From Hugenholtzia roseola DSM 9546 (GTDB lineage: Bacteria; Bacteroidota; Bacteroidia; Cytophagales; Bernardetiaceae), in NCBI RefSeq assembly GCF_000422585.1, contig NZ_KE383880.1, positions 128,001 to 189,298 on the forward strand: a DNA stretch of 61,298 nt, given 5' to 3'. The translations under genes and the position numbers were made by a program. The notes below the pieces were generated by a model. It had not been told where the DNA came from and made no database searches. It saw only the letters and a program-made list of their open reading frames with translations. This document shows, piece by piece, positions 1 through 61,298 of this stretch; the stretch's first letter is position 1; the number at the start of each line of letters is the position of its first letter.

Positions 1-387
1 GTGCGACATACGCGCCTCAAGCTGCTGTGCAATGTTTTCACCCACCAAACGCGCGTCTAATTCAGGGCGTTTGATTTCGAAAATGTTGATTTGAATATCC
101 TTTGAAGTAAGTTTTTGAAGCTCATTTTTCAAAGCCTCTACCTCTTTGCCTTCACGACCGATAACAACGCCAGGGCGCGAGGTGTGAATGGTAATGGTTA
201 CACGCTTCAAAGTACGCTCGATAACAATCTTAGAGATGCTACCACGTGGGATACGAGTACGAATATATTTGCGAATCTTTTCGTCTTCTACCAACTTATC
301 GCCAAAATTCTTACCCCCGTACCAGCTCGACTCCCAGCCTCTGACGATGCCCAGGCGAAGTCCTATCGGATTTACTTTTTGTCCCAT
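1..387 (-). CDS. rpsC: 30S ribosomal protein S3, N-terminal part only; the gene runs off the window start
   Basis: Minus-strand ATG at 385-387. Translating gives [24 protein letters not shown]..., a typical S3 N-terminus with KH domain. It lies 5 bp downstream of the rplV stop, in the canonical gene order. Confidence 0.85.
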
Positions 388-392
388 GTTGC

Positions 393-845
393 TTAGTTGT
401 TTTTAGAGTTTTGGTCTGATTCTAATTTTGAAGCGGCATCTTCTACTTGCGTAGCGGCTTCATTTAAAATTTTCTCCGTCATAGAAGAAAGCGAAGTAGC
501 TCCTTCTTTTGGCACATCAACAACGAGCGTAACATGGTTGGAGCATTTGAGGATACGGTGTGCGCGTCCTTGTGGAGCGGGCTGAATACGCTTGAGCATT
601 TTACCACCATCTACAAAAACACGACTTACGATAAGATTGCCAATTTCTGAGGTGTCTTCATTTTTTGCCTCCCAATTAGCGACTGCTGAAAGGAGCAATT
701 TAGACATATAGCTGGCACCGATTTTACGCTCGAATTTGAGCATATCGAGGGCTTTGCTTACTTTCTGCCCACGAATCATATCGGCGACCAGACGCATTTT
801 GCGAGGCGACATGCGCACGTTTCGCAACTTAGCTACTGCTTCCAT
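393..845 (-). CDS. rplV: 50S ribosomal protein L22 with a C-terminal extension
   Basis: ORF-track protein [29 protein letters not shown]... matches the L22 family. It sits between rpsS and rpsC. Confidence 0.9.
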
Positions 846-914
846 ATTGTAATGAAATAATTAAAGCCTTACAAAAGATTAGAGAACGAGGTCGTCAAGA
901 CGTGTCAGGGGCGA

Positions 915-1196
915 TTAACGCTTGCCTTTCTTGTCTTTTTTCGCGATATGACCTCTAAAGTTGCGCGTAGGCGCAAATTCGCCTAAACGGTGTCCGACCA
1001 TGTTGTCGGTAACATAGACGGGGATAAACTTATTGCCGTTATGGACGGCAAAAGTATGTCCGATAAAATCAGGCGCAATCATCGAGCGGCGCGACCAAGT
1101 TTTGATAACCCCTTTTTTGCCAGAGGCTTCCATGGCAGCGACTTTGGCTGCTAATTTGGCATCAATATAAGGACCTTTACGGAGTGAACGAGCCAT
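915..1196 (-). CDS. rpsS: 30S ribosomal protein S19
   Basis: 93 aa: [12 protein letters not shown]...[37 protein letters not shown], the S19 signature. Confidence 0.95.
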
Positions 1197-1203
1197 AGAT
1201 TAC

Positions 1204-2028
1204 TTATTTGTTACGTTTGCTAATGATGTACTTGTTAGAATGTTTAGTACGGCTACGGGTCTTCTTACCTTTTGAGTACAAGCCCTTGCGTGAGCGAGGG
1301 TGTCCGCCAGAAGAACGACCTTCACCACCACCCATAGGGTGGTCAACGGGGTTCATCGCTACGCCACGAACGCGCGGACGATTACCCAACCAGCGGTTAC
1401 GACCTGCTTTCCCTACCTGAACGTTCAAGTGGTCTGCATTCGAAACCGAACCAACAGTAGCATAACAAATAGCCAATACCATGCGCGTTTCGCCAGAAGG
1501 CAATTTCAAGATGGCATATTTGCCGTCACGCGCAACAAGCTGTGCATACGCTCCTGCACTACGCGCCATCACACCGCCACCGTTAGGGCGCATCTCGATG
1601 TTATGAACGATAGTACCTAATGGGATTTCGCTCATCGGTAGGGCATTGCCTACTTCAGGGGCGATTCCCGAACCCGACAACAGGGTCTGTCCTGCTTGTA
1701 AGCCTTGTGGCGCGATAATATAACGCTTCTCGCCGTCGGCATAGTAAAGCAAAGCCAAACGCGCAGTGCGGATTGGGTCGTATTCGATGGCTTTCACCGT
1801 AGCGGGAACGCCATGCTTGTCGCGTTTGAAGTCGATGACACGGTAGCGTTTTTTATGACCTCCGCCGCGATTGCGGACGGTCATTTTACCTTGCTCGTTT
1901 CTACCGCCTGTTCTTTTGTAAGGAGCTAAGAGCGATTTTTCGGGCGTTCCCTTCGTGATTTCGTCGAAAGAAGGTGCAATGCGAAAACGCGAACTTGGCG
2001 TTACAGGTTTGAGTTTTTTAACTGCCAT
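1204..2028 (-). CDS. rplB: 50S ribosomal protein L2
   Basis: ORF 1204..2070 contains [16 protein letters not shown]... from the internal Met at 2026-2028, a typical L2 start. The C-terminus [17 protein letters not shown] fits L2. Confidence 0.95.
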
Positions 2029-2207
2029 AAAACAGAAATAGATTAGTGCGCCTACGGCTTTTCCGCACAATTCCTGCCCTTTGCTCTACGGGCAAGGGCT
2101 TTGCTGCACGCTAACTGCACAATAGGCTGCGATTTTGATTAAAAATCAAATAAAGAGAGAAAGCGTAAGGGACAAAGGCGGACAAGTTGCCGCCCCGTCG
2201 GGAAAGG

Positions 2208-2513
2208 TTAGCCTTGCGCCTGTGCTTCGTCGTAGATGTCAATCATCTGACCTTCGGCTAATTGGACGAAGGCTTTTTTGTAGGTCGCGGTGCGCCCTAC
2301 AGAAACTCCTGACTTGGTCTGACGAAACTTAGGCTTTCCAATGATAATGGCTGTGCGTACCGCCTTTACTTCCACGTCGGGAAACATGGCTTCTACGGCA
2401 GCCTTAATCTGGGGCTTAGTCGCTTTCTTATTCACAACGAAGGCATATACGCCTTGTTCGTTGAGCTTGGTAGCCTTTTCGGTGATGAGTGGCTTTTGAA
2501 GTATATTTTTCAT
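2208..2513 (-). CDS. rplW: 50S ribosomal protein L23
   Basis: 101 aa MKNILQKPLITEKATKLNEQGVYAFVV..., L23 family. Operon position is between rplD and rplB. Confidence 0.9.
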   Translation of the reverse strand: MKNILQKPLITEKATKLNEQGVYAFVVNKKATKPQIKAAVEAMFPDVEVKAVRTAIIIGKPKFRQTKSGVSVGRTATYKKAFVQLAEGQMIDIYDEAQAQG

Positions 2514-2579
2514 AAGAATTACAGAAGAAAGGGCAGCCTTACCGCCTTGCAGGGCAGAGCGCGTAAGTCTGCAAGATGG

Positions 2580-3197
2580 TTAGGCGTTGATTTTTTCCAA
2601 AGAGCTTTCTGCCAAAATAATCGTATCGGCATTGACGATATGATAGGTAGAGATTTCGTCTAAGGTAATCACTTTTGCCTTCGGAAGGTTGCGTGCCGAA
2701 AGGTAGAGATTGCTATTGGCAGAGCCTAAGATGAGCAAAGTCTTTTGCCCGCCTGCGTTCAGGTTTTGCAAAAACTGCTCGTAGGCTTTGGTTTTAGGCG
2801 CGTCCATTTGGAAATCTTCTAAGACAACAAGCTTGTTTTCTTTCGCTTTATAGCTCAAAGCCGACTTGCGGGCTAATTGCTTTACTTTTCTATTGAGTTT
2901 GAAAGAATAGTCGCGAGGTTCGGGTCCGAAGATACGACCACCACCGCGAATGGTAGGCGACTTGATGCTACCTGCACGCGCACCGCCTGTACCTTTTTGG
3001 CGTTTGATTTTGCGCGTAGAGCCAGAAACTTCGCCTCTGTGCTTGGCTTTGTGCGTACCCTGACGCTGATTTGCCAAGTATTGCTTTACGTCTAAATAGA
3101 TGGCATGGTCGTTTGGCTCGATGGCAAAGACAGCATCATTCAATTCCGCTTGTCTGCCGGTTTCTTTGCCTTCTTTATTTAAAATGGAGAGTTGCAT
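2580..3197 (-). CDS. rplD: 50S ribosomal protein L4
   Basis: ORF 2580..3230. The likely start is the internal Met at 3195-3197 (MQLSILNKEGKETG...). The L4/L1e family motif ...GGGRIFGPEPRDY... is present. Confidence 0.9.
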   Translation of the reverse strand: MQLSILNKEGKETGRQAELNDAVFAIEPNDHAIYLDVKQYLANQRQGTHKAKHRGEVSGSTRKIKRQKGTGGARAGSIKSPTIRGGGRIFGPEPRDYSFKLNRKVKQLARKSALSYKAKENKLVVLEDFQMDAPKTKAYEQFLQNLNAGGQKTLLILGSANSNLYLSARNLPKAKVITLDEISTYHIVNADTIILAESSLEKINA

Positions 3198-3296
3198 GAT
3201 TCTTTTTCGTTGGAATGAGGGTGAAAACAAAACGCATCAAAAGGAGAGAGCTACCAAAAAAAGAAAATTCCCAAAGGGTCTCTTGCGGCTTGCTCG

Positions 3297-3932
3297 TTAT
3301 TTCTCAATGCGGACAAAAGAATTGATAGCACCAGGGATTGCACCTGCTACTACAATTAGATGTGATTCAGGAATCACTTTCATCACACGCAAGTTCTTGA
3401 CCTTGACACGTTTTCCGCCCATACGACCCGCCATGCGCTGTCCTTTGAAGACGCGCGAAGGGAAAGACGAAGCACCTACCGAACCGGGCGCACGCATACG
3501 GTTGTGCTGACCGTGAGTACTCTGCCCCACACCGCCAAAGCCATGACGCTTCACTACGCCTTGAAAGCCTTTGCCTTTGCTTGTACCGATAACATCTACG
3601 AAGTCGCCTTCGGCGAAGAAGTCGGAAGCGGTAACTTCCTGTCCTAATTCGAAGGTACGCTCGGCGGCGGCACGCATGGCTTTAAATTCTGCCACCTTGC
3701 GCTTAGGGGTAGTACCTGCTTTTTTGAAGTGTCCTTTCATTGCTTCGGGCGTGTTTTTCTCTTTGGCTTCACCAAAGGCGAGCTGAACCGCGCGATAGCC
3801 ATCTGTGTCTTCTGACTTTACTTGTGTAACCACACAAGGACCAGCTTGTATAACTGTGCATGCGAGATTGCGTCCATCGGCACCAAATACGCTAGTCATT
3901 CCTATTTTTTTCCCAATTAAACCTAATGGCAT
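3297..3932 (-). CDS. rplC: 50S ribosomal protein L3
   Basis: 211 aa [21 protein letters not shown]..., the canonical L3 N-terminus. Confidence 0.95.
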
Positions 3933-4407
3933 GGTTTTGAATGGTTTTACTAATAAGTCAATTTGTTTGTACCCTCTTTTTCGCTTCTGCGTCTTATCAA
4001 ACTAAGAAAACACAAAAAGAGAAAGTACGCTTTTTCCAGCTTTCTGAAAAAAGAGCAAATCGCTTATTCTATCTGTGGTAAAATGATTTTGAAAGCCTTA
4101 GCGAGGCTACTTTGGAAGTAGGCTATTTTCTATGCACAATAAAATAAAGCACCTTGCAGTCTATTTTTCAAATAGTACCTAATCAAGATGCTCCATTTTC
4201 GCCTTTTAAAAGCCTATAATTAGCTCAAAATAAGGGACAAGAGAAGGGCTACCTCTTCTAAGGGACTGCAAAGTTAGGCATTTGCTTTCATTCTACCAAA
4301 CCTTTGCCCAACTTTTCTGCCTTTTTTTCAGCAGGTTGTAAAAAAAAGTTCCCCTTGTCGGGATAAATTTGAGATAACAATTTGGCAGTGCTGTTTTCTA
4401 AAAAAAA

Positions 4408-6495
4408 CTACCATTTCAGACCCAAAATCAAAACGTCATCTATTTGGGCTTCGCCGCCCTGCTCACGCCAACTTTCGAAGGCTTGGTCTAAAAGGTGGGC
4501 TTGGGTAGTGAGCTTTTCTGTCGCAATTTCCTCTAATAATTTTTTAAGCCTTGCGATACCAAATTTTCGGTTGTTTTCGCCCCCAAATTGGTCTTGAAAG
4601 CCGTCGGAAAGGAGATAGAAAACAGTGGGCGAAGTCGTATCGATGCTTTTTTTGGTAAAAAGGCGTTCCTGCTCGCGCTGCTCGCCGCCGATAGGCATCT
4701 TGTCGCCTTTGAGCAAATGCAGCCCTGTATGATTGAAATAGAGAAGCGGATTTTTAGCTCCTGCAAATTCTATTTTTTGGGTCAGGGTATCTATGACTAT
4801 CAGACTCAAATCCATGCCGTCGCGATTGGCAGTATGAGCCTGTTGGAGAGCCTCTCGCACGCCTTTGTGGAGGGCGTTGAGAATCAGGTCGGGGCTTGTT
4901 TGGCGGTCTTGACGGACAATTTTGTGTAAAATTTCGTTGCCCAAAACGGTCATGAAAGCCCCCGAAACGCCATGTCCTGTGCAATCTATGGCGGCAACGA
5001 CGATTTTTTCGCCTACTTTTTCTACAAAATAAAAATCGCCTGAAACGATGTCGCGCGGCTTGAAAAGGATAAAAAATTCGGGCAATAGGCTTTCAATGGC
5101 TTCTCTTTTGGGCAGAAAAGCCTCCTGAATCCGTCTTGCGTAGTTGATGTTTTGCGTAATGTGCAGGTTTTGTTCTTCTAAGGCGCGTTTCTGTATTTGC
5201 AACTCTTGGGTGCGCTGCTCTACTTTTTCTTCCAAAACCAAATTTTGCTGGGCTATGATGCGGCGATTTTCCTCCGCAATCACTAATTTTTCGCGCTCGG
5301 CTTCTTTGCTGCGATAGCCCAAACCCAACGAAAAAACAATCAATTCTACCAAAACGCCCACCTGCACGACAACGCCATCAGTATCAGGATTGGCACTTGA
5401 AAAAATAACTTCTTTGAGAATTGCAAAAAATAGGGGCAGCGTCATTGCCAAATAGCCCAAGACGATATAAGTTGTCAAAACTTTGCTAACTTTCCACGTT
5501 GCGCCGATAAGCACCAAGCCGCCCAAAATATCTATCAGAAAAAGAACCTGAATCCCTGCATTTTCCAAAATGAGGCGAGGCGTGTCGTGATAATACAAAA
5601 GCGCAAGCACAATCGTAAGCAGGCGAAAATAGACCCAAAAGCGAAAATAGCGATTGAGTTGGGGTCTGATTTGTGGAATGTGTAAAAAATAGCGAATAAA
5701 TTGGGTGTAAAGCAAGGTTACAAAAAGTGCTGCAAAATTGGTAAAAACAGTGAGCAAGATAGGCTCTTCCCAAACAAAAAGAAAGGTATCTTCAAGCCCA
5801 ACGATTGCCATGCCCAAGATATAAAATGCGTAGTAAAAATAAGCCTTGTCGCGGACAATAAAAAAGAAGAAAAGATTATAGAAAAACATCAGCAGAAAAG
5901 CTCCCCGAAAAAATAGCTGTCGTCCTCGCTGTTGCGCTTGTTGTGCCAGAGCCACTTCGGGAATTTGAACGATAAAGCCTTCATTTTCAAGGTCTTGATA
6001 CGAATTTCGCGCCCTTAAAAGAAGCGTAAGGGTATCGGCAGCAGGAATTTCGAGCAACAGGGCAGGCGATTTGTCTTGCCAATTTCGCTTGGAAAGTGGC
6101 ACGTGCAGCCCCGTTTGGAGCGATTGCAAAACCTTTTGTTTGCTATCAAAAAGTAGGGCTTCGAGGCTATCAAAAGGGGGAACGGTGAGCAGATAGCGCG
6201 TTTGGGTAGGGTTTTGGTTGAGGAGTTTGATTTTAAAAAAATAAGAAACACGCGGTTTGAAGTGGGCAGGCAGGGTTTGATTTTTTGCCCAAAGGGAATC
6301 CTGCAAAAAATAGGCAGGCGAAAAATCTTGTAGCGCGGTGCTTTCATAAAAGGCTACCCAATCGGGCGCAAGCCGTTTTTCTAAGGGTGCATTTTTTTCT
6401 AAAATTAGCGTTTTTTCTTGCGCCCAAAGCGCATTCGAACCTAAAAATCCTACCAAAAAAATAAAAACATTGGCTAAAAAAATGCGAAAAGCCAT
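4408..6495 (-). CDS. 7TM receptor (7TMR-DISM-like extracellular domain plus multi-pass membrane region) fused to a SpoIIE/PP2C-type serine phosphatase
   Basis: ORF 4408..6663. A signal-peptide-like Met (MAFRIFLANVFIFLVGFLGSNALWAQEK) sits at 6493-6495. There are many hydrophobic helices in the middle, then a coiled coil. The C-terminus carries NINYARRIQEAFLP, DIVSGDFYF and AAIDCTGHGVSGAFM, hallmarks of the SpoIIE/PP2C phosphatase domain. Confidence 0.8.
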   Translation of the reverse strand: MAFRIFLANVFIFLVGFLGSNALWAQEKTLILEKNAPLEKRLAPDWVAFYESTALQDFSPAYFLQDSLWAKNQTLPAHFKPRVSYFFKIKLLNQNPTQTRYLLTVPPFDSLEALLFDSKQKVLQSLQTGLHVPLSKRNWQDKSPALLLEIPAADTLTLLLRARNSYQDLENEGFIVQIPEVALAQQAQQRGRQLFFRGAFLLMFFYNLFFFFIVRDKAYFYYAFYILGMAIVGLEDTFLFVWEEPILLTVFTNFAALFVTLLYTQFIRYFLHIPQIRPQLNRYFRFWVYFRLLTIVLALLYYHDTPRLILENAGIQVLFLIDILGGLVLIGATWKVSKVLTTYIVLGYLAMTLPLFFAILKEVIFSSANPDTDGVVVQVGVLVELIVFSLGLGYRSKEAEREKLVIAEENRRIIAQQNLVLEEKVEQRTQELQIQKRALEEQNLHITQNINYARRIQEAFLPKREAIESLLPEFFILFKPRDIVSGDFYFVEKVGEKIVVAAIDCTGHGVSGAFMTVLGNEILHKIVRQDRQTSPDLILNALHKGVREALQQAHTANRDGMDLSLIVIDTLTQKIEFAGAKNPLLYFNHTGLHLLKGDKMPIGGEQREQERLFTKKSIDTTSPTVFYLLSDGFQDQFGGENNRKFGIARLKKLLEEIATEKLTTQAHLLDQAFESWREQGGEAQIDDVLILGLKW

Positions 6496-6659
6496 TTCAG
6501 ACACAAACTTTTTGGTATCTAAAAAATGGCTTCTCTGAAAATAGCTCTCCTGCCGCATGCGCTTTATTTGTTGTCTTTTTTTGTTTTGTAAAAAACGCAA
6601 GGTAGCCATCTTTCGCTGCAAAAGCAAATTTGCGGCATCGAGGATTTTCCAACAGCTTT

Positions 6660-7319
6660 TCAAAAATCTTTGCCTTGCGAAAAATAATCTGCTCCCCCTT
6701 CCTGCGGCTCTATGGCGATAAGACGCGCCAAGGTCATCTTGACCAAAATGGCGGAGGCTTCGGGTATGGAAATGGCGGCAAGTTTGGCGAAATTTTCTAC
6801 ATTGATGCGCTTATGACTCCCCAAATATTTGAGTAGCCACTGCTCTTTTTCGCCATAATTGACAAAGGTATCTTTGGGATTGCTTTCGGCTTTCAAAATC
6901 TTGCGCATCTCACGACTGGCTTGTAGGCTTTTATCCAAACTGCGAATGTAGGCGCGACCGATTTTGCCCTTCGAGTCGTGCAAGAGAAAGACGGGCTTTT
7001 GGGTGTGGGGTTTGATGTCGAAGACCAAGACCTCTTTTCCCTCTGTGCGCGGCACTTCGATTCGATGGAGTTGGTATTCTATCTGCGGCTTGCAAAACTT
7101 TTGCAGGGTAGTGGCAAGTGCGTAAAGTTCCTCGTCGGGGTGTTTGAGTCCATTGATAGTGCCATCATCGGAAACGCCAATAATAAGTTTGCCACCTTTG
7201 GTATTGGCAAAGGCAACGGCTTCACGCGCAATTTTATGCGGATAATAGACTTTGCGTTTAAATTCTATTTCCAAACCTTCGCCTTGTGCAACAAAACGGC
7301 GTAGTTCTTTGAAGGTCAT
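6660..7319 (-). CDS. AlbA_2 (divergent AAA-4 / Schlafen-like) putative DNA-binding domain protein
   Basis: N-terminal ELRRFVAQGEGLEIEFKRKV...REAVAFANTKGGKLIIGVSDDGTINGL is the typical AlbA_2 motif set. Confidence 0.55.
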   Translation of the reverse strand: MTFKELRRFVAQGEGLEIEFKRKVYYPHKIAREAVAFANTKGGKLIIGVSDDGTINGLKHPDEELYALATTLQKFCKPQIEYQLHRIEVPRTEGKEVLVFDIKPHTQKPVFLLHDSKGKIGRAYIRSLDKSLQASREMRKILKAESNPKDTFVNYGEKEQWLLKYLGSHKRINVENFAKLAAISIPEASAILVKMTLARLIAIEPQEGGADYFSQGKDF

Positions 7320-7381
7320 GGGTGCAAAGGATTTGAGTGGGCAAAAGGGCGATACCGAAGTAGTCTTTTTTAGGTAGGGGC

Positions 7382-7963
7382 TTATAGGTCGGAAACGACA
7401 TAGAGGCTATCTAAGTTCCGTCCGTAGCCATCATAGTCCAGACCGTAGCCGACGACAAATTGGTTTTCAATTTCAAAGCCTACATATTTGACTGAAATAT
7501 CGTGCTGCAAGGCAGTAGGTTTGACCAAAAGGGCAGCAATTTCAACATCTTCTACGCCTTTTTCGCGCAGATAAGCCAAAATCTTGACCATCGTATTGCC
7601 CGTATCTACAATGTCTTCTATCACCACGACGCGGCGATTGCTTAGGTTTTCATTCAAACCAATTAGCTCCTGCACCACACCGCTGCTCTGCATCTTATCC
7701 TGATAGGAGGCATATTTGACAAAAGAAAAGTGGCAGGGAATGGCGATATAGCGCACCAAATCGGCAGCAAAAACAAAGGAACCGTTTAGCACGCCAATAA
7801 AAAGCGGCAAATCGTTTTGATAATCCGCCTCTATGCGTTTTCCCAAATGCGCCAAACGCTGGGCAATCGCCTCTTTGGAAAGTAGGGGCTTGAAATAACG
7901 GTCTTTGACCAAAATAGGCGCGGCGTGGTCGGCAGGGTCGGACGAGGCAGTAGAAAGCGTCAT
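7382..7963 (-). CDS. hpt: hypoxanthine-guanine phosphoribosyltransferase
   Basis: PRPP-binding motif VVVIEDIVDTGNTM. Overall length and similarity fit HPRT. The ORF track begins at 7999; the internal Met at 7963 is an equally plausible start. Confidence 0.85.
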   Translation of the reverse strand: MTLSTASSDPADHAAPILVKDRYFKPLLSKEAIAQRLAHLGKRIEADYQNDLPLFIGVLNGSFVFAADLVRYIAIPCHFSFVKYASYQDKMQSSGVVQELIGLNENLSNRRVVVIEDIVDTGNTMVKILAYLREKGVEDVEIAALLVKPTALQHDISVKYVGFEIENQFVVGYGLDYDGYGRNLDSLYVVSDL

Positions 7964-8355
7964 GGGCAGAAAGGCGTTTTGTTTTTTTAGAAACAACAAA
8001 AAAAAGGCTTTTTCTGTTTAATTCAAAATCTTGACAAAAAAAGCACCCCAAACAAGCAAAATCCGCCAACAAACGACGAAAAAGTAAGTAGGATTTACTT
8101 AGCCGACTTAATAGAATCAAAGGGCTATTTTATCGAAAATAAACGCCTTTTGAAGGGCTGTGGCGCAACTTTTGGTAAGAAGGATAACAAAAAAAGCGAC
8201 CTTATTGTCTTCTATCCGAAAAAGACATAAAGCCAAAATCTTACATGCCTTTTTTTTCCTTTTGGCAGCAAAGCGACAATTTTACCAAATATTCTCTTGT
8301 TTGTTTGGTAGAAAAAAATTATCTTTGATTAGGAATAAAACCCCATTCGCCCTGC

Positions 8356-10347
8356 TTGGCTTTCCGAAAAGCCTTTTCAAACTATTCATCTTTTGTCTTC
8401 TCTCTCATGACGCGCATCAAGCCCTCGATTTTGGAACTATTGGAAAAGGAAGAGTCCATTTTTTTGAAAATGGATAAATATACGGAGGTGAAAGAAATCA
8501 TCACAACCGACCCCCTTTTCAAAGCCACCTCTTGGGCAGGCTACCGCTTTTTGGCGCAAATGCCCCCTGAATTAGAGCCTATTATCGCCGAATTGGTCTT
8601 CAAGACCATACAAAAGCAAACCCTACAAAGCCTCACACTCAACCAGACGCTGCACCCTTTGTTGCCTTTTTCTATCAAAATTAAGTTCTTTCCTACCGAT
8701 AAAAATACCATAGGCGCAACCCTAACACGATACAAAGAAGATTATATCGCCACTAAATTTTACGAGCGCGTGCCTGTCATGACGCTTTATCTAAATGAAA
8801 CCGACGAGGTAATTTGGGCAAATCAGCAGTTTTATAGGAAAGCAGCCTTCGAGCCTACGCAACTTATTTCAGAAAATGCACGTGATTTTTTGAAAATAAA
8901 TCCCAAAATCTTACAACATGATGCCTTAGCCATCAAAGAGCCGCACCTGCGCACAGAATACAAACTTTTAAAAGGCGATGGAGGCTTTTTGCACGTTATC
9001 CTGACGGCAACGCGCCAATACGACGACGAAGGGCGATTTATTTGTACGGTAGTGGTTTTGCGCGATATTACCGAAATGAAGCTCACCCAAATAGAATTAG
9101 AGTACCAAAAACTTTCTATTGATGAGGCGGCGATTGTGGCGGCTACTGATGCAAAAGGCGATATTATTTATGTCAATAACAAATTTTGTAAGATATCGAA
9201 ATATTCGCGCGAAGAACTGATTGGGCAAAATCACCGCTTGCTCAAATCGGGCTATCATGAGCCTTCTTTTTTTGTAGAGATGTGGAAAACTATCGCTTCG
9301 GGCAAGGTCTGGCGCGGCGAAGTCTGCAACAAAGCCAAAGACGGTTCGCTATATTGGGTCTATACGACGATTATCCCCTTTTTAGACGAAAAAGGAAAGC
9401 CCTACCGCTATCAGTCTATCCGCTTCGAAATTACGAAAAGAAAAGAATTAGAGGACGAAATCAAACACTATACCGAGCATCTGGAAGAAGTAGTAGAGGA
9501 GCGCACACAGGAATTAAAGTTCAAAAGCGATTTGCTTTTTGAAATGAATGAAGAACTGCTGTCGCAAAACGAAAGATTAGAAACTAAAAATAAGTACATT
9601 CAACAAAGCATCAACTATGCCCAACGCATACAAGATGCGATTTTACCCAAAGAGGCACATCTGCCTGCTTTTGTCAAAGATTACTTCCTGCTTTATCAGC
9701 CAAAGGACATTGTTTCGGGCGATTTTTATTGGTGGTATCAAGATGCAGAAACACAGCGTTTTGTGTGGGTCATTGCCGACTGCACAGGGCATGGCGTACC
9801 CGGTGCTTTTATGTCTATGATTGGCATGACGCTTTTAGATGAAATTGTCAAGACCAAAAATATCTTTGCGCCTGCCGAAATTCTCAATCAGATGCGCGTA
9901 GAAATTGGGCGAGCCTTGCAGCAGGATATTACACAAAATCGCGACGGCATGGATATGAGCGTAGTCTGTTTTGAGGGAAAGACCCAAAAAATCCACTTTG
10001 CAGGAGCGCGAAACCCCATTTTATTGATTCAACAAGGGCGTTCTTATTGGCTAAAAGGCGATAAAATGAGCATTGGAGGCAGACTGGTGCGCAACGAACC
10101 TTTCCAAGAACAGACCTTTGATTGGCTCGAAGACACACAAATCTATGCCTTTTCAGATGGCTACGCCGACCAGTTCGGCGGCGAAGACCTGCGCAAATTT
10201 TTGAGTGCCAATTTCCGTAGCCTGCTTCTTTCGCAAGCGCACCTCCCTATGAGCGAACAGAAAGCCGCTATCCAAGCCGCCCACAAAGCATGGAAAGCAG
10301 GGCAAGACCAAATCGACGACATCTTAGTGATGGGCTTGCGGGTGTGA
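8356..10347 (+). CDS. PAS/PAC sensor fused to a SpoIIE/PP2C-type serine phosphatase
   Basis: Two PAS-like blocks (for example IIYVNNKFCKISKYSREELIGQNHRLLKSGYH...GEVCNKAKDGSLYWVYTTIIPFLDEKGKPYRYQSIRFEITKRK). Then a coiled coil, then SINYAQRIQDAILP, DIVSGDFYWW, ADCTGHGVPGAFMSMIG and SDGYADQFGG. The start is ambiguous between 8356, 8407 and 8470. Confidence 0.8.
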   Translation: MAFRKAFSNYSSFVFSLMTRIKPSILELLEKEESIFLKMDKYTEVKEIITTDPLFKATSWAGYRFLAQMPPELEPIIAELVFKTIQKQTLQSLTLNQTLHPLLPFSIKIKFFPTDKNTIGATLTRYKEDYIATKFYERVPVMTLYLNETDEVIWANQQFYRKAAFEPTQLISENARDFLKINPKILQHDALAIKEPHLRTEYKLLKGDGGFLHVILTATRQYDDEGRFICTVVVLRDITEMKLTQIELEYQKLSIDEAAIVAATDAKGDIIYVNNKFCKISKYSREELIGQNHRLLKSGYHEPSFFVEMWKTIASGKVWRGEVCNKAKDGSLYWVYTTIIPFLDEKGKPYRYQSIRFEITKRKELEDEIKHYTEHLEEVVEERTQELKFKSDLLFEMNEELLSQNERLETKNKYIQQSINYAQRIQDAILPKEAHLPAFVKDYFLLYQPKDIVSGDFYWWYQDAETQRFVWVIADCTGHGVPGAFMSMIGMTLLDEIVKTKNIFAPAEILNQMRVEIGRALQQDITQNRDGMDMSVVCFEGKTQKIHFAGARNPILLIQQGRSYWLKGDKMSIGGRLVRNEPFQEQTFDWLEDTQIYAFSDGYADQFGGEDLRKFLSANFRSLLLSQAHLPMSEQKAAIQAAHKAWKAGQDQIDDILVMGLRV

Positions 10348-10530
10348 GGAGGGAGTTTGTAAATGGTTTATGCCACAAAAATTTTCTTTGCTTTTTTCTA
10401 AAAGCCTTGTGAGGTGATGCCAAACCTTGCGAGGTTTTTACTTTTTCAGACAGGAAGGATTTTCTAAAAATTTCCTCTACTAACAAGTACACAAAAAAAG
10501 TGCCTTGTAGCAAGCTACAAGGCACTTTTG

Positions 10531-10615
10531 CAGAGAGAGAGGGATTCGAACCCCCGGTACCTTTCAGTACAACGGTTTTCAAGACCGCCGCTTTAAACCA
10601 CTCAGCCATCTCTCT
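10531..10615 (-). tRNA. tRNA-Ser (anticodon UGA) with a long variable arm
   Basis: Reverse complement reads AGAGAGA-TG-GCTGAGTGGTTTAAAGC-G-GCGGT CTTGAAA ACCGT-TGTACTGAAAGGTACC-GGGGG TTCGAAT CCCTC-TCTCTCT-G. It has a 7-bp acceptor, 3-bp D-stem, anticodon loop CTTGAAA, 16-nt variable arm and T-loop TTCGAAT. Confidence 0.8.
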
Positions 10616-10953
10616 ATTTTTATAGAAGGCAAACAAGTTGCTTAAATCGCATTGCCTACAAACTTTTGAAGTGTTATAGGTCTTTTTTGTTTTCAAGTCC
10701 TTTTGTCTTGAATTGTGATGCAAAGGTAGAGCTTTTTTCAATGCCTGTCAAGTCTTGGGGGCTTTTTTTTTGAAAAATTTTACAAAAAAATCACAACCTA
10801 CTCATTTTCAAGGATTTTCTTTATGTTAAGAAATGATGAACACAAAAAAAGTACGGCTGCGGTTTTTATCTGCCCGAAAAGAACTTGTAAGGAGCGAAAA
10901 ACTTTCCGACCTTTGTCCTACCTTTGCTCGCCTTTATTTCTAAATTTGCCACT

Positions 10954-11793
10954 ATGTCGCTCGAAATGCTCGCCTCTTTCTTGGGTTTTCTTTGGGATTC
11001 GAAAAACCAACACGCCCTTCAAGCCCCTTTTCTCTACCATCTCTACCTCGATACCATTCGCAAACCCAAACACTACTATCCTTTTGAAGCCTTAGATGCG
11101 CTGCGTGCCAAACTTGCTACCCAAAAAGAAGCAATTAGGGTGCAAGACTTTGGTGCAGGCGAAAAAGGGAAAAAGGCAAAAACAGCACAAGGCGAAAAAC
11201 GAAAGATTAACCAAATTTTGAAACGTTCTACCCTTTCGCCTTATTGGGCGAAATTTTTATTCCGCTTAGTGGCAGAGCGCAACCCAAAAGGTATTCTCGA
11301 ATTGGGTACGTCTTTGGGGCTTACAACCCTGCATCTGGCTCTGGCAAGCACCGCCGCAAAGGTCGTTACCTTCGAAGGTTGCCCCAATATTGCCGCCTTA
11401 GCACGCCAAAACTTTGCACAAATAAAAGAGCAGCCCACTTTCAATCCCGACAATATTCACCTCGAAGTAGGAAATATAGACCAAACTTTGCCCCTTTTTT
11501 TAGAAAAAAACCAAAAAAGTGCGTCCCCGCTGCCCTTAGATTTTGTCCTGATAGATGCCAACCATACCGAAGCGGCAACGCTACACTATTTCGAGCTACT
11601 GCTGCCTTATCTGAACCAAAAAAGTTGGGTTGTCTTTGACGATATTTATTGGTCTAAGGGCATGCAAAGGGCTTGGACGCAAATTAGGCAGCACCCAAAG
11701 GTGCGCTTACAGGTAGATTTATTTAAGATGGGGATTCTTTTTTTCAACCCCGAATTAAGTCGAGAGCATTTCAAACTTAGAACTTTTTTATGA
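10954..11793 (+). CDS. class I SAM-dependent methyltransferase (O-methyltransferase-like)
   Basis: ILELGTSLGLTTLHLA...VVTFEG (motif I-like), then ...VLIDANHTEAATLHYFELLLPYLNQKSWVVFDDIYW, typical of small-molecule O-MTases. ORF from 10924; Met at 10954 is the likely start. Confidence 0.55.
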   Translation: MSLEMLASFLGFLWDSKNQHALQAPFLYHLYLDTIRKPKHYYPFEALDALRAKLATQKEAIRVQDFGAGEKGKKAKTAQGEKRKINQILKRSTLSPYWAKFLFRLVAERNPKGILELGTSLGLTTLHLALASTAAKVVTFEGCPNIAALARQNFAQIKEQPTFNPDNIHLEVGNIDQTLPLFLEKNQKSASPLPLDFVLIDANHTEAATLHYFELLLPYLNQKSWVVFDDIYWSKGMQRAWTQIRQHPKVRLQVDLFKMGILFFNPELSREHFKLRTFL

Positions 11794-11795
11794 TT

Positions 11796-12296
11796 TTATT
11801 TTTCAAAAATTATTTTATCTTTCTTATCTACCTTTTTCACAAATATTTTTGTTTTTTCAATCCTGACGATTTCTACTTCCGAACCTGCATCTACCCATTC
11901 GCCCAAAGGGCTAACCTCATACACTTGCTGGTGAAAAATAGCGTTGCCCATCGGACGCAAAGCCGACTGCGCCTTGCCCTTTTCGCCTACATTCAACAAA
12001 CTAACAGAAAGTAAATGCTCGTCATTAAATTTGCCTTGCAGGGTTTGTTTCAAACTCAAACGCTCCCAAGTTTTGGCTTTCAGACCATAAAACAAAGCCC
12101 CCAAGCCCAATGCCACACCTGCCCCCAAAACAGCAACACTTGCCGTCAGACCAAATGAAAAAAAGGCTATAACGGCACTCAAAAGGGCTAAAAATGCACC
12201 CAATAGCCCCAATTTACCCGAAGGCAGGAGAAATAACTCGCCTATTAAAAAGGCAACTGCCGAAAGCATCAAAAAAATAATAATGAAAGTTTCCAA
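11796..12296 (-). CDS. NfeD-like membrane protein (N-terminal TM helices plus C-terminal OB-fold domain)
   Basis: Hydrophobic N-terminal half (LLGAFLALLSAVIAFFSFGLTASVAVLGAGVALGLGALF). The C-terminal ...GEKGKAQSALRPMGNAIFHQQVYEVSPLGEWVDAGSEVEIVRIEKTKIFVK resembles the NfeD C-terminal domain. Confidence 0.55.
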   Translation of the reverse strand: METFIIIFLMLSAVAFLIGELFLLPSGKLGLLGAFLALLSAVIAFFSFGLTASVAVLGAGVALGLGALFYGLKAKTWERLSLKQTLQGKFNDEHLLSVSLLNVGEKGKAQSALRPMGNAIFHQQVYEVSPLGEWVDAGSEVEIVRIEKTKIFVKKVDKKDKIIFEK

Positions 12297-12359
12297 ATTG
12301 CTGCCTTAAAATATGATTTTGCTATGATTGATAGATTTTATCCCTGCTTGTGTTCTCAA

Positions 12360-12485
12360 AATTTGAGCGAAATAAAATTTGGATTGAACCTTTTTCGGGT
12401 CTGAAACGCCTTTGTGTTTCAATCAAACTTAGGACAAGGCAATGCCTTGTCCCTACATTTGAAAATGATTTTTTTAGAACCAAAC
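12360..12485 (+). repeat. MITE-like hairpin repeat, copy 1
   Basis: gaaataaaatttggattgaacc...tttcaatcaaacttaggacaaggcaatgccttgtccctacatttgaa...tttttagaac. Confidence 0.75.
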
Positions 12486-12516
12486 GCGATGGCAGCGAAT
12501 AGGGTCGGAAAACGCC

Positions 12517-13800
12517 CTACTTGCGCACCACTACTTGAAAATCCTTTCCGCCTCTTTGTACGAAGACAGCATTGCCTAAGTTGGTAAAGTTTTGTAGCAT
12601 TTCAGCATCATAGTTTTTTACCGTAATTAACTCTAAGTTAGATTCGAGGGTAAAATCTAATTGACTGCCCATGCTGGCTTGCAATGCCTCCAACTTTCTT
12701 TCGTCCGTATCCAAACAGACATAAAAAGCCGTTGCAGAAGTCTGTAAGAGGTTGATTTTGAGATTGAAACGGGCAAGCTCGTTGTGAATATACGCTAAGG
12801 TATTCTTTTCATTGATGGAAGCCAAATCGCGCTGCTGAAAAGTACAGAGCGTCTGATTGCCTTTTACGATAATGGCAGGCAGGGCAGGTTGTGTAGGGAA
12901 ATTTCCAATGACAGTGCCTTCTTGGTCGTAATTGATAAAAGAACGCACATAGAGCGGAATGTTTTTCGCCGCTAAGGGTCTGATGGTTTTGGGGTGAATG
13001 ACCGTCGCGCCGTAATAGGTCATTTCGGCAGCGTCTGAATAGTTGATGTGAGTGAAAAGACGGGTGCTTTTGATGCGTTTGGGGTCGGCATTTAAAATTC
13101 CTGCTACATCTTTCCAAATCGTAACCGACTCGGCTTGCAGGCAATAGGCAAAGATGGCAGCGGTAAAATCTGACCCTTCTCTGCCCAAAGTCGTTGTTTT
13201 GCCGCCTATCGTTCCGCCCAAAAAGCCTTGTGTGAGGATAAAACGCACATCTAAAATAGGCAGCAATTCGGATTTGATGAGCTGTTCCGACCATTCCCAA
13301 TCCACTTGCCCTTCGCGCCAACGCTCGTTGGTCTGGACAAACCTACGGGCATCTACCCAAAGGCATTTGTCGTTATAGACCGTTTTTAGATATTCAGCGA
13401 CAATGGCAGTAGAGATAAGTTCGCCAAAACAGATGATTTGGTCGTAGTGTTTGTCCCAAATGGGTTCTTGCTCCTCCAAAGTGGCTTCTAATTGGAAGAA
13501 ATACTTTTTGAGGGTACGAAAAATAACCGCCTCTTCATTTCCTTCGAAAAGGTCGAGGGCAATTTGTTGGTGATAGGCTTCTAATTCCTTCAAGACCTGT
13601 TTATAGACTTGCGGCTGCCCCTTTCGCGCGGCATGAAAAAGGTCTTCTAAGTGGTTGGTAGTCTTTCCCATAGCCGAAACGACGACGACAAGTTTGTCGC
13701 CCCTTTCGAGGTAGGTTTTAAGAATTTGGCTCACATTTCGAACCGCAGCGGCATCTTTAACCGATGCGCCGCCGAATTTGAATACTTTGATGGGATTCAA
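12517..13800 (-). CDS. lysC: aspartate kinase
   Basis: N-terminal MNPIKVFKFGGASVKDAAAVRNV... (amino-acid kinase fold). 427 aa, with ACT-like C-terminus. Confidence 0.9.
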   Translation of the reverse strand: MNPIKVFKFGGASVKDAAAVRNVSQILKTYLERGDKLVVVVSAMGKTTNHLEDLFHAARKGQPQVYKQVLKELEAYHQQIALDLFEGNEEAVIFRTLKKYFFQLEATLEEQEPIWDKHYDQIICFGELISTAIVAEYLKTVYNDKCLWVDARRFVQTNERWREGQVDWEWSEQLIKSELLPILDVRFILTQGFLGGTIGGKTTTLGREGSDFTAAIFAYCLQAESVTIWKDVAGILNADPKRIKSTRLFTHINYSDAAEMTYYGATVIHPKTIRPLAAKNIPLYVRSFINYDQEGTVIGNFPTQPALPAIIVKGNQTLCTFQQRDLASINEKNTLAYIHNELARFNLKINLLQTSATAFYVCLDTDERKLEALQASMGSQLDFTLESNLELITVKNYDAEMLQNFTNLGNAVFVQRGGKDFQVVVRK

Positions 13801-14174
13801 GCCGATAAAGAAATTAGAGGGGTGAATAATACGCTACAAGTCAATAAAATGGGCTTTTCGCCCAAGAAAAGAGAAGAATCTCGCTGCAAAGGTAGGCGAT
13901 TGTCGGGACATGAAAAATCAAATGCTTGTTAAATTTCTGTATTTGAAAGGGTAGTGAGCAGAAAAAAACGTCGACTTATTGCCTTTTGTGTATCTTTGTT
14001 TGGCAGATAGGGTTTTGAAACCAAATAGGCAGCCTCGCTGGGCAGTATCGAAAACCATCATAGCCGAAAGAAAGTTATGAACAGACCCACCTATTTGGAA
14101 TTTTAGCCTTTTACACACGAGATACGACTAAAAAATTTTACTACCTACAAGATTTATCACCTAATTTTCTTACC

Positions 14175-15149
14175 ATGACTTGGTACCGTTATCTTAGCTT
14201 AGGCGAATATATCCTCATTACGCTTTTTATTGCCTTTTATGCCTTTTATGTGTATCGTACCTATCAGAAAGCGCGTTTTTTAGGCACTTCGGCAGGTAGT
14301 GTTTGGATAAAAGTAGCCCTACGGACATGCTATTTTGTCCTGCTTATTATGGCACTTTTAGGACCTTCTTTCGGCGAGGTACAAAAAGAGGTCAAAGCCG
14401 TAGGAAAAGACATTTTCCTTTTGGTAGATGTTTCGCGCTCTATGGACGCAAACGACGTGCAGCCTACCCGCATCGAGCGCGTGAAGCACGAACTAAAAGA
14501 ATTGGTCAATTCCTTTCGCGCCGAGCGCATTGGGCTTATCATCTTCACAACTGATGCCTACATGCAATGTCCGCTCACCTACGACCCCAGTGCCATCACC
14601 CTTTCGCTCGAAACGCTCAACACAGGGCTTATCTCCGATTCTGGAACAGACTTAGCCCCTTCTTTTCGTTTGGCGTTGGAAAAATTCAAACAAGAAGAAA
14701 CGACAGCAAAAAATGGCGGCAAGCAATCTAAAATCATGGTCTTAATCACCGACGGCGAAGACTTTGGCGAAGAAGCCGAAGATGCCGTTAGTGAAGCCTT
14801 AGAAGCAGGGATTCGCGTCTTTGCCTTAGGCGTAGGCACAGAAGAGGGCGGCAGAATCCCCAACGGCACAGACTACAAACGCGACCGCTTAGGTGATGAA
14901 GTCGTTACCAAACTCAATAAAAATGCCCTTAAAGACATTGCCGACAAAGCTGACGGGCGTTATTTCGAAATCACCAATACGCGCAGCGACATGAACCGCC
15001 TTATTTCGGCTATCCAAGAAATTGAAGGCGAAGTGCGCGATATTCGCAAGATGGACGCTTCGGCAAACAAATACTACTATTTTCTGTATGCTGCCTTAGC
15101 CCTAATTTTAGTAGATTTGCTTCTAACGGTTCGCCTGCTAAAAATATAG
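14175..15149 (+). CDS. VWA domain membrane protein, BatA-like
   Basis: Two N-terminal TM helices. DIFLLVDVSRSMDANDVQPTRIERVK (MIDAS motif DxSxS). A C-terminal TM helix. This is the typical BatA/BatB architecture. Confidence 0.7.
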   Translation: MTWYRYLSLGEYILITLFIAFYAFYVYRTYQKARFLGTSAGSVWIKVALRTCYFVLLIMALLGPSFGEVQKEVKAVGKDIFLLVDVSRSMDANDVQPTRIERVKHELKELVNSFRAERIGLIIFTTDAYMQCPLTYDPSAITLSLETLNTGLISDSGTDLAPSFRLALEKFKQEETTAKNGGKQSKIMVLITDGEDFGEEAEDAVSEALEAGIRVFALGVGTEEGGRIPNGTDYKRDRLGDEVVTKLNKNALKDIADKADGRYFEITNTRSDMNRLISAIQEIEGEVRDIRKMDASANKYYYFLYAALALILVDLLLTVRLLKI

Positions 15150-15253
15150 CCCCTAAAAATATTACCACTCACAACAGACCGTCTGACCGCTAACTTTTCC
15201 CAACACCACCTTGAATTGTCCTATCTTTTAGCAACTATCTTTACCTATTACTT

Positions 15254-16420
15254 ATGAGAATTATACTTTTTACGGGAAAAGGCGGAACAGGCAAAACCAC
15301 CTGCGCCGCTGCTACCGCTTATCAAGCGGCGCAAGAGGGTAAAAAAACACTTATCATCTCTACCGACCCCGCACATAGCCTCTCTGATGCCTTAGACATT
15401 AAATTGGGCGCAGAGCCTACCAAAATTGCCCCTAATTTATACGCGCAAGAGTTAGACGTGTATTATTCTATGCGAAAATATTGGGGCAATATTCGCAATT
15501 TGATGCTACAAGTTTTTAAATGGCAGGGCGTAGATAGCATCTTGGCAGAGGAACTTTCCGCCATTCCGGGCATGGAAGAGGGTTCGGCATTTCTTTGGAT
15601 TGAAAAATATTACACCGAAAAAGCATACGATGTCATTATCATCGATAGCGCACCGACAGGCGAAACGCTTACTTTTCTTTCCCTGCCGCAAGTAACAAAA
15701 TGGTGGACTACCAAAGCCTTTCCCTTTCAAAAAACAGCACTCAAATTTGTAGGCGGCGCGGTCAATCTCACCACAGGGATTCCCTTAGATAAAGGTTTTG
15801 ACGAATTAGAAAACCTTTTCGATAAGCTCGAGCGCGTGCAGAAGATTTTTTCAAAACCCGACATTTGCTCCATTCGCATCATTTGTAACCCCGAAAAGAT
15901 GGTCATTCAGGAGGCAAAACGCGCCTATACTTACCTACAACTTTATGGTTACAACATCGATGCCGTTATCGTCAATCGCCTTTTGCCCCAAGAGGAGCAG
16001 GGCAGTTTTTTTGCGCACTATCTCAAATCGCAAAAGGCTTATTTAGAAGAAATTGAAGACATCTTCGCGCCGCTGCCCATTCTAAAAGTGCCACATTTGG
16101 GCGAAGAGGTCTTTGGGCAGAAGCTGCTTGCCAAAATTTCGCAAGCCATTTACAAGGATAGAAACGCCACAGATGTTTTTTATAGAGAAAGCCCCTTCGA
16201 AATTGAGCAAATTACGGGCGGCTATCGCGTCCGGCTGCGGTTGCCTTTTTTAGAAAAAGACCAAATCAAAATCACCCAATTTGGCGACGAATTGGTGATA
16301 GATATTCAAAACAAACGCCGCAATCTCTTCCTACCCAAATTTTTTAGCTTCTATCAAATCAAAAACTATGAATATAGTGAGCCTTGGCTGCGCGTCAATT
16401 TTGTAAAGAAAGCCGTTTAG
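15254..16420 (+). CDS. ArsA/GET3-family anion-transporting ATPase-like protein
   Basis: Walker A/P-loop FTGKGGTGKTTCAAATA followed by STDPAHSLSDAL, the ArsA signature. Confidence 0.8.
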   Translation: MRIILFTGKGGTGKTTCAAATAYQAAQEGKKTLIISTDPAHSLSDALDIKLGAEPTKIAPNLYAQELDVYYSMRKYWGNIRNLMLQVFKWQGVDSILAEELSAIPGMEEGSAFLWIEKYYTEKAYDVIIIDSAPTGETLTFLSLPQVTKWWTTKAFPFQKTALKFVGGAVNLTTGIPLDKGFDELENLFDKLERVQKIFSKPDICSIRIICNPEKMVIQEAKRAYTYLQLYGYNIDAVIVNRLLPQEEQGSFFAHYLKSQKAYLEEIEDIFAPLPILKVPHLGEEVFGQKLLAKISQAIYKDRNATDVFYRESPFEIEQITGGYRVRLRLPFLEKDQIKITQFGDELVIDIQNKRRNLFLPKFFSFYQIKNYEYSEPWLRVNFVKKAV

Positions 16421-16517
16421 AAGAGAAAAGTAGTAAAAAAATAATAAAAAAGCGACAAGGATTTAAAATCTTTGTCGCTTTTTTTGTAGGAAAATAAAAC
16501 TTTGCCTTAAAATAGAT

Positions 16518-18626
16518 TTACTTCGTCTTTTTGAAAACCAAAACCGTATTTTCAAAACTACGCGCCGCCTCATAAATGCGATTGCGCTCACGCTCACTGA
16601 CATCGGCTTTGTAGTATTCCTGAATTTCTAACCTAATTTTGCGCCCAATGGCGATAAAATCGGTGCGAAAGAGGCACTGCATACGGTCTTTTTCTACCGC
16701 CCACACGTTTTTGCGCAAATCCTCGATGTTGCGAATGGCGTAGTTTTCGGGAATTTCAAATTCTATGACGGTATAAAACGATTCGGGATACAATTTATCG
16801 GGCTGCTGGGCTTGCATCTGCAAGAGCGAACCCACATTGAAAAGATAAGTGTCCGAAGCCTGTTCGAGGAGCGAAGGCGAATGAAGTGCGCCCTCGATGG
16901 AAAAGGAGTCGGTGGCTTGAAAGTAGGTGCTGGCAAAAGTATTCACCTGTGAGATGTGCAGAATGTCGGTCTGGCGATTTTGTGTCGCAATTTCAAAATG
17001 GCGGGCAATGTACTTTTCAGGCGTATCGCTTTGTGCATATTGTGCCTGCAAATCAGCCGCCTTATAGCCTACTAATTGACATTTTAGATTCAGATGTGTG
17101 GTCTGATTTTTTTTATCAAAGGATACTTGATACAAACTTCTAACTAAATTTTTATCGGTATGAGGGATAAGCTGCACAAAAGAGCGTCCTGCCCAATTTT
17201 GCCCCATGGCTACCTTTTGCATAAAAATCCCCTTCTGCCCTGTTAAATAGGCAGGCACCAGTCCGTAGCGAAAATGCGGTTCGGTGGGCGAAAGAAAAGC
17301 ATCTTCTTGTGGAAAATAGAAAAGATAGTGTTGTAAAAAATCCCAAGAAGGAAAATGCTCGTCCAATTCATAAAAACGCTTATCCGAAGTCATGACCAAG
17401 CGGTAGTCTATTTTGGCTTCTTCTAAAAGCAGAGCAAAAAGACGCACCAAGCCCAATTCGTTCGCTACGCCTTGTTCAAGAATGTAGGCAAGGTGGCTGT
17501 ATTCGTTTTCATAACGCTCTTCCTTTCTTATGTAAGTTTTGATGTAATTTTCTATGCTGCGAATGGCAATAGGAAGGCTACCTTTCTGTCTGTTTTGGGC
17601 TTCTGTGGGCAAAATTTGTTGGAGCAGGTCGCGCAAGTGCGCCTTATTTTCACCTTCGCGTTCCAAATAAACGTGCTTGACGATAGAAGTAGAAAGGTCG
17701 TTCCAAGTAAAGATACTTTGCGCCTGCATGTCGGCATAATGCGAAATTTTGTGATGCACACGCGGCAGGGCGGCAAAATCAAGATGCTGCGTTTGTAGGT
17801 GTCGTGCCTGCGCCTGTAAGATATTTTTGTTCTCTAATTCATCATAAAAAGCCGTAATAGAAGGAAACTGTTGGTAGGCTTTAGCTTCAAAAACTACCTC
17901 TTGGGGCGAAATAATCTCAAACGTATAATTTTCTATAACCGCATTTTCAGGAATTTGATGATAGCCACAGACCATATTTTCGCGCTCTATCAGATAAAAA
18001 AACTCCAACTCTCCGCCAAGTTCTGCACCCTCGATGGCAAAGACTTTCATAGCTTGCGAAGCCTCGAATTGTAGCTCCTTGATGGCTTCAAAGGGCAACT
18101 CTTTTACCTGCCCTTCGGCACTAATAAAACGCGCTTTGAGTTTTAGAAGTTCGCCCTCTTGTAGGGGCAGATAAATTTGACTATAACGCGCAAGGGCTTC
18201 ATTATCAGTCAGATAGACGCTTTGGTGATAAAGCTCCAAGACTCGCAAATTTTCGTTTAGGTCGTAAAAATGCTCTATCTTGTGTGTGTATTGGCGAAAA
18301 AAGGTAGGATTGACTTCCCCTTTTCGTGGGATAGGCTGCTTGTTTATAGTGGGATTGCTTTCCCAATCGTAGCGCAAAAGTAGGATAGAGGCAGGGGGCG
18401 GCGAAACCAAACTTTGCGCAAGTAGGTCGGCGGGAATACCCAAAAGCGTAAAACCCAAAAATGCTAAAAAAGGATAGTCGGAAAAAGAAGCTACCTTGCG
18501 CTGTTGATTTTGTCTTTGTATCGTTTTTAATACCAAAATTCCAACCATAAGCCACTGTATTGCACCCTTTCCAAAGGAGAAAGGAGGCGCAAAAGAGGCT
18601 GTATTTTTTGAAGTGTTCAAAGTCAT
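16518..18626 (-). CDS. hypothetical protein, possibly DUF3857/transglutaminase-like fold (tentative)
   Basis: 702 aa with a hydrophobic N-terminus. The central segment GVANELGLVRLFALLLEEAKIDYRLVMTS resembles the transglutaminase-like core motif G-C-x-x-FA...GIPAR, but with Leu where the catalytic Cys would be. No other family signature was recognised. Confidence 0.35.
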   Translation of the reverse strand: MTLNTSKNTASFAPPFSFGKGAIQWLMVGILVLKTIQRQNQQRKVASFSDYPFLAFLGFTLLGIPADLLAQSLVSPPPASILLLRYDWESNPTINKQPIPRKGEVNPTFFRQYTHKIEHFYDLNENLRVLELYHQSVYLTDNEALARYSQIYLPLQEGELLKLKARFISAEGQVKELPFEAIKELQFEASQAMKVFAIEGAELGGELEFFYLIERENMVCGYHQIPENAVIENYTFEIISPQEVVFEAKAYQQFPSITAFYDELENKNILQAQARHLQTQHLDFAALPRVHHKISHYADMQAQSIFTWNDLSTSIVKHVYLEREGENKAHLRDLLQQILPTEAQNRQKGSLPIAIRSIENYIKTYIRKEERYENEYSHLAYILEQGVANELGLVRLFALLLEEAKIDYRLVMTSDKRFYELDEHFPSWDFLQHYLFYFPQEDAFLSPTEPHFRYGLVPAYLTGQKGIFMQKVAMGQNWAGRSFVQLIPHTDKNLVRSLYQVSFDKKNQTTHLNLKCQLVGYKAADLQAQYAQSDTPEKYIARHFEIATQNRQTDILHISQVNTFASTYFQATDSFSIEGALHSPSLLEQASDTYLFNVGSLLQMQAQQPDKLYPESFYTVIEFEIPENYAIRNIEDLRKNVWAVEKDRMQCLFRTDFIAIGRKIRLEIQEYYKADVSERERNRIYEAARSFENTVLVFKKTK

Positions 18627-19194
18627 AGATTTTTTAGAATAGATTGGGTAGGTTTCGTAGTGGGGAGCAGAGGGGCGGCAAATTTTCTTCTGCCAACATT
18701 TAGTACGCGAAGGAACTAAGCAGAAAACTTATATCAGAATTGCGTTTCTTTGTAACGAAAAACCCTTTATAGAGTTGGGTCGGAGCTGCATTTTGTCCCG
18801 CTTTCGGCGACAAAAAAGAAGGGTCTATGCCTTCAAATAGGCTTATGAAAAGCCTTTCCTCTTTTCTACTGCTGCAAATATGATACAGAATCGCGGTTTT
18901 TTATGAAAATTTGAAGAAAGAAAATAAAAAAACTCGAAAAGGCGCGTGCTTTTTGGTGGGAAATGCGGAAATAAGGGAAGAATGTAGTGCCTTTGAAGCG
19001 ATTTGGGTCGGAAGTAGTAATTTTTGAGAATCGTAAAGAAGAAGAATATCCGCTATTGGAAGGGTAAGATACGCAAAAAAACAGCGTCTTTCCCTACCAT
19101 AACTAAAAAAGGCGAAAAATAGGTTTTTTATTTTTGAAAAAAGCCCAAAAACAGAATTTAGGCACAAATAAAAAGCCTTACACAAAATTTTATA

Positions 19195-19292
19195 CCAAAG
19201 ACTAAGAGCCAACCCTAATTACTATCAACATAACATCATCTATTTATTTGAGGTTTCCTTTTCAATTTTCTAAGTCTGCTGCAAGTTTTGTG
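19195..19292 (-). pseudogene. decayed remnant of the 3' end of a SpoIIE/PP2C sensor gene, paralogous to 20900-20990
   Basis: About 85% nucleotide identity to 20899-20990 (the C-terminal coding end of the 1165-aa phosphatase). Its reverse complement encodes ...QNLQQT*KIEKETSNK*MM...DDVMLIVIRVGS*, aligning with ...QNLQQTLENWKGNLKQIDDITLIGIRIDP*. Two in-frame stops are present. Confidence 0.5.
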
Positions 19293-19564
19293 CTTGCAGG
19301 ATAGGCAGTTGCAAAGAGAATTTTGTGGCTTCAAAGTGGGATTATTTTTTTGCTAATATTTTTCTATTTTACTATCTTTGTAGTATCTTACAATGCAAAG
19401 CCAAGGTTTCGTTATTCGTAGTGTTCCCATAACCAGAAAATAGCCCAAATAGTAGTATTGTCAATAGTGCAAATCTCAAATAGCGGATACAAAAAGGCAT
19501 AAAAAAATAGTAATCTCTAAAAAAAGCGTATCTTCACACTCTAATTTAGCGCATAAAGCCCTTT
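19293..19564. repeat. about 280-bp Rpn-flanking repeat R, copy 1 (immediately upstream of rpn-1)
   Basis: About 90% identical to 20438-20722. It contains the block aaaagcataaaaaaat(a/g)gtaatctctaaaaaaa(g/t)cgta(t/c)cttcacactctaatt(t)agcgcataaag directly before the rpn start codon. Confidence 0.85.
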
Positions 19565-20413
19565 ATGGAAAACGAAAAACCTAATCAAAAAGAACAAAAT
19601 CTTTACGATAAAATTTTAAAGGAAAATATCTTATCGTATGTCTTACAATTTTCAGAAAAACAGTTGGGATTTCGCATCAAAAAGCACGCTTTATTAAAAG
19701 ATAAATTACAAACTACCTTAGAACGAGAGGCGGATTTTCTAATTTTTATCACCACCCAAGACGAAAAAGAATTTATCCTACAATTAGAGTTTCAAGCAAG
19801 AGATGAACCTAATATGGTGCTTCGTATGCAAGAATATCATGCCATTTTACAAAAAAAATACCAAATACCTGTTATTCAAATCGTTTATTACTTAGGCGAA
19901 ACGCCCAGCAATATGCGTGCTACCCTTGCGCCATCAGAGGTTTTCACAGGCTTTCAATTAAAATCTTTTAGAGATTATTCCTACAAAGAGTTTATCGAAT
20001 CTGAAAATGCCGAAGAGGTCATTATGGCAGTTTTGGCGGATTTCGAAAAGGAAAAGCAGGAAGAAGTGATTAGTAAAATTTTATTCCGCCTTTCGCAACT
20101 AAAAACAGATATTACTGCGTTAAATAAGTATGTCAAGCAGTTGCTTGTTTTGGCGCGTTTGCGCAATAAACTTCCAAAAATCATTCAAAACCAATTAGGC
20201 AATATGGGAACGATAGGATACGACATCGAAAAAGATGACTTTTATTTGCAAGGCTTAGAAAAGGGCAAAATAGAAGGTGAACGCGCTGGCGAGTTGAAGG
20301 CTCGTCATGAATTAGCGATTTCTTGCTTACAAGATGGGCTTTCTGTGGAGAAAACTGCTAAACTTACAAAATTATCCATCGAGGAAGTTCGGAAGTTGAG
20401 TAAAGAGTTGTAA
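19565..20413 (+). CDS. Rpn-family (YhgA-like) PD-(D/E)XK recombination-promoting nuclease / putative transposase
   Basis: N-terminal ...LEREADFLIFITTQDEKEFILQLEFQ... carries a D...E-x-Q core as in YhgA/Rpn nucleases. The C-terminal tail has GLEKGKIEGE repeats and an HTH-like end LSVEKTAKLTKLSIEEVRKL. Confidence 0.75.
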   Translation: MENEKPNQKEQNLYDKILKENILSYVLQFSEKQLGFRIKKHALLKDKLQTTLEREADFLIFITTQDEKEFILQLEFQARDEPNMVLRMQEYHAILQKKYQIPVIQIVYYLGETPSNMRATLAPSEVFTGFQLKSFRDYSYKEFIESENAEEVIMAVLADFEKEKQEEVISKILFRLSQLKTDITALNKYVKQLLVLARLRNKLPKIIQNQLGNMGTIGYDIEKDDFYLQGLEKGKIEGERAGELKARHELAISCLQDGLSVEKTAKLTKLSIEEVRKLSKEL

Positions 20414-20437
20414 GCCTGTTAGTCGTCTTCGGCTGTT

Positions 20438-20722
20438 GTTTGTGCAGGATAGTCAGCGGCAAAGAGAATTTTATGGCTCCAAAGTGGGGTTATTTTTTTG
20501 CTAATATTTTTCTATTTTGTTATCTTTGTAGTATCTTACAACGCAAATCCAAGGTTTCGTTATTCGTAGTGTCCCAGTGACCAAAAAGTAACCCGAATAG
20601 TAGTATTGTCAATAGTGCAAAGCTCAAATAACACATACAAAAAAGCATAAAAAAATGGTAATCTCTAAAAAAATCGTACCTTCACACTCTAATTAGCGCA
20701 TAAAGTCTTGTCTTTTCAAATT
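20438..20722. repeat. about 280-bp Rpn-flanking repeat R, copy 2 (downstream of rpn-1), with an orphan promoter-like block not followed by an rpn gene
   Basis: Direct repeat of 19293-19564. It is followed by a MITE-like element and then the 3' end of the phosphatase gene. Confidence 0.85.
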
Positions 20723-20857
20723 TAAAACAAAATAAAATTTGGGCAGAACCCTATTTTTGGGTACTAAAACCCTTTTTTGTTTCAATCTCACTTCGGACAA
20801 GGCAATGCCTTGTCCCTACATTTGAATCTGTTTTTTTAGAATTTAACATCACTGCCC
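20703..20857 (+). repeat. MITE-like hairpin repeat, copy 2
   Basis: Shares aaataaaatttgg ... tttcaatctcacttcggacaaggcaatgccttgtccctacatttgaa ... tttttagaatttaacatcactgcc with the other copies. Confidence 0.75.
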
Positions 20858-20899
20858 TTATAAGGCTTAGTCGCAGACGATAAGCCTTAGCCACGAAGA

Positions 20900-23800
20900 C
20901 TAAGGGTCAATCCTAATTCCTATCAAGGTAATATCATCTATTTGTTTGAGATTTCCCTTCCAATTTTCCAAAGTCTGCTGCAAGTTTTGTTTTTGCGCCT
21001 CTGTTGGCAGTAGAGGCAAAGTAGTGAGTAGATTTTTCAGGTTTGTTACCATAAACTTGCGCCCTCGCTCGCCGCCAAATTGGTCTTGGAAACCGTCAGT
21101 AAGAAGGTAGAAAAAAGTAGGCACTTGAATACTGCCCTGATGTAGCTCAAATTGGCGCGGTTTGTCCTTTTCCAACTGCCCTTGCTGCCCACCGATAGCC
21201 CTTTTCGTACCTTTAAGAATTTGTAGCGTAGGGGTTTGCTCGGCTTCGAGTGGCAAAAAATAAAGCGGATTCATCGCTCCTGCATAAGAAAAGGCAGAAT
21301 AACGCGGTCTTTGAGGTTCAAAATTCGCACTTTTTTCCAATGTTAGCACGACAATGTCCATGCCGTCGCGCACCTGTGAATCTTTTTGTTTGAGTGCTTC
21401 CATAATGCCCTGATGCAGTTGTGTCAGGATTTGAGCAGGCTCGATTATCTTTTCTAAATTGATAATTTTATTTAAAAGTTCGTTTCCTATCATAGACATA
21501 AAAGCACCGGGTACGCCATGCCCTGTGCAATCAGCAACGGCGATAAGTGTATGATTTTCAAGCTCTTGCAAGAAATAAAAATCACCTGAAACGATGTCTT
21601 TGGGCTGATATAAAATAAAGAAGTTTTCCTTTCCAAATGCCTTTTCGAAGCGGCTTTCGAAGGGCAAAATTGCCTCTTGTATGCGTTTGGCGTAATTGAT
21701 GCTGGCAGTGATGTTGTTATTTTTTTCTTCGAGGTCGTCTTTTTGTAGATTGACTAAATCTAAGGTTTGTCGCATTTCCTCATTAAGCTGTTTGAGATTT
21801 TCAGCCTGCACTTCTATTTCTTCTTTTTGCTGCTCTAATTCTAAATTTTTGAGTTGAATTTCCTCTGTTCTTTCCTTAACAAGGCGTTCCAAACGCAGCT
21901 TTGAAGCACGCAGGCGATAGGTATAAGCACGCACAAAGGCATAAAGAAGCCCAAATCCGAGCAATAAGAAAAGTCCATACGCCCACAAACGACGATACCA
22001 AGGCGGTGCAATCGTAAAAGCAACTTTTGTAGGCAAACTTTCTATTTTCTGGCTATTTCGCGCCTGCACCCAAAAAGTATAGTGTCCTTCGGGCAAGTTG
22101 GTGTATTCCTTGCGCCTTTGCTCTGTCCAATCCGACCAAGTTTCTTCATAACCTTCCAACCAATAGCGATAACGATTTTGGTCTTCCTGATAAAAAGAAG
22201 GCGCGGCATAGGTAAAAACAAGCGCATTGAAGCGGTAAGGTAGTTCGAAGGGAGCGATTTGACCACCACTTTCACCTCCAAACAGTAGGCTATCGCGATA
22301 CGCCAAACTGACTTTGCGAATCAAAGTCTGATAAGGGACAGACTTGCCCAAATCGTGTTCGGGTTTGTAGCGAAAAACGCCCAGTGCGGTAGCAAACCAA
22401 AATGTAGGCGATTCGGATTGAGTATCGTAATAAAAGCGCGAAAGATAGTCGGGCAGAGGTGCAAGGGTAAGGGTATCTTGTACCCAAGTGTCGGCTTGAT
22501 TGCCCTGCCCTTTTGTAGGCACTTGTTCAGATTTGAACAACAAAGTCTTAGCCGAGGGCATCACCCAGTAGGAGGGCTTCGAATCGGCGATTTCTTGCAA
22601 AGGCAATAGATAAGGATAGGCAAAACGCGGATTCTGCCAATCCAGACCCCAAGGATTGTAAGACTTAAAAGATTGACTTTTTTCATCAAAAGTATAAATA
22701 CCTGATGCAGTAGAAAAAAGAATTTGGTTCTGCCAAGCGATAATTTTACAACTCTCTATTTTTTCCAAGCCCTTTGTATGGAGTTGTACCTTTGCTGTTT
22801 CTACGCCTTTTTTTGAACCTCTATCTTCCTGAAAATCAATAGAATAGAAACCTTCCTTAGGCGACCCCACCCACACTCTACCATCTGCCTGCTCCTGCAC
22901 AGAGCGCGAAATGACCTGCTCGAAGGCGGGAATCTTGCCCACACGCAAAAATTTATCTTCTTCTGCCTGATAGCGCAGCACCTCAAAGCCTTGATAGTTG
23001 GCTTTATAGACAATGTTGCTATCTATTTTAGAACGCCCAATCGCCATATTTGCCCATTCGCCATCTATATTTTGTGCAATTTTTTTGTTTTTGATGTAAT
23101 AAAACCCATAATTTCCACCTGCCACAATTAGGTCATCTTGAAAAGGCAGGAGCTGCCAACATTGTGTAGAAGGCAAGTTTGCTATGCGTTTGAATAGCTC
23201 TGCTTCCAGATAAAAAAGTCCATCGTTGGCGGAAACATATAAGGTTTGGTCGGCACTACGACAAATATCTGTCGTATAACTTTTCAAATTTTGTGGCTCT
23301 TTGTAGGCTGTAAAAGGTAGATGAATCGCAATTTGACTCAAACCCTTATCGGTTGCTACCCAAAGTGCCTGATTTTTATCTACAAAAACATAGTTAATGC
23401 TATTACTAATTAGACCAGAAGCCTCGTCTATGTGGTACAAAGTTTTCCCTGCGGCATTAAAAATTAGCACCCCTCTATCTTTAATGCCTAATACATAAAT
23501 ATCCTCGCCTTTTTTATCCTTTAAATGCGTGGCTACATAAACGCCCCTATCTTTGAGCAAATGCTGGTCTTCGAGCGGAAAAGCACTCACTTGTTTGCTT
23601 TCAATATCATACAAAAAAAGAGAGTCTATATTAAGCGGACAAAATAAAATTTTCTTCTGACCATAAGGCAGAGCCGCACGCAGGCTTAGGCTATGCGTAA
23701 AGATGTAATGCTCGCTTTCTAAAATCCATTTTTGATTTTCGAATCGGTACAAGCCCTTGCTGGTTTCATTTTTCCAAAAACCTGTACCTACTTCAAAGAT

Positions 23801-24397
23801 GTCTATTTTATCCGTTTCTGCCTCTACCTGATGATAAGAAAAGGTGCTATCTTGGGTATGAAAAATGTAGAGCCTATCTTCGCTCGAAAAGTAAAGGTCT
23901 TTTTCTATTTGATGCACCTCGGTAATAAAGGGCGTTTTCTCGATGCTATCAGGCAGGTACGGACGTAGAGAATGGTACTGCCATTTCCCTAAGGCGTTGA
24001 TTTTGAGATAGCCAAGGTCGTCATCATTGGCGACATAAGCAAGTGTAGGGTCTTTTTTATCAAAAAGCAAATGCCGAACTACGCCCCCACCTGTCTGCAT
24101 CTGCTGCCACTCTGCACCATCATAGACGAGCAAAGCGTCGCGATTGCCTACATATAATTTGCCTTGTGCGTCTTGCGCAAGCGTCCAGAGAACGGACGAG
24201 GCTTGATAGATTTTCTTGTCATAATTCTGAATAAAAGGCGTTCCCCAGCGTAAAGTAGGAGCGAGAGTCTGCTTTGCATTTGAAAGTTCTTTTTTTTGGC
24301 TCTTTGCCTCAAATGTACAAAAAAACGCAAGCCCAAGCAAAAAAACAACTTTGAGCCAATATCTAAAAAAAATGTGTGTGAAAAAGAAAGGAGTCAT
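20900..24397 (-). CDS. sensor protein: signal peptide, two-component-regulator-propeller (Reg_prop) repeats, Y_Y_Y domain, TM helix, coiled coil, SpoIIE/PP2C phosphatase
   Basis: 1165 aa. The long N-terminal beta-propeller-like region is followed by YRYWLEGYEETWSDWTEQRRKEYTNLPEGHYTFWVQARNS (Y_Y_Y) and the TM helix WAYGLFLLLGFGLLYAFV. Then SINYAKRIQEAILP, DIVSGDFYF, ADCTGHGVPGAFMSMIG and TDGFQDQFGG. Confidence 0.8.
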   Translation of the reverse strand: MTPFFFTHIFFRYWLKVVFLLGLAFFCTFEAKSQKKELSNAKQTLAPTLRWGTPFIQNYDKKIYQASSVLWTLAQDAQGKLYVGNRDALLVYDGAEWQQMQTGGGVVRHLLFDKKDPTLAYVANDDDLGYLKINALGKWQYHSLRPYLPDSIEKTPFITEVHQIEKDLYFSSEDRLYIFHTQDSTFSYHQVEAETDKIDIFEVGTGFWKNETSKGLYRFENQKWILESEHYIFTHSLSLRAALPYGQKKILFCPLNIDSLFLYDIESKQVSAFPLEDQHLLKDRGVYVATHLKDKKGEDIYVLGIKDRGVLIFNAAGKTLYHIDEASGLISNSINYVFVDKNQALWVATDKGLSQIAIHLPFTAYKEPQNLKSYTTDICRSADQTLYVSANDGLFYLEAELFKRIANLPSTQCWQLLPFQDDLIVAGGNYGFYYIKNKKIAQNIDGEWANMAIGRSKIDSNIVYKANYQGFEVLRYQAEEDKFLRVGKIPAFEQVISRSVQEQADGRVWVGSPKEGFYSIDFQEDRGSKKGVETAKVQLHTKGLEKIESCKIIAWQNQILFSTASGIYTFDEKSQSFKSYNPWGLDWQNPRFAYPYLLPLQEIADSKPSYWVMPSAKTLLFKSEQVPTKGQGNQADTWVQDTLTLAPLPDYLSRFYYDTQSESPTFWFATALGVFRYKPEHDLGKSVPYQTLIRKVSLAYRDSLLFGGESGGQIAPFELPYRFNALVFTYAAPSFYQEDQNRYRYWLEGYEETWSDWTEQRRKEYTNLPEGHYTFWVQARNSQKIESLPTKVAFTIAPPWYRRLWAYGLFLLLGFGLLYAFVRAYTYRLRASKLRLERLVKERTEEIQLKNLELEQQKEEIEVQAENLKQLNEEMRQTLDLVNLQKDDLEEKNNNITASINYAKRIQEAILPFESRFEKAFGKENFFILYQPKDIVSGDFYFLQELENHTLIAVADCTGHGVPGAFMSMIGNELLNKIINLEKIIEPAQILTQLHQGIMEALKQKDSQVRDGMDIVVLTLEKSANFEPQRPRYSAFSYAGAMNPLYFLPLEAEQTPTLQILKGTKRAIGGQQGQLEKDKPRQFELHQGSIQVPTFFYLLTDGFQDQFGGERGRKFMVTNLKNLLTTLPLLPTEAQKQNLQQTLENWKGNLKQIDDITLIGIRIDP

Positions 24398-24780
24398 ATC
24401 GTGCCAATGCTATTTTTGGGTAGCCCCTGAAAGGCGCAAGAAAGGAGCGCGGTGAGAAAAACTATTTTTTGCCTACCAATAAGATGCTTTTCAGCGCATT
24501 TTACACATTTTTCGCCACAAAAAAGCTATTTTTTTGTTTTTTTTAGAAAAAAAGCTCTCAATAGCAAGCCCTACGATAGTTATTTCTGGAAATAAGTAAG
24601 GAAGAATAGGCTTAAACTCTGCTTTATCCGTATTCAAAAAAACACGCCTTTGGTCTTGTTCCACGACTACAACCTACCTTTTCAGCAAAGCTCAAATAAA
24701 ACGTACAAAAAAGCATAAAAAATGTAGTCGTATCCAAAAAAATTGTACCTTCACACTCTAATTAGCGCATAAAATCTTTT

Positions 24781-25641
24781 ATGGAAGACAAAAAACCTAA
24801 TCAAAAAGAACAAAACCTTTACGATAAAATTTTAAAAGAAAATATCTTATCGTATGTCTTGCAATTTTCAGAAAGGCAGTTGGGATTTTACATTAAAAAA
24901 CACGCTTTATTAAAAGATAAACTACAAACCACCTTAGAACGAGAAGCCGACTTTTTAGTTCTTATCACCACCCAAGACGAAAAAGAATTTATCCTGCAAT
25001 TAGAATTTCAGGCAAGAGATGAGCCAAATATGGTACTTCGCATGCAAGAGTATCATGCTATCTTACAAAAGAAGTATCAAAAACCTATTATTCAAATCGT
25101 ATATTACTTAGGTGAAACGCCCAGTAATATGCGTGCTACCCTTGCGCCTTCGGAGGTTTTTACAGGCTTTCAATTAAAATCTTTTAGAGATTATTCTTAC
25201 AAAGAATTTATCGAATCTGAAAATGCCGAAGAGGTCATTATGGCAGTTTTGGCGGATTTCGGAAAGGAAAAACAGGAAGAAGTCGTCAGTAAAATTTTAT
25301 TCCGCCTTTCGCAACTAAAAAGCGACGTTACTGCGTTAAATAAGTATGTCAAGCAGTTGCTTGTTTTAGCGCGTTTGCGCAATAAACTTCCAAAAATCAT
25401 TCAAAACCAATTAGGCGATATGGGAACGATAGGATACGACATCGAAAAAGATGACCTTTATTTACAAGGTTTGCAAAAGGGCGAGTTAAGAGGCTTAGAG
25501 AAAGGCTTAGAGAAAGGAAAGCTCGAAGCTCGCCGTGAATTAGCAATTTCTTGCTTACAAGACGGGCTTTCTGTAGAGAAAACTGCTAAACTTACAAAAC
25601 TATCCATCGAGGAAGTTCGCAAGTTGAGTGAGGAATTGTAA
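24781..25641 (+). CDS. Rpn-family PD-(D/E)XK nuclease, paralog of 19565-20413
   Basis: About 93% aa identity to rpn-1. It carries an 11-aa insertion (LRGLEKGLEKG) in the EKG-repeat tail. The same upstream promoter-like block lies at 24700-24780. Confidence 0.75.
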   Translation: MEDKKPNQKEQNLYDKILKENILSYVLQFSERQLGFYIKKHALLKDKLQTTLEREADFLVLITTQDEKEFILQLEFQARDEPNMVLRMQEYHAILQKKYQKPIIQIVYYLGETPSNMRATLAPSEVFTGFQLKSFRDYSYKEFIESENAEEVIMAVLADFGKEKQEEVVSKILFRLSQLKSDVTALNKYVKQLLVLARLRNKLPKIIQNQLGDMGTIGYDIEKDDLYLQGLQKGELRGLEKGLEKGKLEARRELAISCLQDGLSVEKTAKLTKLSIEEVRKLSEEL

Positions 25642-25728
25642 GTTTATTAGGTGTACTTCGTCGTTACTTGTGCAGGATAGTGAGTGGCAAAAACAATTTT
25701 GTAGCTTCAAAGGGTGTTTTTTGCTATT

Positions 25729-25790
25729 TTTGTAGTATCTTACAGCGCAAATCAAAGATTTGCCGCACTGATAGGTCGTAGTCGGAGACT
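25729..25790. repeat. inverted-repeat element IR-a (left arm)
   Basis: tttttgtagtatcttacagcgcaaatcaaagatttgccgcactgatagg is the reverse complement, with few mismatches, of 26826-26877 and 27243-27294. It contains the internal hairpin gcaaatc-aaa-gatttgc. Confidence 0.7.
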
Positions 25791-25883
25791 ACGCCCAACG
25801 GGGGCTTATCCCACTGGCGTTAAAAGCGTGGATTGGTACGTAAATGATAAAAAAGGAAACAAAGTAATAATTCAAAAAATAAA

Positions 25884-26303
25884 ATGAAAAAATTTTTTTT
25901 ATATTTAATAGCTATTTTTACGTTACTTTCTAGTAATAGTGCAAAAAACACAAGCGTGGTTTTAGACAGTAATACGCAATACTACATAAAAAAAGTAAAA
26001 AAAGTAAAAAAATGGTATATTATTTACGCAATGAAAAACAAAGTATTATATAAAATAGTTTCAAAAGATGACAATACTTTTAACAAAAACTGCAATAAAA
26101 TAACTATTGGAAAACAATATGATTTAATTTTGAAATCGCACAAAGAGTCTGCACCAGTCATTAATGGAGTTCTTATTGCTCCTGTTGGATATAGTGGATG
26201 TTATCATTTTGATAGTGAAACGACTATATGTTTAGAACCTAATAAAGATATTTATGATTTATTTTATACAAATAACTTAAAAGGAATTTGCTATGTTAAA
26301 TAA
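25884..26303 (+). CDS. hypothetical secreted/lipoprotein-like small protein, very low GC (possible orphan immunity protein)
   Basis: N-terminal signal peptide MKKFFLYLIAIFTLLSSNSA. GC is visibly far lower than the about 46% surroundings. It lies immediately upstream of, and overlaps, the RHS C-terminal fragment. Confidence 0.4.
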   Translation: MKKFFLYLIAIFTLLSSNSAKNTSVVLDSNTQYYIKKVKKVKKWYIIYAMKNKVLYKIVSKDDNTFNKNCNKITIGKQYDLILKSHKESAPVINGVLIAPVGYSGCYHFDSETTICLEPNKDIYDLFYTNNLKGICYVK

Positions 26304-26787
26304 AAACTTCTGGCAATACAACGGCAAGGAGAAGGAGACGTTTTTGGGGCTGCACCTCACCGACTACGGCTGGCGACAACAAGACCCACAACTTTGTAGG
26401 TTTTGGGGTATAAACCCGCTGGCAGAGAAGTATTACAGCCTCACGCCCTTTGCCTATGTAGCCAATAATCCTATCAATGCGATTGACCCTGATGGGAGGG
26501 AGATAACCTACACTTTTTCTGAAGATATGACAGGTGAAGAAAAAATGGAATTTTTACAAGGTCTTTCTAAATTATACGAAGATTCTAATACTTTTCAAAC
26601 AATGTTTGATGATTTAGCTTCTTCCAAACATGAACATAAAATACAAATATTTGGATATAACTCAAAAGACGTAAACAACCGCGAACATACGACTAACCCT
26701 GATGACAAAATTGGTAGGGGTAGCCAGATGAACTTGGGGCTTGGTGGCTCCCCCGTTGTCCGCAGTGTTCCCATAACCAAAGAATAA
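26293..26787 (+). CDS. orphan RHS-repeat-associated core C-terminal fragment plus variable C-terminal (putative toxin) domain
   Basis: NFWQYNGKEKETFLGLHLTDYGWRQQDPQLCRFWGINPLAEKYYSLTPFAYVANNPINAIDPDGRE is the conserved RHS/YD core end (NGKEKD...YDYGARxYDPxLGRF...DPL...Y.YV.NNP...DPDG). Beyond it lies a divergent, AT-rich 95-aa tail. There is no upstream RHS repeat body. Confidence 0.7.
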   Translation: MLNKNFWQYNGKEKETFLGLHLTDYGWRQQDPQLCRFWGINPLAEKYYSLTPFAYVANNPINAIDPDGREITYTFSEDMTGEEKMEFLQGLSKLYEDSNTFQTMFDDLASSKHEHKIQIFGYNSKDVNNREHTTNPDDKIGRGSQMNLGLGGSPVVRSVPITKE

Positions 26788-26825
26788 ACCAAAAGTTTGG
26801 CGTAGCCTCCGACTACGACCTATCA

Positions 26826-26877
26826 GTGCGGCAAATCTTAGATTTGCGTTGTAAGATACTGCAAAAATAGTCTTTAC
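26826..26877. repeat. inverted-repeat element IR-b (right arm, copy 1)
   Basis: cctatcagtgcggcaaatcttagatttgcgttgtaagatactgcaaaaatag is identical over about 52 bp to 27243-27294 and inverted relative to 25729-25790. Confidence 0.75.
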
Positions 26878-26959
26878 TTTGAAAAAACAAAATAATCTTT
26901 ACCACTTTTGCAGTTCTCATTTTTGGTAAGGGACAAAATGTCCTCTACCACTTTTATTC

Positions 26960-27187
26960 CTACAACATCTTCTTGATAAGGGCAAGCAAGTTTTTTTTAA
27001 GTGTTTGCTTGTCCGTTTTAGAAATTGAATCAGGAATAAGCGATAGTAAAGACCCAAATTCTTCTACTATTGATTTTCCTTCTTGTGTTAGTAGGTCTTG
27101 ACCTTCTTTGACTTTATTCTTTTTACTTGACTTCAAAAAAGAAATAAAAGACTCTACATTCTCAAAAAAAGGAGCTTCTTCCTTCAT
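26960..27187 (-). CDS. small hypothetical protein (weak call)
   Basis: ORF 26960..27310. Its 5' part is encoded by the IR-b copy, so the likely start is the internal Met at 27187. No family was recognised. Confidence 0.25.
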   Translation of the reverse strand: MKEEAPFFENVESFISFLKSSKKNKVKEGQDLLTQEGKSIVEEFGSLLSLIPDSISKTDKQTLKKNLLALIKKML

Positions 27188-27242
27188 TTGTGCCAAGTTT
27201 TGAATTTGTGTTTTTGTAACACTCACACGACCTCTTAAAATC

Positions 27243-27294
27243 CCTATCAGTGCGGCAAATCTTAGATTTGCGTTGTAAGATACTGCAAAAATAG
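27243..27294. repeat. inverted-repeat element IR-b (copy 2, direct with 26826-26877)
   Basis: Exact 52-bp repeat of 26826-26877. Confidence 0.75.
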
Positions 27295-27424
27295 CAAAAA
27301 ACAAATACAAAATGCTATTTTTTAGATGTTTTGATAGCAGCAGCCCTGCAAAGCGAAGATTTAGTTTTATTTTTTGTATTCAGAAGACTTTGCCGAATGG
27401 GGAGTAGCAATATCAAGTCTTGCG

Positions 27425-27545
27425 AAAAGCCTTATCTTATTAAATTGGAAACAAAATAAAATTAGGCTCAAACCTTGTTTTGAGCCTAAAAACTCTTTTT
27501 ATTTCAATCTCACTTCGGACAAGGCAGTGCCTTGTCCCTACTCAC
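27425..27545 (+). repeat. MITE-like hairpin repeat, copy 3
   Basis: ...ttggaaacaaaataaaattaggctcaaaccttgttttgagcct...tttcaatctcacttcggacaaggcagtgccttgtccctac. Confidence 0.75.
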
Positions 27546-27755
27546 GCATAAACAAAAATAGGCAGGCTTGTGCCTTGGGTCTGTCTTCTTCAAAAAGAGG
27601 CTACTCAACCGCTTCTTAACACAAACCTAAATAGTAGGCTCATAAAAAGGCTATTTTTTCCTTTTTCAAGAAAAAAACAGCCAATTTTAAAATTTATCCA
27701 AATAAATGAGCCTTTGCGAGTCGCTTGTTGTGGTCTGCCCACGATTTAGAGGAGG

Positions 27756-28607
27756 CTATTTGGGTGCAATGACCCCTAATTTTTTCTGCAACTGATTCAA
27801 GACCTGCTTGATTTCGTCGAGCGAAGTTTCCGCCTCTGGCGTTTTTTTGCTGATGTAGGCAGCGAATTTCCAAATCTCCTTGACCTGACGCGCAGGGAGT
27901 TCGTAGGGGCGATACTGCAAGTTGGTAGATTCTAATAAAAAAGTACCCTTTTCTTTGACCTGATTATGAACTCTTTTAAAGACAATTCCCTCGTCTTGGG
28001 CTACTAAGACGCAAAATTCGCCTTCTTTCAGGTCGTTCCAATCGGCAACATACTCACCAATCACAATCGTACCCGATTCAAGCGGTAGCATCGAGTCGCC
28101 CGAAATTTCGAAGGAGCGGTAGGTGCGCTCGGCAGGGAGAAAAGGCAATTTAAACTTGGGTAGCTCTTTGATATATTCCAAATCGGCATACCCTTTGGCA
28201 TACCCTGCGGCAGCTTTCTGTGGCACTAATTCGATGTTTTCGTTGTTTAGCTCATCTACCGAAATAGCCAAAACACGCACATTTGTACCTGCTACGTAAT
28301 TCCCCACTTGTAGGCGGTGGTAGGCACTCCAATAAGGGGTATTGACTCTTTGTCGGAATTTGCGCTCCTCTAAATTTTCGTTGAGCAGTTCATCTACAGT
28401 AACTTCAAAATAATTTGCCATAGCGACAAGCGTATCGAGGCGCGGTTCGGCTCTGCCCTCCTCGTAGGAAGAATAAGCCCCGCGCGTGATGCCTAATTTA
28501 TCGGCAATGACTTCCTGACTCTTTTTGCGTGTGTTGCGGGTGCGTAAAAAGCGAAGATTATTGCTAAGATGCATAGTTTTGAAATTTTTTACTAAGGAAA
28601 TTTGCAA
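27756..28607 (-). CDS. HTH-XRE DNA-binding domain fused to an S24 (LexA/CI-like) self-cleaving peptidase domain; repressor-like
   Basis: N-terminal LRFLRTRNTRKKSQEVIADKLGITRGAYSSYEEGRAEP (HTH_3). C-terminal FEISGDSMLPLESGTIVIGEYV...FKRV, an S24 Ser-Lys dyad context. Confidence 0.8.
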   Translation of the reverse strand: MQISLVKNFKTMHLSNNLRFLRTRNTRKKSQEVIADKLGITRGAYSSYEEGRAEPRLDTLVAMANYFEVTVDELLNENLEERKFRQRVNTPYWSAYHRLQVGNYVAGTNVRVLAISVDELNNENIELVPQKAAAGYAKGYADLEYIKELPKFKLPFLPAERTYRSFEISGDSMLPLESGTIVIGEYVADWNDLKEGEFCVLVAQDEGIVFKRVHNQVKEKGTFLLESTNLQYRPYELPARQVKEIWKFAAYISKKTPEAETSLDEIKQVLNQLQKKLGVIAPK

Positions 28608-28821
28608 TTTTTGTTTTCTTGCCCTAACTTAGCATCTGATAAAACTACAAATAACCGTTTTGACGCTTTCAAGTCTTTGTAAAGGCAGAGCGTATGCTAT
28701 TTGTGTTATTGGGTAGTATTTTAGTAGGGCAGCTGGCAAGGCTAAATTTGAAATAAAGGGGGCTAAATTCGAGCTAAACCAACGCGCTGGTTTTGGTCTT
28801 GCTACTTGTCTTAGCGTGTTA

Positions 28822-28854
28822 TCAGATTGTTGGTCAGATTGTCTGTCAGATTGT
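28822..28854. promoter_or_regulatory. three perfect 9-bp direct repeats TCAGATTGT at 12-bp spacing, with further TTGTCAG motifs downstream; candidate operator/iteron array for the adjacent XRE-S24 repressor
   Basis: tcagattgt at 28822, 28834 and 28846, with additional ttgtcag copies to about 28895. They lie 215-250 bp upstream of the repressor start, in the divergent intergenic region shared with the GH73 gene. Confidence 0.35.
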
Positions 28855-29203
28855 CTTTTGAGTTGTCTTGAAAAGTTTGTCAGTTTTGGCACTTTGTCAG
28901 ACCCGACTTGCTAATATTCTGACAATATACCATCATAAACAGAGGTAAAGATACAAAAAAAATTGACACTCGCCAAATATTTTAAACCATTTCTAAAAAA
29001 AGACCCTAAAAATAAGCGAAATTTCCCAAAAAATGAGGGAAATTCCCTCGAAATCGCACTCAAAATCGTGATAAAACAACCGCCTTTCAAAACCTACCCC
29101 CAAGATTAACGCTGCATCTTCGGCTTTTTTTCCTAACTTCGCCTACGGCTATCGCGCCTGCCTTATCTCCACTCTTAGGTTTCATTTATTTACTTTTTTT
29201 GCC

Positions 29204-30193
29204 ATGCTTCCTTCTCTACAAAGATTCGAGTACAAGCCCTTATTTCAGAAAGAATTTAACTTTCACATTCCATACGGCAGTAGGCGGTATGATTTTAAGG
29301 TCATTATCAATGACATCCGCCTGCTTACGCTTTTTATAATTGTGGTGCTTTTTGTAGGAATCGTCCAATTTTTCGGGACATACTACGCCTCCCTTATGTT
29401 TTTTAATGGCTTTCAGGAAGACCCGCAAGGGGCTGTCATTGCCCAATTAGAAAACAAAGATTTGGATAAGTACGCCTTAGACCCCGAAGCAGAGGAAGAT
29501 TTTGTGGTAAAAAAGCAGCGTCTTATTGCAGCAGTGCTTATTAAAGCCAAAGCCTCGCGTTTAGACCAGCTTAGTGATAAAGAAATCGTACAATTAAACC
29601 ACCAAATTGCAAAACTTTTTATAGAAGAAGCCCTCCCCCTTGCCAAACCCGAGCCACACGTCAAGCAATTTTTTACAGACACCTCCGACCTCAATAAAAT
29701 CGTTACTGCCCTAACCGAGCAGACGAAATACCACGTGCCTGCCTCCATCAAATTGGCACAGGCAGCCTTAGAAACGGCATACGGCAAGCGAGTAGTAGAA
29801 AATAATTATTTCGGCATCAAAGATAGAAAACAAAAAACTACGCCCATTACCACCACCGAATACTACACCGAAGCCGAGTATCAGATGAATAAAAGCAAAG
29901 TCGTGAGCAAGGAAGTGCTACAAAAGGCGGGCAAAGTTTTGTATAAATGCAAAATCAAGGATAGCTTTTCCGCCTACCAAACCCCTTGGGAGTCTTTTCG
30001 CGCCCATTCCCTTTTCCTTTCCACACAGCCGCGCTATGCACCACTTTTTACAAAAGGCAAGCGATACGACGAATGGGCAAACCTCATCGGCTCTACCAAA
30101 TATGGCGGCGTAGGCTATGCCACTTCGCCTCATTATGGCGAAATGCTCAAAAAAATTATCAAGCGATACCACCTCGACCTTTTAGACCATTAA
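29204..30193 (+). CDS. membrane-anchored glucosaminidase (GH73, FlgJ/lysin-like) domain protein
   Basis: N-terminal TM helix LLTLFIIVVLFVGIVQFFG. SIKLAQAALETAYGKRVVENNYFGIKD matches the mannosyl-glycoprotein endo-beta-N-acetylglucosaminidase motif. Confidence 0.75.
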   Translation: MLPSLQRFEYKPLFQKEFNFHIPYGSRRYDFKVIINDIRLLTLFIIVVLFVGIVQFFGTYYASLMFFNGFQEDPQGAVIAQLENKDLDKYALDPEAEEDFVVKKQRLIAAVLIKAKASRLDQLSDKEIVQLNHQIAKLFIEEALPLAKPEPHVKQFFTDTSDLNKIVTALTEQTKYHVPASIKLAQAALETAYGKRVVENNYFGIKDRKQKTTPITTTEYYTEAEYQMNKSKVVSKEVLQKAGKVLYKCKIKDSFSAYQTPWESFRAHSLFLSTQPRYAPLFTKGKRYDEWANLIGSTKYGGVGYATSPHYGEMLKKIIKRYHLDLLDH

Positions 30194-30514
30194 AATCTTG
30201 TCTTAGCCTTTAAAAGGCAGGTCTTTTGATAGGTAGAAAGTTTGGGCAGCATCTTATCAAAATAAGCATTTCAGAACAAAATTTCAAAAAAACAGAAAAC
30301 AATTCCTTTTTATTTTGAAAAAACAGCCAAAAACAGAAAGCGCGTCTTTTTTTTGAAAAAAAAAAGCCTTTGCTTCAAAAGACAGGTTAATTTTTCTTAA
30401 TATTACGCTAACAAGTAACAAAGCCTTCGAGGGTCTATCAAAAGTTCGCCTCCAAGAGTAGAAACCGTTACGATTTTACACTTTATTCCTCATTAAAAAC
30501 ACTACATTCAGACC

Positions 30515-31588
30515 ATGAAAAAAAATTTCCACACGTGGTATTTCTGGGTAATTGCTCTCTTCCTTTCCCTTGCCGTAGTTGGTTGTAAAGACAAAGAAGA
30601 CCCTGCACCAAAGCCCGTAGCGAATTTCAACTTCACCCCTGACGCACCCGAAGCAGGGCAAGCCGTTATTTTCACCAACCTTAGCACAGATGCTGAAACC
30701 TACGAATGGACATTTGGCGACGGCGGCACTTCTACCGATAGAAACCCCTCACATACTTACGCTACCGCTGGCTCTTTCACCATCAAATTGGTAGCAAAAG
30801 GCAAAGGTGGCGAAGCGGAAGTAACCAAAAACATCACCGTTACTTCTTCTGAACCCGACCCCGTAGCAGACTTTACTTTCGCGCCACAGACAGACATCAA
30901 AGTAGGCGACCAAGTTACTTTCACCAACCGCAGCTCGAATGCCGCTACTTATGAGTGGAACTTTGGCGACGGTGGCACTTCTACCTCACCAAGCCCACGC
31001 TACCGTTTCACCGAACAAGGCACTTTCACAGTAACCTTGACAGCGAAAAGCCCAAGCGGTGCAAAAACAAGCACTAAAACCGCTACCATCACCGTACAAG
31101 GCGTAACCCTTGTAACCTTAGAAACTGTAACCGTTACAGGCTACGACTTCGATGCGATGAGAGAGTGGTTCGGCGACGAAGATGGCAACCCTGCCGACAT
31201 CAGCGAATTGAACCTTTCACTTCTTATCTATGAAGCTCCCCTTCCTGAACGCTTGACTATCGCCGACGCACTTTGGTCGCCTATTGCCAACAACACCATC
31301 TTAGTAGTGCCTCTTACAGAAGGTTCGCTTCCTGCCAGCCCATTTGGGTTGTCAAGCACCAATTTGGGCATCACAGCACCACGCATTGATAGCAATACTG
31401 CCCTTTCTTTTGTATTCCTTCACTTCGACTCTGACGGTCAGTTTGGCGACGCAGGCGGTCTTTACATTGCCGACGTAATCGAAGAGGTAGATTTATCACC
31501 TTTCGCACAAAGCCAGCCAAGTGAAGTAACCTTAGATGCCTTAGGCGTAGTAGCGGGCATTGAAGTAAGTTTAGGACTTACTTGGTAA
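30515..31588 (+). CDS. lipoprotein with two PKD domains
   Basis: Signal peptide plus lipobox (LSLAVVGC). Two repeats of F.F.P......G..V.FTN.S.....YEW.FGDGGTST...P.H.Y...G.FTV.L.A. Confidence 0.7.
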   Translation: MKKNFHTWYFWVIALFLSLAVVGCKDKEDPAPKPVANFNFTPDAPEAGQAVIFTNLSTDAETYEWTFGDGGTSTDRNPSHTYATAGSFTIKLVAKGKGGEAEVTKNITVTSSEPDPVADFTFAPQTDIKVGDQVTFTNRSSNAATYEWNFGDGGTSTSPSPRYRFTEQGTFTVTLTAKSPSGAKTSTKTATITVQGVTLVTLETVTVTGYDFDAMREWFGDEDGNPADISELNLSLLIYEAPLPERLTIADALWSPIANNTILVVPLTEGSLPASPFGLSSTNLGITAPRIDSNTALSFVFLHFDSDGQFGDAGGLYIADVIEEVDLSPFAQSQPSEVTLDALGVVAGIEVSLGLTW

Positions 31589-31767
31589 GCCTTCATCTCG
31601 TTTTACTTTTTTTGAAAAATACCCTTGTTGTCAAGACAAGGGTATTTTTTTTGGATTCCTTTCGGATTTTTTTTGGATTCCTTTTGGCGCGTATTTTTTG
31701 GCAGGGTTTGATAAAAATGCTTATCTTGCTGCTCATATTTGGTAGGATACACTTTTTAATGAATTTT

Positions 31768-33084
31768 ATGTCGGAAACAGAAAACTTTTTGTACGGGAAA
31801 AAAATTTTAGTGGGCGTTAGTGGTAGCATTGCCGCCTACAAATCAGCCCTTTTGGTGCGGCTTTTGGTAAAGGCGGGTGCGCAGGTTCGTGTTTTGATGA
31901 GCGAGGCGGCACAAAGTTTTATCACCCCCCTGACGTTGGCTACACTTTCGAAAAATGAAGTCCTGACCAGTTGGGCAAACGAGCAAAATGGCGTTTGGCA
32001 CAATCACGTAGAGCTTGGGCTTTGGGCAGATGTGCTGCTTTTTTACCCTGCCTCTGCCCATACAGTTGCAAAGATGGCAAATGGGCTTTGCGATAATTTG
32101 CTTGTCGCGACTTATCTTTCAGCGCGTTGCCCTGTTTGGTTTGCCCCTGCTATGGATTTGGATATGTATGCGCACCCTTCTTTTAGGCGCAATGTTGCCT
32201 CGCTTATCAGTTTTGGCAATCACCTCATTGAAGCCGAGGAGGGCGAATTGGCAAGCGGTTTAGAAGGAAAAGGCAGAGTGGCAGAGCCAGAAAAAGTAGT
32301 GGCTTTGCTATCCCATTTTTTTGAGAAACAAGCGATTCAAGACGAACAAAAAAAGAAAATTACGCAACATTTGGCAGGGAAAAAAGTGCTTATCAGCGCA
32401 GGCGCAACCAAAGAAGCCCTCGACCCTGTGCGCTATCTTAGCAATCATTCCACAGGCAAGATGGGTTTTGCCTTAGCAAAGGCAGCACAGCAGGCAGGAG
32501 CAGAAGTTTTTGTCGTCAGCGGTGCTACACAACTGCATGCGCAATTTGCCAATATGCCGCGTTTTCACCTTTTTGCCGTAGAAAGTGCCGCCCAGATGCT
32601 TGCTCGCATGCAGGAGATTGCTCCACAAGCCGATGTCGTTATCTTTGCAGCAGCCGTTTCCGATTATCGCCCTGCCGAAATTGCACCTACAAAAATCAAA
32701 AAGAACGAAGAAACGCTAACTTTACAGCTGATTAAAAATCCTGATATTGCCTTTCTTTTGGGTCAGAAAAAAAAGAGCCATCAATTTCATGTCGGTTTTG
32801 CCCTCGAAACCAATAACGAAATCCAGCATGCAAAAGAAAAGCTGCACAAGAAAAATTTTGACCTTATCGTACTCAATTCCCTACAAGAAGAAGGGGCAGG
32901 CTTCGGACACGACACCAATAAAATTTATATTCTTGATGGGCAAAGTACCAAAGAGTTTAAACTCAAAACCAAACAAGCCGTAGCCGACGATATTTGGCAG
33001 GAAGTAGTCTTTCGTTTGGAACAAAAAGGCAGGCGAAAGAAGTTTGAAATCGGACAAAACCCTAACTTTGCAGAGGAGGACTAA
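31768..33084 (+). CDS. coaBC: bifunctional phosphopantothenoylcysteine decarboxylase / phosphopantothenate-cysteine ligase
   Basis: From Met at 31768: MSETENFLYGKKILVGVSGSIAAYKSALLVRLLVKAGAQVRVLMSEAAQSFITPLTLATLS (flavoprotein domain). Then the DFP ligase domain (...NHSTGKMGFALA...). Confidence 0.9.
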   Translation: MSETENFLYGKKILVGVSGSIAAYKSALLVRLLVKAGAQVRVLMSEAAQSFITPLTLATLSKNEVLTSWANEQNGVWHNHVELGLWADVLLFYPASAHTVAKMANGLCDNLLVATYLSARCPVWFAPAMDLDMYAHPSFRRNVASLISFGNHLIEAEEGELASGLEGKGRVAEPEKVVALLSHFFEKQAIQDEQKKKITQHLAGKKVLISAGATKEALDPVRYLSNHSTGKMGFALAKAAQQAGAEVFVVSGATQLHAQFANMPRFHLFAVESAAQMLARMQEIAPQADVVIFAAAVSDYRPAEIAPTKIKKNEETLTLQLIKNPDIAFLLGQKKKSHQFHVGFALETNNEIQHAKEKLHKKNFDLIVLNSLQEEGAGFGHDTNKIYILDGQSTKEFKLKTKQAVADDIWQEVVFRLEQKGRRKKFEIGQNPNFAEED

Positions 33085-33168
33085 ACTTTGCAATGCCCCA
33101 AAGACCGTTTAAAAACCCTTTAAACACAAATTAAACGCAATTTAGACAGTCTTTGCAGGGTACTTAAA

Positions 33169-34407
33169 TTGTATCGTCTTTATCTTTGCCTCTTTTTTTA
33201 TTTTAAACCCTATCTATCCTCTTTGATGCGTATGCTTTTCTCTTTTGTACGATTTTGCCTCCCCCCCACTTTTCGTGTAGCGACGGTGGTCTTTTTGGGC
33301 AGCAGCCTAATAGCTTGTGGTGGCAAAGGTGAGAAAGGAGGGACTGCCCCTCTTGTTACCGATTCGGTTGTGGTGGAAAAAACAGCCCCTCTAAATGAAG
33401 ATTACAGCACTTTTGAGCCGTTGATAAACTATGCAGCCGCTCAAAATCCCGTCTTGGCTGCCGAAATTCGGAGTTTGGCAAAAAAAGTGCTAAATCCACA
33501 GCTACTCACCAATGAGCAAGATTTTGAGGTCTTTTTTGCCGAGCGCGATACCCTTTCTAATCGCCTTTCGGAAGCCCTTTCCAATTTGGAAGATGTAGAT
33601 GCTACCTTGATAATGCAACAAGATAGTGTCAAAACAATGCCTATTATCAAGGCACTTTCCGAATTAGGCATGCAGCCCACAGGTGCAGAAGGCATGTTTG
33701 GCGGACTTGTGGTCGCGCCTACACTTCTCGAACGCCTTGCAGCCGTAACCTCTGCCGAATACGTCCTCTTTCAGCAGATACGCGCCAAAGAAGGCGAATC
33801 TATTGGGGGCGAATATCCTTATTTGGGCTTGGAAGCCGAAGCCGAACTTATCCCTTTGGCAGAGCAGTATTTACGCGAATATCCTACTTCTACGCGCCTC
33901 AAAGCGGTGCGCCAGATGCTCTATCGCGCCCTAATTCCATTTATAGACTTCAACAAAGGCACTGCAACGGGCGGCGAGGATAGCTATTTTGTAGGTGGCA
34001 CTTGTTTTGAAGCCTACCCCTGCATGACCGAAATTGGGGAGCATCAGAATTTTATCAAAAACAACCCCCAATCTATTTTTACGCCCCTTATCAAAAACGC
34101 GCTCAAAAATCCTTCTACGGCAGATTTAGAAACAAATCCATTCCGCCTCCATGCGATTGTGATACGCACCGAAGCCGATTTGGAAACCGCACAAGAACGC
34201 CACCTCGATGCCCTTTTGGAAGGAAAAGATTGGCTGCACCAATTTCAATATACCTCCGCTTCGGGCAAAACCCTGCAAGCAATCGTTTATCGCGTCTTTA
34301 CAAACAAAAGCAAAGCCGAAGCCGCTCGCAAAAACCTCAATGTGGCAGATGCTAAAATTGTCGTTTTGGAGCGTGATAACGATAGTTACGAATGGGTGCA
34401 AAAATAA
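33169..34407 (+). CDS. hypothetical lipoprotein
   Basis: Signal peptide with lipobox-like SSLIACGG. 412 aa; no recognised family. Confidence 0.4.
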   Translation: MYRLYLCLFFYFKPYLSSLMRMLFSFVRFCLPPTFRVATVVFLGSSLIACGGKGEKGGTAPLVTDSVVVEKTAPLNEDYSTFEPLINYAAAQNPVLAAEIRSLAKKVLNPQLLTNEQDFEVFFAERDTLSNRLSEALSNLEDVDATLIMQQDSVKTMPIIKALSELGMQPTGAEGMFGGLVVAPTLLERLAAVTSAEYVLFQQIRAKEGESIGGEYPYLGLEAEAELIPLAEQYLREYPTSTRLKAVRQMLYRALIPFIDFNKGTATGGEDSYFVGGTCFEAYPCMTEIGEHQNFIKNNPQSIFTPLIKNALKNPSTADLETNPFRLHAIVIRTEADLETAQERHLDALLEGKDWLHQFQYTSASGKTLQAIVYRVFTNKSKAEAARKNLNVADAKIVVLERDNDSYEWVQK

Positions 34408-34642
34408 AGCAGCCGCCTTTGGTGCTGATACATTGCAGAAGCGCGAAAAAAATGTTATCTTCGTTTTTGGGCTTCATTTTGGGGCTTCATTTTGAGCTTC
34501 GTTTTGGAAGAAAGAACAACCTTTTTCCTTTCATTCCGTAAAAAATAGTATAAGGCAAACACTTTGTACTAAACAAGTTCTCAAAAAGTTTTTAAAAAGA
34601 ACTTATTTATCAGGTTCATTCAACACAAAACCCTCTTTTTTT

Positions 34643-34948
34643 ATGGCAAATAATTCAGATAACACAAATCTTATCACCTTTATCGCAGGTTTGGCAGTGG
34701 GCGCATTAGTAGGCGTTTTGCTTGCACCCGATTCGGGCGAGCGCACACGCGGCAAAATCGCTAAAAAATCCAACGAACTTTTAGAAGACTTAGAAGGACA
34801 GTTGGAAATTGCCAAGCACAAAGTCAATCAATTTAGTGATGTAGTACGCGAAAAGGCAGGCACAGTAGCCGACGATGTCAAGTCGCGTGCAGGCTCATTG
34901 CGCACTCGTGTCAATGGCACAGCGGTAAGCGAAGAGCAAGAGGCTTAG
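34643..34948 (+). CDS. YtxH-like protein
   Basis: MANNSDNTNLITFIAGLAVGALVGVLLAPDSGERTRGKI..., the typical YtxH N-terminal helix plus charged tail. Confidence 0.5.
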   Translation: MANNSDNTNLITFIAGLAVGALVGVLLAPDSGERTRGKIAKKSNELLEDLEGQLEIAKHKVNQFSDVVREKAGTVADDVKSRAGSLRTRVNGTAVSEEQEA

Positions 34949-35053
34949 TCCTTTTTTGTCTTCTCTTTCAAAACCCACGACCTAAAATCGTGGGTTTTGT
35001 TTTGTAGCATCAAAAAATTTTTGTTTTGGTATTTTATCAAAAATAGTAGAAAA

Positions 35054-35413
35054 ATGACGCTTTCCCAATTCAAAGCCTTTTGCCTACAATTCAAAGGCGT
35101 AACGGAAGAATACCCTTTCGATGAAACGACCTTAGCCTTTAAGGTAGGAGGTAAAATTTTTGCACTCGCCGACACAGCCCAATTTAGCAGCCTCAATCTC
35201 AAATGCGACCCCGAAAAAGCACTCGAACTGCGCGCGCGAACCGAATCGGTGCGCGGGGGCTACCACATGAACAAAAAGCATTGGAATACGATTGATGTAG
35301 TAGGAGAATTAGATGATACGGAACTCAAATTTTGGATAAGCCATGCCTACGATTTAGTCTTCAAGGGGCTTCCCAAAAAAAGGCAAGCCGAAATTTTGGA
35401 AAGCCAACCTTAG
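35054..35413 (+). CDS. MmcQ/YjbR-family DNA-binding protein
   Basis: MTLSQFKAFCLQFKGVTEEYPFDETTLAFKVGGKIFAL...HMNKKHWNTI... fits the YjbR family. ORF 34997..35413 with an internal start. Confidence 0.6.
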   Translation: MTLSQFKAFCLQFKGVTEEYPFDETTLAFKVGGKIFALADTAQFSSLNLKCDPEKALELRARTESVRGGYHMNKKHWNTIDVVGELDDTELKFWISHAYDLVFKGLPKKRQAEILESQP

Positions 35414-35478
35414 AGAAGGTATTTTTTAGAAGCAGCGACTTATCGTGCTAAATTATTGTACCAAATTATCTTACCAAA

Positions 35479-38400
35479 TTATCGTATCAAACTAATAAAG
35501 CCCTGATGCTTGCGCCTTTGCTCGAAGGGCGTACCCAAATCTACCTGATAAAAATAAGTGCCTTCGGGCAGGGGCTTGCCCTCGAAAGTGCCGTCCCAAG
35601 CCTCGAAGCCTTGTGGAGCGTCAAAAAGCAATGTGCCATTTCTATCAAAAATTTGCAGGTGCAAGGCAGGATAAGCCTCGAAGAGTGGCACTTCCCACGT
35701 TTCATTGACCCCATCACCATTGGGCGAAAAAGTGTTGGGAATAGTATTGAAACAGCCCTCGAAGATAGCCACCGTAACGGCACTTTCCGAACAATCGTTG
35801 GCGCGATAACGGATAAGATACTCCCCTACGGGCGTTTCATCGAGCCTAATTTCACCTGTGAGAGAATTAAGGCGCAAGTCGGGCGAATCAGAGAAAAAGC
35901 GTCCGCCTTGTTGCCCTAAAATTTGTGGCTTCGGATAGGGTTCTTCCCTACAAAAATCTACTTTTTCATAGGCAAATTCTGCCGAAACAGGTTGCGTGCG
36001 TTGGAGCAAAATTGCCTTTTCTACCTTCTGGCAGCCACGCGCATCTGTTACGACTAAGCGGTAGGGCAAAGTCTGCGAAGGCGCAAGGTTTTCCCATAAA
36101 GACGCACCCGTTTTTTCCTCCGTAAAAGATTCGCCTTCTTCCTCGCCTGCCCATTCTTCGCTGCTCAACCATTCATAACGATAGGGCGCAATACCACCGC
36201 TTGCCTTAGCGCGGATTGCACCATCGGCGGCAGCTGTGCCACAAGAAGCCTGCTGTACCTCGATTTCAATTTGTAGAAGTTCCGTTTTAGGAATTTCGAT
36301 AGAAAAAACCTCTTCACAACCCAAACTATCGCGCACCCAAAGCGTGTAAGTGCCTGCGGCAAGGTTTGTACGATTCAAAGTAGCGGTGCTATCGTCTGCC
36401 CAAATTGCGGAAAAATTGCCTGCCGTCTGTGAAATCAAAACGCGAATTTCGCCATCACGCCCTTCGGGGCAGGAAGGTTGTACCACTTGCGCATCAAAGG
36501 CAATATCTACAACACTAATCTTGACCACATTGCTGGGCAGCGGCGGACAGCTATCGGTAAGCACCAAACGGCGATAATACTGCGTTTTGGCAAGCGAGGG
36601 CGGCTGATAGAAAAGCGTGCTATCTTCATTGCGCCAATCTACGCCGTTATCCGAACTTTGCCAAAGGTAGCCATGTTCGGGGTCGGATTCGCCCCCTATG
36701 AGTTGGGCAGGCTGCTCGCCATTGCAGATGAGTTGGTCGGCAGAGATGATATTGTTTTTGCCCCCCCTATAAATAATTTTGATGGTATCGCTATTTTGGC
36801 AGGTATTGGCAAAAACGCGCACACTGTACTCGCCTTCTTCGGTTACGGTGATAAAGCGCGTTGTTTCGCCTGTACTCCATTCGTATCGTTGTCCGTTTTC
36901 GCCGCCATCTAAAACGTATTCAAAAGGAGCGCAAAAGATGCTATCTTGTTTGGGTATGAAAGGCACTAAAAAATTGGGCATCACGATTTCGCTTTCCAAA
37001 ATCAATTCCCTTACGCTATCATTCGCAATTAGACACTGATAAGAGCCTGACTGATAGGCATTTATAAAGGAAAGCGTATCAAAAAGCAGCGTATCGCCCT
37101 CGAAAAGCCATTGGTAGCGATTGTACCTACCGCCCACTTCTACACTCAACTGACAATTTTGCTCCATCGGGACATTCGCCTGTGGGCTGTATCGAAATTC
37201 CCTTTTGGCAGCATAGAGATTGTCCTCTAAATCTTCAAAGGTGAGGCGATTGTTTTGTACGTGTAAAATTTCTAAGGTATCGATGGTAAAAATAGGCAAA
37301 TCTTGAAATAAATTGTCATTCAAATACAAACGCTGCAAGGCAGGGAGCGTATTGAGTTGTGAAGGTGGCGATTCCAAAAATAAGTTATGAGAAAGGTTTA
37401 GTTCCGTAGCTTGTTGTAGCCCCCCCAACTCTTTGGGCAAAATTCCTGTCAGCCGATTGTTGGATAGGTTCAGAGTACGGATTTGGCGCAAGTTTTCTAC
37501 ATTCACGCTCACCGATTCGCTAAGGCGATTGTGGCTTACATTGAGTTGTTCTAATTTGGCAAGACTATAAAAACCATTGATTATCAGCGAATTAAGGGCG
37601 TTGTATGAAATATCGAATACAACTAAATTTCGCAAAAGACTAAATGCCATAGGTTCGTCTTGGTCGGAAATTTCGTTGTGGGAAGCAATAAGCGTATGCA
37701 ATACAGGCGTAATCCCCAAATCGCCGATGGCTAAATAAGTCAGGTTGTTGTTTGAAATATTCAGCACCCGAAGCGTAGGAGAGGCAAAAAAGCCCGCAGG
37801 TGCAGTATCTTGAAAGAGGTTATTGGAAAGATTGACATTTTCTAATTTGGGTAAAGTAGCAAAAGTATTTGGAATTTGCCCTGAAAGTTGGTTATTAGAA
37901 AGATTGCAGATGCGCAATTCGCGCAAAGCCGTCAGGGTTGGAATTTCGCCAAAAAGTTGGTTGCGGCTCATGTTCCATTCTTGCAGTTGGGAAAGGTTAT
38001 TAAAAGAAGGACTAATTTCTTCTTTTATTTTGTTATTGTTTGCTATCAAAAATTGTAAATTGCGAAGCCCAACAATTACTTCCATTACCTTTTCAAATTC
38101 ATTGTTGGCAATATTGAGCGAGCGCAAACGCGAAAGGCTACGCCAATTAGCAGGCAAATCGCCCGAAAAGGCATTATTAGAAAGGTTAAGGCTTTCCAAA
38201 GTAGCAGCTAAGGCAACCAAATTTTCAGCCCCCGTTTCCAAGCCCAAATTAGAAAGGGTCAGGTTGCGGATTTGGGCTAACTGCAAAATCGGACTATTCG
38301 AGTCCAGATTGGGAACAAGTTGGGTGCAAGCCGACACATTTAGCGTCTGTAAATTAGGGATATTAAGCAAATTGACCGCTCCACCAGAAAGCGAATTCGA

Positions 38401-38751
38401 CGATAAGTCCAATTCGCGCAAAAGCGGAAGCCCTGCAAGCGCATTCGAAAGCGCACCTGCCATACGACGATTGCCAAGCCGCAAAGCCACTACGCGCCCA
38501 TTTTCTACAACAACCCCCTGCCAACGGCTAACAGGTTCGTTCAATCGCCAAGGATTTGTCCAAGTACCTCCAAAATTTGCCGTATAAAAATTCACCAAAG
38601 CCAGCGAATCTGCACTATTGACCTGTGCTTGCAACAAGGCACTCGAAAAAAAGAGCGGTAGCCCCCAAATGAGTGCCGAAAGGAAAAAGATTTTGTAGGT
38701 AATGCTCAAAAGCGTCATTTTTTTCATAAGATTTGATTTTTTTGTAGCCAA
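35479..38751 (-). CDS. T9SS-secreted surface protein: N-terminal leucine-rich repeats, Ig-like/beta-sandwich region, C-terminal type-B T9SS sorting domain
   Basis: Many LxxLxLxxNxL LRR units (LDLSSNSLSG, LNLSNNAFSG, LNISNNNLT ...). C-terminus FSPNGDGVNETWEVP...IFDRNGTLLFDA...WDGTFEGKPLPEGTYFYQV is the gliding-motility-associated CTD (type B). Confidence 0.8.
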   Translation of the reverse strand: MATKKSNLMKKMTLLSITYKIFFLSALIWGLPLFFSSALLQAQVNSADSLALVNFYTANFGGTWTNPWRLNEPVSRWQGVVVENGRVVALRLGNRRMAGALSNALAGLPLLRELDLSSNSLSGGAVNLLNIPNLQTLNVSACTQLVPNLDSNSPILQLAQIRNLTLSNLGLETGAENLVALAATLESLNLSNNAFSGDLPANWRSLSRLRSLNIANNEFEKVMEVIVGLRNLQFLIANNNKIKEEISPSFNNLSQLQEWNMSRNQLFGEIPTLTALRELRICNLSNNQLSGQIPNTFATLPKLENVNLSNNLFQDTAPAGFFASPTLRVLNISNNNLTYLAIGDLGITPVLHTLIASHNEISDQDEPMAFSLLRNLVVFDISYNALNSLIINGFYSLAKLEQLNVSHNRLSESVSVNVENLRQIRTLNLSNNRLTGILPKELGGLQQATELNLSHNLFLESPPSQLNTLPALQRLYLNDNLFQDLPIFTIDTLEILHVQNNRLTFEDLEDNLYAAKREFRYSPQANVPMEQNCQLSVEVGGRYNRYQWLFEGDTLLFDTLSFINAYQSGSYQCLIANDSVRELILESEIVMPNFLVPFIPKQDSIFCAPFEYVLDGGENGQRYEWSTGETTRFITVTEEGEYSVRVFANTCQNSDTIKIIYRGGKNNIISADQLICNGEQPAQLIGGESDPEHGYLWQSSDNGVDWRNEDSTLFYQPPSLAKTQYYRRLVLTDSCPPLPSNVVKISVVDIAFDAQVVQPSCPEGRDGEIRVLISQTAGNFSAIWADDSTATLNRTNLAAGTYTLWVRDSLGCEEVFSIEIPKTELLQIEIEVQQASCGTAAADGAIRAKASGGIAPYRYEWLSSEEWAGEEEGESFTEEKTGASLWENLAPSQTLPYRLVVTDARGCQKVEKAILLQRTQPVSAEFAYEKVDFCREEPYPKPQILGQQGGRFFSDSPDLRLNSLTGEIRLDETPVGEYLIRYRANDCSESAVTVAIFEGCFNTIPNTFSPNGDGVNETWEVPLFEAYPALHLQIFDRNGTLLFDAPQGFEAWDGTFEGKPLPEGTYFYQVDLGTPFEQRRKHQGFISLIR

Positions 38752-38754
38752 AAA

Positions 38755-39729
38755 TTAAAAAAACTGATATAAAATTGCAACTTCATGGCTATTGCGAAAG
38801 ACCTGCCACTGTGCCGAAGTTGCGTAATCGTAGTAATAAAAACAGGAGAGTTTTTTCCAAACCTGCCCCCCCAAAAAAGCCTGCCACGCTCTTTTGTGGC
38901 GATAAGAAGTGCCGATTTGCCATCTTTCCCATAGGTGCAGTGCCAAATTGATATCTACTAAAAGCGGCGTAGCGCGAATTTTTTGCACAAAAAAAGACGG
39001 CGAGAGTTTAAATTTTTCATTGATTTTAAAATGATAACCGCCCATCAGTCCGTAGTGGCGGCGCAGGCGTGTGGCTTGTGCAAAATTGAGGCGATTTTCT
39101 ATGACTTGAAAAAGGGTTGTGCCTACAAAAAAGCGGTCGTCGTGCAGCCAAAGTCCGACGTTGAGGTCAGGCGACCAAGCCCTTTGCTGACTCTCGATGG
39201 CATTGTCGTTGGGGTTGAGCAAAATTGCCTCCTGACTGCGAAAGCCAATATTGAGGATACCGAGCGAAGCCCCCATAGAAAGTTGTAGGCGCGTACTTTC
39301 CAGATAAAGGTTGCGTTGTGAAAGGGTTAGATGGTAGGCGTATTGGGCATAAAAGCCGCTTCTGCTAAAAAGTCCTGCCTTATCGGTATGTGCAGAAAAC
39401 GCCAAACTGTGTCCGTTTTCAGGCAGGGCAGCGTCTTTGTCTTTGAGTAATTCGAGGGGCGTTTCTATCAAAAAATAAGCCGTTTGGGGTGCGCTTTCCC
39501 AGCCGCTCCATTGGGCGCGAAAGCCTGTGGTAAAGCGAAAATGTGGCGCAATGCCTATAGCGGCAGGGTTTAGGAGTGCAAAGTTTTGGTTATATTGGCT
39601 CTGAAAACTCGCCTGCTGTGCCTGCAAAGCCAGCGAACTCAATAAGAGATAAGATAGACAAAGGCTATAAAAAAGCCTTCGCCTGCTCCTTTTTTGAGGC
39701 AATAACGAAAAAAAAGTAAGACTGAACAT
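38755..39729 (-). CDS. PorP/SprF-family T9SS outer-membrane beta-barrel protein
   Basis: Signal peptide then QQASFQSQYNQNFALLNPAAIG (PorP/SprF N-terminal signature). C-terminal aromatic end ...AILYQFF. Immediately adjacent to a type-B CTD cargo gene. Confidence 0.7.
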   Translation of the reverse strand: MFSLTFFSLLPQKRSRRRLFYSLCLSYLLLSSLALQAQQASFQSQYNQNFALLNPAAIGIAPHFRFTTGFRAQWSGWESAPQTAYFLIETPLELLKDKDAALPENGHSLAFSAHTDKAGLFSRSGFYAQYAYHLTLSQRNLYLESTRLQLSMGASLGILNIGFRSQEAILLNPNDNAIESQQRAWSPDLNVGLWLHDDRFFVGTTLFQVIENRLNFAQATRLRRHYGLMGGYHFKINEKFKLSPSFFVQKIRATPLLVDINLALHLWERWQIGTSYRHKRAWQAFLGGQVWKKLSCFYYYDYATSAQWQVFRNSHEVAILYQFF

Positions 39730-40411
39730 AGAAGCGCGTATTAGAAAGAGGGCAATAGGGTAGAGAACTGCCTACAAACGTTGGCAGGAAAAGAATTTTT
39801 ATGTTTTTTTGGGAAAGCGTTTCAAAAAATAGACCAATGTAAGTTTTGGGCGCGTTTTTCTATCTAAAATTTATAGAAACAAACTTTCATAGCATTTTAA
39901 GGCAAAGAGGTTGTCCTTTTTTTATGTTTTAAAAAGGAACAGGTAGAAGAAGTACGATTTTTTTAGACGATAGAAAGACAAAATCGGCTTATTTCGGAAA
40001 GCATCAATCTATTTTTTACTTGCTATGTTGTGTCTTGTCGTGAGGTAAAGCAAAAATAAGCATTTTTTTTGTTTTTTGCACCTGAAAATCAGAAGTTTAG
40101 AAAAAAAAGAGAAGCACTTAGACCAACGCCCTTTTTAGGACTGTCAAAGTGTTTTTCGCACCGACAAATCTTTTTTTTACAAGCCCTTTTTGAGGCTTGA
40201 AAGTAAGTTTTAGCTTATTTTCCTACTTTCAAGCAAAAAATAAAATAAAAAGTGTGCAAGAGAGCTGTCTTTACTAACATTCCAGCTATAAACTAAGCAG
40301 GAAGATAGACAAAGGCAGTGAGTAAGAAGTGATATTTTTTCATTTTAAAAAAAACTAAAAAAAAAGAATGTATTTTATACAGTGGATATAAAAAATTGAT
40401 AGCGTACTAAG

Positions 40412-40450
40412 AAACAAACCTTCAAGAGGCGCACCTCTCGAAGGTTTTTC
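40412..40450. terminator. hairpin plus T-tract, probable intrinsic terminator downstream of the M16 peptidase gene
   Basis: ccttcaagaggcgcacctctcgaagg followed by tttttcttgttt, about 65 bp beyond the peptidase stop. Confidence 0.35.
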
Positions 40451-40514
40451 TTGTTTCCATCAGCCTTACTTGGGAGGCTCGATTTGGGTTTGTTTTAAAT
40501 CAGAAAATTCGCTT

Positions 40515-41846
40515 TTAGCCTTTTTTAGGCACATAATAAAGGACAACGCGATTTTCTTTGTTGAGGTATTTTTGTGCAACACGCTGAATATCTTGGCGCG
40601 TAACCTTTCTATACTTTTCTATTTCCGTATTGATAAGGTCTGCATCTCCGTAATAAACGTGATAGTTGGCTAAATTTTCAGCAATTCCCGCCATAGAGCT
40701 ATTTTGCGAATAGAATTGCGTTTCGATTTGGTTGATGAGCTTTTCATGTTCGCGCTCGGAAATAAGCTCATTTTTCACCTTTTCATACTCCTCGTCCATC
40801 GCCGCCTCTAAGGTTTCGGGGGTAGTTCCCGAACCTAAGTTTGCCAAAGCAAAGACCATCGACATGCTGGGCGAATCTTCCAATCCGAAGGGGAACGCAC
40901 CGATAAAAAGTGCCTTATTTTGCTTGTCTTGAATAGATTTGCGAAGGCGTGAGCTTTGTCCTTCTGAAAGCAGCGTCATGAGCATGCTTACGGCATAATA
41001 GTCGTCTTGGCGAATAGAAGGCGTTTTGTAGGCATGAATGACGGCAGGAAGCTGGATATTGTCTTCAATTACGCCTCTGCGCTCGGCAGTTTGCGGCTCT
41101 TCGGTTACGTTAGGGCGCGGAATTTCACCTTTTCCTTTTGGAATACTACCAAAATAAAGTTCGATTTTCTTTTTGGTTTCTTCAATATCAATATCGCCTG
41201 CAATAGAGAGTGTCGCATTGTTAGGGACATAGAAAGTTTCGTAGAAAGTCTTGTAGTCATTTTCTTGGGCGGCATCTAAATGCTCCATGTACCCGATAAC
41301 AGGCCACTTGTAGGGGTGCTTTTCATACGCCAACTTAAAGACGTTTTCCATCATCGTACCATAGGGCTGATTGTCGATGCGCTGACGGCGTTCTTCCTTT
41401 ACCACCTGACGCTGCGTTTCAATCCCGATATTATCCACTTTGGCATGCAGCATGCGCTCCGATTCGAGCCACAAGCCCAATTCAAGCTGATTCGAGGGCA
41501 ATAGTTCATAGTAGAAAGTGCGGTCAAAACTTGTATTGGCATTGAGCGTACCCCCTGCGCGTTCCACGTAATCGTCAAATTCGCCTCTGCCGATATTTTG
41601 AGAGCCTTCAAATAAAAGGTGTTCGAAGAAATGCGCAAAGCCTGTGCGGTCGGGGTTTTCATTTTTCGAACCCACGTGATACAAGACCGTAACAGCGACC
41701 AGCGGCACACTTTTATCTTGGTGCAAAATCACGTGTAAGCCGTTTTCGAGGGTGTATTCCGTAAATTCGACCTTTTTGGGAGTCTGTGCCAAAAGTGGCG
41801 AGCCTAACCAAAAAAGCAACAAAAGGAATGAAAATATTTTTTTCAT
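40515..41846 (-). CDS. M16-family zinc peptidase (pitrilysin/insulinase-like)
   Basis: Signal peptide. HFFEHLLFEGS (inverted zinc motif HxxEH). Confidence 0.85.
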   Translation of the reverse strand: MKKIFSFLLLLFWLGSPLLAQTPKKVEFTEYTLENGLHVILHQDKSVPLVAVTVLYHVGSKNENPDRTGFAHFFEHLLFEGSQNIGRGEFDDYVERAGGTLNANTSFDRTFYYELLPSNQLELGLWLESERMLHAKVDNIGIETQRQVVKEERRQRIDNQPYGTMMENVFKLAYEKHPYKWPVIGYMEHLDAAQENDYKTFYETFYVPNNATLSIAGDIDIEETKKKIELYFGSIPKGKGEIPRPNVTEEPQTAERRGVIEDNIQLPAVIHAYKTPSIRQDDYYAVSMLMTLLSEGQSSRLRKSIQDKQNKALFIGAFPFGLEDSPSMSMVFALANLGSGTTPETLEAAMDEEYEKVKNELISEREHEKLINQIETQFYSQNSSMAGIAENLANYHVYYGDADLINTEIEKYRKVTRQDIQRVAQKYLNKENRVVLYYVPKKG

Positions 41847-42046
41847 CGTTGCGAAAGGATTAAAGAAAGATTAGATTTGGGGATTGATATTTCAAAACTT
41901 GAAACCGACACCTCTTGATAGACAAGCAAAAGGCACTTGCCCCTTACCACTAAGTAAGATTTTCGCTATCAGTAGCCTTTTTTTAGTTTTTATTACAAGG
42001 CTGCACACAACTTTATCTAACCAACTCTTTATTTTTCGCTCTCTGA

Positions 42047-42739
42047 ATGGAAAAAAACACTGCCTCCGCTGCCATTTGGGATAAAATCGCGCATCTTTAC
42101 CAAAATGCCTTTTTTCACCTCGAATTGTACCAAGATTCCTATCTTTTGTTTTGCGATTTGCTACAAAATGCCTTTCCTACACAAGGGCAAAGCCTCCACT
42201 TGCTCGAAATGGGCTGTGGAATTGGCAACATTTCCCACCAAATTGCTACAATCCTAACCCAAAAAAAGATAGATTTCAGCATAGAAGCCTACGATTTTGC
42301 CCCCAACATGCTCGAATGGGCGCGAAAAAATAACGCCCACTTCCCACAAATTCATTTTGAGGTAGGCGAAGCCCAAGAGCTTTTACAACTGCCCAAACGC
42401 CAAAAAGCCTATCACGGACTTATTTCAGGGTTCTGCCTGCCTTATCTAAGCCCTAAGGAAACGCGCAAATTGGTAGAAGATAGTCATTTTCTTTTACAAC
42501 CAAATGGCTTACTTTACCTTAGTTTTATCGAGGGCGACCCACAACTTTCTGGTTGGCAGGAAAATGGGCAGGGCGATAAGTTCTTGATTTATTACTATCA
42601 AAGCTCTTTTTTTGAAAATTTATTTCAGGAAATTGGTCTTTTTTCTGTTTCAAAAATAGAAAAAAGCTACCCAAGAAAAGGCAGTACAGAAATTCATATC
42701 TTGCTCATTGCACAAAAAATTGCACAAAAAAAAGATTAG
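42047..42739 (+). CDS. class I SAM-dependent methyltransferase
   Basis: LLEMGCGIGNIS (motif I GxGxG). Confidence 0.6.
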   Translation: MEKNTASAAIWDKIAHLYQNAFFHLELYQDSYLLFCDLLQNAFPTQGQSLHLLEMGCGIGNISHQIATILTQKKIDFSIEAYDFAPNMLEWARKNNAHFPQIHFEVGEAQELLQLPKRQKAYHGLISGFCLPYLSPKETRKLVEDSHFLLQPNGLLYLSFIEGDPQLSGWQENGQGDKFLIYYYQSSFFENLFQEIGLFSVSKIEKSYPRKGSTEIHILLIAQKIAQKKD

Positions 42740-42823
42740 GAAATTAAAAATGTTTTTTTTGATTCTTCCAAAAATAACTCCCCCTTACGCCGCTTGTATC
42801 GCGCAAGCGACGCATTGAAAAAA

Positions 42824-43393
42824 TTAAAATGCCTCTCCAAATTCAATAAACGAAGGCGGCACTTCCTCTGCCAACCAAACGCCATTTTGGGCGCGATAAA
42901 AAGAGTGTCCTGCCTTTTGCATCTCTAAAGCCTTGATAATCAAGATTCTAACATTACCTTTTCGGCTTCCTACCTTCGTTGCCGTTTCTACATCAGCAGA
43001 AAGATGCACATATTGGCGCGTCTTTTTTTGTAGCCCTTCTTTTTTGATGCTATCCAAAAAATTGCGGCTTGTGCCATGGTACAAAATCGAGGGCGGCGTT
43101 TGGGGCAGCAAGCCCAAATCGAGGGTTTCTTTTGCAATAGAATGTCCCTGATTGGCGCGAATTTTTGTCCCACTTGCATCAAAGCTAAAACGCTGTTTGT
43201 CATTTTCCGCCACAAGTTGCGCCAGCGTAGGCAAATCGAGGGCAAAATCGGGCTTGTGTGCCTTCACTTTCAAAAGCAAATCCGCTACCCTTGCCCAACC
43301 CGCTTGGTCTAATTCCAAACCGACCACTTCGGGGCGATGACGCAAAAGCAGGCTCAAAAATTTACTTATTTTCTTAAAATTTTTGGTTTCCAT
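42824..43393 (-). CDS. kptA: RNA 2'-phosphotransferase (Tpt1/KptA)
   Basis: KISKFLSLLLRHRPEVVGLELDQAGWARVADLL...ILYHGTS...VHLSAD..., the KptA family. Confidence 0.8.
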   Translation of the reverse strand: METKNFKKISKFLSLLLRHRPEVVGLELDQAGWARVADLLLKVKAHKPDFALDLPTLAQLVAENDKQRFSFDASGTKIRANQGHSIAKETLDLGLLPQTPPSILYHGTSRNFLDSIKKEGLQKKTRQYVHLSADVETATKVGSRKGNVRILIIKALEMQKAGHSFYRAQNGVWLAEEVPPSFIEFGEAF

Positions 43394-43467
43394 TTGATTT
43401 TTCTGTTTTGTTTTTTCTATTTTGCAGGCACAAGCCTATCGCTTTTTCCAACAAAACTTTCTTTTTT

Positions 43468-44421
43468 ATGATTCCCGCCTTTCTAAAACCAAATGACAAA
43501 GTCTATCTTGTTGCACCTTCGGGAAAAATAGAATCTGAAAAAGTGCAATTTGCCCTTCATTTATTACAAAACGAATGGCATTTAAAACCTATCTTGGGGG
43601 CAGGGGTAGGGAAAAATCATTTTCGCTTTGCTGCCACAGACTCCCTTCGCCTTGCCGACCTGCAAATGGCACTAAACGATTTGGAGGCAAAGGCTATCTT
43701 CTGTTTGCGCGGCGGCTATGGCGTAAGTCGGATAATAGAAGATTTAGATTTTACCCTTTTTGCAAAAAATCCGAAGTGGCTCATTGGTTTTAGCGATATT
43801 ACTTTTTTACATTTAAAAATTGCTACTTTAAAAATTAGCTCTTTACACGCCATCATGCCATCGCAATGGCAATGGGAAGGTATAGAAAATAGCTTAGAAA
43901 ATTTGAAACAAGTTCTTTTTAAAAATTTTAATTTTGCACAAAAATACGAAGTTTTAGGTCAGTATTCGCCCTTACAAAGTGAAGGAAAAGTGCAGGGGCT
44001 TACGCTGGGCGGCAATTTGGCAGTCCTACAACATAGCTTAGGCACAGGCTATGAGCCTGATTTTGAGGGCAAAATTTTATTTTTAGAAGATATAGGCGAA
44101 AATTTGTATCGCATTGATAGAATGTTGGTGCAATTTGAAAGTGCAGGAATTTTATCAAAAATTGCAGGCTTAGTCGTCGGTAATTTTACAGGCAGTACAG
44201 AAACCGAAGAAGATTTTGGCGAAAATATTACACAAATTTTTCATAGGCATTGGAAAAAATATGCCGCTCATAAACCCTTGGGTTTTGGCTTTCCTATCGG
44301 ACATACTGCCGAAAACTACGCCATCTTCCACCACGCGCCCGCCCTGCTAACGGTAGATAAAGAAGGCGCAAGGCTTTGTTTTGAATTAGAAAATCAACAA
44401 AATAAATCGTCTTTTTTTTAG
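43468..44421 (+). CDS. ldcA: LD-carboxypeptidase (S66, muramoyltetrapeptide carboxypeptidase-like)
   Basis: LKPNDKVYLVAPSG...LQMALNDLEAKAIFCLRGGYGVSRII... ORF from 43408; Met at 43468 preferred. Confidence 0.75.
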   Translation: MIPAFLKPNDKVYLVAPSGKIESEKVQFALHLLQNEWHLKPILGAGVGKNHFRFAATDSLRLADLQMALNDLEAKAIFCLRGGYGVSRIIEDLDFTLFAKNPKWLIGFSDITFLHLKIATLKISSLHAIMPSQWQWEGIENSLENLKQVLFKNFNFAQKYEVLGQYSPLQSEGKVQGLTLGGNLAVLQHSLGTGYEPDFEGKILFLEDIGENLYRIDRMLVQFESAGILSKIAGLVVGNFTGSTETEEDFGENITQIFHRHWKKYAAHKPLGFGFPIGHTAENYAIFHHAPALLTVDKEGARLCFELENQQNKSSFF

Positions 44422-44428
44422 AAAAAAG

Positions 44429-45547
44429 TTAAAAAGGCTTTGCTATCACACCGCAAGAATGGTCAGTTTTTGCACCCGTAACAGAAGCCAACGCATTGGG
44501 GCGTTCCAAATAGCGCAGCAAACCTAAAAAGGCAAAGATAAGGGCTTCTTTGAAATCGGTAAGTTCTTGTGTCGCAATTTCTATTTGTACTTCGGGCAGT
44601 CGCAGAGCAAGTCTTTGAATAAGAAAACGATTCCACGCGCCGCCCCCTGTGATAAGCAAAGTTGTTTTATGATTTTTATCTATTTTTTCAATAATTTCGC
44701 TAATTTGATAGGCAATATGCTCGCAAAAAGTGTGCAGCAAGTCGGAAATAAGGTTTTCTTTCGATTTAAAAGTTTCATTTTGCGCTAAATAATTTTCTAA
44801 AATTGGAAAAATCTGACTTTCTACCCATTCCGCTCCCAAAGACTTAGGGTAGGGCGCGGCATAAAACGGCAGTTTAGAAAGCTCTTCAAAAAGGGCGGGC
44901 AAAAAGTTGCCACTTGCCGCCATTTTGCCCTCTGCATCATAGGGTTTATCGAGTTTTTGAGCCAAAAAATTCAAAACCATATTGGCAGGGCAGACATCAA
45001 AAGCAAGCCTTTTTCCTGCTATTTCAAAAGAAATATTCGCAATTCCTCCCAAATTCAGACAAAAATCTATGTCAGAAAAAAGTAATTTATCACCCATTGG
45101 CACTAAGGGTGCGCCCTGACCGCCCAAAGCTACATCTTGGCGGCGAAAATCATACACAACCGAAAGCCCCGTCTGTGCCGCCAAAAGCGAACCATTACCC
45201 ATTTGCAAAGTAAGCCCTTTTGCTGGTTGATGAAAAACGGTATGCCCATGAAAAGCGACTAAAAGCGGTATTTCCGACGATATTTCTGCTAAAAAATGAT
45301 TTACTTTTTCGGCTACCCACTGCGTCCATTCATTTTCATACATAAAAAAATCAAGTGCCGAAGCCGCTTTCAAAGCCGCCAAATGCCCCTTTTGCACCTC
45401 CGAATAAGGAAAAGTTTGCGTTTTCACCAATTCATAACGCCAAGCAAGCGAGTTTTTTGTACCCTTTACTTCCTCAAAACGAACTGCCGCCACATCTAAA
45501 CCATCAAGGGACGTTCCCGACATCAAACCTATGACCAAATAGACCAT
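44429..45547 (-). CDS. anmK: anhydro-N-acetylmuramic acid kinase
   Basis: VIGLMSGTSLDGLDVAAV..., the AnmK N-terminus. 372 aa. Confidence 0.85.
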   Translation of the reverse strand: MVYLVIGLMSGTSLDGLDVAAVRFEEVKGTKNSLAWRYELVKTQTFPYSEVQKGHLAALKAASALDFFMYENEWTQWVAEKVNHFLAEISSEIPLLVAFHGHTVFHQPAKGLTLQMGNGSLLAAQTGLSVVYDFRRQDVALGGQGAPLVPMGDKLLFSDIDFCLNLGGIANISFEIAGKRLAFDVCPANMVLNFLAQKLDKPYDAEGKMAASGNFLPALFEELSKLPFYAAPYPKSLGAEWVESQIFPILENYLAQNETFKSKENLISDLLHTFCEHIAYQISEIIEKIDKNHKTTLLITGGGAWNRFLIQRLALRLPEVQIEIATQELTDFKEALIFAFLGLLRYLERPNALASVTGAKTDHSCGVIAKPF

Positions 45548-45582
45548 ATTTTTTGCTACAATTTGGTTTTAATCTTTTATTT

Positions 45583-47520
45583 TTATAGCTTTATTCCCAC
45601 AATCGTAACGTCGTCGCGTTGGGGTTCTTTTTGTTTATGTGCCTCGAAGAACCGCTCCAAAATTTCTTTCTGGCGGCTCAAACTCTGCCTATGCACCTGT
45701 TCGAGGGTTTGGGCAAAGCGCAGACTGCCAAATTTTTCGCGAGCCGCATTGTTTTGGTCGGCAAAACCGTCAGTGGTGAGGTAGAGGATTTCGCCCTTGC
45801 GTAGGCTCAATACTTGGTTGTTAAAAGGCTGATTTTCAGACTTTTGTCTGCCTCCGATACCGCGCTTGTCCCCTTTTAGCAAGTGGAGTTTGCCATTTTT
45901 GGTGTAATAAAGCGTGCGTTTTGCACCTGCAAAGGTAACGATTTTCTGGTCTGTGCCATCATCGATGCAACAAAGACAAATATCCATGCCGTCGCTATTT
46001 TTGCCTTCTTGTTGGTGCAATGCGTTTTTGATTTCAATATGCAGCACTTCTAAAATCATGGCAGGGTCATAAATTTTGCTCTGCCCCACAATTTTATTGA
46101 GCAAAGTATGCCCAATCATAGACATAAAAGCACCGGGTACGCCATGCCCTGTGCAATCGACAACGGCAATAAAAGTGCGCCTTTTTTTGCGAAACAACCA
46201 ATAAAAATCGCCCGACACCAATTTTTGGGGCTTGTAAATCACGAAACTATCCTCGAAAAAAGCATTTAATTCCTCCTCGGTAGGCAAAACGGCTTCTTGA
46301 ATTTGCTGCCCATAGCGGATACTATCCATAATTTTTTCTTGCGAATGAGCAATTTGGTCAGATTGAAGTTGAATTTGAGCAATATTATTTTGTACTGTTT
46401 CAAGCATTTTAGCAAAATCATTAGAGAGCCAACCTATTTCATCATTGCTTTTTACTTGTTCTAATTTAATACTTTCTGAAAAATTATTTTTAATGACTTT
46501 ATGAATAGAATTAGATAATTTTCGTACAGGTTTGCTCAAATATTGTGTAACGAAAAGACTTAGTAAAATATTAGACACAATGCAAAGCAGCACTACGCCT
46601 ATAAGCGTGAGTTTGATGCGCTCTTTAAGTGCCAAACTTTTCTCGGTCGCCTCCTTCTGAATGTGGTCTATTGATTTTTGTATCTCCAAAGAAAGCACCG
46701 AAAACTCTTGCAACAAGCCATCACCTTTTTTAAGTCCTATTTTTTCTTCATAAGTTACTAATTGAGTAAAAGTATCGCGATAACTCGTGAGCAAAGCAAT
46801 CATTTTATCGCGCTCTTCTGGATTGCGCACCGAAAGGGCAATGTCCCTTCGCAGGCTATCTACCATGACTAAAAGTTTGGCGATATAAATTTTTTCTTTT
46901 CTAATAATAAAATCTTTTTCATAACGACGAATCATTAACATTTTTTCCTTGTCGAAAGGAAAAGGCGAAGATTCTATCCGATGGATATAACGCCTCATTC
47001 TGCCCTCTACACCAAAATCTTTGAAACCGCGCAAATTGATAAGCAAAATGAGGCTATCAAAGCGCGTTTCGTAGCGCACCAAAAGCCGCCTAATGTCTGC
47101 AATATCCATCTGAATAGCCAAATTGCTAATCTCTTTTCTATTTTCTAAGGTTTGAAGTTGCTGCAAAACCTCGCGCAACCTTTTTTTGCGCTCTTTCAAA
47201 TAAGGGCTATCTCCTTTCCGATAATATTCGGGGTTGATAGTTTCATTGCTAAAAAAATCTTTTTCTAAGGATTGTATTTTTACGACATTAAAATTGATTT
47301 TTCCTACCAAGCTCATAAACTCATCTATTTCGCTGCGGCGATAGTCAAACCAAAAAGTAACCATGATGATACAGCCCATCAAAAGCAAAAAGCTAAGAAA
47401 GGTAACTTCTAATTTGAACTTTAAACTCCTAAATTTCGAGGGCGTATCAGTAGGCATGCGCTTGGGTGCATTTTTTTGCTGCAAAGGTAAAGGCTTGCTT
47501 CTATGTTTTGATTGCCTCAA
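45583..47520 (-). CDS. membrane sensor: TM1, periplasmic domain, TM2, HAMP, coiled coil, SpoIIE/PP2C phosphatase
   Basis: Two TM helices (FLSFLLLMGCIIMVTFWF and LIGVVLLCIVSNILLSLFV). HAMP-like KPVRKLSNSIHKV...DEIGWLSNDFAKML. Then IRYGQQIQEAVLP, LVSGDFYW, VDCTGHGVPGAFMSMIG and TDGFADQ. Confidence 0.8.
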   Translation of the reverse strand: MRQSKHRSKPLPLQQKNAPKRMPTDTPSKFRSLKFKLEVTFLSFLLLMGCIIMVTFWFDYRRSEIDEFMSLVGKINFNVVKIQSLEKDFFSNETINPEYYRKGDSPYLKERKKRLREVLQQLQTLENRKEISNLAIQMDIADIRRLLVRYETRFDSLILLINLRGFKDFGVEGRMRRYIHRIESSPFPFDKEKMLMIRRYEKDFIIRKEKIYIAKLLVMVDSLRRDIALSVRNPEERDKMIALLTSYRDTFTQLVTYEEKIGLKKGDGLLQEFSVLSLEIQKSIDHIQKEATEKSLALKERIKLTLIGVVLLCIVSNILLSLFVTQYLSKPVRKLSNSIHKVIKNNFSESIKLEQVKSNDEIGWLSNDFAKMLETVQNNIAQIQLQSDQIAHSQEKIMDSIRYGQQIQEAVLPTEEELNAFFEDSFVIYKPQKLVSGDFYWLFRKKRRTFIAVVDCTGHGVPGAFMSMIGHTLLNKIVGQSKIYDPAMILEVLHIEIKNALHQQEGKNSDGMDICLCCIDDGTDQKIVTFAGAKRTLYYTKNGKLHLLKGDKRGIGGRQKSENQPFNNQVLSLRKGEILYLTTDGFADQNNAAREKFGSLRFAQTLEQVHRQSLSRQKEILERFFEAHKQKEPQRDDVTIVGIKL

Positions 47521-47847
47521 TATTACCTTTTTGAGAAAGTTTCCCTAAAAAAACTCAAAAATTGCCCCTTTTCAAAAGACAATAGAAAGCCCATTGGCTG
47601 CCTTTTTTTCGCATTTTTTCTCAAAAATTTACTATTTTTTCACTTTTTCGCCGCTTTTTCAGAAAAAGACAAACTAAGCCTTTCTTTTCTGCGTTGTGTT
47701 ACAAAAAATTAACCGTATGCTAACCGAGCTTTTTGTGCTGATGCGCTACAAAATCCCTAACTTGCACACGTTTAGCCCCGACCTTTCCAAACGCACATTT
47801 TTTGCCTTTATCCTACCCGATTGATTTAACTTCTAAACCGCTTTTTT

Positions 47848-48090
47848 ATGCCCACAATCCGCATTTCTACCCCCCAAGAAGAGCCAACGCTTTATGAGCA
47901 GCAAATGGAGCGTTTGATGCAAAATCTACAAGAAGATTACGAGCAACTTCTAAAACAGACCTTTTTTAGCAACCAACAACCTGTTAATCCCCTGAATTTG
48001 AGAAAGTTACGCGACATGACGCGCCGTATCAACGAGCATTGTAGCGCACTTTTGGCATATCGTGAGAAGATAGAACATTTGAAAAAATAA
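47848..48090 (+). CDS. small hypothetical protein (80 aa)
   Basis: ORF with ordinary composition upstream of recF; no recognised family. Confidence 0.3.
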   Translation: MPTIRISTPQEEPTLYEQQMERLMQNLQEDYEQLLKQTFFSNQQPVNPLNLRKLRDMTRRINEHCSALLAYREKIEHLKK

Positions 48091-48289
48091 GCCCTTTCAA
48101 TATCATAAAAAACGGCTATGTTTATAGACTTTTACGGAACTAATCGGAAAACTGGTTAGTTCTATTTTTTATTTTTATATTTTTTTCGTATTTTTTAAAT
48201 CTAAAAATTTATACCTCCCCTATCCTGCAAGACTTTTTTTCACAAAAATCAAAGCCCTGCTGCTTTCCCCGTTGATGTTAAGTTCTGGA

Positions 48290-48456
48290 AAAAGTCTTGT
48301 TTTTCGAATGAGAAACAAAATAAAATTTGGGCTGAACCTTATTTTTTGGCAGGAAAACTCTTTTTTATTTCAATCTCACGACAGGTAGGGCAGTAGCTTA
48401 TCCCTATCTTTCCACCTACTAACTTTTAGAATTTAATACCACTGCCGCTTTCCCTC
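48290..48456 (+). repeat. MITE-like hairpin repeat, copy 4 (variant central hairpin)
   Basis: ...cgaatgagaaacaaaataaaatttgggctgaacc...tttcaatctcacgacaggtagggcagtagcttatccctatc...tttagaatttaataccactgcc. Confidence 0.7.
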
Positions 48457-48539
48457 CATTTTGTAGAGTGGCTTCTTTATTTTTGTTGTAATTTTGGCAC
48501 ACTTTCCACTACCTATTACTCACCGCTACGCGCCCTCCT

Positions 48540-49655
48540 ATGAATTTTGACGAGAGTTCTGAAAAAAACATTCAAACTTTATGGCTTAAAGAAATTCACT
48601 TACATAACTTTAAAAGTTATGAAGAAAAAAAGTATGCTTTTTCATCTAAAATAAACTGTATCGTAGGTGAAAATGGCGTAGGCAAGACCAATCTATTAGA
48701 TGCCATTCACTACCTCTGTATCGGAAAAAGTGCTTTTTTGGGTACAGAAAGCCAACAAATTAGGCAGGGAGCTAATTTTTTCGCCCTCAAAGGCAAATTC
48801 GAACAAGAAAAAAGAGAAGAAGTCGTACTTTGCAGTTTGGAAAAAGGAAAGAAAAAAGAGCTAAAACTAAACAAAATACCCTACAAAAAAATTAGCGAGC
48901 ATGTAGGAAAACTGCCCTGTGTGCTTCTACAACCGCAGGATACCGACCTGATTCGTGAGAGTAGCGAATTTAGGCGTAGTTTTTTCGACAATTTGCTTTC
49001 CCAAACCAGTCAGCCCTACCTGCAAGCCCTTATTTTATACCAACATACGCTCAAACAACGCAACAGTCTTTTGAAACAGTGTCATGAATTAGGAAAAAAA
49101 GTAGATAAAAATTTGATAAAAATATACGATTCTATTTTGGTTGAGAAAGGAAACTTTATTTTCGAGATGCGGCGCAAGATGATACAAAAATTTAATGTTT
49201 TTTTTCAAAAATATTATCAAGATTTGGCACAAGAAAAGGAAGCCGTTTCGTTGGAATACCGTTCTGAATTAGACAAAGAACCCTTAGCGCAGTTGCTCAA
49301 AGATAGCCAAGCGGACGATTTGCGGCTTTTGCGTACTACCAAAGGGGTTCATAAGGACGATTATGTTTTCTTACTTCATACAAAAAGTTTAAAAATTTAT
49401 GGTTCGCAAGGACAACAAAAAACCTTTGTCATTGCCCTACAATTTGCCAAAAGCGACTATCTCTATGCGGAAAAAAACTGTCCGCCTTTGTTGCTCTTAG
49501 ACGATATCTTCGATAAACTCGATGATAGCAGAATTGAAAAATTAGCGGAAATCTTACATCAGGAAAGAATGGGTCAAGCCTTTATTTCTGATGCACGCCC
49601 CGAACGCAGTCAGGCTATTTTTCAAACAGGTCATTTTATTTCTATTCCCTCCTAA
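48540..49655 (+). CDS. recF: DNA replication and repair protein RecF
   Basis: LKEIHLHNFKSYEEKKYAFSSKINCIVGENGVGKTNLLDAI (Walker A), typical RecF. Confidence 0.9.
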   Translation: MNFDESSEKNIQTLWLKEIHLHNFKSYEEKKYAFSSKINCIVGENGVGKTNLLDAIHYLCIGKSAFLGTESQQIRQGANFFALKGKFEQEKREEVVLCSLEKGKKKELKLNKIPYKKISEHVGKLPCVLLQPQDTDLIRESSEFRRSFFDNLLSQTSQPYLQALILYQHTLKQRNSLLKQCHELGKKVDKNLIKIYDSILVEKGNFIFEMRRKMIQKFNVFFQKYYQDLAQEKEAVSLEYRSELDKEPLAQLLKDSQADDLRLLRTTKGVHKDDYVFLLHTKSLKIYGSQGQQKTFVIALQFAKSDYLYAEKNCPPLLLLDDIFDKLDDSRIEKLAEILHQERMGQAFISDARPERSQAIFQTGHFISIPS

Positions 49656-49667
49656 TTTTTTTTTAAG

Positions 49668-50414
49668 ATGAAAAAAACAACTTATGGCGTTCCCAAAAAA
49701 CGCGAAGCCGTCATAGAAGCCTTGCAAAATGCTTTCAGCAATCAGAATTTAGACGAAGAAGAGTACATCAACCGTTTAGATGAAGCCATGAAAGCAACCA
49801 GCATAGAAGAGCTTGAATTGGTCTTGTTTGATTTTCCTACCGAGGTAAAAGCAGCCATCTTTCAAGCCTCAACCCCCCAAGAGGGACAAAATGCCCTTGC
49901 GGGAAATGAGTGGGCAGATGTTTCAAGTATGAAACCATATCAAAGTCAGATGCCTGACTATCAGAATGTTATGCCAAAAGATGTAAAAGATATTCTTAGC
50001 TCGAATCGCCACCAAATCGAGCTTTTAGATGGGAAGGGCTTGCAGGTGAGCAATTTTTTTAGTAGCCAAAAAATAGATTTAAGACGGGCGCAAATGGTGG
50101 GCAATCGCCTGCGCCTTGAAGTAGAATGTGTAATGGGCGAAACGGTAGTAGATTTGAGAAGCGAAGCCTTACAAGGGAAAACCATCGATTTGCATATCGG
50201 CGGTGCTATGGGTGAGGTTAAGATTTTGCTACCACGTGGCGGCGAAATCGTAAAACAAATGCAGCTTTATTTAGGCGATTTTAAAGTCAAAGATAAGCGC
50301 AAGGGCTGGCTGGCACGCCTAACGGGTACGCAATCGCAGGAAATCAATACGCTCAATTTCAAGATAATCTTACATGGCTCTTTTTGGTTAGGCGAAGTTT
50401 CAGTGGTCTATTAA
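49668..50414 (+). CDS. DUF1707-like N-terminal domain plus toastrack/LiaF-like C-terminal domain protein
   Basis: N-terminal KREAVIEALQNAFSNQNLDEEEYINRLDEAMKATSIEELELVLFDFP resembles DUF1707. C-terminal repetitive beta-strand region ...GKGLQVSNFFSSQKIDLRRAQMVGNRLRLEVECVMGETVVDLRSE... Confidence 0.4.
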   Translation: MKKTTYGVPKKREAVIEALQNAFSNQNLDEEEYINRLDEAMKATSIEELELVLFDFPTEVKAAIFQASTPQEGQNALAGNEWADVSSMKPYQSQMPDYQNVMPKDVKDILSSNRHQIELLDGKGLQVSNFFSSQKIDLRRAQMVGNRLRLEVECVMGETVVDLRSEALQGKTIDLHIGGAMGEVKILLPRGGEIVKQMQLYLGDFKVKDKRKGWLARLTGTQSQEINTLNFKIILHGSFWLGEVSVVY

Positions 50415-50512
50415 AATTTGAAAAAGCCCCCATAAACGCAGGCTTTTGCGTACCTTTGCGCTTTCCAAGTGAAAGAATTTATTTCTTTGTAAAACCGTTT
50501 TTCAACTAAATC

Positions 50513-51394
50513 ATGAACTGGATAGAAGCCATTTTATTGGGCATCATACAAGGACTCACCGAATTTCTGCCCGTCAGTAGCAGCGGACATTTGGAGTTAG
50601 GCAAATATTTTTTAGGCGTAGAAGATGGGGGCTTGCTCTTTTCTATTGTCGTGCATGCGGCTACGGCATTGGCTACTGTGGTGGTCTTTCGCAAAGATAT
50701 AGGTCTGATAATCAAAGGCTTAGTAGGGGGCTTGCGCCGTTTTGAGTGGAACGTAGAGGTACAATTTTCAACCAAAATCCTCATTTCGATGCTCCCTGTG
50801 GGCATAGTGGGCGTATTTTTTAAAGATTGGGTAGAGGAACTCTTTGAAGGCAAAATCGGTTTTGTGAGTTTGATGTTGGCACTGACAGGCTTATTCCTAC
50901 TCTTTACTCATTTACAAAGTAAATCAAAAGAAAGCGAAAAAAATCAAACTCAATCCGCTATTGGCGAAAGTGCAGAGAGTTTGCAAGCCCTTAACGCTTC
51001 TATCGGGTATAGGCAGGCGTTTGCGATTGGACTTATGCAGGCGTTTGCGGTGCTACCCGGCATTTCGCGCTCTGGGAGTACGATTGCGATAGGGCTGCTT
51101 TTGGGGGTGCATCGCGCACAGGTGGCGCGTTTTTCGTTTCTGATGGTGCTGCCGCCGATTGTAGGCGCAACGCTGCTCGAACTTCGCAGTTATTTCAAAC
51201 TTTTGCAGGCAGGCACTACGCCTACTTTGGGTCTTGATGTGTTGGGTTTGGGCTTTTTGGCAGCCTTTCTCTTTGGCTGGTTGGCGTGTATGGGCATGCT
51301 CGAATTGGTACGTCGTCAGAAATTGATTTATTTTGCGATTTATTGTTTACTAATATCTGTGGGCGTAGGTTTGTCATTTGTTCTAAAAAATTAG
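50513..51394 (+). CDS. uppP: undecaprenyl-diphosphate phosphatase
   Basis: MNWIEAILLGIIQGLTEFLPVSSSGHL..., the canonical BacA/UppP N-terminus. Confidence 0.9.
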   Translation: MNWIEAILLGIIQGLTEFLPVSSSGHLELGKYFLGVEDGGLLFSIVVHAATALATVVVFRKDIGLIIKGLVGGLRRFEWNVEVQFSTKILISMLPVGIVGVFFKDWVEELFEGKIGFVSLMLALTGLFLLFTHLQSKSKESEKNQTQSAIGESAESLQALNASIGYRQAFAIGLMQAFAVLPGISRSGSTIAIGLLLGVHRAQVARFSFLMVLPPIVGATLLELRSYFKLLQAGTTPTLGLDVLGLGFLAAFLFGWLACMGMLELVRRQKLIYFAIYCLLISVGVGLSFVLKN

Positions 51395-51465
51395 ACAAAA
51401 ATTAGGCAAAATCAGACTTCATCAGCCTTGCACAGGCTTCCCTTCATTTCTATCCCTTTCTTCCC

Positions 51466-52830
51466 ATGCGGCTCTCTCGGTTTTATTTCTATCGCACACA
51501 ACTGCGGCTTTCCCTTCCGATAATGTTGGGTCAGATTTCGACGATTCTCATCTCGATTTCGGATACTTTGATGGTAGGAAAGTATAATAGCATTGATTTG
51601 GCAGGTGTGGCGTTTGCCAATAGCCTTTTTTATAGTGCTTTTGTCTTGGGTATAGGCATCTGTTTCGCGCTCAAACCCTTAGTTGCGAATGCTGATGCAG
51701 CCAAAAATCAGACTTTGGTGCAGATTTTTCTCCGCAATAGTGTGAGTTTGGGCATCTTATTGGGTGTGCTTTCTTGCCTTGCACTACTGTTGCTAACGCT
51801 TTTCGCGCCCTATATGGGGCAGGAAGAAGTGGTCTTGAAAGCGGCTCTACCTTACTTGCAAGTGATTGCCCTATCGATGATTCCGCTCTTTATGTTTGCG
51901 GTTCTTAAAGAGTTTAGCGAAGCCCTGCGGCTTCCCAAAATAGGCATGACGGTCAATATTTTAGGGAGTATCTTCAATATTTTGCTAAACTACTTACTTA
52001 TTTTTGGAAACTACGGCTTTCCCGAAATGGGTCTGATGGGTGCGGCTTGGGCAACTTTCATTTCGCGCGTCTTGATGCTTTTGATAATGGTAGTGGTATT
52101 TTTTCTAAATAAAAATCTATTCCCTTATGCAGCCAATTTATTTCGTCCGCTTTTTGATGGCGAAATTATAAGAAAAATCATCAACTTGGGTTTTCCTATC
52201 GGCATACAACTTTTTTCGGAAACTACTGCCTTTTCTGTGGCGGGGATTTTGGTAGGTATGATAAGCAAAGAGGCGATGGCGGCTCACCAAATTGTTCTCA
52301 ATGTGGCATCGGCGACCTTCCTGACGGCTCTGGGGCTTGCACAAGGCACGACGGTAAATGTAGCCAATTTGATGGGGAAAAAGCAGGCGCGTTTTGTAAG
52401 TCAGATGGGAAATTCCGCCCTCTTTTTAGCCTTAGGATTTATGTCGGTAACGGCTGCCTTGTTATTGATTTTTCGCCATGAAATCCCTTGGCTTTTTCTC
52501 AATGAAAACGACGTTTTAGCTCCACAAATTGCCCTAATTGCCAGTCATCTTTTTATTGCAGCAGGCTTTTTCCAACTTTCAGATGGCGCACAGGTGGTAT
52601 CAGCAGGCAATCTTAGAGGCTTAGAAGACACCAAAATTCCTACCTACATCACCCTTTTTGCCTATTGGGGCGTTGCCATTCCAGTAGGCTACCTCATGGC
52701 TTTTGGTCTTGATTGGGGCGCAATGGGCATTTGGATAGGCTTGTCCTTAGGACTTACGATTGCTGCCATTCTACTACTCCTTCGCTTTTGGCGATTGACA
52801 AGGCAAATAAATTTGAAAGAAGCAGAATAA
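51466..52830 (+). CDS. MATE-family efflux transporter
   Basis: 454 aa with 12 predicted TM segments and a NorM-like pattern. Confidence 0.8.
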   Translation: MRLSRFYFYRTQLRLSLPIMLGQISTILISISDTLMVGKYNSIDLAGVAFANSLFYSAFVLGIGICFALKPLVANADAAKNQTLVQIFLRNSVSLGILLGVLSCLALLLLTLFAPYMGQEEVVLKAALPYLQVIALSMIPLFMFAVLKEFSEALRLPKIGMTVNILGSIFNILLNYLLIFGNYGFPEMGLMGAAWATFISRVLMLLIMVVVFFLNKNLFPYAANLFRPLFDGEIIRKIINLGFPIGIQLFSETTAFSVAGILVGMISKEAMAAHQIVLNVASATFLTALGLAQGTTVNVANLMGKKQARFVSQMGNSALFLALGFMSVTAALLLIFRHEIPWLFLNENDVLAPQIALIASHLFIAAGFFQLSDGAQVVSAGNLRGLEDTKIPTYITLFAYWGVAIPVGYLMAFGLDWGAMGIWIGLSLGLTIAAILLLLRFWRLTRQINLKEAE

Positions 52831-52945
52831 AATTTGGACTTAAACCCTAAGGGTCTTGAAGACCCTTAGGGTTTGGGGTATAGGACAAGGCATGCTTTGT
52901 CCCTGCCTTAGTATAAAATTTTAGAACTTAACACTGATACGCTAA
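52826..52945 (+). repeat. MITE-like hairpin repeat, copy 5; overlaps the MATE stop codon
   Basis: aataaaatttggacttaaaccctaagggtcttgaagacccttagggttt...ggacaaggcatgctttgtccc...tttagaacttaacactg. It also carries an extra perfect 14-bp hairpin. Confidence 0.7.
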
Positions 52946-53100
52946 TAAGCGTTTTTGATATTTGCTTTTTCAAAGATAATATTTTAACTTTGCTACTGTA
53001 TCGAAGACAAAATCCTCTCTTTTTTTTGGTTTGTCAAATGCAGATATTTTGGATTTTGAATAGATTTCTTTTTTATTTGTAATTTATTAAAATTAAAAAC

Positions 53101-54684
53101 ATGACACCGAAAAATAAACTTTTTTATGGCGACAACTTAGAAGTTTTGAGAAAGCATGTCAAGGACGAAAGTGTAGATTTATGCTACATAGACCCGCCTT
53201 TTAATTCTAAACGAAATTACAACCAAATTTATAATAATATCGGAAAAGAAGACAAAGCACAGGCGCAGGCTTTTGTAGATACTTGGACTTGGAATGGTAT
53301 CGCAAATGAGGGTTTTGATGAAATTGTGAGCAATAAAAATGGTGTTTTTACAAAACAAAGTATCAACCTTATTTTGGGGCTTGAAAAAGTGCTGGGACGA
53401 GGAAGCCTCTTGTCTTATTTGGTGAGCATGACGCAGCGCATAGCCGAAATTTATCGAGTTTTGAAGCCGACAGGTTCATTTTACCTGCATTGCGACCCAA
53501 CGGCAAGCCATTATCTAAAATTGGTCTTAGATGCTATCTTCTGTTCACAAGGTGGAGATTTTAGAAACGAAATTGTTTGGCACTATCGAAGATGGACAAA
53601 TGTGCAGCAGCAGTTTCAAAGCATGCATGATATTATTCTTTTCTACTCGAAATCAAACAACTCAACTTTTAATTTTACGGAAGTTGATATGTCAGAAAAT
53701 CAAAAGAAAAAAGTTGCCAGAGGTTGGGATAGTAATGTTATTTCGTCAGATAAAGAGAAATATTCGCAGCTAATTGTCTATAATAAAGAAAAGTTTGAAA
53801 GTGCAGTAGAAAGTGGAAAATTAAATCCAGAAAAATATAAAAATATAATTTTTAGAGAAAAAGCAACAGTAGCAGCTTCTGACGTAATTATCCTGCCTTC
53901 TCTAAATTCACAAGCCAAAGAAAGATTAGGCTACCCTACTCAAAAACCTGAACAGTTATTAGAAAAAATTATCCAAGCCAGTTCAAACGAAGGCGATGTC
54001 ATTTTAGACTGTTATTGTGGCTGTGGCACAACGATAGCCGTTGCCGAAAGGCTCAATAGGCAGTGGGTAGGAATAGATATTACGTATCAATCTATTTCGC
54101 TGATAATGAAGCGTTTAGAAGATAGTTTTGGCAAGTCTGTGTTAGAAAAAATCACCTTATCGGGTATTCCCGAAGACATGGAGAGTGCCATAGCGTTAGC
54201 CAATAAACAAGACGACCGAACACGCAAAGAATTTGAAAAGTGGATAGTGCTGACCTACTCAAACAACCGCGCCGTCATTAACGACAAAAAAGGAGGCGAC
54301 GGCGGCATCGACGGAACAGCCTTTATCATAGATTACAACGAGGCGCAGGAGCAAGAATTTCAGCAAGTTCTCTTTTCTGTAAAATCCAACAAAAGCCTTT
54401 CGCCGACGGTCATTCGCGACTTGTATGGCACAGTAGAAAGAGAAAAAGCCGTTATGGGCTTTTTTCTAACCTTATACCCAATGCCCAACTTGGTAAAGGA
54501 AGCCGAAAAGTATGGCAATTATCAAAACAAAATGCTCGGTCAGACGTATCCGAAAATAACCGTTGTGAGTGTGCAGGAAATCTTGGCAGGCAAGCGCATG
54601 CATCTGCCCACAAGCGTAGAAGTTCTCAAAAAGGCTGTGCGAAAAGCACAAGATAACAATAACAAAGGATTTTTTAATGAATAA
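53101..54684 (+). CDS. beta-class N6-adenine/N4-cytosine DNA methyltransferase fused to a C-terminal Mrr-like PD-(D/E)XK nuclease domain
   Basis: Motif IV DLCYIDPPFNSK near the N-terminus. Motif I ILDCYCGCGTTIAV about 270 aa later (beta permutation). The C-terminal about 180 aa carries KKGGDGGIDGTAFIIDY...VLFSVKS, resembling the Mrr_cat core. Low GC. Confidence 0.7.
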   Translation: MTPKNKLFYGDNLEVLRKHVKDESVDLCYIDPPFNSKRNYNQIYNNIGKEDKAQAQAFVDTWTWNGIANEGFDEIVSNKNGVFTKQSINLILGLEKVLGRGSLLSYLVSMTQRIAEIYRVLKPTGSFYLHCDPTASHYLKLVLDAIFCSQGGDFRNEIVWHYRRWTNVQQQFQSMHDIILFYSKSNNSTFNFTEVDMSENQKKKVARGWDSNVISSDKEKYSQLIVYNKEKFESAVESGKLNPEKYKNIIFREKATVAASDVIILPSLNSQAKERLGYPTQKPEQLLEKIIQASSNEGDVILDCYCGCGTTIAVAERLNRQWVGIDITYQSISLIMKRLEDSFGKSVLEKITLSGIPEDMESAIALANKQDDRTRKEFEKWIVLTYSNNRAVINDKKGGDGGIDGTAFIIDYNEAQEQEFQQVLFSVKSNKSLSPTVIRDLYGTVEREKAVMGFFLTLYPMPNLVKEAEKYGNYQNKMLGQTYPKITVVSVQEILAGKRMHLPTSVEVLKKAVRKAQDNNNKGFFNE

Positions 54685-54761
54685 AACCTATGAATGTGGA
54701 AACTAATAGAAAAAACAGTTAAAAAATATTTTATATTCAATTAAATTCTGTTACGTTTTAT

Positions 54762-54868
54762 GAAAAGCCTTGTCTTTTCGAATTGGAAACGAAATAAAAT
54801 TTGGGTCTGAAAGCCTTTTTTATTTCAATCTCACTTCGGACAAGGCAGTGCCTTGTCCCTACAAAAGC
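54762..54868 (+). repeat. MITE-like hairpin repeat, copy 6
   Basis: gccttgtcttttcgaattggaaacgaaataaaatttgggtctgaaagcc...tttcaatctcacttcggacaaggcagtgccttgtccctac. Confidence 0.75.
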
Positions 54869-54904
54869 AAACGATTTTTTGGTGTAAAACAAGCCTCCTG
54901 AACC

Positions 54905-55026
54905 CCCACCCTGCCCTCCCCCCATAGGGGAGGGTTCGAAATACAAATCATTTTTTTGCATTTATGCAAAAAAATGATACCATATCAAAGCCCCTCCCTT
55001 TGGGGGAGGGGTTTGGGGCGGGGTGT
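54905..55026. repeat. composite palindromic element: two G/C-rich hairpins with G-quadruplex-type G-runs on both strands, flanking a perfect A/T palindrome
   Basis: ccctccccccataggggaggg (54914-54934), tttttttgcatttatgcaaaaaaa (54951-54974), cccctccctttgggggaggggtttggggcggggtg (54991-55025). The outer caccctgcc / ggcggggtg arms are also complementary. Confidence 0.5.
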
Positions 55027-55072
55027 ATTTGAAGCATCTGTCGCAGCCCTTTAAAGGGCGTTTAAAGCCTCT

Positions 55073-55897
55073 TTATTCAAATCGCATGTGCTTCATCGAT
55101 TGCCCTGTGCTTTCTATGCGTTTGAGCGTATCGATGCCAACAGAAAGGTGCTGCTCGGCAAATTTTGAAGTAACAATTTTATCACTTTTTGAAGTCTTGA
55201 TGCCTTCGGGAATCATGGGGTTGTCTGAAACCATCAAAAGCGCACCACGTGGGATTTCGTTGATAAATCCGACACTAAAAATAGTAGCCGTTTCCATGTC
55301 TATCGCCATGGCGCGTGTGCCACGTAGGTAGTTTTTAAAAGCCTCGTCGTGTTCCCAAACACGCCTATTGGTGGTATAAACTGTGCCTGTGAGGTAGTCC
55401 AGTTCTTTTTCACGAATGATAATGGAGGTTGTTTTATGGATACGGAACGAAGGCAGCGCAGGCACTTCCTGTGGCATATAGTCGTTGCTTGTCCCCTCGC
55501 CACGAATGGCAGCAATAGGTAGGATAAAATCGCCTAAATTTGTTTTTTTCTTCAAGCCGCCACATTTGCCCAAAAAAAGCAGGGCTTCGGGCTTAATCGC
55601 CATGAGCAAGTCCATGACGGTGGCAGCCATCGCGCTGCCCATGCCAAAATTGATGATGGTGATATTATCCGCCGTTGCCGTCTGCATGGGCTTATCGCGC
55701 CCCACTACTTCAACGCCAAATCGCTCGGCGAACATTTCTACATAGTTGATAAAATTGGTGAGCAAGACAAATTTCCCAAATTGTTCTAAGGGTTTGCCCG
55801 TATAACGCGGTAACCAATCCTGAACGATAGCAAGTTTCTGTTCTACATGGATTTGGTTGAAGTCGTCAGAAGAGAAGTTCGAGGGTGTGGTGTGCAT
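55073..55897 (-). CDS. short AMP-nucleosidase-like / PNP_UDP_1-family nucleosidase
   Basis: AIDMETATIFSVGFINEIPRGALLMVSDNP aligns with the E. coli Amn catalytic C-terminus (AIDMESATIA...GTLLCVSDKP). LFLGKCGG aligns with MIGHCGG. 274 aa. Confidence 0.7.
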   Translation of the reverse strand: MHTTPSNFSSDDFNQIHVEQKLAIVQDWLPRYTGKPLEQFGKFVLLTNFINYVEMFAERFGVEVVGRDKPMQTATADNITIINFGMGSAMAATVMDLLMAIKPEALLFLGKCGGLKKKTNLGDFILPIAAIRGEGTSNDYMPQEVPALPSFRIHKTTSIIIREKELDYLTGTVYTTNRRVWEHDEAFKNYLRGTRAMAIDMETATIFSVGFINEIPRGALLMVSDNPMIPEGIKTSKSDKIVTSKFAEQHLSVGIDTLKRIESTGQSMKHMRFE

Positions 55898-56049
55898 AAG
55901 ATAATTTTTAGGTTTTTGATTTTTAAAATTGTATAATTTTGACTTTTTAGGGCGCAGCAGCTACTACCTGCCCTTATAATACAAGAAAAGCCACCTTAAA
56001 AAGGCAGCCTGAAAGGGGGGTAGCACGCTTTTCTGGTGCAGCAGAAGGG

Positions 56050-57549
56050 TTAAAAAAAGGTCGGCTGGTCTTCTTCATACTTGATGATTTTTTTTATTTT
56101 TCCCGGTTGCGCCCAATTCATTGTACCTTCCATTTTTAAAGATAGCAAATAATTTTCGATTTTCTTATCCGCTAAGGCAGTTTGTATTCTTTTCGCTTCT
56201 GTCATTGACCTAATAGGAATAAAAGCCTGCAAAGATTGATTTGCCTGCCAATGTCCCTCGAAAATTGTTGGGTTGAATACCGTTTTACCGTAGGCTTCCC
56301 AAACGACTTTATAGGGGAAAAAGTTATATTCGCCCACCCCCAACATTGCCCACCAATACCCACGATTGAGCATCGCATTTAGCATCACCCCTTTTCGGGC
56401 TTTTAAAGTTTCTATGTTGTTTTCAAGGTAGCGTTGAAGTTTGGGGAAGGCTTGAATTTGCTTCCACTCCATTGGTTTTCCGTTGCTATTATAGGGCAGG
56501 AGTACCCATTTTGAAGGTGTAGGCGACTGATTTTTAAATGCTTTTGAGGTGAGTAGTGGAAATACAAACTTTTTAGGCAACTCAATATTTTTCTTATTTT
56601 TGTTAGAAAGGCTTACAAAATCTTTGTCTATTTCATTGAAAGTATCAAAAAAATAAACATCATTCGCACCACAGGTATTCACCCCTTGTCTGGGACTTGA
56701 TTCTCTTTTTACAAAGATAGGACTAAGCATCTCAAAATGCTTATCTTCTTCTTTGGAAAGAATACTCAAAGGGTCTGTTTGTTCAAAAAGTGGTTTTGCA
56801 ATATACTCATTCCAAAAACCTTTCTCATTTCTGAAATAAGGGATTGGAAAAGATGACTTTGTATCCCTGACAAAGTGTGCCAGCCCATAGCGCGTCGCGA
56901 CCCCTCCAAACACATCTTGGTCATTAAAATCAAAGATAGAATGAACACAATATTTGACTTCGCCAATTCGATAAGTTCTAAAACTTTTATTCGCGCCTTC
57001 ATTTAAAAACAGTGAAAGCGGTAAAAATACAATCGCTTCTCCTTTCTCTTTTAGAAAGTCTTTGATGGAAACTTGAACAATAAGGGCTGCTATATCAATT
57101 CTACTTCCCCCCAATAATAGATTTTGACTATTTCCTACTAAATCAAACTTAAAAAAGTAACTTTTTATTTGCTCTTTATAGCTTTCAGGTAAATCTACAA
57201 AATTTTGCCAAGGTGGATTACCAAATATTATATCATATCTTTTAGGAGTTAGCTTTAAAAAGTCTTCGTTGGTGAAATTTTGGGTCATATCTAAGCCATA
57301 TTTCTCTCTAAACTTATGCAGAGCTTGTGTGAAATAAACAGTATTTAATTCATTCCCAAAGAGTTTATTTATAGGAAGGCTTTCGAGAGAAAAACCCTTA
57401 GCCAAACCATAAGTAATAAGGGCTTCGAGCAGATTACCTTCACCCATAGTTGGGTCAAATACAGATGCACCTGCAAGCCATTTTGAAAATATATCGAACT
57501 TATCAATCGCAAACTCCCCCCATTTGAGCGGAGTAAAAACATCACCCAT
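56050..57549 (-). CDS. gamma-class N6-adenine DNA methyltransferase (Eco57I/TaqI-like)
   Basis: GDVFTP near the N-terminus. Motif I DPTMGEGNLL. Catalytic motif IV IIFGNPPWQ. The ORF track extends to 57666 and overlaps the upstream ORF; Met at 57549 (MGDVFTP) avoids the overlap. Confidence 0.7.
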   Translation of the reverse strand: MGDVFTPLKWGEFAIDKFDIFSKWLAGASVFDPTMGEGNLLEALITYGLAKGFSLESLPINKLFGNELNTVYFTQALHKFREKYGLDMTQNFTNEDFLKLTPKRYDIIFGNPPWQNFVDLPESYKEQIKSYFFKFDLVGNSQNLLLGGSRIDIAALIVQVSIKDFLKEKGEAIVFLPLSLFLNEGANKSFRTYRIGEVKYCVHSIFDFNDQDVFGGVATRYGLAHFVRDTKSSFPIPYFRNEKGFWNEYIAKPLFEQTDPLSILSKEEDKHFEMLSPIFVKRESSPRQGVNTCGANDVYFFDTFNEIDKDFVSLSNKNKKNIELPKKFVFPLLTSKAFKNQSPTPSKWVLLPYNSNGKPMEWKQIQAFPKLQRYLENNIETLKARKGVMLNAMLNRGYWWAMLGVGEYNFFPYKVVWEAYGKTVFNPTIFEGHWQANQSLQAFIPIRSMTEAKRIQTALADKKIENYLLSLKMEGTMNWAQPGKIKKIIKYEEDQPTFF

Positions 57550-57559
57550 GCGCAAGGCT

Positions 57560-58228
57560 TTATCTGACAAATCGGAAGTTCTGATATCCGCCATCTCTAA
57601 ATTGTTCAATTGATTTAATTCGTTTGTCTGCATCTGCCTTAACTCGTTTATAGTGGATTGTAGCAAGGTCGCAAAAAATATTAAAGAAATCTTGATAAGA
57701 CCTATTCCATTCTATCTCATCCCAGACCTGATTTATTGTATAATTAAGCCTCACTTGTCCTGTCCCCAAGTTTTCAATGCGATACATGTTTTGGGGCAAG
57801 CAGTGAAAAGGGGCAACACAGATGTACTCGATTTCTCTACTATTGTTTTTTGCAGTCGACCTATCATGTCCAAATTCGACAATCATAAAAATCCCTCTAT
57901 CATTTGCAAGAAATTTAAGAAGATTTCCGATAGCACATACACCACCGTCCGAATAACTTTTCGAATCCAAATCCTTGGTTTTAACATCAAACCCAAAAAG
58001 TTTGTTTTCAATGTTGCAAGCAAAATCAAAGATGGTTCTTCGTCCTGGTATATCAACCGTCTGATAACCTAAATTCGAACAAATCTTGTCCCAACTATCG
58101 GTTATTCTTTTTTCAATCATTGCACCAAACGCCCTGCTATCTTCTCTTGCGGAGATTCCTGACCGCATTTCTTCAAAAAGCGTTTCTATTTCAAGTTCAA
58201 TTCTCTTTGCTATTTTCTCGTAATCCAT
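57560..58228 (-). CDS. hypothetical protein, candidate PD-(D/E)XK restriction endonuclease partner of the adjacent MTase
   Basis: 222 aa, AT-rich, immediately upstream and co-oriented with the N6A MTase. IFDFACNIENKLFGFDVKTKD offers a D...(D)VK pattern compatible with a PD-DxK core. There is no recognisable family match by eye. Confidence 0.35.
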   Translation of the reverse strand: MDYEKIAKRIELEIETLFEEMRSGISAREDSRAFGAMIEKRITDSWDKICSNLGYQTVDIPGRRTIFDFACNIENKLFGFDVKTKDLDSKSYSDGGVCAIGNLLKFLANDRGIFMIVEFGHDRSTAKNNSREIEYICVAPFHCLPQNMYRIENLGTGQVRLNYTINQVWDEIEWNRSYQDFFNIFCDLATIHYKRVKADADKRIKSIEQFRDGGYQNFRFVR

Positions 58229-58400
58229 AGTCTAAGATTTAGCAAGGCGGGGAAAACAAAGGATAAGTCGTTATAAGGCTTTCTAAAAGCAAAGTCTAAA
58301 AAAAATTAAAGGTAGGTGTGTAAATTTCTGTTCAATAAGCCAAAATGGGAAAGTGATGGAAAATAGGAAGTCATAAAGAACAATCGGAAAGCTCGCCAAG

Positions 58401-58739
58401 CTAAGAGGCTGCCGTTTCACCGAAATTAGAAAGGAGTTGGCTTTGCCTCTGTTGCGATTTGGCATATTGTAAGATTCTTTCCACTACGCCTGCGCTGGGC
58501 GCGGGCATCTGCTTCAACTGTTTTTCTGTGCAGGCATCGAGCTGCTTTTTCATTTCTATCATCTCAAAAAATTCTTGACTTAGACTCTCCTCTTGTAGAA
58601 GTTCGATTCTGATTTGCTCGGCTTTTTGTTCGGACACTTCTCCATACACATAGGCAAGTAGGCTATTGGCGGCAGCGTTTTGGGCGGCGTTTTTAGTGTT
58701 GGAAGGAACGTTTTTTAGATTGGTTTTTATTGTTGACAT
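58401..58739 (-). CDS. putative anti-sigma factor (small protein downstream of the ECF sigma)
   Basis: 112 aa. Position and overlap with the sigma-factor stop; no conserved motif recognised. Confidence 0.35.
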   Translation of the reverse strand: MSTIKTNLKNVPSNTKNAAQNAAANSLLAYVYGEVSEQKAEQIRIELLQEESLSQEFFEMIEMKKQLDACTEKQLKQMPAPSAGVVERILQYAKSQQRQSQLLSNFGETAAS

Positions 58740-59358
58740 ACGTTTCGTTGCTTTGGTTCATCAGTTTTCGGAGATTGATAAGTGCGTAACGCATTCTTCC
58801 CAAAGCCGTATTGATACTCACTCCCGTAGTTTCTGCAATTTCTTGGAAGCTCATATTGAAATAGTGGCGCATCATCAAGACTTCTTTTTGCGGTTTGGGC
58901 AGTTTTTTGATATATTCGCGCAAAGTTGCGCAGGTTTCTTCTTTTATTTTCACTGCTTCAAACGAGGGAACGGCATGCTCGATGGTATTCAAGACAGGGC
59001 TGCCCTCTTCCATGATGACGGTAGGATAGCGTTTTTGCTTACGAAAATGGTCGATGGCGAGGTTGTGTGCGATACGCGAAACCCAAGGCAGAAATTTGCC
59101 CTCTTCGTTGTATCTACCAGAGCGAATGGTATCAATGACTTTAATAAAGGTTTCTTGTAAGATGTCCTCCGCTACATACGCATCTTTGACGATTAGATAC
59201 ACCGCCCCGTAAATGCGCGTCTTGTGGCGTTCTACCAAAGTTACAAAAGCTCCTTCCGAGCCGTTTTGGTAAAGTTTGATGAGTTCGCTATCGCTGACCT
59301 CGTTTTTCTTGGTTTTCGTTTGCATAACTAACGTAGCTTTAAAAAGTGTATTGTTCAA
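58693..59358 (-). CDS. ECF-subfamily RNA polymerase sigma-70 factor
   Basis: LIKLYQNGSEGAFVTLVERHKTRIYGAVYLIV...FLPWVSRIAHNLAIDHFRKQ (region 2). C-terminal region 4 HTH ...SFQEIAETTGVSINTALGRMRYALINLRK. Confidence 0.85.
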   Translation of the reverse strand: MNNTLFKATLVMQTKTKKNEVSDSELIKLYQNGSEGAFVTLVERHKTRIYGAVYLIVKDAYVAEDILQETFIKVIDTIRSGRYNEEGKFLPWVSRIAHNLAIDHFRKQKRYPTVIMEEGSPVLNTIEHAVPSFEAVKIKEETCATLREYIKKLPKPQKEVLMMRHYFNMSFQEIAETTGVSINTALGRMRYALINLRKLMNQSNETYVNNKNQSKKRSFQH

Positions 59359-59670
59359 TTTGAGCGATTGAGGGAGTAGGAAAGCTGCTTGCTATCTTTT
59401 GCCTGCCGTAACTTTTACAAATATAACGACGTTTTTCTGAAAAAAAAAAGAGTACAACAATTTTTTTCCGAAGCCTCGAAAAAAAATTGTCAAAGCAAGT
59501 GCCAAATTCGATAAACAGAGGGTTTTTATCGGCAAAAAAACGTTTTTTATCGACGAAACTTGCAAAAAAAGCGACTAACTTTCCTTTGAAAACCCTTTTT
59601 AAAGCCCGTTTTCTACAAAAAAAAGAAAAACTTACGTGATGTAAGTTCTGACCCTAAAAAACACAAAACT

Positions 59671-60117
59671 ATGACCCTCGAAGACAAAAATTTTTTCATG
59701 CGCCTTGCCCTTTTGGAGGCGCAAAAAGCCTTTGAAAGGGGCGAAATTCCTGTGGGCGCATTGGTAGTACAAGAAAATAAAATCTTAGCACGCGGCTATA
59801 ATCTGACCGAAGCCCTACAAGATGTAACGGCGCATGCGGAAATGATTGCCCTTAGTGCTGCCGCTAACACACTCAATTTCAAGTATTTAGCAGGGGCAAG
59901 TATTTTCGTAACCTTAGAACCCTGCCTGATGTGTGCAGGTGCTTTGGCGTGGTCGCAGGTGTCGGCTCTCTACTTTGGGGCTGCCGACGAAAAGCGCGGC
60001 TTCGTGCGTTTGGGCGAAGGCACTGTTTTCCCGAAAAAGGTAAAAATAGAAGGCGGCATTTTGGCGCAAGAATGTCAAGATTTGTTAAGAACCTTCTTTG
60101 AAAAATTGAGGAAGTAG
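59671..60117 (+). CDS. tadA: tRNA-specific adenosine deaminase
   Basis: HAEMIAL...TLEPCLMCAGAL, CDA-fold zinc motifs. Confidence 0.9.
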   Translation: MTLEDKNFFMRLALLEAQKAFERGEIPVGALVVQENKILARGYNLTEALQDVTAHAEMIALSAAANTLNFKYLAGASIFVTLEPCLMCAGALAWSQVSALYFGAADEKRGFVRLGEGTVFPKKVKIEGGILAQECQDLLRTFFEKLRK

Positions 60118-60241
60118 GTCAAAAGGCTTAGGCGCAGCAAAGCATTTCGCAACTTTTGAGGAAGGGCATGGGAGGATTAAGAAAATACCACGCTAAAAAT
60201 CTAAATTGCTTTCAAACCTGACAGCGGAATAGCTGCTTGAT

Positions 60242-60847
60242 TTAGTTATTTTTATCGTATTTTTTGTTAAATATAGCCCTTAAATCTGTTTGTCTGCACC
60301 AAAGAATAATGCTAATTGTAAGAAGCAATAATAAGTGGTTTAAAAAAGAATTACTACAATCATTAGTATAGTTTGAACCAGAATAATCGTGTAAATGCCA
60401 AGGAAATATTTTATCAAGTATTGGCAAATTGAATCCAAGTTGTTTATTGATAATACTGGGTGAAAGGTCTACTAAGTCGGGAAAAATACTGCCTAAAAAG
60501 GAAAGTCCCATAATAAACTGATATTTTTTATTTGTTAACCAAACTGTAATCAATATCATAGCCAAACCAGCAAACACGTCAAGTTTAGAGTTTATTGGAT
60601 AACAATGTGGAATATAGTCTAATGCGCCATGTGAAATAACACCTACGATAAATGCCAAAATACTTGTCCAAATGGTATCTTTAAGGGTTCTTGCTTGTTC
60701 AATCCTTTTTGTGTCGGTCAATAAAATGGCGACTCCAACTGCGGTTGTGGTATGGAATATTACGTTCATACTAAGTGTTGTCTTAATAAATTTAGAAAAA
60801 TTACGCCAAAGCAAAGGCTTAACAAGACTTTCTACATTAGCACACAA
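60242..60847 (-). CDS. hypothetical polytopic membrane protein (possibly YdjM/DUF457-like membrane-bound hydrolase), low GC
   Basis: Several hydrophobic segments. His-rich loops (HTTTAV, HGALDYIPHCYP). AT-rich codon usage. Confidence 0.35.
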   Translation of the reverse strand: MCANVESLVKPLLWRNFSKFIKTTLSMNVIFHTTTAVGVAILLTDTKRIEQARTLKDTIWTSILAFIVGVISHGALDYIPHCYPINSKLDVFAGLAMILITVWLTNKKYQFIMGLSFLGSIFPDLVDLSPSIINKQLGFNLPILDKIFPWHLHDYSGSNYTNDCSNSFLNHLLLLLTISIILWCRQTDLRAIFNKKYDKNN

Positions 60848-60902
60848 AGATAAGAAAAAATACTAAAAACGATTGAAAATTAGTAACAACTTAAGCAGCA
60901 TT

Positions 60903-61298
60903 TCATTTTTTTTCCTTGCGCAGTGCCTCTATTTGTTCAAAAGTCAAGCCTGTCAGTTTTGAAATGATTGCGTTATTAAAACCTTCTAAAATAGCATTTT
61001 TCGCAATTTCAATCGCCTTTTCTTTTTTGAGTTCCAACTCCTTCTGTTCGAGGTCTCGCTTTGTCTGCTCGATTTCTCGCTTTTTCTGTTCGAGTTCCAA
61101 CTCTTTCTGTTTGAGTTCCAACTCTTTTGTGTAGGCTACGCTTATTTCTATTCGGCGATTTTCTACCGAACGGTCATACATTTTCTTTTCTAAATCTGTA
61201 AGACTTTCATAGCGCAATTTTTCCTTTGCTTTATCCAAGCCTTTCGCCCTAAAAGTATCTTTTACTTCGCTATTTTTTAAAAAATAAATCCATTCGTC
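60903..61298 (-). CDS. Rpn-family PD-(D/E)XK nuclease, third and more divergent paralog; C-terminal part only, the gene continues beyond the window end
   Basis: The reading frame is open from 61298. It encodes ...GRMDLFLKNSEVKDTFRAKGLDKAKEKLRYESLTDLEKKMYDRSVENRRIEI...EIAKNAILEGFNNAIISKLTGLTFEQIEALRKEKK. The charged coiled tail and terminal HTH-like LTGLTFEQIEAL are typical of Bacteroidota Rpn/YhgA-like proteins. Confidence 0.5.
   Translation of the reverse strand, partial: DEWIYFLKNSEVKDTFRAKGLDKAKEKLRYESLTDLEKKMYDRSVENRRIEISVAYTKELELKQKELELEQKKREIEQTKRDLEQKELELKKEKAIEIAKNAILEGFNNAIISKLTGLTFEQIEALRKEKK

Follow-up and report, generated by a model that had tools for sequence, protein, structure and literature searches.

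The phosphatase SiaA of Pseudomonas aeruginosa acts on SiaC (DUF1987), a STAS-like phosphoprotein, and the kinase of SiaC is SiaB (DUF6272). In the sigma-B pathway of Bacillus subtilis, several phosphatases converge on one antagonist. In SiaA, residues D457, D474, G477, D600, G601, and D653 are strictly conserved (PMC7647112), and SiaC is structurally STAS-like (PMC8457831). RsbU and RsbP are described in PMC12143880, and PP2C domains are among the outputs listed for signalling-helix (S-helix) proteins (PMC1592074). The literature searched contained no studies of SiaABC outside P. aeruginosa and no biochemical work on any Bacteroidota member of the SiaA family.

Four PP2C genes with different sensor modules

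The window is the whole 61-kb stretch of DNA analyzed here, from Hugenholtzia roseola, a gliding Bacteroidota bacterium. Exactly four of its genes, here called A, B, C, and D, carry a SpoIIE/PP2C domain (PF07228), and all four ORFs listed in the initial annotation were recovered at their positions. Their features are as follows.

Gene A, 4408..6495, minus strand: 695 aa; Pfam 7TMR-DISMED2, 7TMR-DISM_7TM, and SpoIIE. Signal/TM; periplasmic 7TMR-DISMED2 (aa 85-165); 7TMR-DISM 7TM (aa 193-395); S-helix/coiled coil with VEQRTQEL (~aa 400-448); PP2C (aa 449-695).
PP2C domain of A, 4411..5151, minus strand: from junction NINYARRIQEAFLP to the C-terminus; subtype 2 (DQFGG...QIDD).
Gene B, 8356..10347, plus strand: 663 aa from the first TTG; Pfam two PAS and SpoIIE. 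Two PAS domains; coiled coil with VEERTQEL; PP2C (aa 418-663), subtype 2.
PP2C domain of B, 9607..10344, plus strand: begins at junction SINYAQRIQDAILP.
Gene C, 20900..24397, minus strand: 1165 aa; Pfam Reg_prop, Y_Y_Y, and SpoIIE. Signal/TM; periplasmic Reg_prop beta-propeller region; Y_Y_Y (aa 735-796); single TM (aa 804-824); coiled coil with VKERTEEI; PP2C (aa 899-1165), subtype 2.
PP2C domain of C, 20903..21703, minus strand: begins at junction SINYAKRIQEAILP.
Gene D, 45583..47520, minus strand: 645 aa ORF; Pfam HAMP and SpoIIE. TM1 (aa 33-60); all-helical periplasmic domain (~aa 61-295); TM2; HAMP (aa 323-377); unbroken helix into junction SIRYGQQIQEAVLP; PP2C (aa 400-645).
PP2C domain of D, 45586..46323, minus strand: AF2 model superposes on SiaA-PP2C 6K4E; subtype 1 (DQ-NN...QRDD).

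The start of gene C agrees exactly with the NCBI model (1165 aa), and its product is identical to the NCBI entry 'triple tyrosine motif-containing protein [Hugenholtzia roseola]'. The ORF of gene A reaches 6663, with ATG 6495 as the plausible start; the true start of gene B may be a Met 17 codons further in, and the NCBI model of gene D begins 12 codons further in (633 aa).

BLASTP with the last 260 aa of each product against all six-frame ORFs of the window retrieved these four alone, at 39-43% pairwise identity. Pfam and BLASTP thus agree with the initial reading of four paralogous PP2C outputs behind unrelated sensors, namely 7TMR-DISM in A, tandem PAS in B, Reg_prop+Y_Y_Y in C, and TM-HAMP in D, per the Pfam calls. 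Judged by their identity (~43%), the paralogs are old and are not tandem duplicates. In related replicons the density is roughly one gene of this kind every 120-160 kb (601 kb hold 5 and 640 kb hold 4), against which four per 61 kb is an enrichment for a random window; the clustering is only modestly surprising because each genome offers many windows. The conserved junction reported before the PP2C domain was borne out, and the motif consensus given with it fits A, B, and C but not D, which has SIRYGQQIQEAVLP, KLVSGDFY, and DGFADQNN. Swapping of sensors onto one output, through a coiled-coil linker, is a principle that had already been published (PMC1592074, PMC12143880), and A-D are conventional modular signalling proteins of a kind previously described.

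In gene A, the Pfam matches to PF07696 (25 bits, cut-off 22) and PF07695 (80 bits) provide both the DISMED extracellular domain and the 7TMR-DISM_7TM that identify a 7TMR-DISM receptor. Gene B is cytoplasmic, with no TM, and its second PAS domain (aa 260-360) resembles LOV/NifL but lacks the photoactive Cys. The HAMP match of D (21.7 bits) lies under the 25-bit Pfam cut-off and is backed by the alignment to the NCBIfam SiaA model and by a helix-loop-helix in the AF2 model, and the periplasmic domain of D (~aa 61-295) has no Pfam match. For gene C, Pfam detected Reg_prop, Y_Y_Y, and SpoIIE alone and no HisKA, HATPase_c, receiver, or AraC domain; it does not fit the definition of a hybrid two-component system, recognized by HisKA, HATPase_c, and receiver domains with or without AraC. 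Reg_prop+Y_Y_Y feeding a phosphatase had been presented as an exception, and this did not hold, as Bernardetia, Flammeovirga, marine bacterium AO1-C, and several MAGs have the combination too. Other proteins couple this sensor to GGDEF, cyclase, MCP, and other kinase outputs as well.

Relationship of the PP2C domains to SiaA

The NCBIfam model prot_phos_SiaA (NF038263) was the top match for all four proteins (E 1e-50 to 1e-70), with the alignment of D spanning HAMP and PP2C. The scores (171-239 bits) fall far under the 700-bit SiaA equivalog cut-off, and A-D are therefore family relatives and not SiaA orthologs. The PP2C domain of A retrieved SiaA-PP2C 6K4E as its top PDB sequence match (E=5e-39), RssB being the sole other match at E<=0.01. 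Structures were compared for D only, using an AF2 model (pLDDT 86): the best Foldseek match was again 6K4E (TM 0.86 normalised to target, 36% identity, E=2e-17), and RssB, SpoIIE, and Rv1364c trailed it by seven orders of magnitude. By sequence, the PP2C domains of A-D are placed in the SiaA clade and not with generic RsbU/SpoIIE types, and P. aeruginosa SiaA is the closest relative per sequence, NCBIfam model, and, for D, predicted fold. In an NJ tree without support values, A-D nest among SiaB-adjacent PP2Cs.

All six strictly conserved SiaA residues are kept in A, B, C, and D on alignment, which includes the metal-binding Asp residues whose loss had been named initially as the mark of pseudo-phosphatases. 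In SiaA, a simulation led to the proposal that R652 contacts the pT68 phosphate. D retains this residue; the subtype-2 proteins A, B, and C have Ile there, and their version of the loop carrying SiaA F612 is also changed. The two PP2C subtypes split cleanly by sequence.

Partner genes in the window and in related genomes

The initial annotation had reported no STAS antagonist, RsbW-like, or anti-sigma gene adjoining the four genes, and per Pfam this extends to the whole 61 kb. No STAS, HATPase_c_2, DUF1987, or DUF6272 domain was detected by Pfam in the ~47 other window ORFs of at least 100 aa or in 42 small intergenic ORFs, and HMM and hhalign profile searches of the window retrieved no SiaB or SiaC homologs. 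Because of the SiaA-family kinship, the missing partners would be a SiaC/SiaB-type phosphoprotein and kinase and not STAS/RsbW; the original framing was right that STAS and RsbW are absent from the window and overlooked SiaC (DUF1987) and SiaB (DUF6272) as likelier partners.

Of the 80 best siaB loci (out of 367), ~65 have siaC downstream of siaB and ~20 have a SiaA-clade PP2C directly adjacent to siaB. Persicobacter has a PP2C-SiaB-DUF1987 operon, and in AO1-C and Microscilla the neighbours of siaB-siaC include architectures orthologous to A. The 7TMR-DISM, PAS, and Reg_prop+Y_Y_Y types all occur beside siaB, usually with siaC, in other Cytophagales and metagenomes: siaB-adjacent PP2Cs carry a 7TMR-DISM sensor in locus L035 (and L044 by homology), Reg_prop+Y_Y_Y in L067 (Bernardetia), L060, L085, and L082, and PAS/GAF in L060 and L041. 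The HAMP type was found beside siaB-siaC in an Azospirillum operon only. In genome loci, the PP2Cs directly adjacent to siaB are all subtype 1. Subtype-2 PP2Cs like those of A-C cluster with siaB and/or siaC in L082, L110, L115, L125, and L167, and with siaC only in L099; the available flanks of 72 of 80 subtype-2 loci (~90%) hold no SiaB/SiaC, many metagenome contigs in this survey being too short to show partners.

Among the 120 neighbours that immediately flank related PP2Cs, DUF6272 was the sole partner-switch family to recur; STAS and HATPase_c_2 each stayed under three members there, and neither appears in the annotated or Pfam-listed contexts of L001, L002, L005, L088, and L089. Orphans make up most of the SiaA-clade family, and siaB-siaC pairs are often found by themselves, which argues for several phosphatases acting in trans. 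Five PP2C genes share one Bernardetia replicon with a single stand-alone siaB-siaC pair, and Bernardetia OM2101 combines stand-alone pairs with a PP2C+siaB unit that lacks siaC. Cytophagales SiaC proteins conserve the phospho-acceptor motif (Y/F)(L/F)NT(S/A)S. With the DGC of the Azospirillum operon as the sole probe, no diguanylate cyclase like it was found near siaB-siaC in 80 genome loci, and a SiaD-like output is unlikely for that reason. Neither the 27 protein matches nor the 80 best genome loci (out of 367) included a SiaB or SiaC from H. roseola or B. litoralis; since both searches were word- or pattern-limited, we would like to note that this absence is weak evidence.

Proposed role and comparison with described systems

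We consider it reasonably probable that A-D, as sensor phosphatases of the SiaA clade, work in trans on SiaB/SiaC modules whose genes lie in other parts of the genome. With their catalytic residues intact, A-D are predicted to be competent Ser/Thr phosphatases (PPM/PP2C). A long signalling helix (coiled coil) links PP2C to each input module, whether periplasmic DISMED2+7TM, cytoplasmic tandem PAS, periplasmic beta-propeller+Y_Y_Y, or periplasmic helical bundle+HAMP. On the model of SiaA and RsbU, A-D should act as dimers, in which a signal-dependent change in the linker would set the PP2C alpha1/alpha2 switch and metal binding, turning the phosphatase on or off (linker mechanism from PMC12143880 and PMC1592074). 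The likeliest substrate would be a phospho-threonine that SiaB-type (DUF6272) kinases place on SiaC-type (DUF1987) proteins, of which there would be one or a few, and with these encoded elsewhere, a small partner-switch hub may receive several environmental inputs in trans.

PF07228 is common to A-D, RsbU, RsbP, and SpoIIE, so A-D could instead serve classical partner switching, acting on STAS antagonists (RsbV/SpoIIAA-like) whose RsbW-like kinases and sigma factor lie elsewhere in the genome. The sigma-B precedent for several phosphatases on one antagonist suits this account, and the STAS-like structure of SiaC (PMC8457831) makes cross-family substrates conceivable; nevertheless, the STAS-directed phosphatases with solved structures (SpoIIE, Rv1364c, and RsbX) are only 15-21% identical with no sequence match at E<=0.01, and the absence of STAS and HATPase_c_2 from the window and from the five contexts above, with fewer than three members of each among the 120 neighbours, makes it quite unlikely. 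That A-D are catalytically dead adaptors signalling by binding, like E. coli RssB, is highly improbable: P. aeruginosa RssB is the second-best sequence and structure match, but at only 17-20% identity versus 35-36% to the active enzyme SiaA, and every metal-binding Asp and Gly is kept in all four.

It is also unlikely that at least the subtype-2 proteins A, B, and C belong to a clade that departed from the SiaB/SiaC system for a different, undescribed substrate class. The change of R652 to Ile/Val and the DQFGG...RKF loop would be marks of such a clade, consistent with the clean subtype split, the subtype-1 identity of directly siaB-adjacent PP2Cs, the partnerless subtype-2 flanks, and the lack of H. 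roseola and B. litoralis from the word- or pattern-limited SiaB match lists. Against this stand the six subtype-2 loci with siaB and/or siaC and the short metagenome contigs, and no other small-protein neighbour recurs among the 120. That H. roseola, and perhaps B. litoralis, truly has no SiaB/SiaC, or that the subtype-2 PP2Cs of A, B, and C have a new substrate, is doubtful taken together; if true, the expanded Cytophagales phosphatase family would be a Ser/Thr network without c-di-GMP output.

The preferred reading, action in trans on SiaB/SiaC, redirects the substrate search to DUF1987/DUF6272 (SiaC/SiaB) pairs and not STAS/RsbW alone. These sequence comparisons suggest that the SiaABC module is in wide use across Cytophagales and in other phyla, in a many-sensors-to-few-hubs layout with outputs other than the SiaD cyclase, and offer a testable hypothesis on environmental sensing in gliding Bacteroidota.

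Compared with 7TMR-DISM receptors and the signalling helix (PMC1592074), A likewise couples DISMED2 and 7TMR-DISM_7TM through an S-helix to an intracellular output, a standard architecture with no notable difference. The input of C, a periplasmic Reg_prop propeller with Y_Y_Y and a single TM, is that of Bacteroidota hybrid two-component systems, but its output is PP2C instead. Like RsbU/RsbP/SpoIIE-type phosphatases (PMC12143880), A-D have an N-terminal sensor, a helical linker, and a Pfam SpoIIE domain, dimeric regulation via linker and switch helices is expected by analogy, and several sensors may likewise feed one antagonist; in contrast, identity is only 15-21%, A-D have no RsbT-binding N-domain and no STAS/RsbW neighbours, and their relatives are linked to DUF1987/DUF6272 instead. 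SiaA (PDB 6K4E; PMC7647112, PMC8457831) is the best sequence, profile, and, for D, fold match, with PP2C domains 29-36% identical. The junction motif (D/N)Y(A)xxIQxA(I/F)LP is common to SiaA and A-D, and an ERT-containing signalling helix is shared with A, B, and C but absent from D. A, B, and C differ from SiaA in their sensors, in R652 being Ile, and in an altered alpha5-alpha6 loop, and unlike the SiaABCD system, A-D have no adjacent siaB, siaC, or siaD; D nevertheless has the whole SiaA architecture in common, from periplasmic domain and TM through HAMP to PP2C.

Domain composition and affinity of the four phosphatase genes

The four ORFs initially described as PP2C phosphatases with different sensors are all present as reported, and are designated here A to D with their Pfam domains:

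4408-6495, (-): A, DISMED2, 7TMR-DISM_7TM, and SpoIIE
8356-10347, (+): B, two PAS domains and SpoIIE
20900-24397, (-): C, Reg_prop, Y_Y_Y, and SpoIIE
45583-47520, (-): D, HAMP (sub-threshold) and SpoIIE

The C protein is 100% identical to NCBI's [quoted passage not shown], and D matches "SpoIIE family protein phosphatase [Hugenholtzia roseola]". A BLASTP comparison of the C-terminal 260 aa to every six-frame ORF found exactly four PP2C copies in the window, mutually 39-43% identical. By simple hydropathy, A, C, and D have their sensors outside the membrane and B is cytoplasmic. The consensus first proposed for the PP2C domain and for the junction motif, the conserved segment between coiled-coil linker and PP2C domain, holds for A, B, and C but not for D, which has SIRYGQQIQEAVLP, KLVSGDFY, and DGFADQNN instead.

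Two of the sensor domains merit separate description. The second PAS domain of B (9133-9435) is LOV/NifL-like (NCBIfam YtvA family E=7e-16, NifL E=2e-23), with GQNHRLLKSG replacing the LOV motif that holds the photoactive Cys, and may be a flavin/redox sensor instead of one for blue light. The periplasmic sensor of D (46636-47340, aa about 61-295) is all-helical with no Pfam match and AF2 pLDDT mostly above 90; Cytophagales orthologs retain it, with motifs around RGFKDxGxEGxMR and MIRRxEKDFIxRK that are invariant.

By sequence, the solved structure nearest to these domains is 6K4E (E=5e-39), the PP2C domain of the Pseudomonas aeruginosa sensor phosphatase SiaA; the alignment begins at the coiled-coil junction and extends to the C-terminus. 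The strictly conserved active-site residues of SiaA (D457, D474, G477, D600, G601, and D653; PMC7647112) are all present in A, B, C, and D; the metal-binding Asp residues are therefore intact in four of four, and on sequence the domains read as phosphatases, not pseudo-phosphatases. In NCBIfam, A-D all match SiaA model NF038263 best (E 1e-50 to 1e-70; the alignment of D spans HAMP and PP2C), followed by RssB at about 1e-6. Scores of 171-239 bits lie far under the 700-bit equivalog cut-off, and by these profile matches A-D are relatives of SiaA within its clade, not orthologs. For D, AF2 with 41 orthologs gave a model (pLDDT 86) that has an all-helical periplasmic domain, a TM helix running on into a HAMP-like helix-loop-helix, and a helix (aa 361-411) leading directly into the junction motif and PP2C fold. 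Foldseek of this model against the PDB ranked SiaA-PP2C first (TM 0.86 normalised to target, 36% identity, E=2e-17), followed by RssB, tPphA, Rv1364c, SpoIIE, and RsbX at 15-21% identity and E>=1e-10.

In P. aeruginosa, SiaA removes phosphate from pT68 of SiaC, a DUF1987 protein of STAS-like fold which is phosphorylated by the kinase SiaB and, when unphosphorylated, activates the diguanylate cyclase SiaD (PMC7647112, PMC8457831). A search restricted to STAS and RsbW would overlook such SiaB/SiaC partners.

Partner genes and other genes of the window

Hugenholtzia roseola belongs to the Bernardetiaceae (Cytophagales, Bacteroidota), and the remainder of the window consists of housekeeping and cell-envelope genes:

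Ribosomal proteins L22, S19, L2, L23, L4, and L3
Aspartate kinase, ArsA-type ATPase, and CoaBC
T9SS cargo protein with PorP/SprF
M16 peptidase, AnmK, LD-carboxypeptidase, RecF, UppP, and MatE
Restriction-modification methylases, an ECF sigma factor, and one tRNA-Ser
10530-10615, (-): the tRNA-Ser, anticodon TGA, just downstream of B
58693-59358, (-): the ECF sigma factor, within the gene group 58401-59358

That no partner-switching gene lies by the phosphatases was borne out for the whole window, SiaB and SiaC families included. Pfam searches of every ORF of 100 aa or more and of 42 small intergenic ORFs detected no PF09345 (SiaC), PF19788 (SiaB), STAS, or HATPase_c_2 in the window, and SiaB and SiaC profile HMMs (from 70-90 sequences) found no match there. 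Using hhalign, every unannotated window ORF was compared to SiaB and SiaC with negative results, all probabilities being below 1%. The candidate hidden partners thus rejected were 10268-10741, 18901-19212, 19565-20413, 25884-26303, 26293-26787, 26960-27310, 33169-34407, 47848-48090, 57560-58228, 58401-58739, 60242-60847, and 60903-61238; the 157-aa ORF at 10268-10741 overlaps the tRNA-Ser and is spurious as a gene. The ECF sigma factor, with a possible anti-sigma gene downstream, was also rejected as a phosphatase partner because it lies 11 kb from D and is of a different regulatory type. After it come a 112-aa ORF with a weak anti-sigma family match (E=0.009) and an unassigned 222-aa ORF; the sigma gene and the 112-aa ORF probably form a sigma/anti-sigma pair that has no link with the phosphatases.

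Between A and B lie genes for a Schlafen AlbA_2 domain protein (6660-7319, (-)) and a phosphoribosyltransferase. The stretch 24000-28700 has a GC content of 0.36-0.37 (0.42-0.47 elsewhere in the window) and holds an RHS-associated core fragment (26293-26787), small ORFs with no assigned family (25884-26303 and 26960-27310), and an HTH + S24 peptidase LexA/CI-like repressor (27756-28607); it is possibly the remnant of a toxin or mobile element. The restriction-modification genes (53101-54684 and 56050-57666) encode an N6_N4 DNA methylase with a fused Mrr_cat nuclease domain and, on the opposite strand, an Eco57I-like methylase.

SiaB, SiaC, and two PP2C subtypes in other genomes

Among plasmid and chromid records, tblastn revealed a HAMP-PP2C / SiaB / SiaC / HK / DGC operon in Azospirillum and a TPR-PP2C / SiaB / DUF1987 operon in Persicobacter (Cytophagales). 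A replicon of Bernardetia sp. Wsw4-3y2, which like H. roseola is in the Bernardetiaceae, holds a stand-alone SiaB + DUF1987 pair and five PP2C genes (tblastn). We then used a SiaB alignment and two peptide patterns typical of Bernardetiaceae SiaB to scan a genome collection. Of the best 80 of 367 loci, about 65 have SiaC after SiaB, and a PP2C of the SiaA clade is present in 28, directly adjoining in about 20. By Pfam, PP2Cs neighbouring SiaB carry three of the window's sensor types (L-numbers denote retrieved loci):

L067, Bernardetia sp. OM2101: Reg_prop+Y_Y_Y(+GAF) PP2C directly upstream of SiaB
L060: Reg_prop+Y_Y_Y-PP2C, then GAF-PAS-PP2C, then SiaB
L085: SiaB, then Reg_prop+Y_Y_Y+PAS-PP2C
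L035, marine bacterium AO1-C: 7TMR-DISMED2+7TM-PP2C upstream of SiaB-SiaC
L044, Microscilla: closely related PP2C of similar length, positioned as in L035
L041: RR-PAS-GAF-PAS-PP2C with SiaB-SiaC

The Reg_prop+Y_Y_Y input of C, which the initial annotation had rightly noted on a phosphatase, is therefore not an oddity, since the fusion recurs (L067, L060, L085, L082). The PP2C+SiaB unit of Bernardetia OM2101 lacks an adjoining SiaC, and two further SiaB-SiaC pairs are isolated there, so components must work in trans in Bernardetiaceae. Tandemly duplicated siaB-siaC pairs occur within one gene cluster in L021, L027, L036, L078, and L082, with one siaB and two siaC in L036, and five proteins of about 303-314 aa (P0165, P0166, P0188-P0190) with DUF6272 (SiaB) and DUF1987 (SiaC) in one chain are fused kinase-substrate proteins.

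By alignment, the PP2Cs of the window and of other loci, L001, L082, L085, L088, and L089 among them, split into two groups. Subtype 1 ("DQ-NNxxxK(F/Y)G ... QRDD") includes D (45586-46323) and every PP2C directly adjoining siaB in the best 80 of 367 genome loci. Subtype 2 ("DQFGGxxxRKF ... Q(I/V)DD") includes A (4411-5151), B (9607-10344), C (20903-21703), the Bernardetia ortholog of C, and 7TMR-DISM and other Flammeovirga/Bernardetia proteins; it has Ile or Val at the position of SiaA R652, which was proposed from simulation to bind the pT68 phosphate. In an NJ tree with no support values, D joins SiaB-adjacent Bernardetia proteins (51-53% identity), and A, B, and C form one group, which would fit a single local PP2C lineage having received its different sensors by shuffling.

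Linkage to SiaB/SiaC extends to subtype 2 but is less frequent there. Of 80 loci from a metagenome scan anchored on this subtype, 8 contain SiaB and/or SiaC, adjoining or divergent to the PP2C in L125, L115, L110, L167, and L099. In L082, one co-directional cluster starts with SiaB-SiaC-SiaB-SiaC and continues with a subtype-2 TPR-PP2C and, after it, an SBP+Reg_prop+Y_Y_Y-PP2C. Among 120 immediate neighbours of subtype-2-related PP2Cs, DUF6272 was the sole recurrent partner-switch family, neither STAS nor HATPase_c_2 having three members. About 90% of subtype-2 genes are orphans within the available flanks.

Orphan state, likely substrate, and linker

Five ortholog contexts, two examined through precomputed Pfam lists and three through NCBI product names, had no partner-switch gene around the phosphatase: the Bernardetia ortholog of C (L001), the B. 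litoralis ortholog of D (L002), a Flammeovirga Reg_prop-PP2C (L005), a Bernardetia plasmid subtype-2 gene (L088), and a Flammeovirga 7TMR-DISM-PP2C (L089). The orphan state is thus normal for the family in Cytophagales and not peculiar to this window.

A protein search with a concatenated Bernardetia SiaB+SiaC query gave 27 matches, none from H. roseola or B. litoralis; the concatenation probably weakened the collection of candidates. Both species are likewise absent from the best 80 of 367 SiaB loci, a weak negative because the Bernardetiaceae-type patterns would miss divergent SiaBs such as that of Persicobacter. A substrate other than SiaC is a possibility for the H. roseola phosphatases. 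Literature searches retrieved nothing relevant on Bacteroidetes partner switching, DUF1987 outside Pseudomonas, or H. roseola signalling.

The initial observation is upheld and its interpretation was partly right. A-D are four sensor phosphatases of the SiaA clade with a conventional modular build, and their most likely mode of action is in trans, on phosphoproteins of the SiaC type. Sensor swapping recurs, as does the fusion of Reg_prop to a phosphatase, and for both an explanation in principle already exists. Of remaining interest are the Cytophagales SiaB/SiaC network and the subtype-2 domain, which is divergent.

Regarding output, the best 80 of 367 loci contained no DGC resembling that of the Azospirillum operon near siaB-siaC. 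A histidine kinase was rejected as a conserved output, being found directly after siaC solely in non-Bacteroidota loci of this set (L062, L066, L068, L069, L071, L074, and L078, from Chloroflexota, Cloacimonadota, and others). In Azospirillum (L004), too, a histidine kinase comes directly after siaC. This gene order hints at kinases, instead of cyclases, as possible targets of regulation by SiaC-type proteins.

A, B, and C each bear the linker signature (E/Q)RT(Q/E)E(L/I), matched by VQERTQAL in SiaA, within a charged helical segment of 50-90 residues that precedes the junction motif. This segment fits the "signalling helix" that joins diverse sensors to PP2C outputs (PMC1592074), and SiaA-PP2C is a dimer in the crystal via alpha1-alpha3 (PMC7647112). 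By homology, the PP2C activity of A-D would be controlled via a dimeric linker.

What the first reader, a model, noticed from the sequence alone, without database searches (positions are those of the whole stretch)
12360..54868. Family of 110-170-bp hairpin repeats, six copies, all on the same strand
Copies lie at 12360-12485, 20703-20857, 27425-27545, 48290-48456, 52826-52945 and 54762-54868. They share a 5' box (a)aataaaatttgg, a variable middle often carrying its own perfect hairpin, and a conserved tttcaatctcacttcggacaaggca(a/g)tgccttgtccctaca (9-bp stem, 3-nt loop). Several also carry a 3' box tttagaa(t/c)ttaaca(t/c)cactg. All are intergenic, often at gene 3' ends; one overlaps the MATE stop codon. 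All six have the same orientation regardless of neighbouring gene direction, which has about 3% chance. This is unusual for MITEs and suggests a transcribed structured RNA, a strand-specific REP-like element, or replication-orientation bias.
Basis: seen in the sequence. Interest (0 to 1): 0.55.

Follow-up and report, generated by a model that had tools for sequence, protein, structure and literature searches.

The report
REP-hairpin repeat family, one orientation
The six repeats are real and are built around a small DNA hairpin of a known type (a GTAG-tagged REP, the kind handled by RayT/RAYT transposases), so this is a lineage-specific member of a known class of bacterial repeats whose shared orientation is suggestive but unproven.

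Summary
There are six copies of a 110-170-bp repeat, all in one orientation and all between genes. No further copy lies on either strand of this Hugenholtzia roseola window. The conserved 9-bp-stem hairpin, read on the minus strand, is 5'-GTAG-GGACAAGGC-AYT-GCCTTGTCC. That is the anatomy of a GTAG-tagged REP. The same 22-mer occurs in 110 stretches from about 49 assemblies across many phyla. In four of those stretches it lies in frame inside a RayT-like Y1/HUH transposase gene, which is the published hallmark of TnpA_REP subclass 2.4 (RAYT group 4). The REP block is far better conserved than the rest of the element (24/25 invariant columns against 49/98). Orientation does not follow neighbouring transcription: two copies sit in minus-direction contexts, two in plus-direction contexts and two between convergent genes. 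The GTAG strand is the inferred lagging-strand template, as expected for single-strand HUH transposition. That rests on six copies (p about 0.03) and an indirect inference of replication direction. No RAYT gene could be checked in H. roseola. No Rfam family matches and no covariation appears outside the REP. Verdict: new member of a known kind, modest interest.

The parts
12340..12500 (+). Copy 1 (E1). It lies between aspartate kinase (12517-13800, -) and an NfeD-like gene (11796-12296, -). The 3' box is partial.
20697..20864 (+). Copy 2 (E2), full length with 5' box, middle, REP and 3' box. It lies between convergent genes 19565-20413 (+) and 20900-24397 (-). Its left junction sits where paralogous regions carry a gene start.
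27420..27550 (+). Copy 3 (E3), which ends right after CTAC. It lies between 26960-27310 (-) and the HTH/S24 gene 27756-28607 (-). Its middle forms an 11-bp perfect hairpin.
48286..48456 (+). Copy 4 (E4), full length but with a decayed REP. It lies after small ORF 47848-48090 (+) and the hairpin at 48136-48163, and before a recF-like gene at 48540 (+).
52807..52948 (+). Copy 5 (E5), the most divergent copy. It has a 16-bp perfect palindrome in the middle. Its left arm encodes the last residues and the stop codon of the MATE gene.
54761..54895 (+). Copy 6 (E6), with the middle region deleted. It lies between convergent genes 53101-54684 (+) and 55073-55897 (-).
12432..12456 (-). REP hairpin of E1. 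On the minus strand it reads GTAG-GGACAAGGC-ATT-GCCTTGTCC.
20795..20819 (-). REP hairpin of E2 with GTAG tag
27517..27541 (-). REP hairpin of E3 with GTAG tag
54838..54862 (-). REP hairpin of E6 with GTAG tag
52883..52906 (-). Variant REP of E5 (GGACAAGGCATGCTTTGTCC + CTGC). It has an 8-bp stem with one G-T pair, and the tag is GCAG.
48383..48407 (-). Decayed REP of E4 (AGGTAGGGCAGTAGCTTATCCCTAT). It has one compensatory pair and several mismatches, and the tag is ATAG.

Best explanation
The six copies belong to a dispersed DNA repeat seen only in this Hugenholtzia roseola window (Bernardetiaceae, Cytophagales, Bacteroidota); it was not found in the few relatives and collections that could be searched. 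The functional core of the repeat is a GTAG-tagged REP hairpin. It is the kind of hairpin recognised as folded single-stranded DNA by REP-associated tyrosine (Y1/HUH) transposases, known as RAYT, RayT or TnpA_REP, specifically subclass 2.4 (Bertels group 4). The rest of the 110-170-bp unit is flanking sequence that travels with the REP. This includes the 5' box AAATAAAATTTGG, a hairpin-prone middle, the box TTTCAATCTCACTTC and an optional 3' box.

Shown here: the hairpin anatomy; the occurrence of the same hairpin across phyla; its in-frame presence inside RayT-like genes in other genomes; its much stronger conservation than the rest of the unit; and the independence of copy orientation from neighbouring transcription.

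Inferred, not shown: a RAYT in this genome binds the REP on the strand that carries 5'-GTAG (the window's minus strand). That strand is exposed as the lagging-strand template when the fork passes right to left. The RAYT cuts and rejoins there, so new copies land in one orientation relative to replication, as is documented for the related IS200/IS605 transposases.
For: - **Family is real:** The six copies are well above chance.
- **REP anatomy:** On the minus strand the core reads GTAG plus a 9-bp stem and a 3-nt loop. These are the only perfect GTAG-tagged hairpins of 8 bp or more in the window, and all four have GTAG on the minus strand.
- **Cross-phylum hairpin:** The 22-mer GGACAAGGCANTGCCTTGTCCC occurs in 110 stretches from about 49 assemblies. 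They include Cyanobacteriota, Bacteroidota, Chloroflexota, Hydrogenedentes, CPR and others. The flanks are unrelated apart from GTAG/CTAC, which flank 65 of about 190 oriented matches.
- **Link to RayT genes:** In L008, L040, L065 and L098 the hairpin lies in frame inside a Y1/HUH gene, between the HUH and Tyr motifs. The motifs are MPNHIHGII, WQ.RFY and YI..NP. Pfam Y1_Tnp scores 2.9e-8 and NCBIfam REP_Tyr_transpos 5.6e-17. Homologues carry the source name 'REP element-mobilizing transposase RayT'.
- **Match to the literature:** This fits the published description of TnpA_REP subclass 2.4. That description gives motifs NH[IFV]H / WQ / YIxNNP, abundance in Cyanobacteria and Bacteroidetes, long and 'double foot' GTAG..CTAC REPs, and REPs inserted in frame in tnpA_REP (PMC6006769).
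- **Selective conservation of the REP:** The REP block has 24/25 invariant columns against 49/98 elsewhere in the four best copies, Fisher p=8e-6. Whole-unit identity is only 52-82%.
- **Position:** Every copy lies after a gene 3' end, as is typical of REPs (PMC3733652).
- **Orientation versus transcription:** The contexts are two unidirectional minus, two unidirectional plus and two convergent, yet all copies share one orientation.
- **Replication direction:** The L3-L4-L23-L2-S19-L22 operon is on the minus strand. GC3 skew is -0.137 in + genes and -0.061 in - genes. Both put the GTAG strand on the lagging-strand template, which is the active-strand position for IS200/IS605 (PMC3333891, PMC6006769).
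- **Multi-copy in the genome:** Short-read contigs of the same genome end inside the REP or at other repeats.
Against: - No RAYT gene is in the window (tblastn). None from Hugenholtzia appeared in the two top-120 lists of homologues.
- Mobilisation of REPs by RAYTs has never been shown in vivo in any organism (PMC8266576).
- There is only one REP per unit. REPINs have inverted pairs and IS200/IS605 have two subterminal hairpins, so how a whole 110-170-bp unit would be cut out is unclear.
- The non-REP boxes are conserved and unexplained.
- Six of six copies in one orientation has p=0.03 only. Replication direction is inferred from one operon and a weak skew (whole-window GC skew -0.011).
- Copies are 52-82% identical, so they are old. 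No empty-site or polymorphism evidence for movement was obtained.
Confidence: 0.6

Rival explanations
1. The repeat is a family of small RNA genes, or another strand-specific RNA element, transcribed from the + strand. On this reading the 5' box acts as a Bacteroidetes-type -7 promoter element. The conserved single-stranded UUUCAAUCUCACUUC would be a seed. The REP hairpin plus the downstream U-run would be the 3' end.
For: The non-REP boxes are conserved. TAAAATTTG in the 5' box is one base off the Bacteroidetes -7 consensus TAnnTTTG (own knowledge), with a TTG about 22 nt upstream. Five of six copies fold better than shuffles, with z from -2.0 to -6.7. A T-run follows the REP by 15-20 nt in copies 1, 2 and 6. 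Orientation independent of the neighbours is what stand-alone genes would show.
Against: No Rfam family matches even at E<=5. RNAalifold finds only the REP hairpin, with a covariation term of 0. The middle hairpin forms in different registers or is deleted. The promoter spacing and the -7 motif do not fit the consensus. The best-conserved part is a DNA hairpin shared with RayT systems in other phyla. The composite was not found in relatives or metagenomes.
Confidence: 0.15
2. The repeat is an ordinary REP-type element with no real strand bias. On this reading the six-of-six orientation in this window is a sampling accident, and the fit with replication direction is a coincidence.
For: The two-sided p-value is only 0.031 for n=6. 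The window was chosen because something looked odd, which is a selection effect. Published REP families usually occur in both orientations, often as inverted dimers (PMC3733652). GC skew in the window is weak.
Against: No copy or fragment in the opposite orientation exists anywhere in 61 kb. The orientation matches the prediction from the single-strand HUH mechanism.
Confidence: 0.3
3. The repeat is a non-autonomous IS200/IS605 derivative (PATE-type MITE), mobilised by a TnpA(IS200) and perhaps carrying TnpB guide-RNA remnants. On this reading it is not a RAYT substrate.
For: The repeat is strand-specific and hairpin-based, which fits peel-and-paste single-strand transposition (PMC3333891). 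It has no terminal inverted repeats and no target duplications.
Against: Only one conserved hairpin is present, not similar left-end and right-end hairpins. The GTAG tag at the hairpin foot is the signature of REPs. The identical hairpin lies inside RayT-type (class 2) genes, not IS200-type genes. No tnpA or tnpB homologue is in the window. No omega-RNA or other family appears in the Rfam scans.
Confidence: 0.07
4. The repeat is a transcription terminator or 3'-UTR stabiliser module selected at gene ends.
For: All copies follow a gene 3' end. On the minus strand, copy 3's middle hairpin with TTTTATTTTG is scored terminator-like. REPs are known to affect mRNA stability and termination (PMC3733652).
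Against: Only one of six copies meets the terminator criteria. The neighbouring genes have separate terminator-like hairpins lying between the gene and the element: 27682-27649 and 27575-27560 (-), 55011-54991 and 54978-54947 (-), and 48136-48163 (+). The unit is read in opposite senses by different upstream genes.
Confidence: 0.1

Closest known systems
GTAG-tagged REPs associated with TnpA_REP subclass 2.4 / RAYT group 4 (Quentin et al. 2018, PMC6006769; Bertels et al. 2017, PMC5581495)
   Same: Both have a GTAG tetranucleotide at the 5' foot of a long perfect stem with a short loop. Both occur in Bacteroidota and Cyanobacteriota. The identical stem sequence is found in frame inside RayT-like genes with NHIH / WQ / YIxNNP motifs in other genomes.
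   Different: In H. roseola the REP has a single foot (GTAG on one side only). It is always embedded at a fixed position in a 110-170-bp conserved unit. The cognate RAYT gene has not been seen in this genome.
REPs regularly joined to other conserved tracts (Di Nocera et al. 2013, PMC3733652). Examples are degenerate GTAG-1 units joined to unrelated stem-loops, present in hundreds of copies in P. putida and P. fluorescens, and A. variabilis GTAG-15 dimers inside long palindromes.
   Same: In each case a REP plus an unrelated, conserved, hairpin-prone neighbour is amplified together as one unit. The units lie mostly after ORFs, and some supply a stop codon to the flanking gene.
   Different: The phylum differs, because the paper reported no GTAG REPs in Bacteroidetes. 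The companion sequence also differs. Here the REPs are single rather than dimers, and all copies seen share one orientation.
REPINs (Bertels and Rainey 2011, PMC3116915)
   Same: Both are REP-based, non-autonomous, intergenic repeat populations thought to depend on a single-copy RAYT.
   Different: A REPIN is two REPs in inverted orientation forming one long hairpin. Here there is one intact REP, plus at most a half-site in direct orientation at the left end.
IS200/IS605 insertion sequences and their PATE derivatives
   Same: Both involve recognition of a single-strand hairpin by a Y1/HUH enzyme, with a guide tetranucleotide 5' of the hairpin foot. For IS200/IS605 the active strand lies on the lagging-strand template, giving an orientation bias with respect to replication (PMC3333891, PMC6006769).
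   Different: IS200/IS605 elements have two similar subterminal hairpins and defined cleavage tetranucleotides. Neither is seen here, and there is no transposase gene within the unit.

Membership tests
GTAG-tagged REP | Short (20-40 nt) palindrome able to form a stem-loop | tested here: met
   The stem GGACAAGGC/GCCTTGTCC has 9 bp (10 with A-T) and a 3-nt loop, and is perfect in 4 of 6 copies.
GTAG-tagged REP | Conserved GT[AG]G at the 5' foot of the hairpin on one strand | tested here: met
   GTAG is on the minus strand in copies 1, 2, 3 and 6. It is GCAG in copy 5 and ATAG in copy 4.
GTAG-tagged REP | Many copies per genome, intergenic, mostly downstream of ORFs | tested here: inconclusive
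   The window has 6 copies in 61 kb, all intergenic and all after a gene 3' end. Short-read contigs of the same genome break at the REP. The genome-wide count was not obtainable.
GTAG-tagged REP | A cognate RAYT/TnpA_REP gene in the same genome, usually flanked by the REP | not testable with these tools
In four other genomes the same hairpin lies inside RayT-like genes.
REPIN | Two REPs in inverted orientation separated by a short spacer | tested here: not met
   Each unit has a single intact REP, and no inverted second REP lies within or next to any copy.
IS200/IS605-derived MITE (PATE) | Similar subterminal hairpins at both ends on the same strand, and ends matching a full-length IS | tested here: not met
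   Only one hairpin is conserved, and the middle hairpin is variable or absent. No Y1 or TnpB coding sequence is in the window.
Classical MITE | Terminal inverted repeats and target-site duplication | tested here: not met
   No terminal inverted repeats were found in the four copies scanned (copies 1, 2, 4 and 6). The flanks of the two full-length copies show no duplication.
Known structured RNA family (Rfam 15) | Match to a covariance model | tested here: not met
   The only hit at gathering score is a tRNA at 10531-10615. At E<=5, no hit is shared among the copies; the only one touching any copy is a chance-level rnk_leader match (E 1.1, 28 bits against a gathering score of 50) overlapping the left part of copy 5.
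Intrinsic terminator | G+C-rich hairpin directly followed by a T-run, oriented with the upstream gene | tested here: not met
   Only copy 3's middle hairpin clearly fits, and it was scored on both strands; copy 1's REP was also flagged on the minus strand, with a weak T tail. Copies lie in both senses relative to upstream genes.

The most novel reading that the evidence does not exclude
A single-REP composite unit in a Bacteroidota genome spreads strictly in one orientation relative to the replication fork. If true genome-wide, it would be natural, in-genome evidence that RAYT-type enzymes move REPs through the lagging-strand template, a step that is still unproven for any REP system. It would also make H. 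roseola a clean system in which to test that step. An alternative novel reading is that the unit is an unrecognised REP-derived small RNA family.
Probability: 0.2. Interest if true: 0.6.

Novelty: new member of a known kind. Interest (0 to 1): 0.3.

Why it matters
REPs are among the commonest bacterial repeats, yet how they spread is still unresolved. RAYTs cut REPs in vitro, but no transposition has been seen. Most REP families occur as inverted pairs, which hides any strand preference. A family made of single, asymmetric REP units can show such a preference directly. If the one-way orientation seen here holds across the H. roseola chromosome and flips at the origin and terminus, it would link REP spread to replication forks. 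If it does not hold, this is simply one more lineage-specific REP family. It would still extend GTAG REPs to Cytophagales and mark the points where short-read assemblies of this genome break.

Tried and rejected
- **Rfam scans:** Scans at gathering score and at E<=5 found nothing shared among the elements; the only overlap is a chance-level rnk_leader hit (E 1.1) on the left part of copy 5.
- **Literature search on the 10-mer:** GGACAAGGCA returned only unrelated primer and shRNA papers.
- **Metagenome scans for the composite:** The first found 0 hits. The second found one hit that is a chance match inside a coding ORF, with no REP.
- **Viral contigs:** A scan for the hairpin found 0 hits.
- **Profile search in other loci:** The six-copy profile found no copy in 5.3 kb left of the window (L111) or in 21-kb loci around the aspartate kinase gene of two Bernardetiaceae relatives (L114, L115). 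Outside the window it matched only the REP part.
- **Reaching the rest of the genome:** Exact-protein look-ups returned only short Logan contigs that end at repeats. The one genome-contig scan did not return the source genome.
- **Looking for a Hugenholtzia RAYT:** Two homologue searches, one with a profile of four RayT-like proteins and one with a Rufibacter RayT, showed no Hugenholtzia protein in the top 120 of more than 5000 hits each.
- **Partial tandem duplication idea:** I tested whether the 5' extension is a copy of the post-REP 3' part. Local alignment scores are not above shuffles (z mostly 0-2). Only the REP half-sites stand out: GCCTTGTC in copy 6 and GACAAGGCAA in copy 5.
- **Outer stem idea:** Pairing of AAATAAAA with TTTTRTTT was dropped as low-information A/T pairing that RNAalifold does not support.
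- **Sigma-70 promoter scan:** It was not informative for a Bacteroidota genome.
Full report
**Observation.** The six copies exist where stated. A mechanical repeat search recovers five of them as one family and the 5' box in all six. A profile built from the six copies finds exactly these six in the window, all on the + strand, with E-values from 1e-28 to 1e-45. The only minus-strand hits are weak ones inside the copies, where the palindromes match themselves, so there is no extra copy on either strand. The hairpin GGACAAGGCANTGCCTTGTCC is exact in copies 1, 2, 3 and 6, against 0.00 matches expected from shuffles. Copy 5 carries a one-base-shorter variant and copy 4 a decayed one. Whole-unit identity is only 52-82%.

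**Source organism.** The aspartate kinase gene of the window is 100% identical to that of Hugenholtzia roseola (Bernardetiaceae, Cytophagales, Bacteroidota). The next relatives are at 79% and about 70%.

**What the conserved hairpin is.** A scan of one genome per species for the 22-mer returned 110 stretches from about 49 assemblies.
- Most are Cyanobacteriota (Laspinema, Oscillatoria, Microcoleus, Nostocaceae and others).
- Bacteroidota are also represented (Bacteroidales, Flammeovirgaceae, Adhaeribacter, Saprospiraceae, Prolixibacteraceae).
- The rest include Chloroflexota, Hydrogenedentes, a CPR bacterium and others.

The flanks are unrelated except for GTAG before and CTAC after the palindrome, seen in 65 of about 190 oriented matches. 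None of these stretches carries the Hugenholtzia 5' box or TTTCAATCTCAC box next to the hairpin.

Clustering all ORFs of these stretches showed one recurrent family next to the hairpin, in L008, L040, L065 and L098.
- The hairpin lies inside this gene, in frame, between an HUH motif (MPNHIHGII) and the WQ.RFY / YI..NP motifs.
- The proteins hit Pfam Y1_Tnp (2.9e-8) and NCBIfam REP-associated tyrosine transposase (5.6e-17, below its cut-off, presumably because of the inserts).
- Thousands of homologues exist, mostly Bacteroidota where named, and many are labelled 'REP element-mobilizing transposase RayT' by their source.

This matches the published TnpA_REP subclass 2.4 (RAYT group 4) point for point (Quentin et al. 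2018, PMC6006769).
- Its motifs are NH[IFV]H, WQ and YIxNNP.
- Its REPs are 'canonical long' or 'double foot' (GTAG...CTAC).
- Uniquely, its REPs are inserted in frame within the tnpA_REP gene.

Read on the window's minus strand, the Hugenholtzia hairpin is 5'-GTAG-GGACAAGGC-AYT-GCCTTGTCC-GAAG. That is a single-foot GTAG REP. These four are the only perfect GTAG-tagged hairpins of 8 bp or more in the window.

**The unit around the REP.** The REP sits at a fixed place in a larger conserved unit. The unit has a left arm ending in AAATAAAATTTGG and a homologous middle that can form a hairpin. That hairpin is perfect only in copies 3 and 5, and the region is deleted in copy 6. Then come the box TTTCAATCTCACTTC and the REP. 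Copies 2, 4, 5 and partly 1 also have a right arm with TTTAGAAYTTAACAYCACTG.
- In the four best copies the REP block is invariant at 24 of 25 columns, against 49 of 98 elsewhere (Fisher p=8e-6). The hairpin is therefore the part under constraint.
- RNAalifold supports only the REP hairpin, with no covariation energy.
- No terminal inverted repeats appear in the four copies scanned, and the two full-length copies show no target duplications.
- No Rfam family matches the copies.
- The left end carries a REP half-site: GCCTTGTC in copy 6 and GACAAGGCAA in copy 5. A broader similarity between the left arm and the post-REP sequence is not above chance.

REPs joined to other conserved tracts and amplified as a unit have been described in other phyla (Di Nocera et al. 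2013, PMC3733652).

**Context and orientation.** Every copy lies after at least one gene 3' end.
- E1 and E3 lie between minus-strand genes.
- E4 and E5 lie between plus-strand genes. For E4 the upstream gene is a small ORF at 47848-48090 with its own terminator-like hairpin.
- E2 and E6 lie between convergent genes.

The unit is thus read in opposite senses by different upstream genes. Several neighbours have their own terminator-like hairpins between the gene and the element.

For replication direction I have only proxies.
- The L3-L4-L23-L2-S19-L22 operon is on the minus strand. Such operons are nearly always co-directional with the fork (established knowledge).
- Third-position GC skew is -0.137 in plus-strand genes and -0.061 in minus-strand genes. 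This implies a replicative skew of about -0.04 on the + strand.

Both proxies make the minus strand the leading-strand sequence and therefore the lagging-strand template. That is the strand carrying 5'-GTAG plus the hairpin. It is also the position of the active 'top' strand of IS200/IS605 elements, whose Y1 transposases are the closest studied relatives of RAYTs (PMC3333891, PMC6006769).

**Most likely mechanism.** The family is a REP-based, DNA-level repeat.
- Shown: the REP identity, its link to RayT genes elsewhere, its selective conservation and its transcription-independent orientation.
- Inferred: an H. roseola RAYT binds the folded REP on single-stranded minus-strand DNA at the fork, and copies or moves the REP with its attached flanks. 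That would give one orientation per replichore.

**Weak points.**
- No RAYT gene could be sought in the rest of the genome. Only short Logan contigs that end at repeats were reachable.
- REP transposition has never been demonstrated in vivo (PMC8266576).
- A single-REP unit does not fit the REPIN or IS200/IS605 two-hairpin models.
- The conserved non-REP boxes have no assigned role.
- The orientation statistic is n=6, p=0.03, in a window picked for looking odd.

**Rivals.** The rivals are an sRNA gene family (not excluded; needs RNA-seq), an ordinary REP family whose orientation here is chance, an IS200/IS605-derived MITE, and a terminator module. The last two fail defining features tested here.

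**Distribution.** The composite unit was not found in 21-kb loci of two Bernardetiaceae relatives, in JGI metagenomes or in viral contigs. As far as these searches reach, it is specific to the Hugenholtzia lineage.

**Verdict.** The family is a new member of a known kind: a GTAG REP of the RAYT subclass 2.4 type embedded in a lineage-specific composite unit. Interest is modest. It would rise if a genome-wide map shows a strict, replichore-dependent orientation.

Noticed in passing
Genome-contig loci L001-L110 (e.g. L040 3188-3883, L098 3521-4225, L065 4477-5091, L008 1768-2406): The identical 22-nt REP stem occurs in about 49 assemblies from many phyla. In four loci it is translated in frame inside RayT-like genes, as GTRHCLVPT or RDKALPCPY depending on the frame. 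Sharing of one exact REP sequence between cyanobacteria, Bacteroidota and Chloroflexota suggests horizontal spread of this REP/RAYT pair.
   Followed up: partly
L041 about 3330-3370, L088 about 2355-2395, L005 about 4380-4415, L101 about 6610-6650: In other genomes the REP sits at the tip of a second, unrelated palindrome. An example is AAGGGCATTAC-REP-AATAGCCCTTTTT, which looks like a terminator hairpin split by the REP. It is as if REPs insert into hairpin loops.
   Followed up: no
L018, L026, L093 (Bacteroidales MAG); L023, L066, L086, L094, L096 (cyanobacteria): Tandem heptanucleotide repeats lie directly beside the REP hairpin in several genomes. Examples are GAACTAT, GGACCAA, GGACAAG-like and GAATTCA.
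   Followed up: no
window 52807-54895: Copies E5 and E6 bracket, in direct orientation, a single gene (53101-54684). It encodes a fused N6/N4 DNA methylase and Mrr-type restriction endonuclease domain. An Eco57I-like gene lies nearby at 56050-57666. The bracketing may be a coincidence or may reflect repeat-mediated gain of a restriction-modification gene.
   Followed up: no
window 19198-20971 and 24685-25761: A paralogous gene family (19565-20413 and 24781-25641, no Pfam hit for the one scanned, 19565-20413) has a conserved upstream region of about 290 bp. A third copy of that upstream region (20421-20709) is followed by element E2 exactly where the paralogues have the start codon. A gene copy therefore seems to have been lost or replaced at the E2 junction.
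   Followed up: partly
window 4408-6663, 20900-24397, 45583-47520: Three large minus-strand ORFs share 50-61-nt DNA blocks at 66-93% identity (4940-5076, 21486-21622, 46112-46248). The two scanned with Pfam (20900-24397 and 45583-47520) are SpoIIE-phosphatase sensor proteins. A short-read contig of the same genome breaks at one of these blocks.
   Followed up: no
window 54905-54935 and 54991-55011: C/G-run hairpins of the CCCTCCCC...GGGGAGGG type lie downstream of the minus-strand gene at 55073. A similar hairpin flanks the REP in Adhaeribacter terreus (L042).
   Followed up: no
window 61017-61139: A tandem repeat of 21-nt period lies inside the minus-strand ORF 60903-61238. It probably encodes a repetitive, coiled-coil-like peptide.
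   Followed up: no
Logan contigs L112, L113 (SRR896243): The short-read assembly of the same genome is cut inside the REP of E1 (at window 12436) and about 100 nt after E6. This REP family is a practical cause of assembly fragmentation in this organism.
   Followed up: partly

What the first reader, a model, noticed from the sequence alone, without database searches (positions are those of the whole stretch)
19195..25790. Two near-identical Rpn-family nuclease genes in direct orientation bracket a 3.5-kb propeller-sensor PP2C phosphatase gene
The genes at 19565-20413 and 24781-25641 encode about 93% identical YhgA/Rpn-like PD-(D/E)XK proteins. They differ by an 11-aa indel in the EKG-repeat tail. 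Both sit on the + strand, and each is preceded by the same promoter-like block. They flank the 1165-aa Reg_prop/Y_Y_Y/PP2C sensor gene, which is on the minus strand. In E. coli, Rpn proteins act as recombination-promoting nucleases. Here the paralogs and their flanking repeats form a composite-transposon-like or cassette-shuffling architecture. Homologous recombination between the copies could excise or invert the sensor gene. A third, more divergent Rpn paralog lies at the window end (60903-61298).
Basis: partly seen in the sequence, partly recalled or inferred. Interest (0 to 1): 0.6.

Follow-up and report, generated by a model that had tools for sequence, protein, structure and literature searches.

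The report
Duplicated Rpn nuclease genes flanking sensor
Two old duplicate copies of a divergent Rpn-type nuclease gene, a family known from E. coli as a toxin with a built-in antitoxin that defends against phages, sit on either side of an ordinary sensor-phosphatase gene, and nothing indicates that the three genes form a transposon or a shuffling cassette.

Summary
Two + strand genes (19565-20413, 282 aa; 24781-25641, 286 aa) are 90% identical in protein. They bracket a minus-strand Reg_prop/Y_Y_Y/SpoIIE sensor (20900-24397). The source is Hugenholtzia roseola (Cytophagales), where RefSeq calls both genes "hypothetical protein".

They get no Pfam Transposase_31 hit and fall below the TIGR01784 cutoff. 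Other evidence still places them in the Rpn family as a divergent clade:
- A profile-profile comparison with E. coli RpnA and TIGR01784 members gives 99% probability.
- All five RpnA catalytic residues are conserved.
- The predicted core has the PD-(D/E)XK fold.
- The helical tail carries 4-residue repeats.

The "11-aa indel" is really one 4-aa (12-nt) repeat unit inside a scrambled zone. Five ~90% identical paralogs in this genome carry 3, 4, 5, 5 and 7 repeats. This matches the hypervariability published for the RpnL toxin / RpnS antitoxin pair. An invariant Met lies 17 residues before the repeats and is a candidate internal start.

The copies are old: dS 0.43, dN/dS 0.11, 84.5% DNA identity, longest identical tract 55 nt. 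They have no terminal inverted repeats and no target-site duplication, and no transposase or integrase gene was found nearby. Homologues elsewhere are solo genes, and the sensor's closest available homologue has no rpn neighbours. The composite-transposon or cassette reading is not supported, and direct repeats could only delete the sensor, not invert it. This is a new member of a known kind and of low interest.

The parts
19198..19297 (-). Decayed copy (R') of the last ~27 codons plus stop of the sensor gene. It forms a 100-nt direct repeat with 20896-20996.
   Evidence: blastn gives 85% over 101 nt. tblastn gives 64% aa identity to sensor residues 1139-1163, with two in-frame stops.
19295..19558 (+). 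U1, a block made of three pieces: a copy of the rpn downstream block with the promoter-like E element (TTTG-N20-TATCTTTG at 19373), a short relic of the Rhs-tip ORF end (19410-19449), and the ~95-nt rpn upstream block (19469-19561).
   Evidence: 90% identical to 20443-20705. Alignments. Promoter motif scan. Relic.
19565..20413 (+). rpn1, a divergent Rpn-family nuclease gene (282 aa, WP_027002853.1). It is the predicted long (RpnL-like) product.
20204..20413 (+). Candidate internal in-frame product of rpn1 (RpnS-like, 69 aa). It starts at invariant Met214 and contains 3 tetrapeptide repeats.
   Evidence: Met is invariant in 64 homologues and in 20 homologue DNAs. Repeats begin 17 residues after the Met, inside the published 8-20 range. 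Expression was not tested.
20443..20705 (+). U2, a second copy of the U block after rpn1. Its upstream-block part (20617-20709) is an orphan with no gene behind it. It ends about 5 nt before where the ATG would be and is fused to the intergenic repeat.
   Evidence: The period of 1148 nt corresponds to 1.25 tandem units.
20702..20856 (.). Dispersed intergenic repeat with the hairpin GGACAAGGCAATGCCTTGTCC. Five copies are present in the window.
   Evidence: Window self-blast..
20900..24397 (-). Sensor phosphatase of 1165 aa (Reg_prop propeller, Y_Y_Y, SpoIIE/PP2C; WP 'triple tyrosine motif-containing protein'). It is interpreted as a bystander gene.
24685..24778 (+). Conserved upstream block of rpn2.
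24781..25641 (+). rpn2, a divergent Rpn-family nuclease gene (286 aa, WP_027002855.1).
25420..25641 (+). Candidate internal RpnS-like product of rpn2 (73 aa) with 4 tetrapeptide repeats. The predicted structure is a long helix followed by two short helices.
25491..25517 (+). Perfect 12-nt tandem repeat (2.2 copies, AGGCTTAGAGAA). One unit equals one 4-aa repeat and is a substrate for repeat-number change.
   Evidence: TRF.
25649..25761 (+). Downstream block of rpn2. It ends inside the promoter-like E element, which continues to 25799 as one arm of a 76-nt inverted repeat.
60903..61298 (-). C-terminal 131 aa of a third, distantly related Rpn-like gene, cut by the window end. It has a 21-nt x 4.7 tandem repeat (7-aa units) and an HTH-like tail.

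Best explanation
The two genes are old paralogous copies of a divergent, Cytophagales-type Rpn-family nuclease gene (TIGR01784 / COG5464). The family has at least five ~90% identical copies in Hugenholtzia roseola.

By analogy with the characterised E. coli Rpn proteins, each gene most likely works as a self-contained toxin-antitoxin or antiphage module:
- The full-length protein (RpnL-like) is a PD-(D/E)XK DNA endonuclease.
- A short C-terminal protein (RpnS-like) would start at the invariant internal Met214. It would bind the long form through the helical tail and hold it inactive.
- The number of 4-residue repeats in that helix sets which short protein neutralises which long one. Paralogs with 3, 4, 5, 5 and 7 repeats would therefore be insulated from one another.

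The copies came to lie on both sides of the sensor gene by local segmental or tandem duplication and illegitimate recombination. This left a patchwork of junction fragments around rpn1. The sensor phosphatase is an unrelated bystander.

What is shown: family membership, catalytic residues, fold, repeat variation, age and selection on the copies, and the absence of transposon features. What is inferred: the internal start, antitoxin function, toxicity and phage defence.
For: Family:
- TIGR01784 matches at E 2e-7 and 3e-9 over nearly the full model.
- Relatives at 25% identity pass the TIGR01784 cutoff.
- hhalign of the 64-sequence family profile against E. coli RpnA plus two TIGR01784 members gives probability 99.0%, E 6.7e-18, 234 columns.
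- RpnA catalytic residues D11/D63/E82/Q84/R94 (PMC5350276) correspond to D15/D57/E75/Q77/R87 by motif order and near-identical spacing; the hhalign alignments pair the core residues D57-D63, E75-E82, Q77-Q84 and R87-R94. All are invariant or nearly invariant here.
- The AlphaFold model has pLDDT 88.8 and an alpha-beta-beta-beta-alpha-beta core. Best PDB fold matches are PD-(D/E)XK nucleases: EndoMS/NucS, restriction enzymes, Hjc.
- Homologues are named RpnC/YadD, YhgA-like or TIGR01784 by their sources.

Tail:
- Five paralogs of 282, 286, 290, 290 and 298 aa differ by multiples of 4 aa in (L/I)(E/Q)KG repeats.
- rpn2 contains a perfect 12-nt tandem repeat.
- Metagenomic near-identical homologues differ by one IEKG unit.
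- This matches the published 4-aa repeat hypervariability and the repeat-number specificity of RpnS for RpnL (PMC10400941).
- Met214 is invariant in 64 proteins and 20 DNAs and lies 17 residues before the repeats.
- The C-terminal model is a long helix plus two short helices with HTH-like fold matches, as described for RpnA_S.

Both copies functional and old: dN/dS 0.11 and dS 0.43.

Duplication rather than transposition:
- 1.25 tandem units of 1148 nt around rpn1.
- No TIR or TSD.
- No transposase or integrase domain in the neighbouring genes scanned.
- Homologues elsewhere are solo genes.
Against: - No Pfam PF04754 hit, and TIGR01784 scores are below the curated cutoff.
- PADLOC has no match.
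- The solved RpnA_S structure 7TH0 is not among the fold matches of the C-terminal model, and no match there is significant.
- No canonical Bacteroidota promoter motif lies at a fixed position upstream of the conserved internal ATG in 20 homologues, so a separate short transcript is unsupported.
- The surroundings are not a recognisable defence island.
- Toxicity, antitoxin activity and phage defence are untested for this clade.
Confidence: 0.7

Rival explanations
1. Composite-transposon-like or cassette-shuffling unit. The two rpn copies act as the ends of a mobile or excisable element that carries the sensor gene. Recombination between them excises or inverts it.
For: - Two direct repeats of about 1.08 kb bracket a single gene.
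- The family is multi-copy in the genome.
- Rpn overexpression raises RecA-independent recombination in E. coli (PMC5350276).
Against: - No TIRs at the unit ends and no TSD.
- PD-(D/E)XK Rpn proteins are not known transposases, and their flanks have variable ends (PMC10400941).
- The repeats are direct, so inversion is impossible.
- 15.5% divergence, a longest identical tract of 55 nt and dS 0.43 show long stable coexistence.
- The sensor's closest available homologue lacks rpn neighbours.
- rpn homologues are solo genes in two other genomes examined.
Confidence: 0.04
2. Each ~1.08-kb rpn unit (upstream block + gene + downstream block) is an independently mobile selfish element. Copies inserted separately on either side of the sensor.
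For: - At least five copies of ~90% identity lie on four contigs.
- The two window copies share the same left (19469 / 24685) and right (20557 / 25761) homology boundaries.
- The upstream block is specific to the H. roseola copies and is absent from the nearest homologue.
Against: - No TIR or TSD.
- The right boundary falls inside an independently dispersed promoter-like repeat, E, found 5 times.
- An orphan upstream block and a tandem 1.25-unit structure point to duplication and deletion.
- The published analysis finds no autonomous transposition.
Confidence: 0.1
3. The genes encode Rpn-family nucleases with a housekeeping or recombination role and no gene-within-gene antitoxin. The conserved Met214 and the repeat variation are structural features only.
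For: - No internal promoter motif was found.
- There is no PADLOC hit.
- The genes are not in a defence island.
- Zhong et al. allow that some Rpn proteins may have housekeeping roles.
Against: - A Met that stays invariant over 38-100% identity while its neighbours vary.
- Its position relative to the repeats matches RpnS starts.
- Repeat numbers are distinct in every close paralog, or the sequence differs where numbers are equal.
Confidence: 0.15
4. Functional coupling: the sensor phosphatase regulates, or is regulated by, the flanking Rpn proteins.
For: Adjacency only. rpn2 and the sensor are divergently arranged around a 383-nt intergenic region.
Against: - Synteny is not conserved. rpn homologues and sensor homologues occur apart.
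- The window holds four SpoIIE proteins, so such genes are simply abundant here.
Confidence: 0.03

Closest known systems
E. coli RpnA-E / RpnP2 (Rpn, YhgA-like; Pfam PF04754, TIGR01784, COG5464): RpnL toxin with intragenic RpnS antitoxin. Kingston et al. 2017 (PMC5350276); Zhong et al. 2023 (PMC10400941).
   Same: - Homologous over about 234 columns (hhalign 99%).
- Same five catalytic residues with near-identical spacing.
- PD-(D/E)XK core followed by a helical tail.
- Number of 4-aa repeats is hypervariable; RpnC uses KGIE, these proteins use (L/I)(E/Q)KG.
- A Met lies 8-20 residues before the repeats.
- Multi-copy, with no TIR or TSD, and tandem or segmental duplications with variable ends.
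   Different: - Too divergent for PF04754 and below the TIGR01784 cutoff.
- RefSeq names them hypothetical proteins.
- Expression of a short product, toxicity and phage defence are untested.
- No internal promoter is recognisable.
- The RpnS-like part is longer (69-73 aa, against 49 aa for RpnA_S).
Bacteroidota / Firmicutes 'PD-(D/E)XK nuclease family transposase' genes (PDDEXK_2-type TIGR01784 members).
   Same: The window-end fragment 60903-61298 resembles these. It is 49% identical over 47 aa to a Flammeovirga gene annotated as Rpn family and has the same HTH-like tail.
   Different: rpn1 and rpn2 share only the tail with that fragment (29% over 58 aa). The fragment uses 7-aa (21-nt) repeats rather than 4-aa repeats.
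Composite transposons (two IS copies bracketing passenger genes).
   Same: Two homologous ~1-kb units in direct orientation bracket one gene.
   Different: The units encode no known transposase. They lack terminal inverted repeats and target-site duplications, are 15% diverged, and nothing shows that the block has moved.

Membership tests
Rpn family (YhgA-like; PF04754 / TIGR01784 / COG5464) | Match to Pfam PF04754 Transposase_31 above the gathering score | tested here: not met
   No hit even at E <= 10. The E. coli RpnA control scores 305.9 bits.
Rpn family (YhgA-like; PF04754 / TIGR01784 / COG5464) | Match to NCBIfam TIGR01784 above the curated cutoff (52.1 bits) | tested here: not met
   Scores are 30.9 and 37.0 bits (E 2.3e-7 and 3.1e-9), with rpn2 covering model positions 52-273 of 273. 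The H. roseola paralog P0005 scores 46.4 bits. Relatives L002 and L018 pass at 59.1 and 56.1 bits.
Rpn family (YhgA-like; PF04754 / TIGR01784 / COG5464) | Homology to bona fide members by profile-profile comparison | tested here: met
   hhalign of A4 against A8 (E. coli RpnA plus two proteins above the TIGR01784 cutoff) gives probability 99.0%, E 6.7e-18, 234 columns.
Rpn family (YhgA-like; PF04754 / TIGR01784 / COG5464) | Catalytic residues equivalent to RpnA D11, D63, E82, Q84 and R94 | tested here: met
   D15, D57, E75, Q77 and R87 are invariant or at least 90% conserved in 64 homologues. The core aligns residue for residue with RpnA. RpnA residues are taken from PMC5350276.
Rpn family (YhgA-like; PF04754 / TIGR01784 / COG5464) | PD-(D/E)XK alpha-beta-beta-beta-alpha-beta nuclease fold | tested here: met
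   AlphaFold model has pLDDT 88.8 with helix 8-28, strands 38-43, 58-64 and 69-77, helix 84-99 and strand 103-109. Top Foldseek PDB hits are EndoMS/NucS (prob 1.00, E 6e-3), restriction enzymes and Hjc. No E-value is below 1e-3.
RpnL/RpnS gene-within-gene toxin-antitoxin | C-terminal helical domain with a variable number of 4-aa repeats | tested here: met
   Five paralogs carry 3, 4, 5, 5 and 7 xxxG tetrads, and their lengths differ by multiples of 4. rpn2 has a 12-nt perfect tandem repeat. The model shows a long helix plus two short helices.
RpnL/RpnS gene-within-gene toxin-antitoxin | In-frame internal start 8-20 residues upstream of the repeats | tested here: inconclusive
   The ATG for Met214 is invariant in 64 proteins and 20 DNAs and lies 17 residues before the repeats. 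No conserved TAnnTTTG promoter lies upstream. Translation from this ATG cannot be tested here.
RpnL/RpnS gene-within-gene toxin-antitoxin | Structural match of the short domain to RpnA_S (PDB 7TH0) | tested here: inconclusive
   7TH0 is identified as RpnA residues 244-292. It is not among the top 50 Foldseek hits of the C-terminal model, and all E-values exceed 0.6. The hits are HTH domains, in line with the HHpred remark in PMC10400941.
RpnL/RpnS gene-within-gene toxin-antitoxin | Long form toxic, short form neutralises it; protection against phage | not testable with these tools
   This needs experiments. PADLOC 2.0 has no matching model.
Composite transposon / IS element | Terminal inverted repeats at the unit ends | tested here: not met
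   Only weak AT-rich chance matches of 12-24 nt, most 70-87% complementary; none joins the two unit ends (24685 and 25761, or 19469 and 20557).
Composite transposon / IS element | Target-site duplications flanking the unit or the composite | tested here: not met
   The flanks of copy 1 (..CAATAGT | CGTTATT..) and of copy 2 (..CTTTTCA | GCCGCAC..) share no duplication.
Composite transposon / IS element | A transposase of a known class encoded in the unit | tested here: not met
   The only gene in each unit is the Rpn-like nuclease. No DDE, serine, tyrosine or HUH domain was found in the unit or in the neighbours scanned. The literature finds no autonomous PD-(D/E)XK transposase.
Composite transposon / IS element | Presence or absence polymorphism, or relocation of the block, in related genomes | not testable with these tools
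   The source genome and any second Hugenholtzia genome are absent from the collections. The closest sensor homologue is only 42% identical.

The most novel reading that the evidence does not exclude
The five ~90% identical H. roseola paralogs are a set of mutually orthogonal RpnL/RpnS pairs kept apart by repeat number (3, 4, 5, 5, 7).

The patchwork around rpn1 is then a preserved footprint of Rpn-promoted illegitimate recombination by break repair and template switching. The pieces of that patchwork are:
- a 100-nt copy of the sensor's 3' end;
- a 40-nt copy of an Rhs-tip ORF end;
- an orphan upstream block fused to an intergenic repeat at the shared octamer AAAGTCTT;
- 264-nt direct repeats around the gene.

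On this reading the nuclease reshapes its own neighbourhood. The low-dS tract just upstream of Met214 (dS 0.08 against 0.65 in the 5' half) would mark an embedded regulatory signal for the short product.
Probability: 0.15. Interest if true: 0.5.

Novelty: new member of a known kind. Interest (0 to 1): 0.22.

Why it matters
The practical value is for annotation. A Cytophagales-wide clade of Rpn-family nucleases (167 clusters found) escapes Pfam and the NCBIfam cutoff. RefSeq labels the H. roseola copies as hypothetical proteins, although they keep every catalytic residue and the repeat-bearing tail of characterised Rpn toxin-antitoxin and antiphage proteins.

The locus also gives a within-genome example of close paralogs that differ almost only in 4-aa repeat number. 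This is the property shown in E. coli to set antitoxin specificity. It does not reveal a new mobile-element architecture.

Tried and rejected
- **Source genome.** Exact-protein look-ups for rpn2 and for H. roseola paralogs P0001, P0002 and P0005 found nothing. The genome-contig scan lacks the source genome and any close relative. The flanks of the three other paralogs and strain-level variation could therefore not be examined.
- **Family profile against PDB sequences.** No hit.
- **AlphaFold database (afdb50) fold search.** The library was unavailable.
- **hhalign against E. coli RpnA alone.** This gave only a 51-column core match at 7% probability. A three-sequence template was needed.
- **Internal or antisense promoter.** There is no exact TAnnTTTG on the + strand inside either gene. 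None sits at a fixed position upstream of the conserved ATG in 20 homologues. The antisense TAnnTTTG near the 3' end of both window copies is absent from homologues, so it was rejected as chance. The sigma-70-type scan gave fewer promoter-like sites than the shuffles.
- **Upstream block as a conserved regulatory region.** It is not conserved in the nearest homologue.
- **PADLOC.** No match for the rpn genes, the sensor or most neighbours.
- **rpn2 against plasmids.** No match.
- **286-aa gene near the Bernardetia sensor homologue.** It is not an rpn gene.
- **Foreign origin from base composition.** GC is 0.36-0.40 across 18-28 kb, but similar values occur elsewhere in the window.

Full report
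**1. What is in the sequence**

The window holds two + strand ORFs, 19565-20413 (282 aa) and 24781-25641 (286 aa). Between them lies a 1165-aa minus-strand ORF, 20900-24397. It has Reg_prop, Y_Y_Y and SpoIIE (PP2C) domains, and its C-terminal part matches the SiaA phosphatase model.

The two small proteins are 90% identical (258/286), not the 93% reported. At DNA level the homology runs 19469-20557 versus 24685-25761, 85% over 1104 nt. Each unit is therefore about 1.08 kb: about 95 nt upstream, the gene, and about 115-145 nt downstream.

Exact matches identify the source as Hugenholtzia roseola (Bernardetiaceae, Cytophagales). The accessions are WP_027002853.1 and WP_027002855.1, and both are named 'hypothetical protein'.

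**2. Is it Rpn?**

- Pfam gives nothing even at E <= 10. E. coli RpnA scores 306 bits on PF04754 as a control.
- NCBIfam TIGR01784 ('Rpn family recombination-promoting nuclease/putative transposase') matches at E 2.3e-7 and 3.1e-9, covering model positions 52-273 for rpn2. The scores of 31 and 37 bits are below the 52.1-bit cutoff.

Four further tests nevertheless place the proteins in the family.
- (i) More distant relatives found with this protein pass the TIGR01784 cutoff (59.1 and 56.1 bits).
- (ii) A 64-sequence profile of the clade was compared with an alignment of E. coli RpnA plus those two proteins. The result is hhalign probability 99.0%, E 6.7e-18 over 234 columns, from the catalytic core to the C-terminus.
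- (iii) The residues whose mutation inactivates RpnA are D11, D63, E82, Q84 and R94 (PMC5350276). They correspond to D15, D57, E75, Q77 and R87 here. These have near-identical spacing and are invariant or nearly invariant in 64 homologues.
- (iv) The AlphaFold model (pLDDT 88.8) has the alpha-beta-beta-beta-alpha-beta PD-(D/E)XK core. Its best PDB fold matches are PD-(D/E)XK nucleases: EndoMS/NucS, restriction enzymes and Hjc. These matches carry weak E-values.

Several homologues at 43-50% identity are already labelled RpnC/YadD, YhgA-like, YdaD or TIGR01784 by their sources. I therefore file the genes as a divergent clade of the Rpn family and note that two curated thresholds are not met.

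**3. The tail**

The 'EKG-repeat' difference is not an 11-aa indel. The net difference is one tetrapeptide (12 nt) within a scrambled zone of about 16 residues.

H. roseola has three more paralogs of about 90% identity on other contigs: WP_027003191.1, WP_027001854.1 and WP_027001331.1. It also has a 57% paralog (P0005).
- The five close copies are 282, 286, 290, 290 and 298 aa long.
- They differ almost only in having 3, 4, 5, 5 or 7 xxxG tetrads after 'YLQG'. The two copies with five tetrads differ in sequence.
- rpn2 carries a perfect 12-nt tandem repeat at 25491-25517.
- Near-identical metagenomic homologues differ by one IEKG unit.

This is the behaviour published for Rpn proteins. Zhong et al. 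2023 (PMC10400941) report the following.
- rpn genes encode a toxic long nuclease (RpnL) and, from an internal start, a short C-terminal antitoxin (RpnS).
- The shared helix carries 4-aa repeats (for example KGIE) whose number varies between strains.
- RpnS neutralises only RpnL with the same repeat number.
- The repeats begin 8-20 residues after the RpnS start.
- A plasmid-borne Rpn protects against T-even phages.

Here Met214 is invariant in 64 proteins spanning 42-100% identity. Its ATG is present in all 20 distinct homologue DNAs examined. It lies 17 residues before the first repeat.

The C-terminal 73 aa is predicted as one long helix plus two short ones, with HTH-like fold matches. This agrees with the description of RpnA_S. 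The solved RpnA_S structure (7TH0) is not among the hits, and none of the hits is significant.

**4. Age and selection**

Between rpn1 and rpn2, dS is 0.43, dN is 0.048 and dN/dS is 0.11. DNA identity is 84.5%, and the longest identical tract is 55 nt. Both copies are therefore maintained by purifying selection and are old. They are not 'near-identical' at DNA level.

dS is uneven along the gene:

| Codons | dS |
|---|---|
| 1-117 | 0.65 |
| 118-170 | 0.30 |
| 171-218 | 0.08 |
| tail after the repeats (last 40 codons) | 0.51 |

The low-dS tract ends at Met214. It could be a gene-conversion tract or an embedded signal for the short product. I could not separate the two. No canonical Bacteroidota promoter (TAnnTTTG) lies there or at a conserved position in homologues.

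**5. Local anatomy beyond the finding**

rpn1 sits in a patchwork of duplicated pieces.
- A 264-nt block occurs on both sides of rpn1: 19295-19558 (U1) and 20443-20705 (U2), 90% identical. This amounts to 1.25 units of an 1148-nt tandem repeat.
- Each block joins three pieces: a copy of the rpn downstream sequence, a short linker, and the rpn upstream block.
- The upstream block in U2 (20617-20709) is an orphan. It stops about 5 nt before the expected ATG. There it meets a dispersed intergenic repeat (20702-20856, five copies in the window) at a shared AAAGTCTT.
- The linker contains a copy of the last ten codons of the Rhs-tip ORF at 26293-26787 (VIRSVPITRK*).
- Left of U1, 19198-19297 is a decayed copy of the sensor's last ~27 codons (85% nt identity, two in-frame stops). 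It forms a 100-nt direct repeat with 20896-20996, and the pair brackets the whole rpn1 patch.
- The downstream block ends in a promoter-like element (TTTG-N20-TAnnTTTG followed by GTATCTTACAACGCAAATC). This element occurs five times between 19.3 and 27.3 kb, in both orientations.

This picture fits the published description of rpn neighbourhoods: tandem direct duplication of genomic segments, variable ends, and no TIR or TSD.

**6. Tests of the transposon or cassette idea**

- No terminal inverted repeats join the unit ends, and no target duplications flank either unit.
- Most neighbouring genes have housekeeping, surface or secretion domains. They include an amino-acid kinase-family gene, VWA, ArsA ATPase, a transglutaminase-like gene, a glucosaminidase, PKD, a DFP/flavoprotein gene, and an LRR protein with a CHU_C type IX secretion signal next to a PorP/SprF gene. 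No integrase or transposase domain was found.
- rpn homologues in a Bernardetiaceae MAG and in a 7.7-Mb genome are solo genes in unrelated contexts.
- The sensor has no close relative in the databases; the best is 42% identical. That homologue has no rpn neighbours.
- Because the repeats are direct, recombination could delete or duplicate the sensor but never invert it.
- With 15.5% divergence and tracts of at most 55 identical bases, such recombination should be rare. This expectation rests on established knowledge of how homologous recombination depends on sequence identity.
- The high dS shows that the arrangement has persisted.
- The strain-comparison test could not be done. The source genome and any congener are missing from the searchable collections.

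**7. The third 'paralog'**

The stretch 60903-61298 lies on the minus strand and holds only the last 131 residues of a gene cut by the window end.
- It shares only the HTH-like tail with rpn2 (29% over 58 aa, E 0.004).
- It matches the TIGR01784 tail weakly (E 0.029).
- Its first 47 residues are 49% identical to a Flammeovirga gene annotated as Rpn family (E 1e-6).
- Its repeats have a 21-nt (7-aa) period, not 12 nt.

It is probably an Rpn-family gene of a different clade. This cannot be proved from the fragment.

**8. Verdict**

The architecture reading is not supported.

The best explanation is a pair of old paralogous Rpn modules, most likely of the RpnL/RpnS type, that came to flank a bystander sensor gene through local duplication and illegitimate recombination. 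This is a new member of a known kind. Its main value is for annotation, since the clade escapes the curated models, and as a within-genome illustration of repeat-number diversification.

Noticed in passing
window 25724-26870: An orphan Rhs toxin tip (26293-26787; TIGR03696 RHS core domain, E 2e-11, above cutoff) and a small signal-peptide-like ORF (25884-26303) lie between 76-nt inverted repeats (25724-25799 and 26795-26870, 93%). Each arm carries the promoter-like E element pointing inward. The segment could be invertible or a recombination cassette. No full-length Rhs gene was noticed in the window, but I did not search for one.
   Followed up: partly
window 19377, 20525, 25729 (+); 26841, 27265 (-): A promoter-like repeat matches the Bacteroidota consensus (TTTG-N20-TAnnTTTG) and is followed by a shared leader, GTATCTTACAACGCAAATC(T)AAGATTTGC, with a hairpin. 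It occurs five times within 8 kb and nowhere else in the window. After the shared part, two different continuations are seen.
   Followed up: partly
window 12347-12479, 20702-20856, 27424-27541, 48276-48446, 54749-54880: A dispersed intergenic repeat of about 120-155 nt (75-82% identity) contains the G+C-rich hairpin GGACAAGGCA(A/G)TGCCTTGTCC. It resembles a REP/MITE element or a shared terminator module.
   Followed up: no
window 19198-19297 and 20896-20996: 100-nt direct repeats of the sensor gene's 3' end bracket the whole 1.6-kb rpn1 patch. The left copy has decayed, with two in-frame stops. This looks like a templated filler copy at a repair junction rather than a transposase-made target duplication.
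   Followed up: partly
window 20075-20218 / 25291-25434 (codons 171-218 of rpn1 / rpn2): Synonymous divergence drops to 0.08 directly upstream of the conserved internal Met, against 0.65 in the 5' half. A 67-aa antisense ORF (19981-20184 and 25197-25400, minus strand) is kept in both copies within the broader low-divergence stretch (about codons 118-218), overlapping codons 171-207. The cause could be a gene-conversion tract or an embedded signal. This is unresolved.
   Followed up: partly
window 4408-6663 (-), 8356-10347 (+), 20900-24397 (-), 45583-47520 (-): The 61-kb window holds four SpoIIE/PP2C phosphatase genes with different sensor modules (7TMR-DISM, PAS, propeller/Y_Y_Y, and none recognised). 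They share DNA-level similarity in the phosphatase domain.
   Followed up: partly
window 27756-28607 (-): A 283-aa HTH_3 + Peptidase_S24 protein (LexA/CI-like self-cleaving repressor) lies just beyond the Rhs-tip region. It gives weak PADLOC matches to HTH control proteins only.
   Followed up: no
window 61029-61127: The window-end Rpn-like fragment has a 21-nt tandem repeat (4.7 copies, 76% matches) that encodes ELELKQK-type heptads. The repeat unit differs from the 4-aa unit of rpn1 and rpn2 and of published Rpn proteins.
   Followed up: partly

What the first reader, a model, noticed from the sequence alone, without database searches (positions are those of the whole stretch)
19195..19292. 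Fossil 3' end of a second PP2C sensor gene fused directly to the Rpn flanking repeat
Segment 19195-19292 is about 85% identical to 20899-20990, the last about 30 codons of the propeller-sensor phosphatase. It carries in-frame stops (..QNLQQT*KIEKETSNK*..DDVMLIVIRVGS*), so it is a decayed duplicate. At 19293 it switches abruptly into the R repeat. The intact gene's homologous stretch instead continues into coding sequence. This marks an ancient breakpoint where an Rpn unit (repeat + rpn) replaced the body of a paralogous sensor gene. It is direct physical evidence that this locus is remodelled by recombination.
Basis: seen in the sequence. Interest (0 to 1): 0.5.

Follow-up and report, generated by a model that had tools for sequence, protein, structure and literature searches.

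The report
Dead duplicate of phosphatase gene end
A 100-base, mutation-riddled copy of the last 32 codons of the neighbouring sensor-phosphatase gene sits exactly where a repeated Rpn-nuclease gene block was spliced into the chromosome; it is a genuine but ordinary recombination scar, not a working element.

Summary
Window 19198-19297 aligns to 20896-20996, the last 32 codons plus stop of the 1165-aa Reg_prop/Y_Y_Y/SpoIIE sensor phosphatase. Identity is 85% and far above chance. The copy has a 1-nt deletion and two nonsense codons. It switches at 19295-19297 into repeat R1, which flanks rpn1.

The "second paralogous gene whose body was replaced" reading is only partly supported:
- No other fragment of such a gene is in the window.
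- No close paralogue exists in the protein database; the next best hit is 42% identical.
- The 14 substitutions fall 5/4/5 over codon positions. Functional rpn1/rpn2 give 24/9/54.
- The copy's changes hit residues conserved in homologues (K; W and Q turned into stops; G, invariant).

So the copy was near-identical to the present gene when it died.

R1's left edge is a breakpoint inside a longer rpn-R array, not an element end. Both ends of the R1-rpn1-R2 block show short microhomology: 10/12 nt on the left, about 8 nt on the right.

Best reading: a scar of illegitimate recombination that displaced or duplicated the gene's own 3' end, resembling icd/icdC at prophage e14.

The source is Hugenholtzia roseola. 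Its genome was not searchable, so genome-wide tests were impossible. Interest is low to moderate.

The parts
19198..19297 (-). A': decayed copy of the last 32 codons + stop (+4 nt) of the sensor phosphatase gene. It carries a 1-nt deletion, two nonsense codons and 14 substitutions.
19143..19163 (-). Terminator-like hairpin plus U-run, 39 nt downstream of the fossil's stop codon. It may be the original terminator of the gene at this chromosomal site.
   Evidence: pattern match and fold only; weak, z = -1.8
19286..19297 (.). Junction J1 between fossil and R1. In this 12-nt T-rich zone the PP2C sequence (TTTTGTTTTTGC) and the rpn 3' flank (TGTTGTTTGTGC) match at 10 of 12 positions. The switch lies at TGC|AGGATAG.
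   Evidence: sequence read directly
19295..19558 (+). R1, the repeat upstream of rpn1. It is 90% identical to R2 and is a composite of four parts: the rpn 3' flank; a promoter-like core (TTTG-N20-TATCTTTG at about 19350-19384); a 40-nt piece resembling the 3' end of ORF 26293-26787; and the 94-nt rpn 5' flank.
19565..20413 (+). rpn1, 282 aa, an Rpn/YhgA-like PD-(D/E)XK nuclease homologue. It is 90% identical to rpn2 at the protein level.
20443..20705 (+). R2, the repeat downstream of rpn1. Its homology with R3 runs on leftward into the rpn coding end. It ends at the position where an rpn ATG would be.
20702..20709 (.). Junction J3 between R2 and D1. The 8-nt overlap AAAGTCTT is shared by the R end (7/8 in the rpn2 flank) and the D1 start (7-8/8 in other D1 copies).
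20702..20860 (+). D1, a dispersed intergenic repeat of about 150 nt with 5 copies in the window. It contains a REP-like GTAG-palindrome.
20896..20996 (-). A: the functional 3' end of the intact gene, homologous to the fossil.
20900..24397 (-). Intact 1165-aa sensor phosphatase (Reg_prop propeller, Y_Y_Y, SpoIIE/PP2C). It is 100% identical to a Hugenholtzia roseola protein.
24685..24778 (+). Partial R: only the 94-nt rpn 5' flank, directly upstream of rpn2. It is 88% identical to R2 and 81% to R1.
24781..25641 (+). rpn2, 286 aa.
25656..25799 (+). R3: the rpn 3' flank plus the promoter-like core downstream of rpn2, with a 24-nt deletion. It continues as the left arm of a 76-nt inverted repeat.

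Best explanation
**What it is.** The segment is a non-functional relic. It is a copy of the 3' terminal 97 nt (32 codons + stop) of the adjacent sensor-phosphatase gene that became separated from any gene body and has since decayed neutrally.

**How it arose.** It was created when a piece of an rpn-R tandem array longer than one unit (R1-rpn1-R2; 1412 nt, repeat period 1148 nt) was joined by illegitimate, microhomology-level recombination to codon -33 of the phosphatase gene. This gives the present order: A' | R1-rpn1-R2 | D1 - A - gene body.

**Consequence.** One copy of the 3' end (A) stayed, or arrived, attached to the body and keeps the gene intact. The other (A') was displaced to the far side of the inserted block, next to what may be the gene's original terminator.

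**Shown**
- the homology
- the disabling mutations
- the sharp junction
- that R1's left edge is a breakpoint and not a unit end
- the neutral substitution pattern

**Inferred**
- that the source was the gene's own 3' end or a then near-identical copy or allele, rather than an old paralogue
- that joining was microhomology-mediated (template switching, or homology-facilitated illegitimate recombination of incoming DNA)
- that Rpn nuclease activity had any part in it (pure speculation)

The fragment itself has no predicted present function.
For: **Homology and decay**
- 85% identity over 101 columns, score 125 against shuffles 17.6 +/- 2.2; E = 2e-26.
- A frameshift plus TGA and TAA codons.
- The 14 substitutions are spread 5/4/5 over codon positions, whereas the functional pair rpn1/rpn2 gives 24/9/54. 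P(<=5 of 14 at position 3 | 0.65) = 0.024.
- All four polarisable changes are derived in the fossil, judged against ten homologous C-termini: the K of the QK motif, the W of W[KR]G, the Q of Q[IV]DD and the invariant G.

**No second gene found**
- No second gene body is present in the window.
- No protein above 42% identity to the intact gene exists among 5.8 billion proteins, a set that includes H. roseola entries.

**Junctions**
- R2 and R3 share continuous homology from the rpn coding end into R. R1's homology stops 30 nt after the equivalent of the rpn stop codon.
- Microhomology is 10/12 at J1 and about 8 nt at J3.
- There are no terminal inverted repeats at the block ends.

**Terminator**
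- A terminator-like hairpin plus U-run follows the fossil. The intact gene's stop is followed by a hairpin without a U-run and then D1.

**Relative age and literature**
- rpn1/rpn2 dS is 0.43. The A/A' distance is 0.155, so the block did not arise together with rpn2 by one local tandem duplication.
- Published work proposes that Rpn nucleases promote RecA-independent recombination through primer-template switching (PMC5350276).
- rpn genes lack inverted terminal repeats and target-site duplications and have variable ends (PMC10400941).
Against: - With only 14 substitutions, the codon-position test is weak (P about 0.02-0.12, depending on the assumed third-position share).
- Four of the seven amino-acid replacements are conservative (I>V twice, T>M, G>V is not). 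A short functional life as part of a second gene therefore cannot be excluded.
- Homology beyond the stop codon is marginal: about 70% over about 45 nt, with 14-27 of 1000 shuffles scoring as well. The left limit of the duplicated segment is undefined.
- No empty-site or pre-insertion allele could be examined. The H. roseola genome is absent from the searchable DNA collections, and no close relative exists in them.
- The microhomologies are T/A-rich and were identified post hoc.
- D1 lies inside the duplicated interval without a counterpart left of the fossil. This needs either a later D1 insertion or a donor that already carried it.
Confidence: 0.6

Rival explanations
1. **The first reader's model.** Two complete paralogous sensor-phosphatase genes once lay in tandem. 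The R-rpn unit, followed or accompanied by a deletion, replaced the body and promoter of the left-hand one and left only its last 32 codons.
For: - The final layout is compatible with this model.
- The window holds four SpoIIE sensor genes, so the family does expand in this genome.
- Several replacements in the fossil are conservative.
- R1's left edge is a deletion-type breakpoint in an rpn-R array, as expected if a deletion ran from inside the gene to just past an upstream rpn0.
Against: - No trace of a second body exists, and no extant close paralogue was found.
- The substitution pattern is neutral rather than third-position biased. Any such paralogue must have been nearly identical to the present gene when truncated. 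That makes it a recent segmental duplicate, not an old paralogue.
- The model needs at least two events: a whole-gene duplication, then a replacement or deletion.
Confidence: 0.25
2. **The fragment belongs to the repeat.** The 100-nt fragment was picked up at another locus and travels with R-rpn copies. It would then say nothing about the history of this particular site.
For: - R is demonstrably a patchwork that already embeds another gene-end-like piece: 19410-19449 resembles the 3' end of ORF 26293-26787.
- rpn flanks are duplicated as solo pieces in a related Bernardetiaceae MAG.
Against: - R2, R3 and the partial R upstream of rpn2 do not carry the fragment. At the equivalent position, R2 and R3 continue into the rpn coding end.
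- The only homologue of the fragment is the gene 1.6 kb away.
Confidence: 0.07
3. **A site-specific integrative element** that targets the 3' end of the phosphatase gene and carries a replacement 3' end. This is how prophage e14 behaves at icd, leaving the icdC pseudogene.
For: The same topology applies: an intact gene running into the inserted block, and a displaced C-terminal fragment at the block's far end (icd/icdC is described in PMC13626634).
Against: - The 1.6-kb block encodes only rpn1.
- rpn1 is not a tyrosine or serine recombinase, and no such gene is present in the block.
- There is no identical att core; the repeats are 85% identical and the longest perfect run is about 20 nt.
- The block's left edge is a breakpoint within an rpn-R array.
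- The block has no inverted repeats at its ends.
Confidence: 0.04
4. **Chance or low-complexity similarity.** There is no real homology.
For: The region is AT-rich; GC is 0.33 for 19001-20000.
Against: - The alignment score lies about 49 sd above shuffles, and blastn gives E = 2e-26.
- The stop codon is conserved.
- The DD[IV]..[IV]..R motif is recognisable at the protein level, E = 1e-5.
Confidence: 0.005

Closest known systems
icd / icdC at cryptic prophage e14 of E. coli K-12 (Hill, Gray & Brody 1989; described in PMC13626634)
   Same: - A protein-coding gene stays intact because inserted DNA supplies a replacement 3' end.
[quoted passage not shown]
- The two copies form direct repeats.
   Different: - e14 is a 15-kb prophage with its own integrase and a defined att site, and its excision re-forms a working chimeric icd.
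- Here the insert is 1.6 kb and carries only an Rpn nuclease gene, with no integrase.
- The repeats are 85% identical, the fossil is riddled with stops, and the junction is a random breakpoint with microhomology.
Displaced 'orphan' C-terminal modules of Rhs / CdiA polymorphic toxin loci (own knowledge: Poole et al. 2011; Koskiniemi et al. 2014)
   Same: - Old 3' ends of a gene are pushed downstream by recombination that installs a new 3' end.
- An orphan Rhs-core cassette is in fact present 6 kb away in the same island (26293-26787).
   Different: - Orphan toxin tips stay intact with their immunity genes and can be reused.
- The PP2C fragment is only 32 codons and dead, and it is nearly the same sequence as the active end, so no new function is being swapped in.
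Homology-facilitated illegitimate recombination and microhomology-mediated template switching (own knowledge: de Vries & Wackernagel 2002; the template-switch model for Rpn-stimulated recombination is in PMC5350276)
   Same: - One side of the rearrangement is seamless, within or right of the gene.
- The other side is a join at 3-12 nt of microhomology.
- There are no transposon ends.
   Different: The mechanism is inferred from one junction pair only. Neither a donor nor an empty site is available, so HFIR, local template switching and deletion cannot be told apart.
rpn (recombination-promoting nuclease) gene neighbourhoods (PMC5350276; PMC10400941)
   Same: - rpn genes occur as single-gene insertions without inverted repeats or target-site duplications and with variable ends, as here.
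- The paralogues differ by KG[IL]E-type four-residue repeats.
   Different: - Here rpn is embedded in a direct repeat of about 265 nt (R) on both sides. This is an array-like architecture not described in those papers.
- The proteins score below the TIGR01784 cut-off.

Membership tests
Gene remnant / truncated pseudogene | Significant sequence homology to a functional gene | tested here: met
   85% over 101 columns, about 49 sd above shuffles; E = 2e-26; protein-level E = 1e-5
Gene remnant / truncated pseudogene | Disabling lesions and loss of most of the coding sequence | tested here: met
   A 1-nt deletion, TGG>TGA and CAA>TAA. Only 32 of 1165 codons are present, and the homology ends at the junction with R1.
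Gene remnant / truncated pseudogene | Substitution pattern without coding constraint | tested here: met
   5/4/5 over codon positions against 24/9/54 for rpn1/rpn2. The invariant Gly is replaced. The sample is small.
SpoIIE/PP2C sensor phosphatase (the intact parent gene) | Pfam SpoIIE (PF07228) domain above the gathering score | tested here: met
   45.7 bits against a cut-off of 25, plus Y_Y_Y at 48.3 bits and Reg_prop at 36.8 bits
Rpn / YhgA-like recombination-promoting nuclease (rpn1, rpn2) | Match to the family model (TIGR01784 / PF04754) above the curated cut-off | tested here: not met
   30.9 and 37.0 bits against a cut-off of 52.1 (E = 2e-7 and 3e-9). No Pfam hit at E <= 0.001. Homologues at 41-49% identity are named RpnC/YadD or Rpn family by NCBI or UniRef. 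They are therefore divergent relatives, not certified members.
Rpn / YhgA-like recombination-promoting nuclease (rpn1, rpn2) | Variable number of four-residue repeats (such as KGIE) in the C-terminal helix (PMC10400941) | tested here: met
   rpn1, rpn2 and P0025 differ by KG[IL]E / KG[VL]E units in the region around alignment columns 260-290 (feature quoted)
Rpn / YhgA-like recombination-promoting nuclease (rpn1, rpn2) | Internally translated RpnS antitoxin; nuclease activity | not testable with these tools
   Needs ribosome profiling and biochemistry
Insertion sequence / transposon insertion | Terminal inverted repeats and a short fixed-length target-site duplication | tested here: not met
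   No inverted repeat pairs the block ends 19295-19310 and 20695-20710. The flanking direct repeat is about 100 nt and 85% identical, and the left edge lies inside an rpn-R array.
Site-specific integrative element with a 3'-end-restoring att site (e14/icd type) | An integrase gene in the element and an identical att core at both ends | tested here: not met
   The only ORF of at least 120 aa in the block is rpn1. The repeats are 85% identical and their longest perfect run is about 20 nt.

The most novel reading that the evidence does not exclude
The fossil and the two microhomology joints may be the footprint of how rpn genes spread. On this reading, a piece of an rpn-R tandem or circular form longer than one unit (1412 nt against a 1148-nt period) was copied into the 3' end of a chromosomal gene by nuclease-primed template switching. 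That is the mechanism Kingston et al. proposed for Rpn-stimulated RecA-independent recombination. The event would have duplicated about 100 nt of the target.

The solo copy of the rpn 5' flank in a Bernardetiaceae MAG (a perfect 66-nt repeat bracketing 3.6 kb of Rhs orphan cassettes) would be a second instance of the same process.
Probability: 0.12. Interest if true: 0.6.

Novelty: new member of a known kind. Interest (0 to 1): 0.25.

Why it matters
By itself the fragment is a small, dead gene remnant of a kind found at many rearrangement junctions. Its modest value is as a dated, base-resolution breakpoint next to an rpn gene.

Published work notes that rpn genes move between genomes without inverted repeats or target-site duplications, and that how they move is unresolved (PMC10400941). 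Here both joints of an rpn block can be read. They show microhomology rather than transposon ends, which fits recombination or hitch-hiking rather than transposition.

The fragment also warns annotators that the ORF 18901-19212 overlapping it is probably spurious.

Tried and rejected
**Searches that found nothing**
1. Genome-wide search for other fossils or R copies.
   - An exact-match scan of the 23-nt R core (TTTGYAGTATCTTACARYGCAAA) found nothing in genome contigs, metagenome contigs or viral contigs.
   - Exact-protein look-ups of the sensor gene, rpn1, P0001 and P0025 were not on record.
   - A protein-guided scan for rpn loci returned 28 loci, none from H. roseola.
2. Synteny with the nearest orthologue (Bernardetia sp., 42% identity). 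The context is unrelated.
3. Nucleotide similarity of R, D1, the fossil or the left intergenic region in 30 related loci. There was none.
4. Rfam at gathering thresholds over the whole window. Only one tRNA-Ser was found, so R and D1 are not known RNA families.

**Ideas tested and not supported**
5. Extension of A/A' homology past the stop codon. It is marginal, with 14-27 of 1000 shuffles scoring as well, and is not claimed.
6. An rpn fragment hidden left of the fossil. tblastn gave nothing better than E = 0.28. The 21-nt complementary pair 18944-18964 / 19669-19689 is not colinear with its neighbour pair and was set aside.
7. One tandem duplication of a [gene + rpn] unit as the origin of both A/A' and rpn1/rpn2. 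This is disfavoured: rpn1/rpn2 dS is 0.43 while the A/A' distance is 0.155, and the unit lengths do not match (1699 against 4068 or 5216 nt).
8. Gene-conversion patches between PP2C paralogues, such as the 86-93% identity over 61-85 nt between 21464-21546 and 46090-46172. These lie in the catalytic-motif region and need no special explanation.

Full report
**1. The observation**

The minus-strand ORF 20900-24397 encodes a 1165-aa protein with Reg_prop, Y_Y_Y and SpoIIE (PP2C) domains. It is 100% identical to a 'triple tyrosine motif-containing protein' of Hugenholtzia roseola, which identifies the source organism.

A local alignment places window 19198-19297 against 20896-20996. It has 101 columns, one gap and 85% identity. 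The score is 125, against 17.6 +/- 2.2 (maximum 26) for 300 shuffles. In a window-wide blastn this is the only hit for that stretch (E = 2e-26). The 3' ends of two other SpoIIE genes in the window show no similarity to it, and the window-wide search finds nothing else, including in the fourth SpoIIE gene.

On the minus strand the fragment reads ..LEN*KGNLK*IDDVMLIVIRVGS*. The intact gene reads ..LENWKGNLKQIDDITLIGIRIDP*. Upstream of LEN, a 1-nt deletion shifts the frame. The TAG stop is conserved at 19202-19204.

From 19295/19298 rightward the sequence is no longer PP2C-like. It is 90% identical to 20443-20705.

**2. Anatomy of the surroundings**

On the plus strand the order is:
- A' (19198-19297)
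- R1 (19295-19558)
- rpn1 (19565-20413)
- R2 (20443-20705)
- D1, a dispersed intergenic repeat (20702-20860)
- a 35-nt hairpin spacer
- A, followed by the gene body (20896-24397, minus strand)
- 287 nt of unique upstream sequence
- a partial R (24685-24778)
- rpn2 (24781-25641)
- R3 (25656-25799)

*The rpn genes.* rpn1 and rpn2 are 90% identical proteins. They score below the cut-off against the Rpn family model TIGR01784 (31 and 37 bits against 52.1). Their homologues in other Cytophagales are named RpnC/YadD or YhgA-like. They differ from each other, and from a third H. roseola copy, by KG[IL]E-type four-residue repeats. That feature is described as characteristic of Rpn proteins (PMC10400941).

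*R is not a unit with defined ends.* The three-way alignment shows that R2 and R3 are homologous continuously from the rpn coding end, through the stop codon, into R. R1's homology starts only 30 nt past the equivalent of the stop. R1's left edge is therefore a breakpoint in what was an rpn-R-rpn array.

*R2's right end.* R2 ends exactly where the rpn ATG would be, and D1 begins there.

*Microhomology at both joints.* At J1 the PP2C sequence TTTTGTTTTTGC and the rpn flank TGTTGTTTGTGC match at 10 of 12 positions, directly left of the switch. At J3 the octamer AAAGTCTT is shared by the R end and the D1 start. No inverted repeats pair the block ends.

*Block length.* The block R1-rpn1-R2 is 1412 nt, which is one 1148-nt repeat period plus 264 nt.

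**3. What kind of copy the fragment is**

Counting from the alignment, the 14 substitutions fall 5/4/5 on codon positions 1/2/3. Two create stop codons and there is one frameshift. For comparison, the functional pair rpn1/rpn2 shows 24/9/54 with dN/dS 0.11.

Against ten homologous C-termini, four fossil changes hit conserved residues, so the fossil carries the derived state at each:
- the Lys of the conserved QK motif, replaced by Ala
- the Trp of W[KR]G, turned into a stop
- the Gln of Q[IV]DD, turned into a stop
- the invariant Gly of [IVF]G[ILV][RK], replaced by Val

The fragment has therefore diverged essentially as unconstrained DNA from a sequence very close to today's gene.

No other piece of a second gene is present in the window. 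The protein database contains H. roseola proteins, but it holds no relative of the sensor closer than 42% identity.

A terminator-like hairpin with a U-run follows the fossil at 19143-19163 on the minus strand. The intact gene's stop is followed by a hairpin without a U-run and then by D1. This hints, weakly, that the fossil marks the original 3' end at this site.

**4. Mechanism**

The layout is A' - insert - A - body. This is the topology produced when DNA is recombined into the 3' part of a gene while a copy of the 3' end stays with the body. Three routes would give it:
- (a) Local template switching that copies an rpn-array segment and re-enters upstream.
- (b) Homology-facilitated illegitimate recombination of incoming DNA that already had rpn-R-D1 downstream of an allele of the gene. 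This needs one homologous crossover in the gene and one microhomology joint at J1.

The data cannot separate (a) and (b). Route (c) is possible only if the duplicate was young when truncated.

A single tandem duplication creating both A/A' and rpn1/rpn2 is unlikely. rpn1/rpn2 dS is 0.43 while the A/A' distance is 0.155, and the spacings differ.

A role for the Rpn nuclease itself is speculation. It is prompted by the published template-switch model for Rpn-stimulated RecA-independent recombination (PMC5350276) and by the finding that rpn genes lack inverted terminal repeats and target-site duplications and have variable ends (PMC10400941).

**5. Comparison with what is known**

- The closest textbook analogue is icd/icdC at prophage e14. 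There the inserted element supplies the working 3' end and the displaced C-terminal fragment remains as a pseudogene (PMC13626634). This locus lacks an integrase and an att core and has breakpoint-type ends, so it is not a member of that class.
- Orphan Rhs/CdiA tips are a second analogue, and an orphan Rhs-core ORF lies in the same island.
- The fragment meets all tested criteria of an ordinary gene remnant.

**6. Limits**

The H. roseola genome is not in any searchable DNA collection. The nearest relatives are too distant for synteny and share no R sequence. The decisive tests are other R copies, empty-site alleles and a possible second gene. They could not be run and are listed under next steps.

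**7. Verdict**

This is a real but ordinary recombination scar. Its interest lies only in giving base-level junctions next to an rpn gene. Interest is 0.25. The most novel reading, a footprint of Rpn-driven template-switch spread, has a probability of about 0.12.

Noticed in passing
window 12347-12479, 20702-20860, 27426-27541, 48291-48446, 54764-54863: D1 is a dispersed intergenic repeat of about 150 nt with five copies in 61 kb, mostly just downstream of minus-strand genes.
- Its core is the palindrome GGACAAGGCARTGCCTTGTCCCTAC. On the minus strand this reads GTAG...hairpin, like REP elements.
- The same 24-mer occurs in 24 metagenome contigs with unrelated flanks, sometimes in tandem.
- The minus-strand RNA of 20700-20840 folds with z = -4.1.
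   Followed up: partly
window 19377-19399, 20525-20547, 25729-25751 (+); 26843-26865, 27267-27289 (-): A 23-nt core (TTTGYAGTATCTTACARYGCAAA), preceded by TTTG-N20-TA..TTTG, occurs five times within 8 kb. By my reading this matches a Bacteroidota-type promoter. It faces rpn1, nothing (R2), a signal-peptide ORF, a small ORF, and the antisense of an Rhs-core ORF. No exact match was found in the genome, metagenome or viral collections.
   Followed up: partly
window 25724-25799 and 26795-26870 (also 27243-27303): 76-nt inverted repeats, 93% identical, carry that promoter-like core plus two small hairpins. They bracket a 1-kb segment holding ORF 25884-26303 and ORF 26293-26787. A third, 100%-identical 52-nt copy lies 424 nt further on. 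This could be an invertible or cassette-like segment.
   Followed up: no
window 26293-26787 (+): A 164-aa ORF begins with an RHS repeat-associated core motif (TIGR03696, 44 bits) and has no Rhs body upstream. It is an orphan toxin-tip-like cassette next to rpn2. In a related Bernardetiaceae MAG (L005) two such Rhs-core ORFs lie directly upstream of an rpn gene.
   Followed up: partly
window 19410-19449 and 20558-20597 vs 26754-26793: The middle of R is 80-83% identical to the last 11 codons plus stop of the Rhs-core ORF (VVRSVPITKE* against VIRSVPITRK* / VIRSVPVTKK*). R itself therefore embeds a second gene-end-like fragment, starting exactly where the promoter-like core ends.
   Followed up: partly
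L005 374-439 and 4070-4135 (Bernardetiaceae bacterium MAG JAFIER010000166.1): A perfect 66-nt direct repeat of the rpn 5' flank brackets 3.6 kb containing two Rhs-core ORFs. Other rpn copies of this MAG sit at contig ends and share 40-75 nt of upstream flank. Solo rpn flanks are thus not unique to H. roseola.
   Followed up: partly
window 19565-20413, 24781-25641 and protein P0025: The three close H. roseola Rpn paralogues differ in the number of KG[IL]E-type four-residue repeats near the C-terminus. This is the hypervariable feature reported for RpnL/RpnS toxin-antitoxin pairs. rpn1 against rpn2 gives dS 0.43 and dN/dS 0.11.
   Followed up: partly
window 4408-6663 (-), 8356-10347 (+), 20900-24397 (-), 45583-47520 (-): Four SpoIIE/PP2C phosphatase genes with different sensor modules (7TMR-DISM, PAS, Reg_prop/Y_Y_Y propeller, HAMP) lie within 61 kb. 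They share short high-identity DNA patches only around the catalytic motif.
   Followed up: partly
window 18944-18964 vs 19669-19689: A 21-nt stretch in the intergenic region left of the fossil is 90% reverse-complementary to codons about 35-42 of rpn1. It is not colinear with neighbouring matches and no rpn fragment was detected by tblastn. This is probably chance and remains unexplained.
   Followed up: partly
window 18901-19212 (-): A 103-aa TTG-start ORF begins inside the fossil and runs through the terminator-like hairpin. It has no family hit and is probably spurious.
   Followed up: partly
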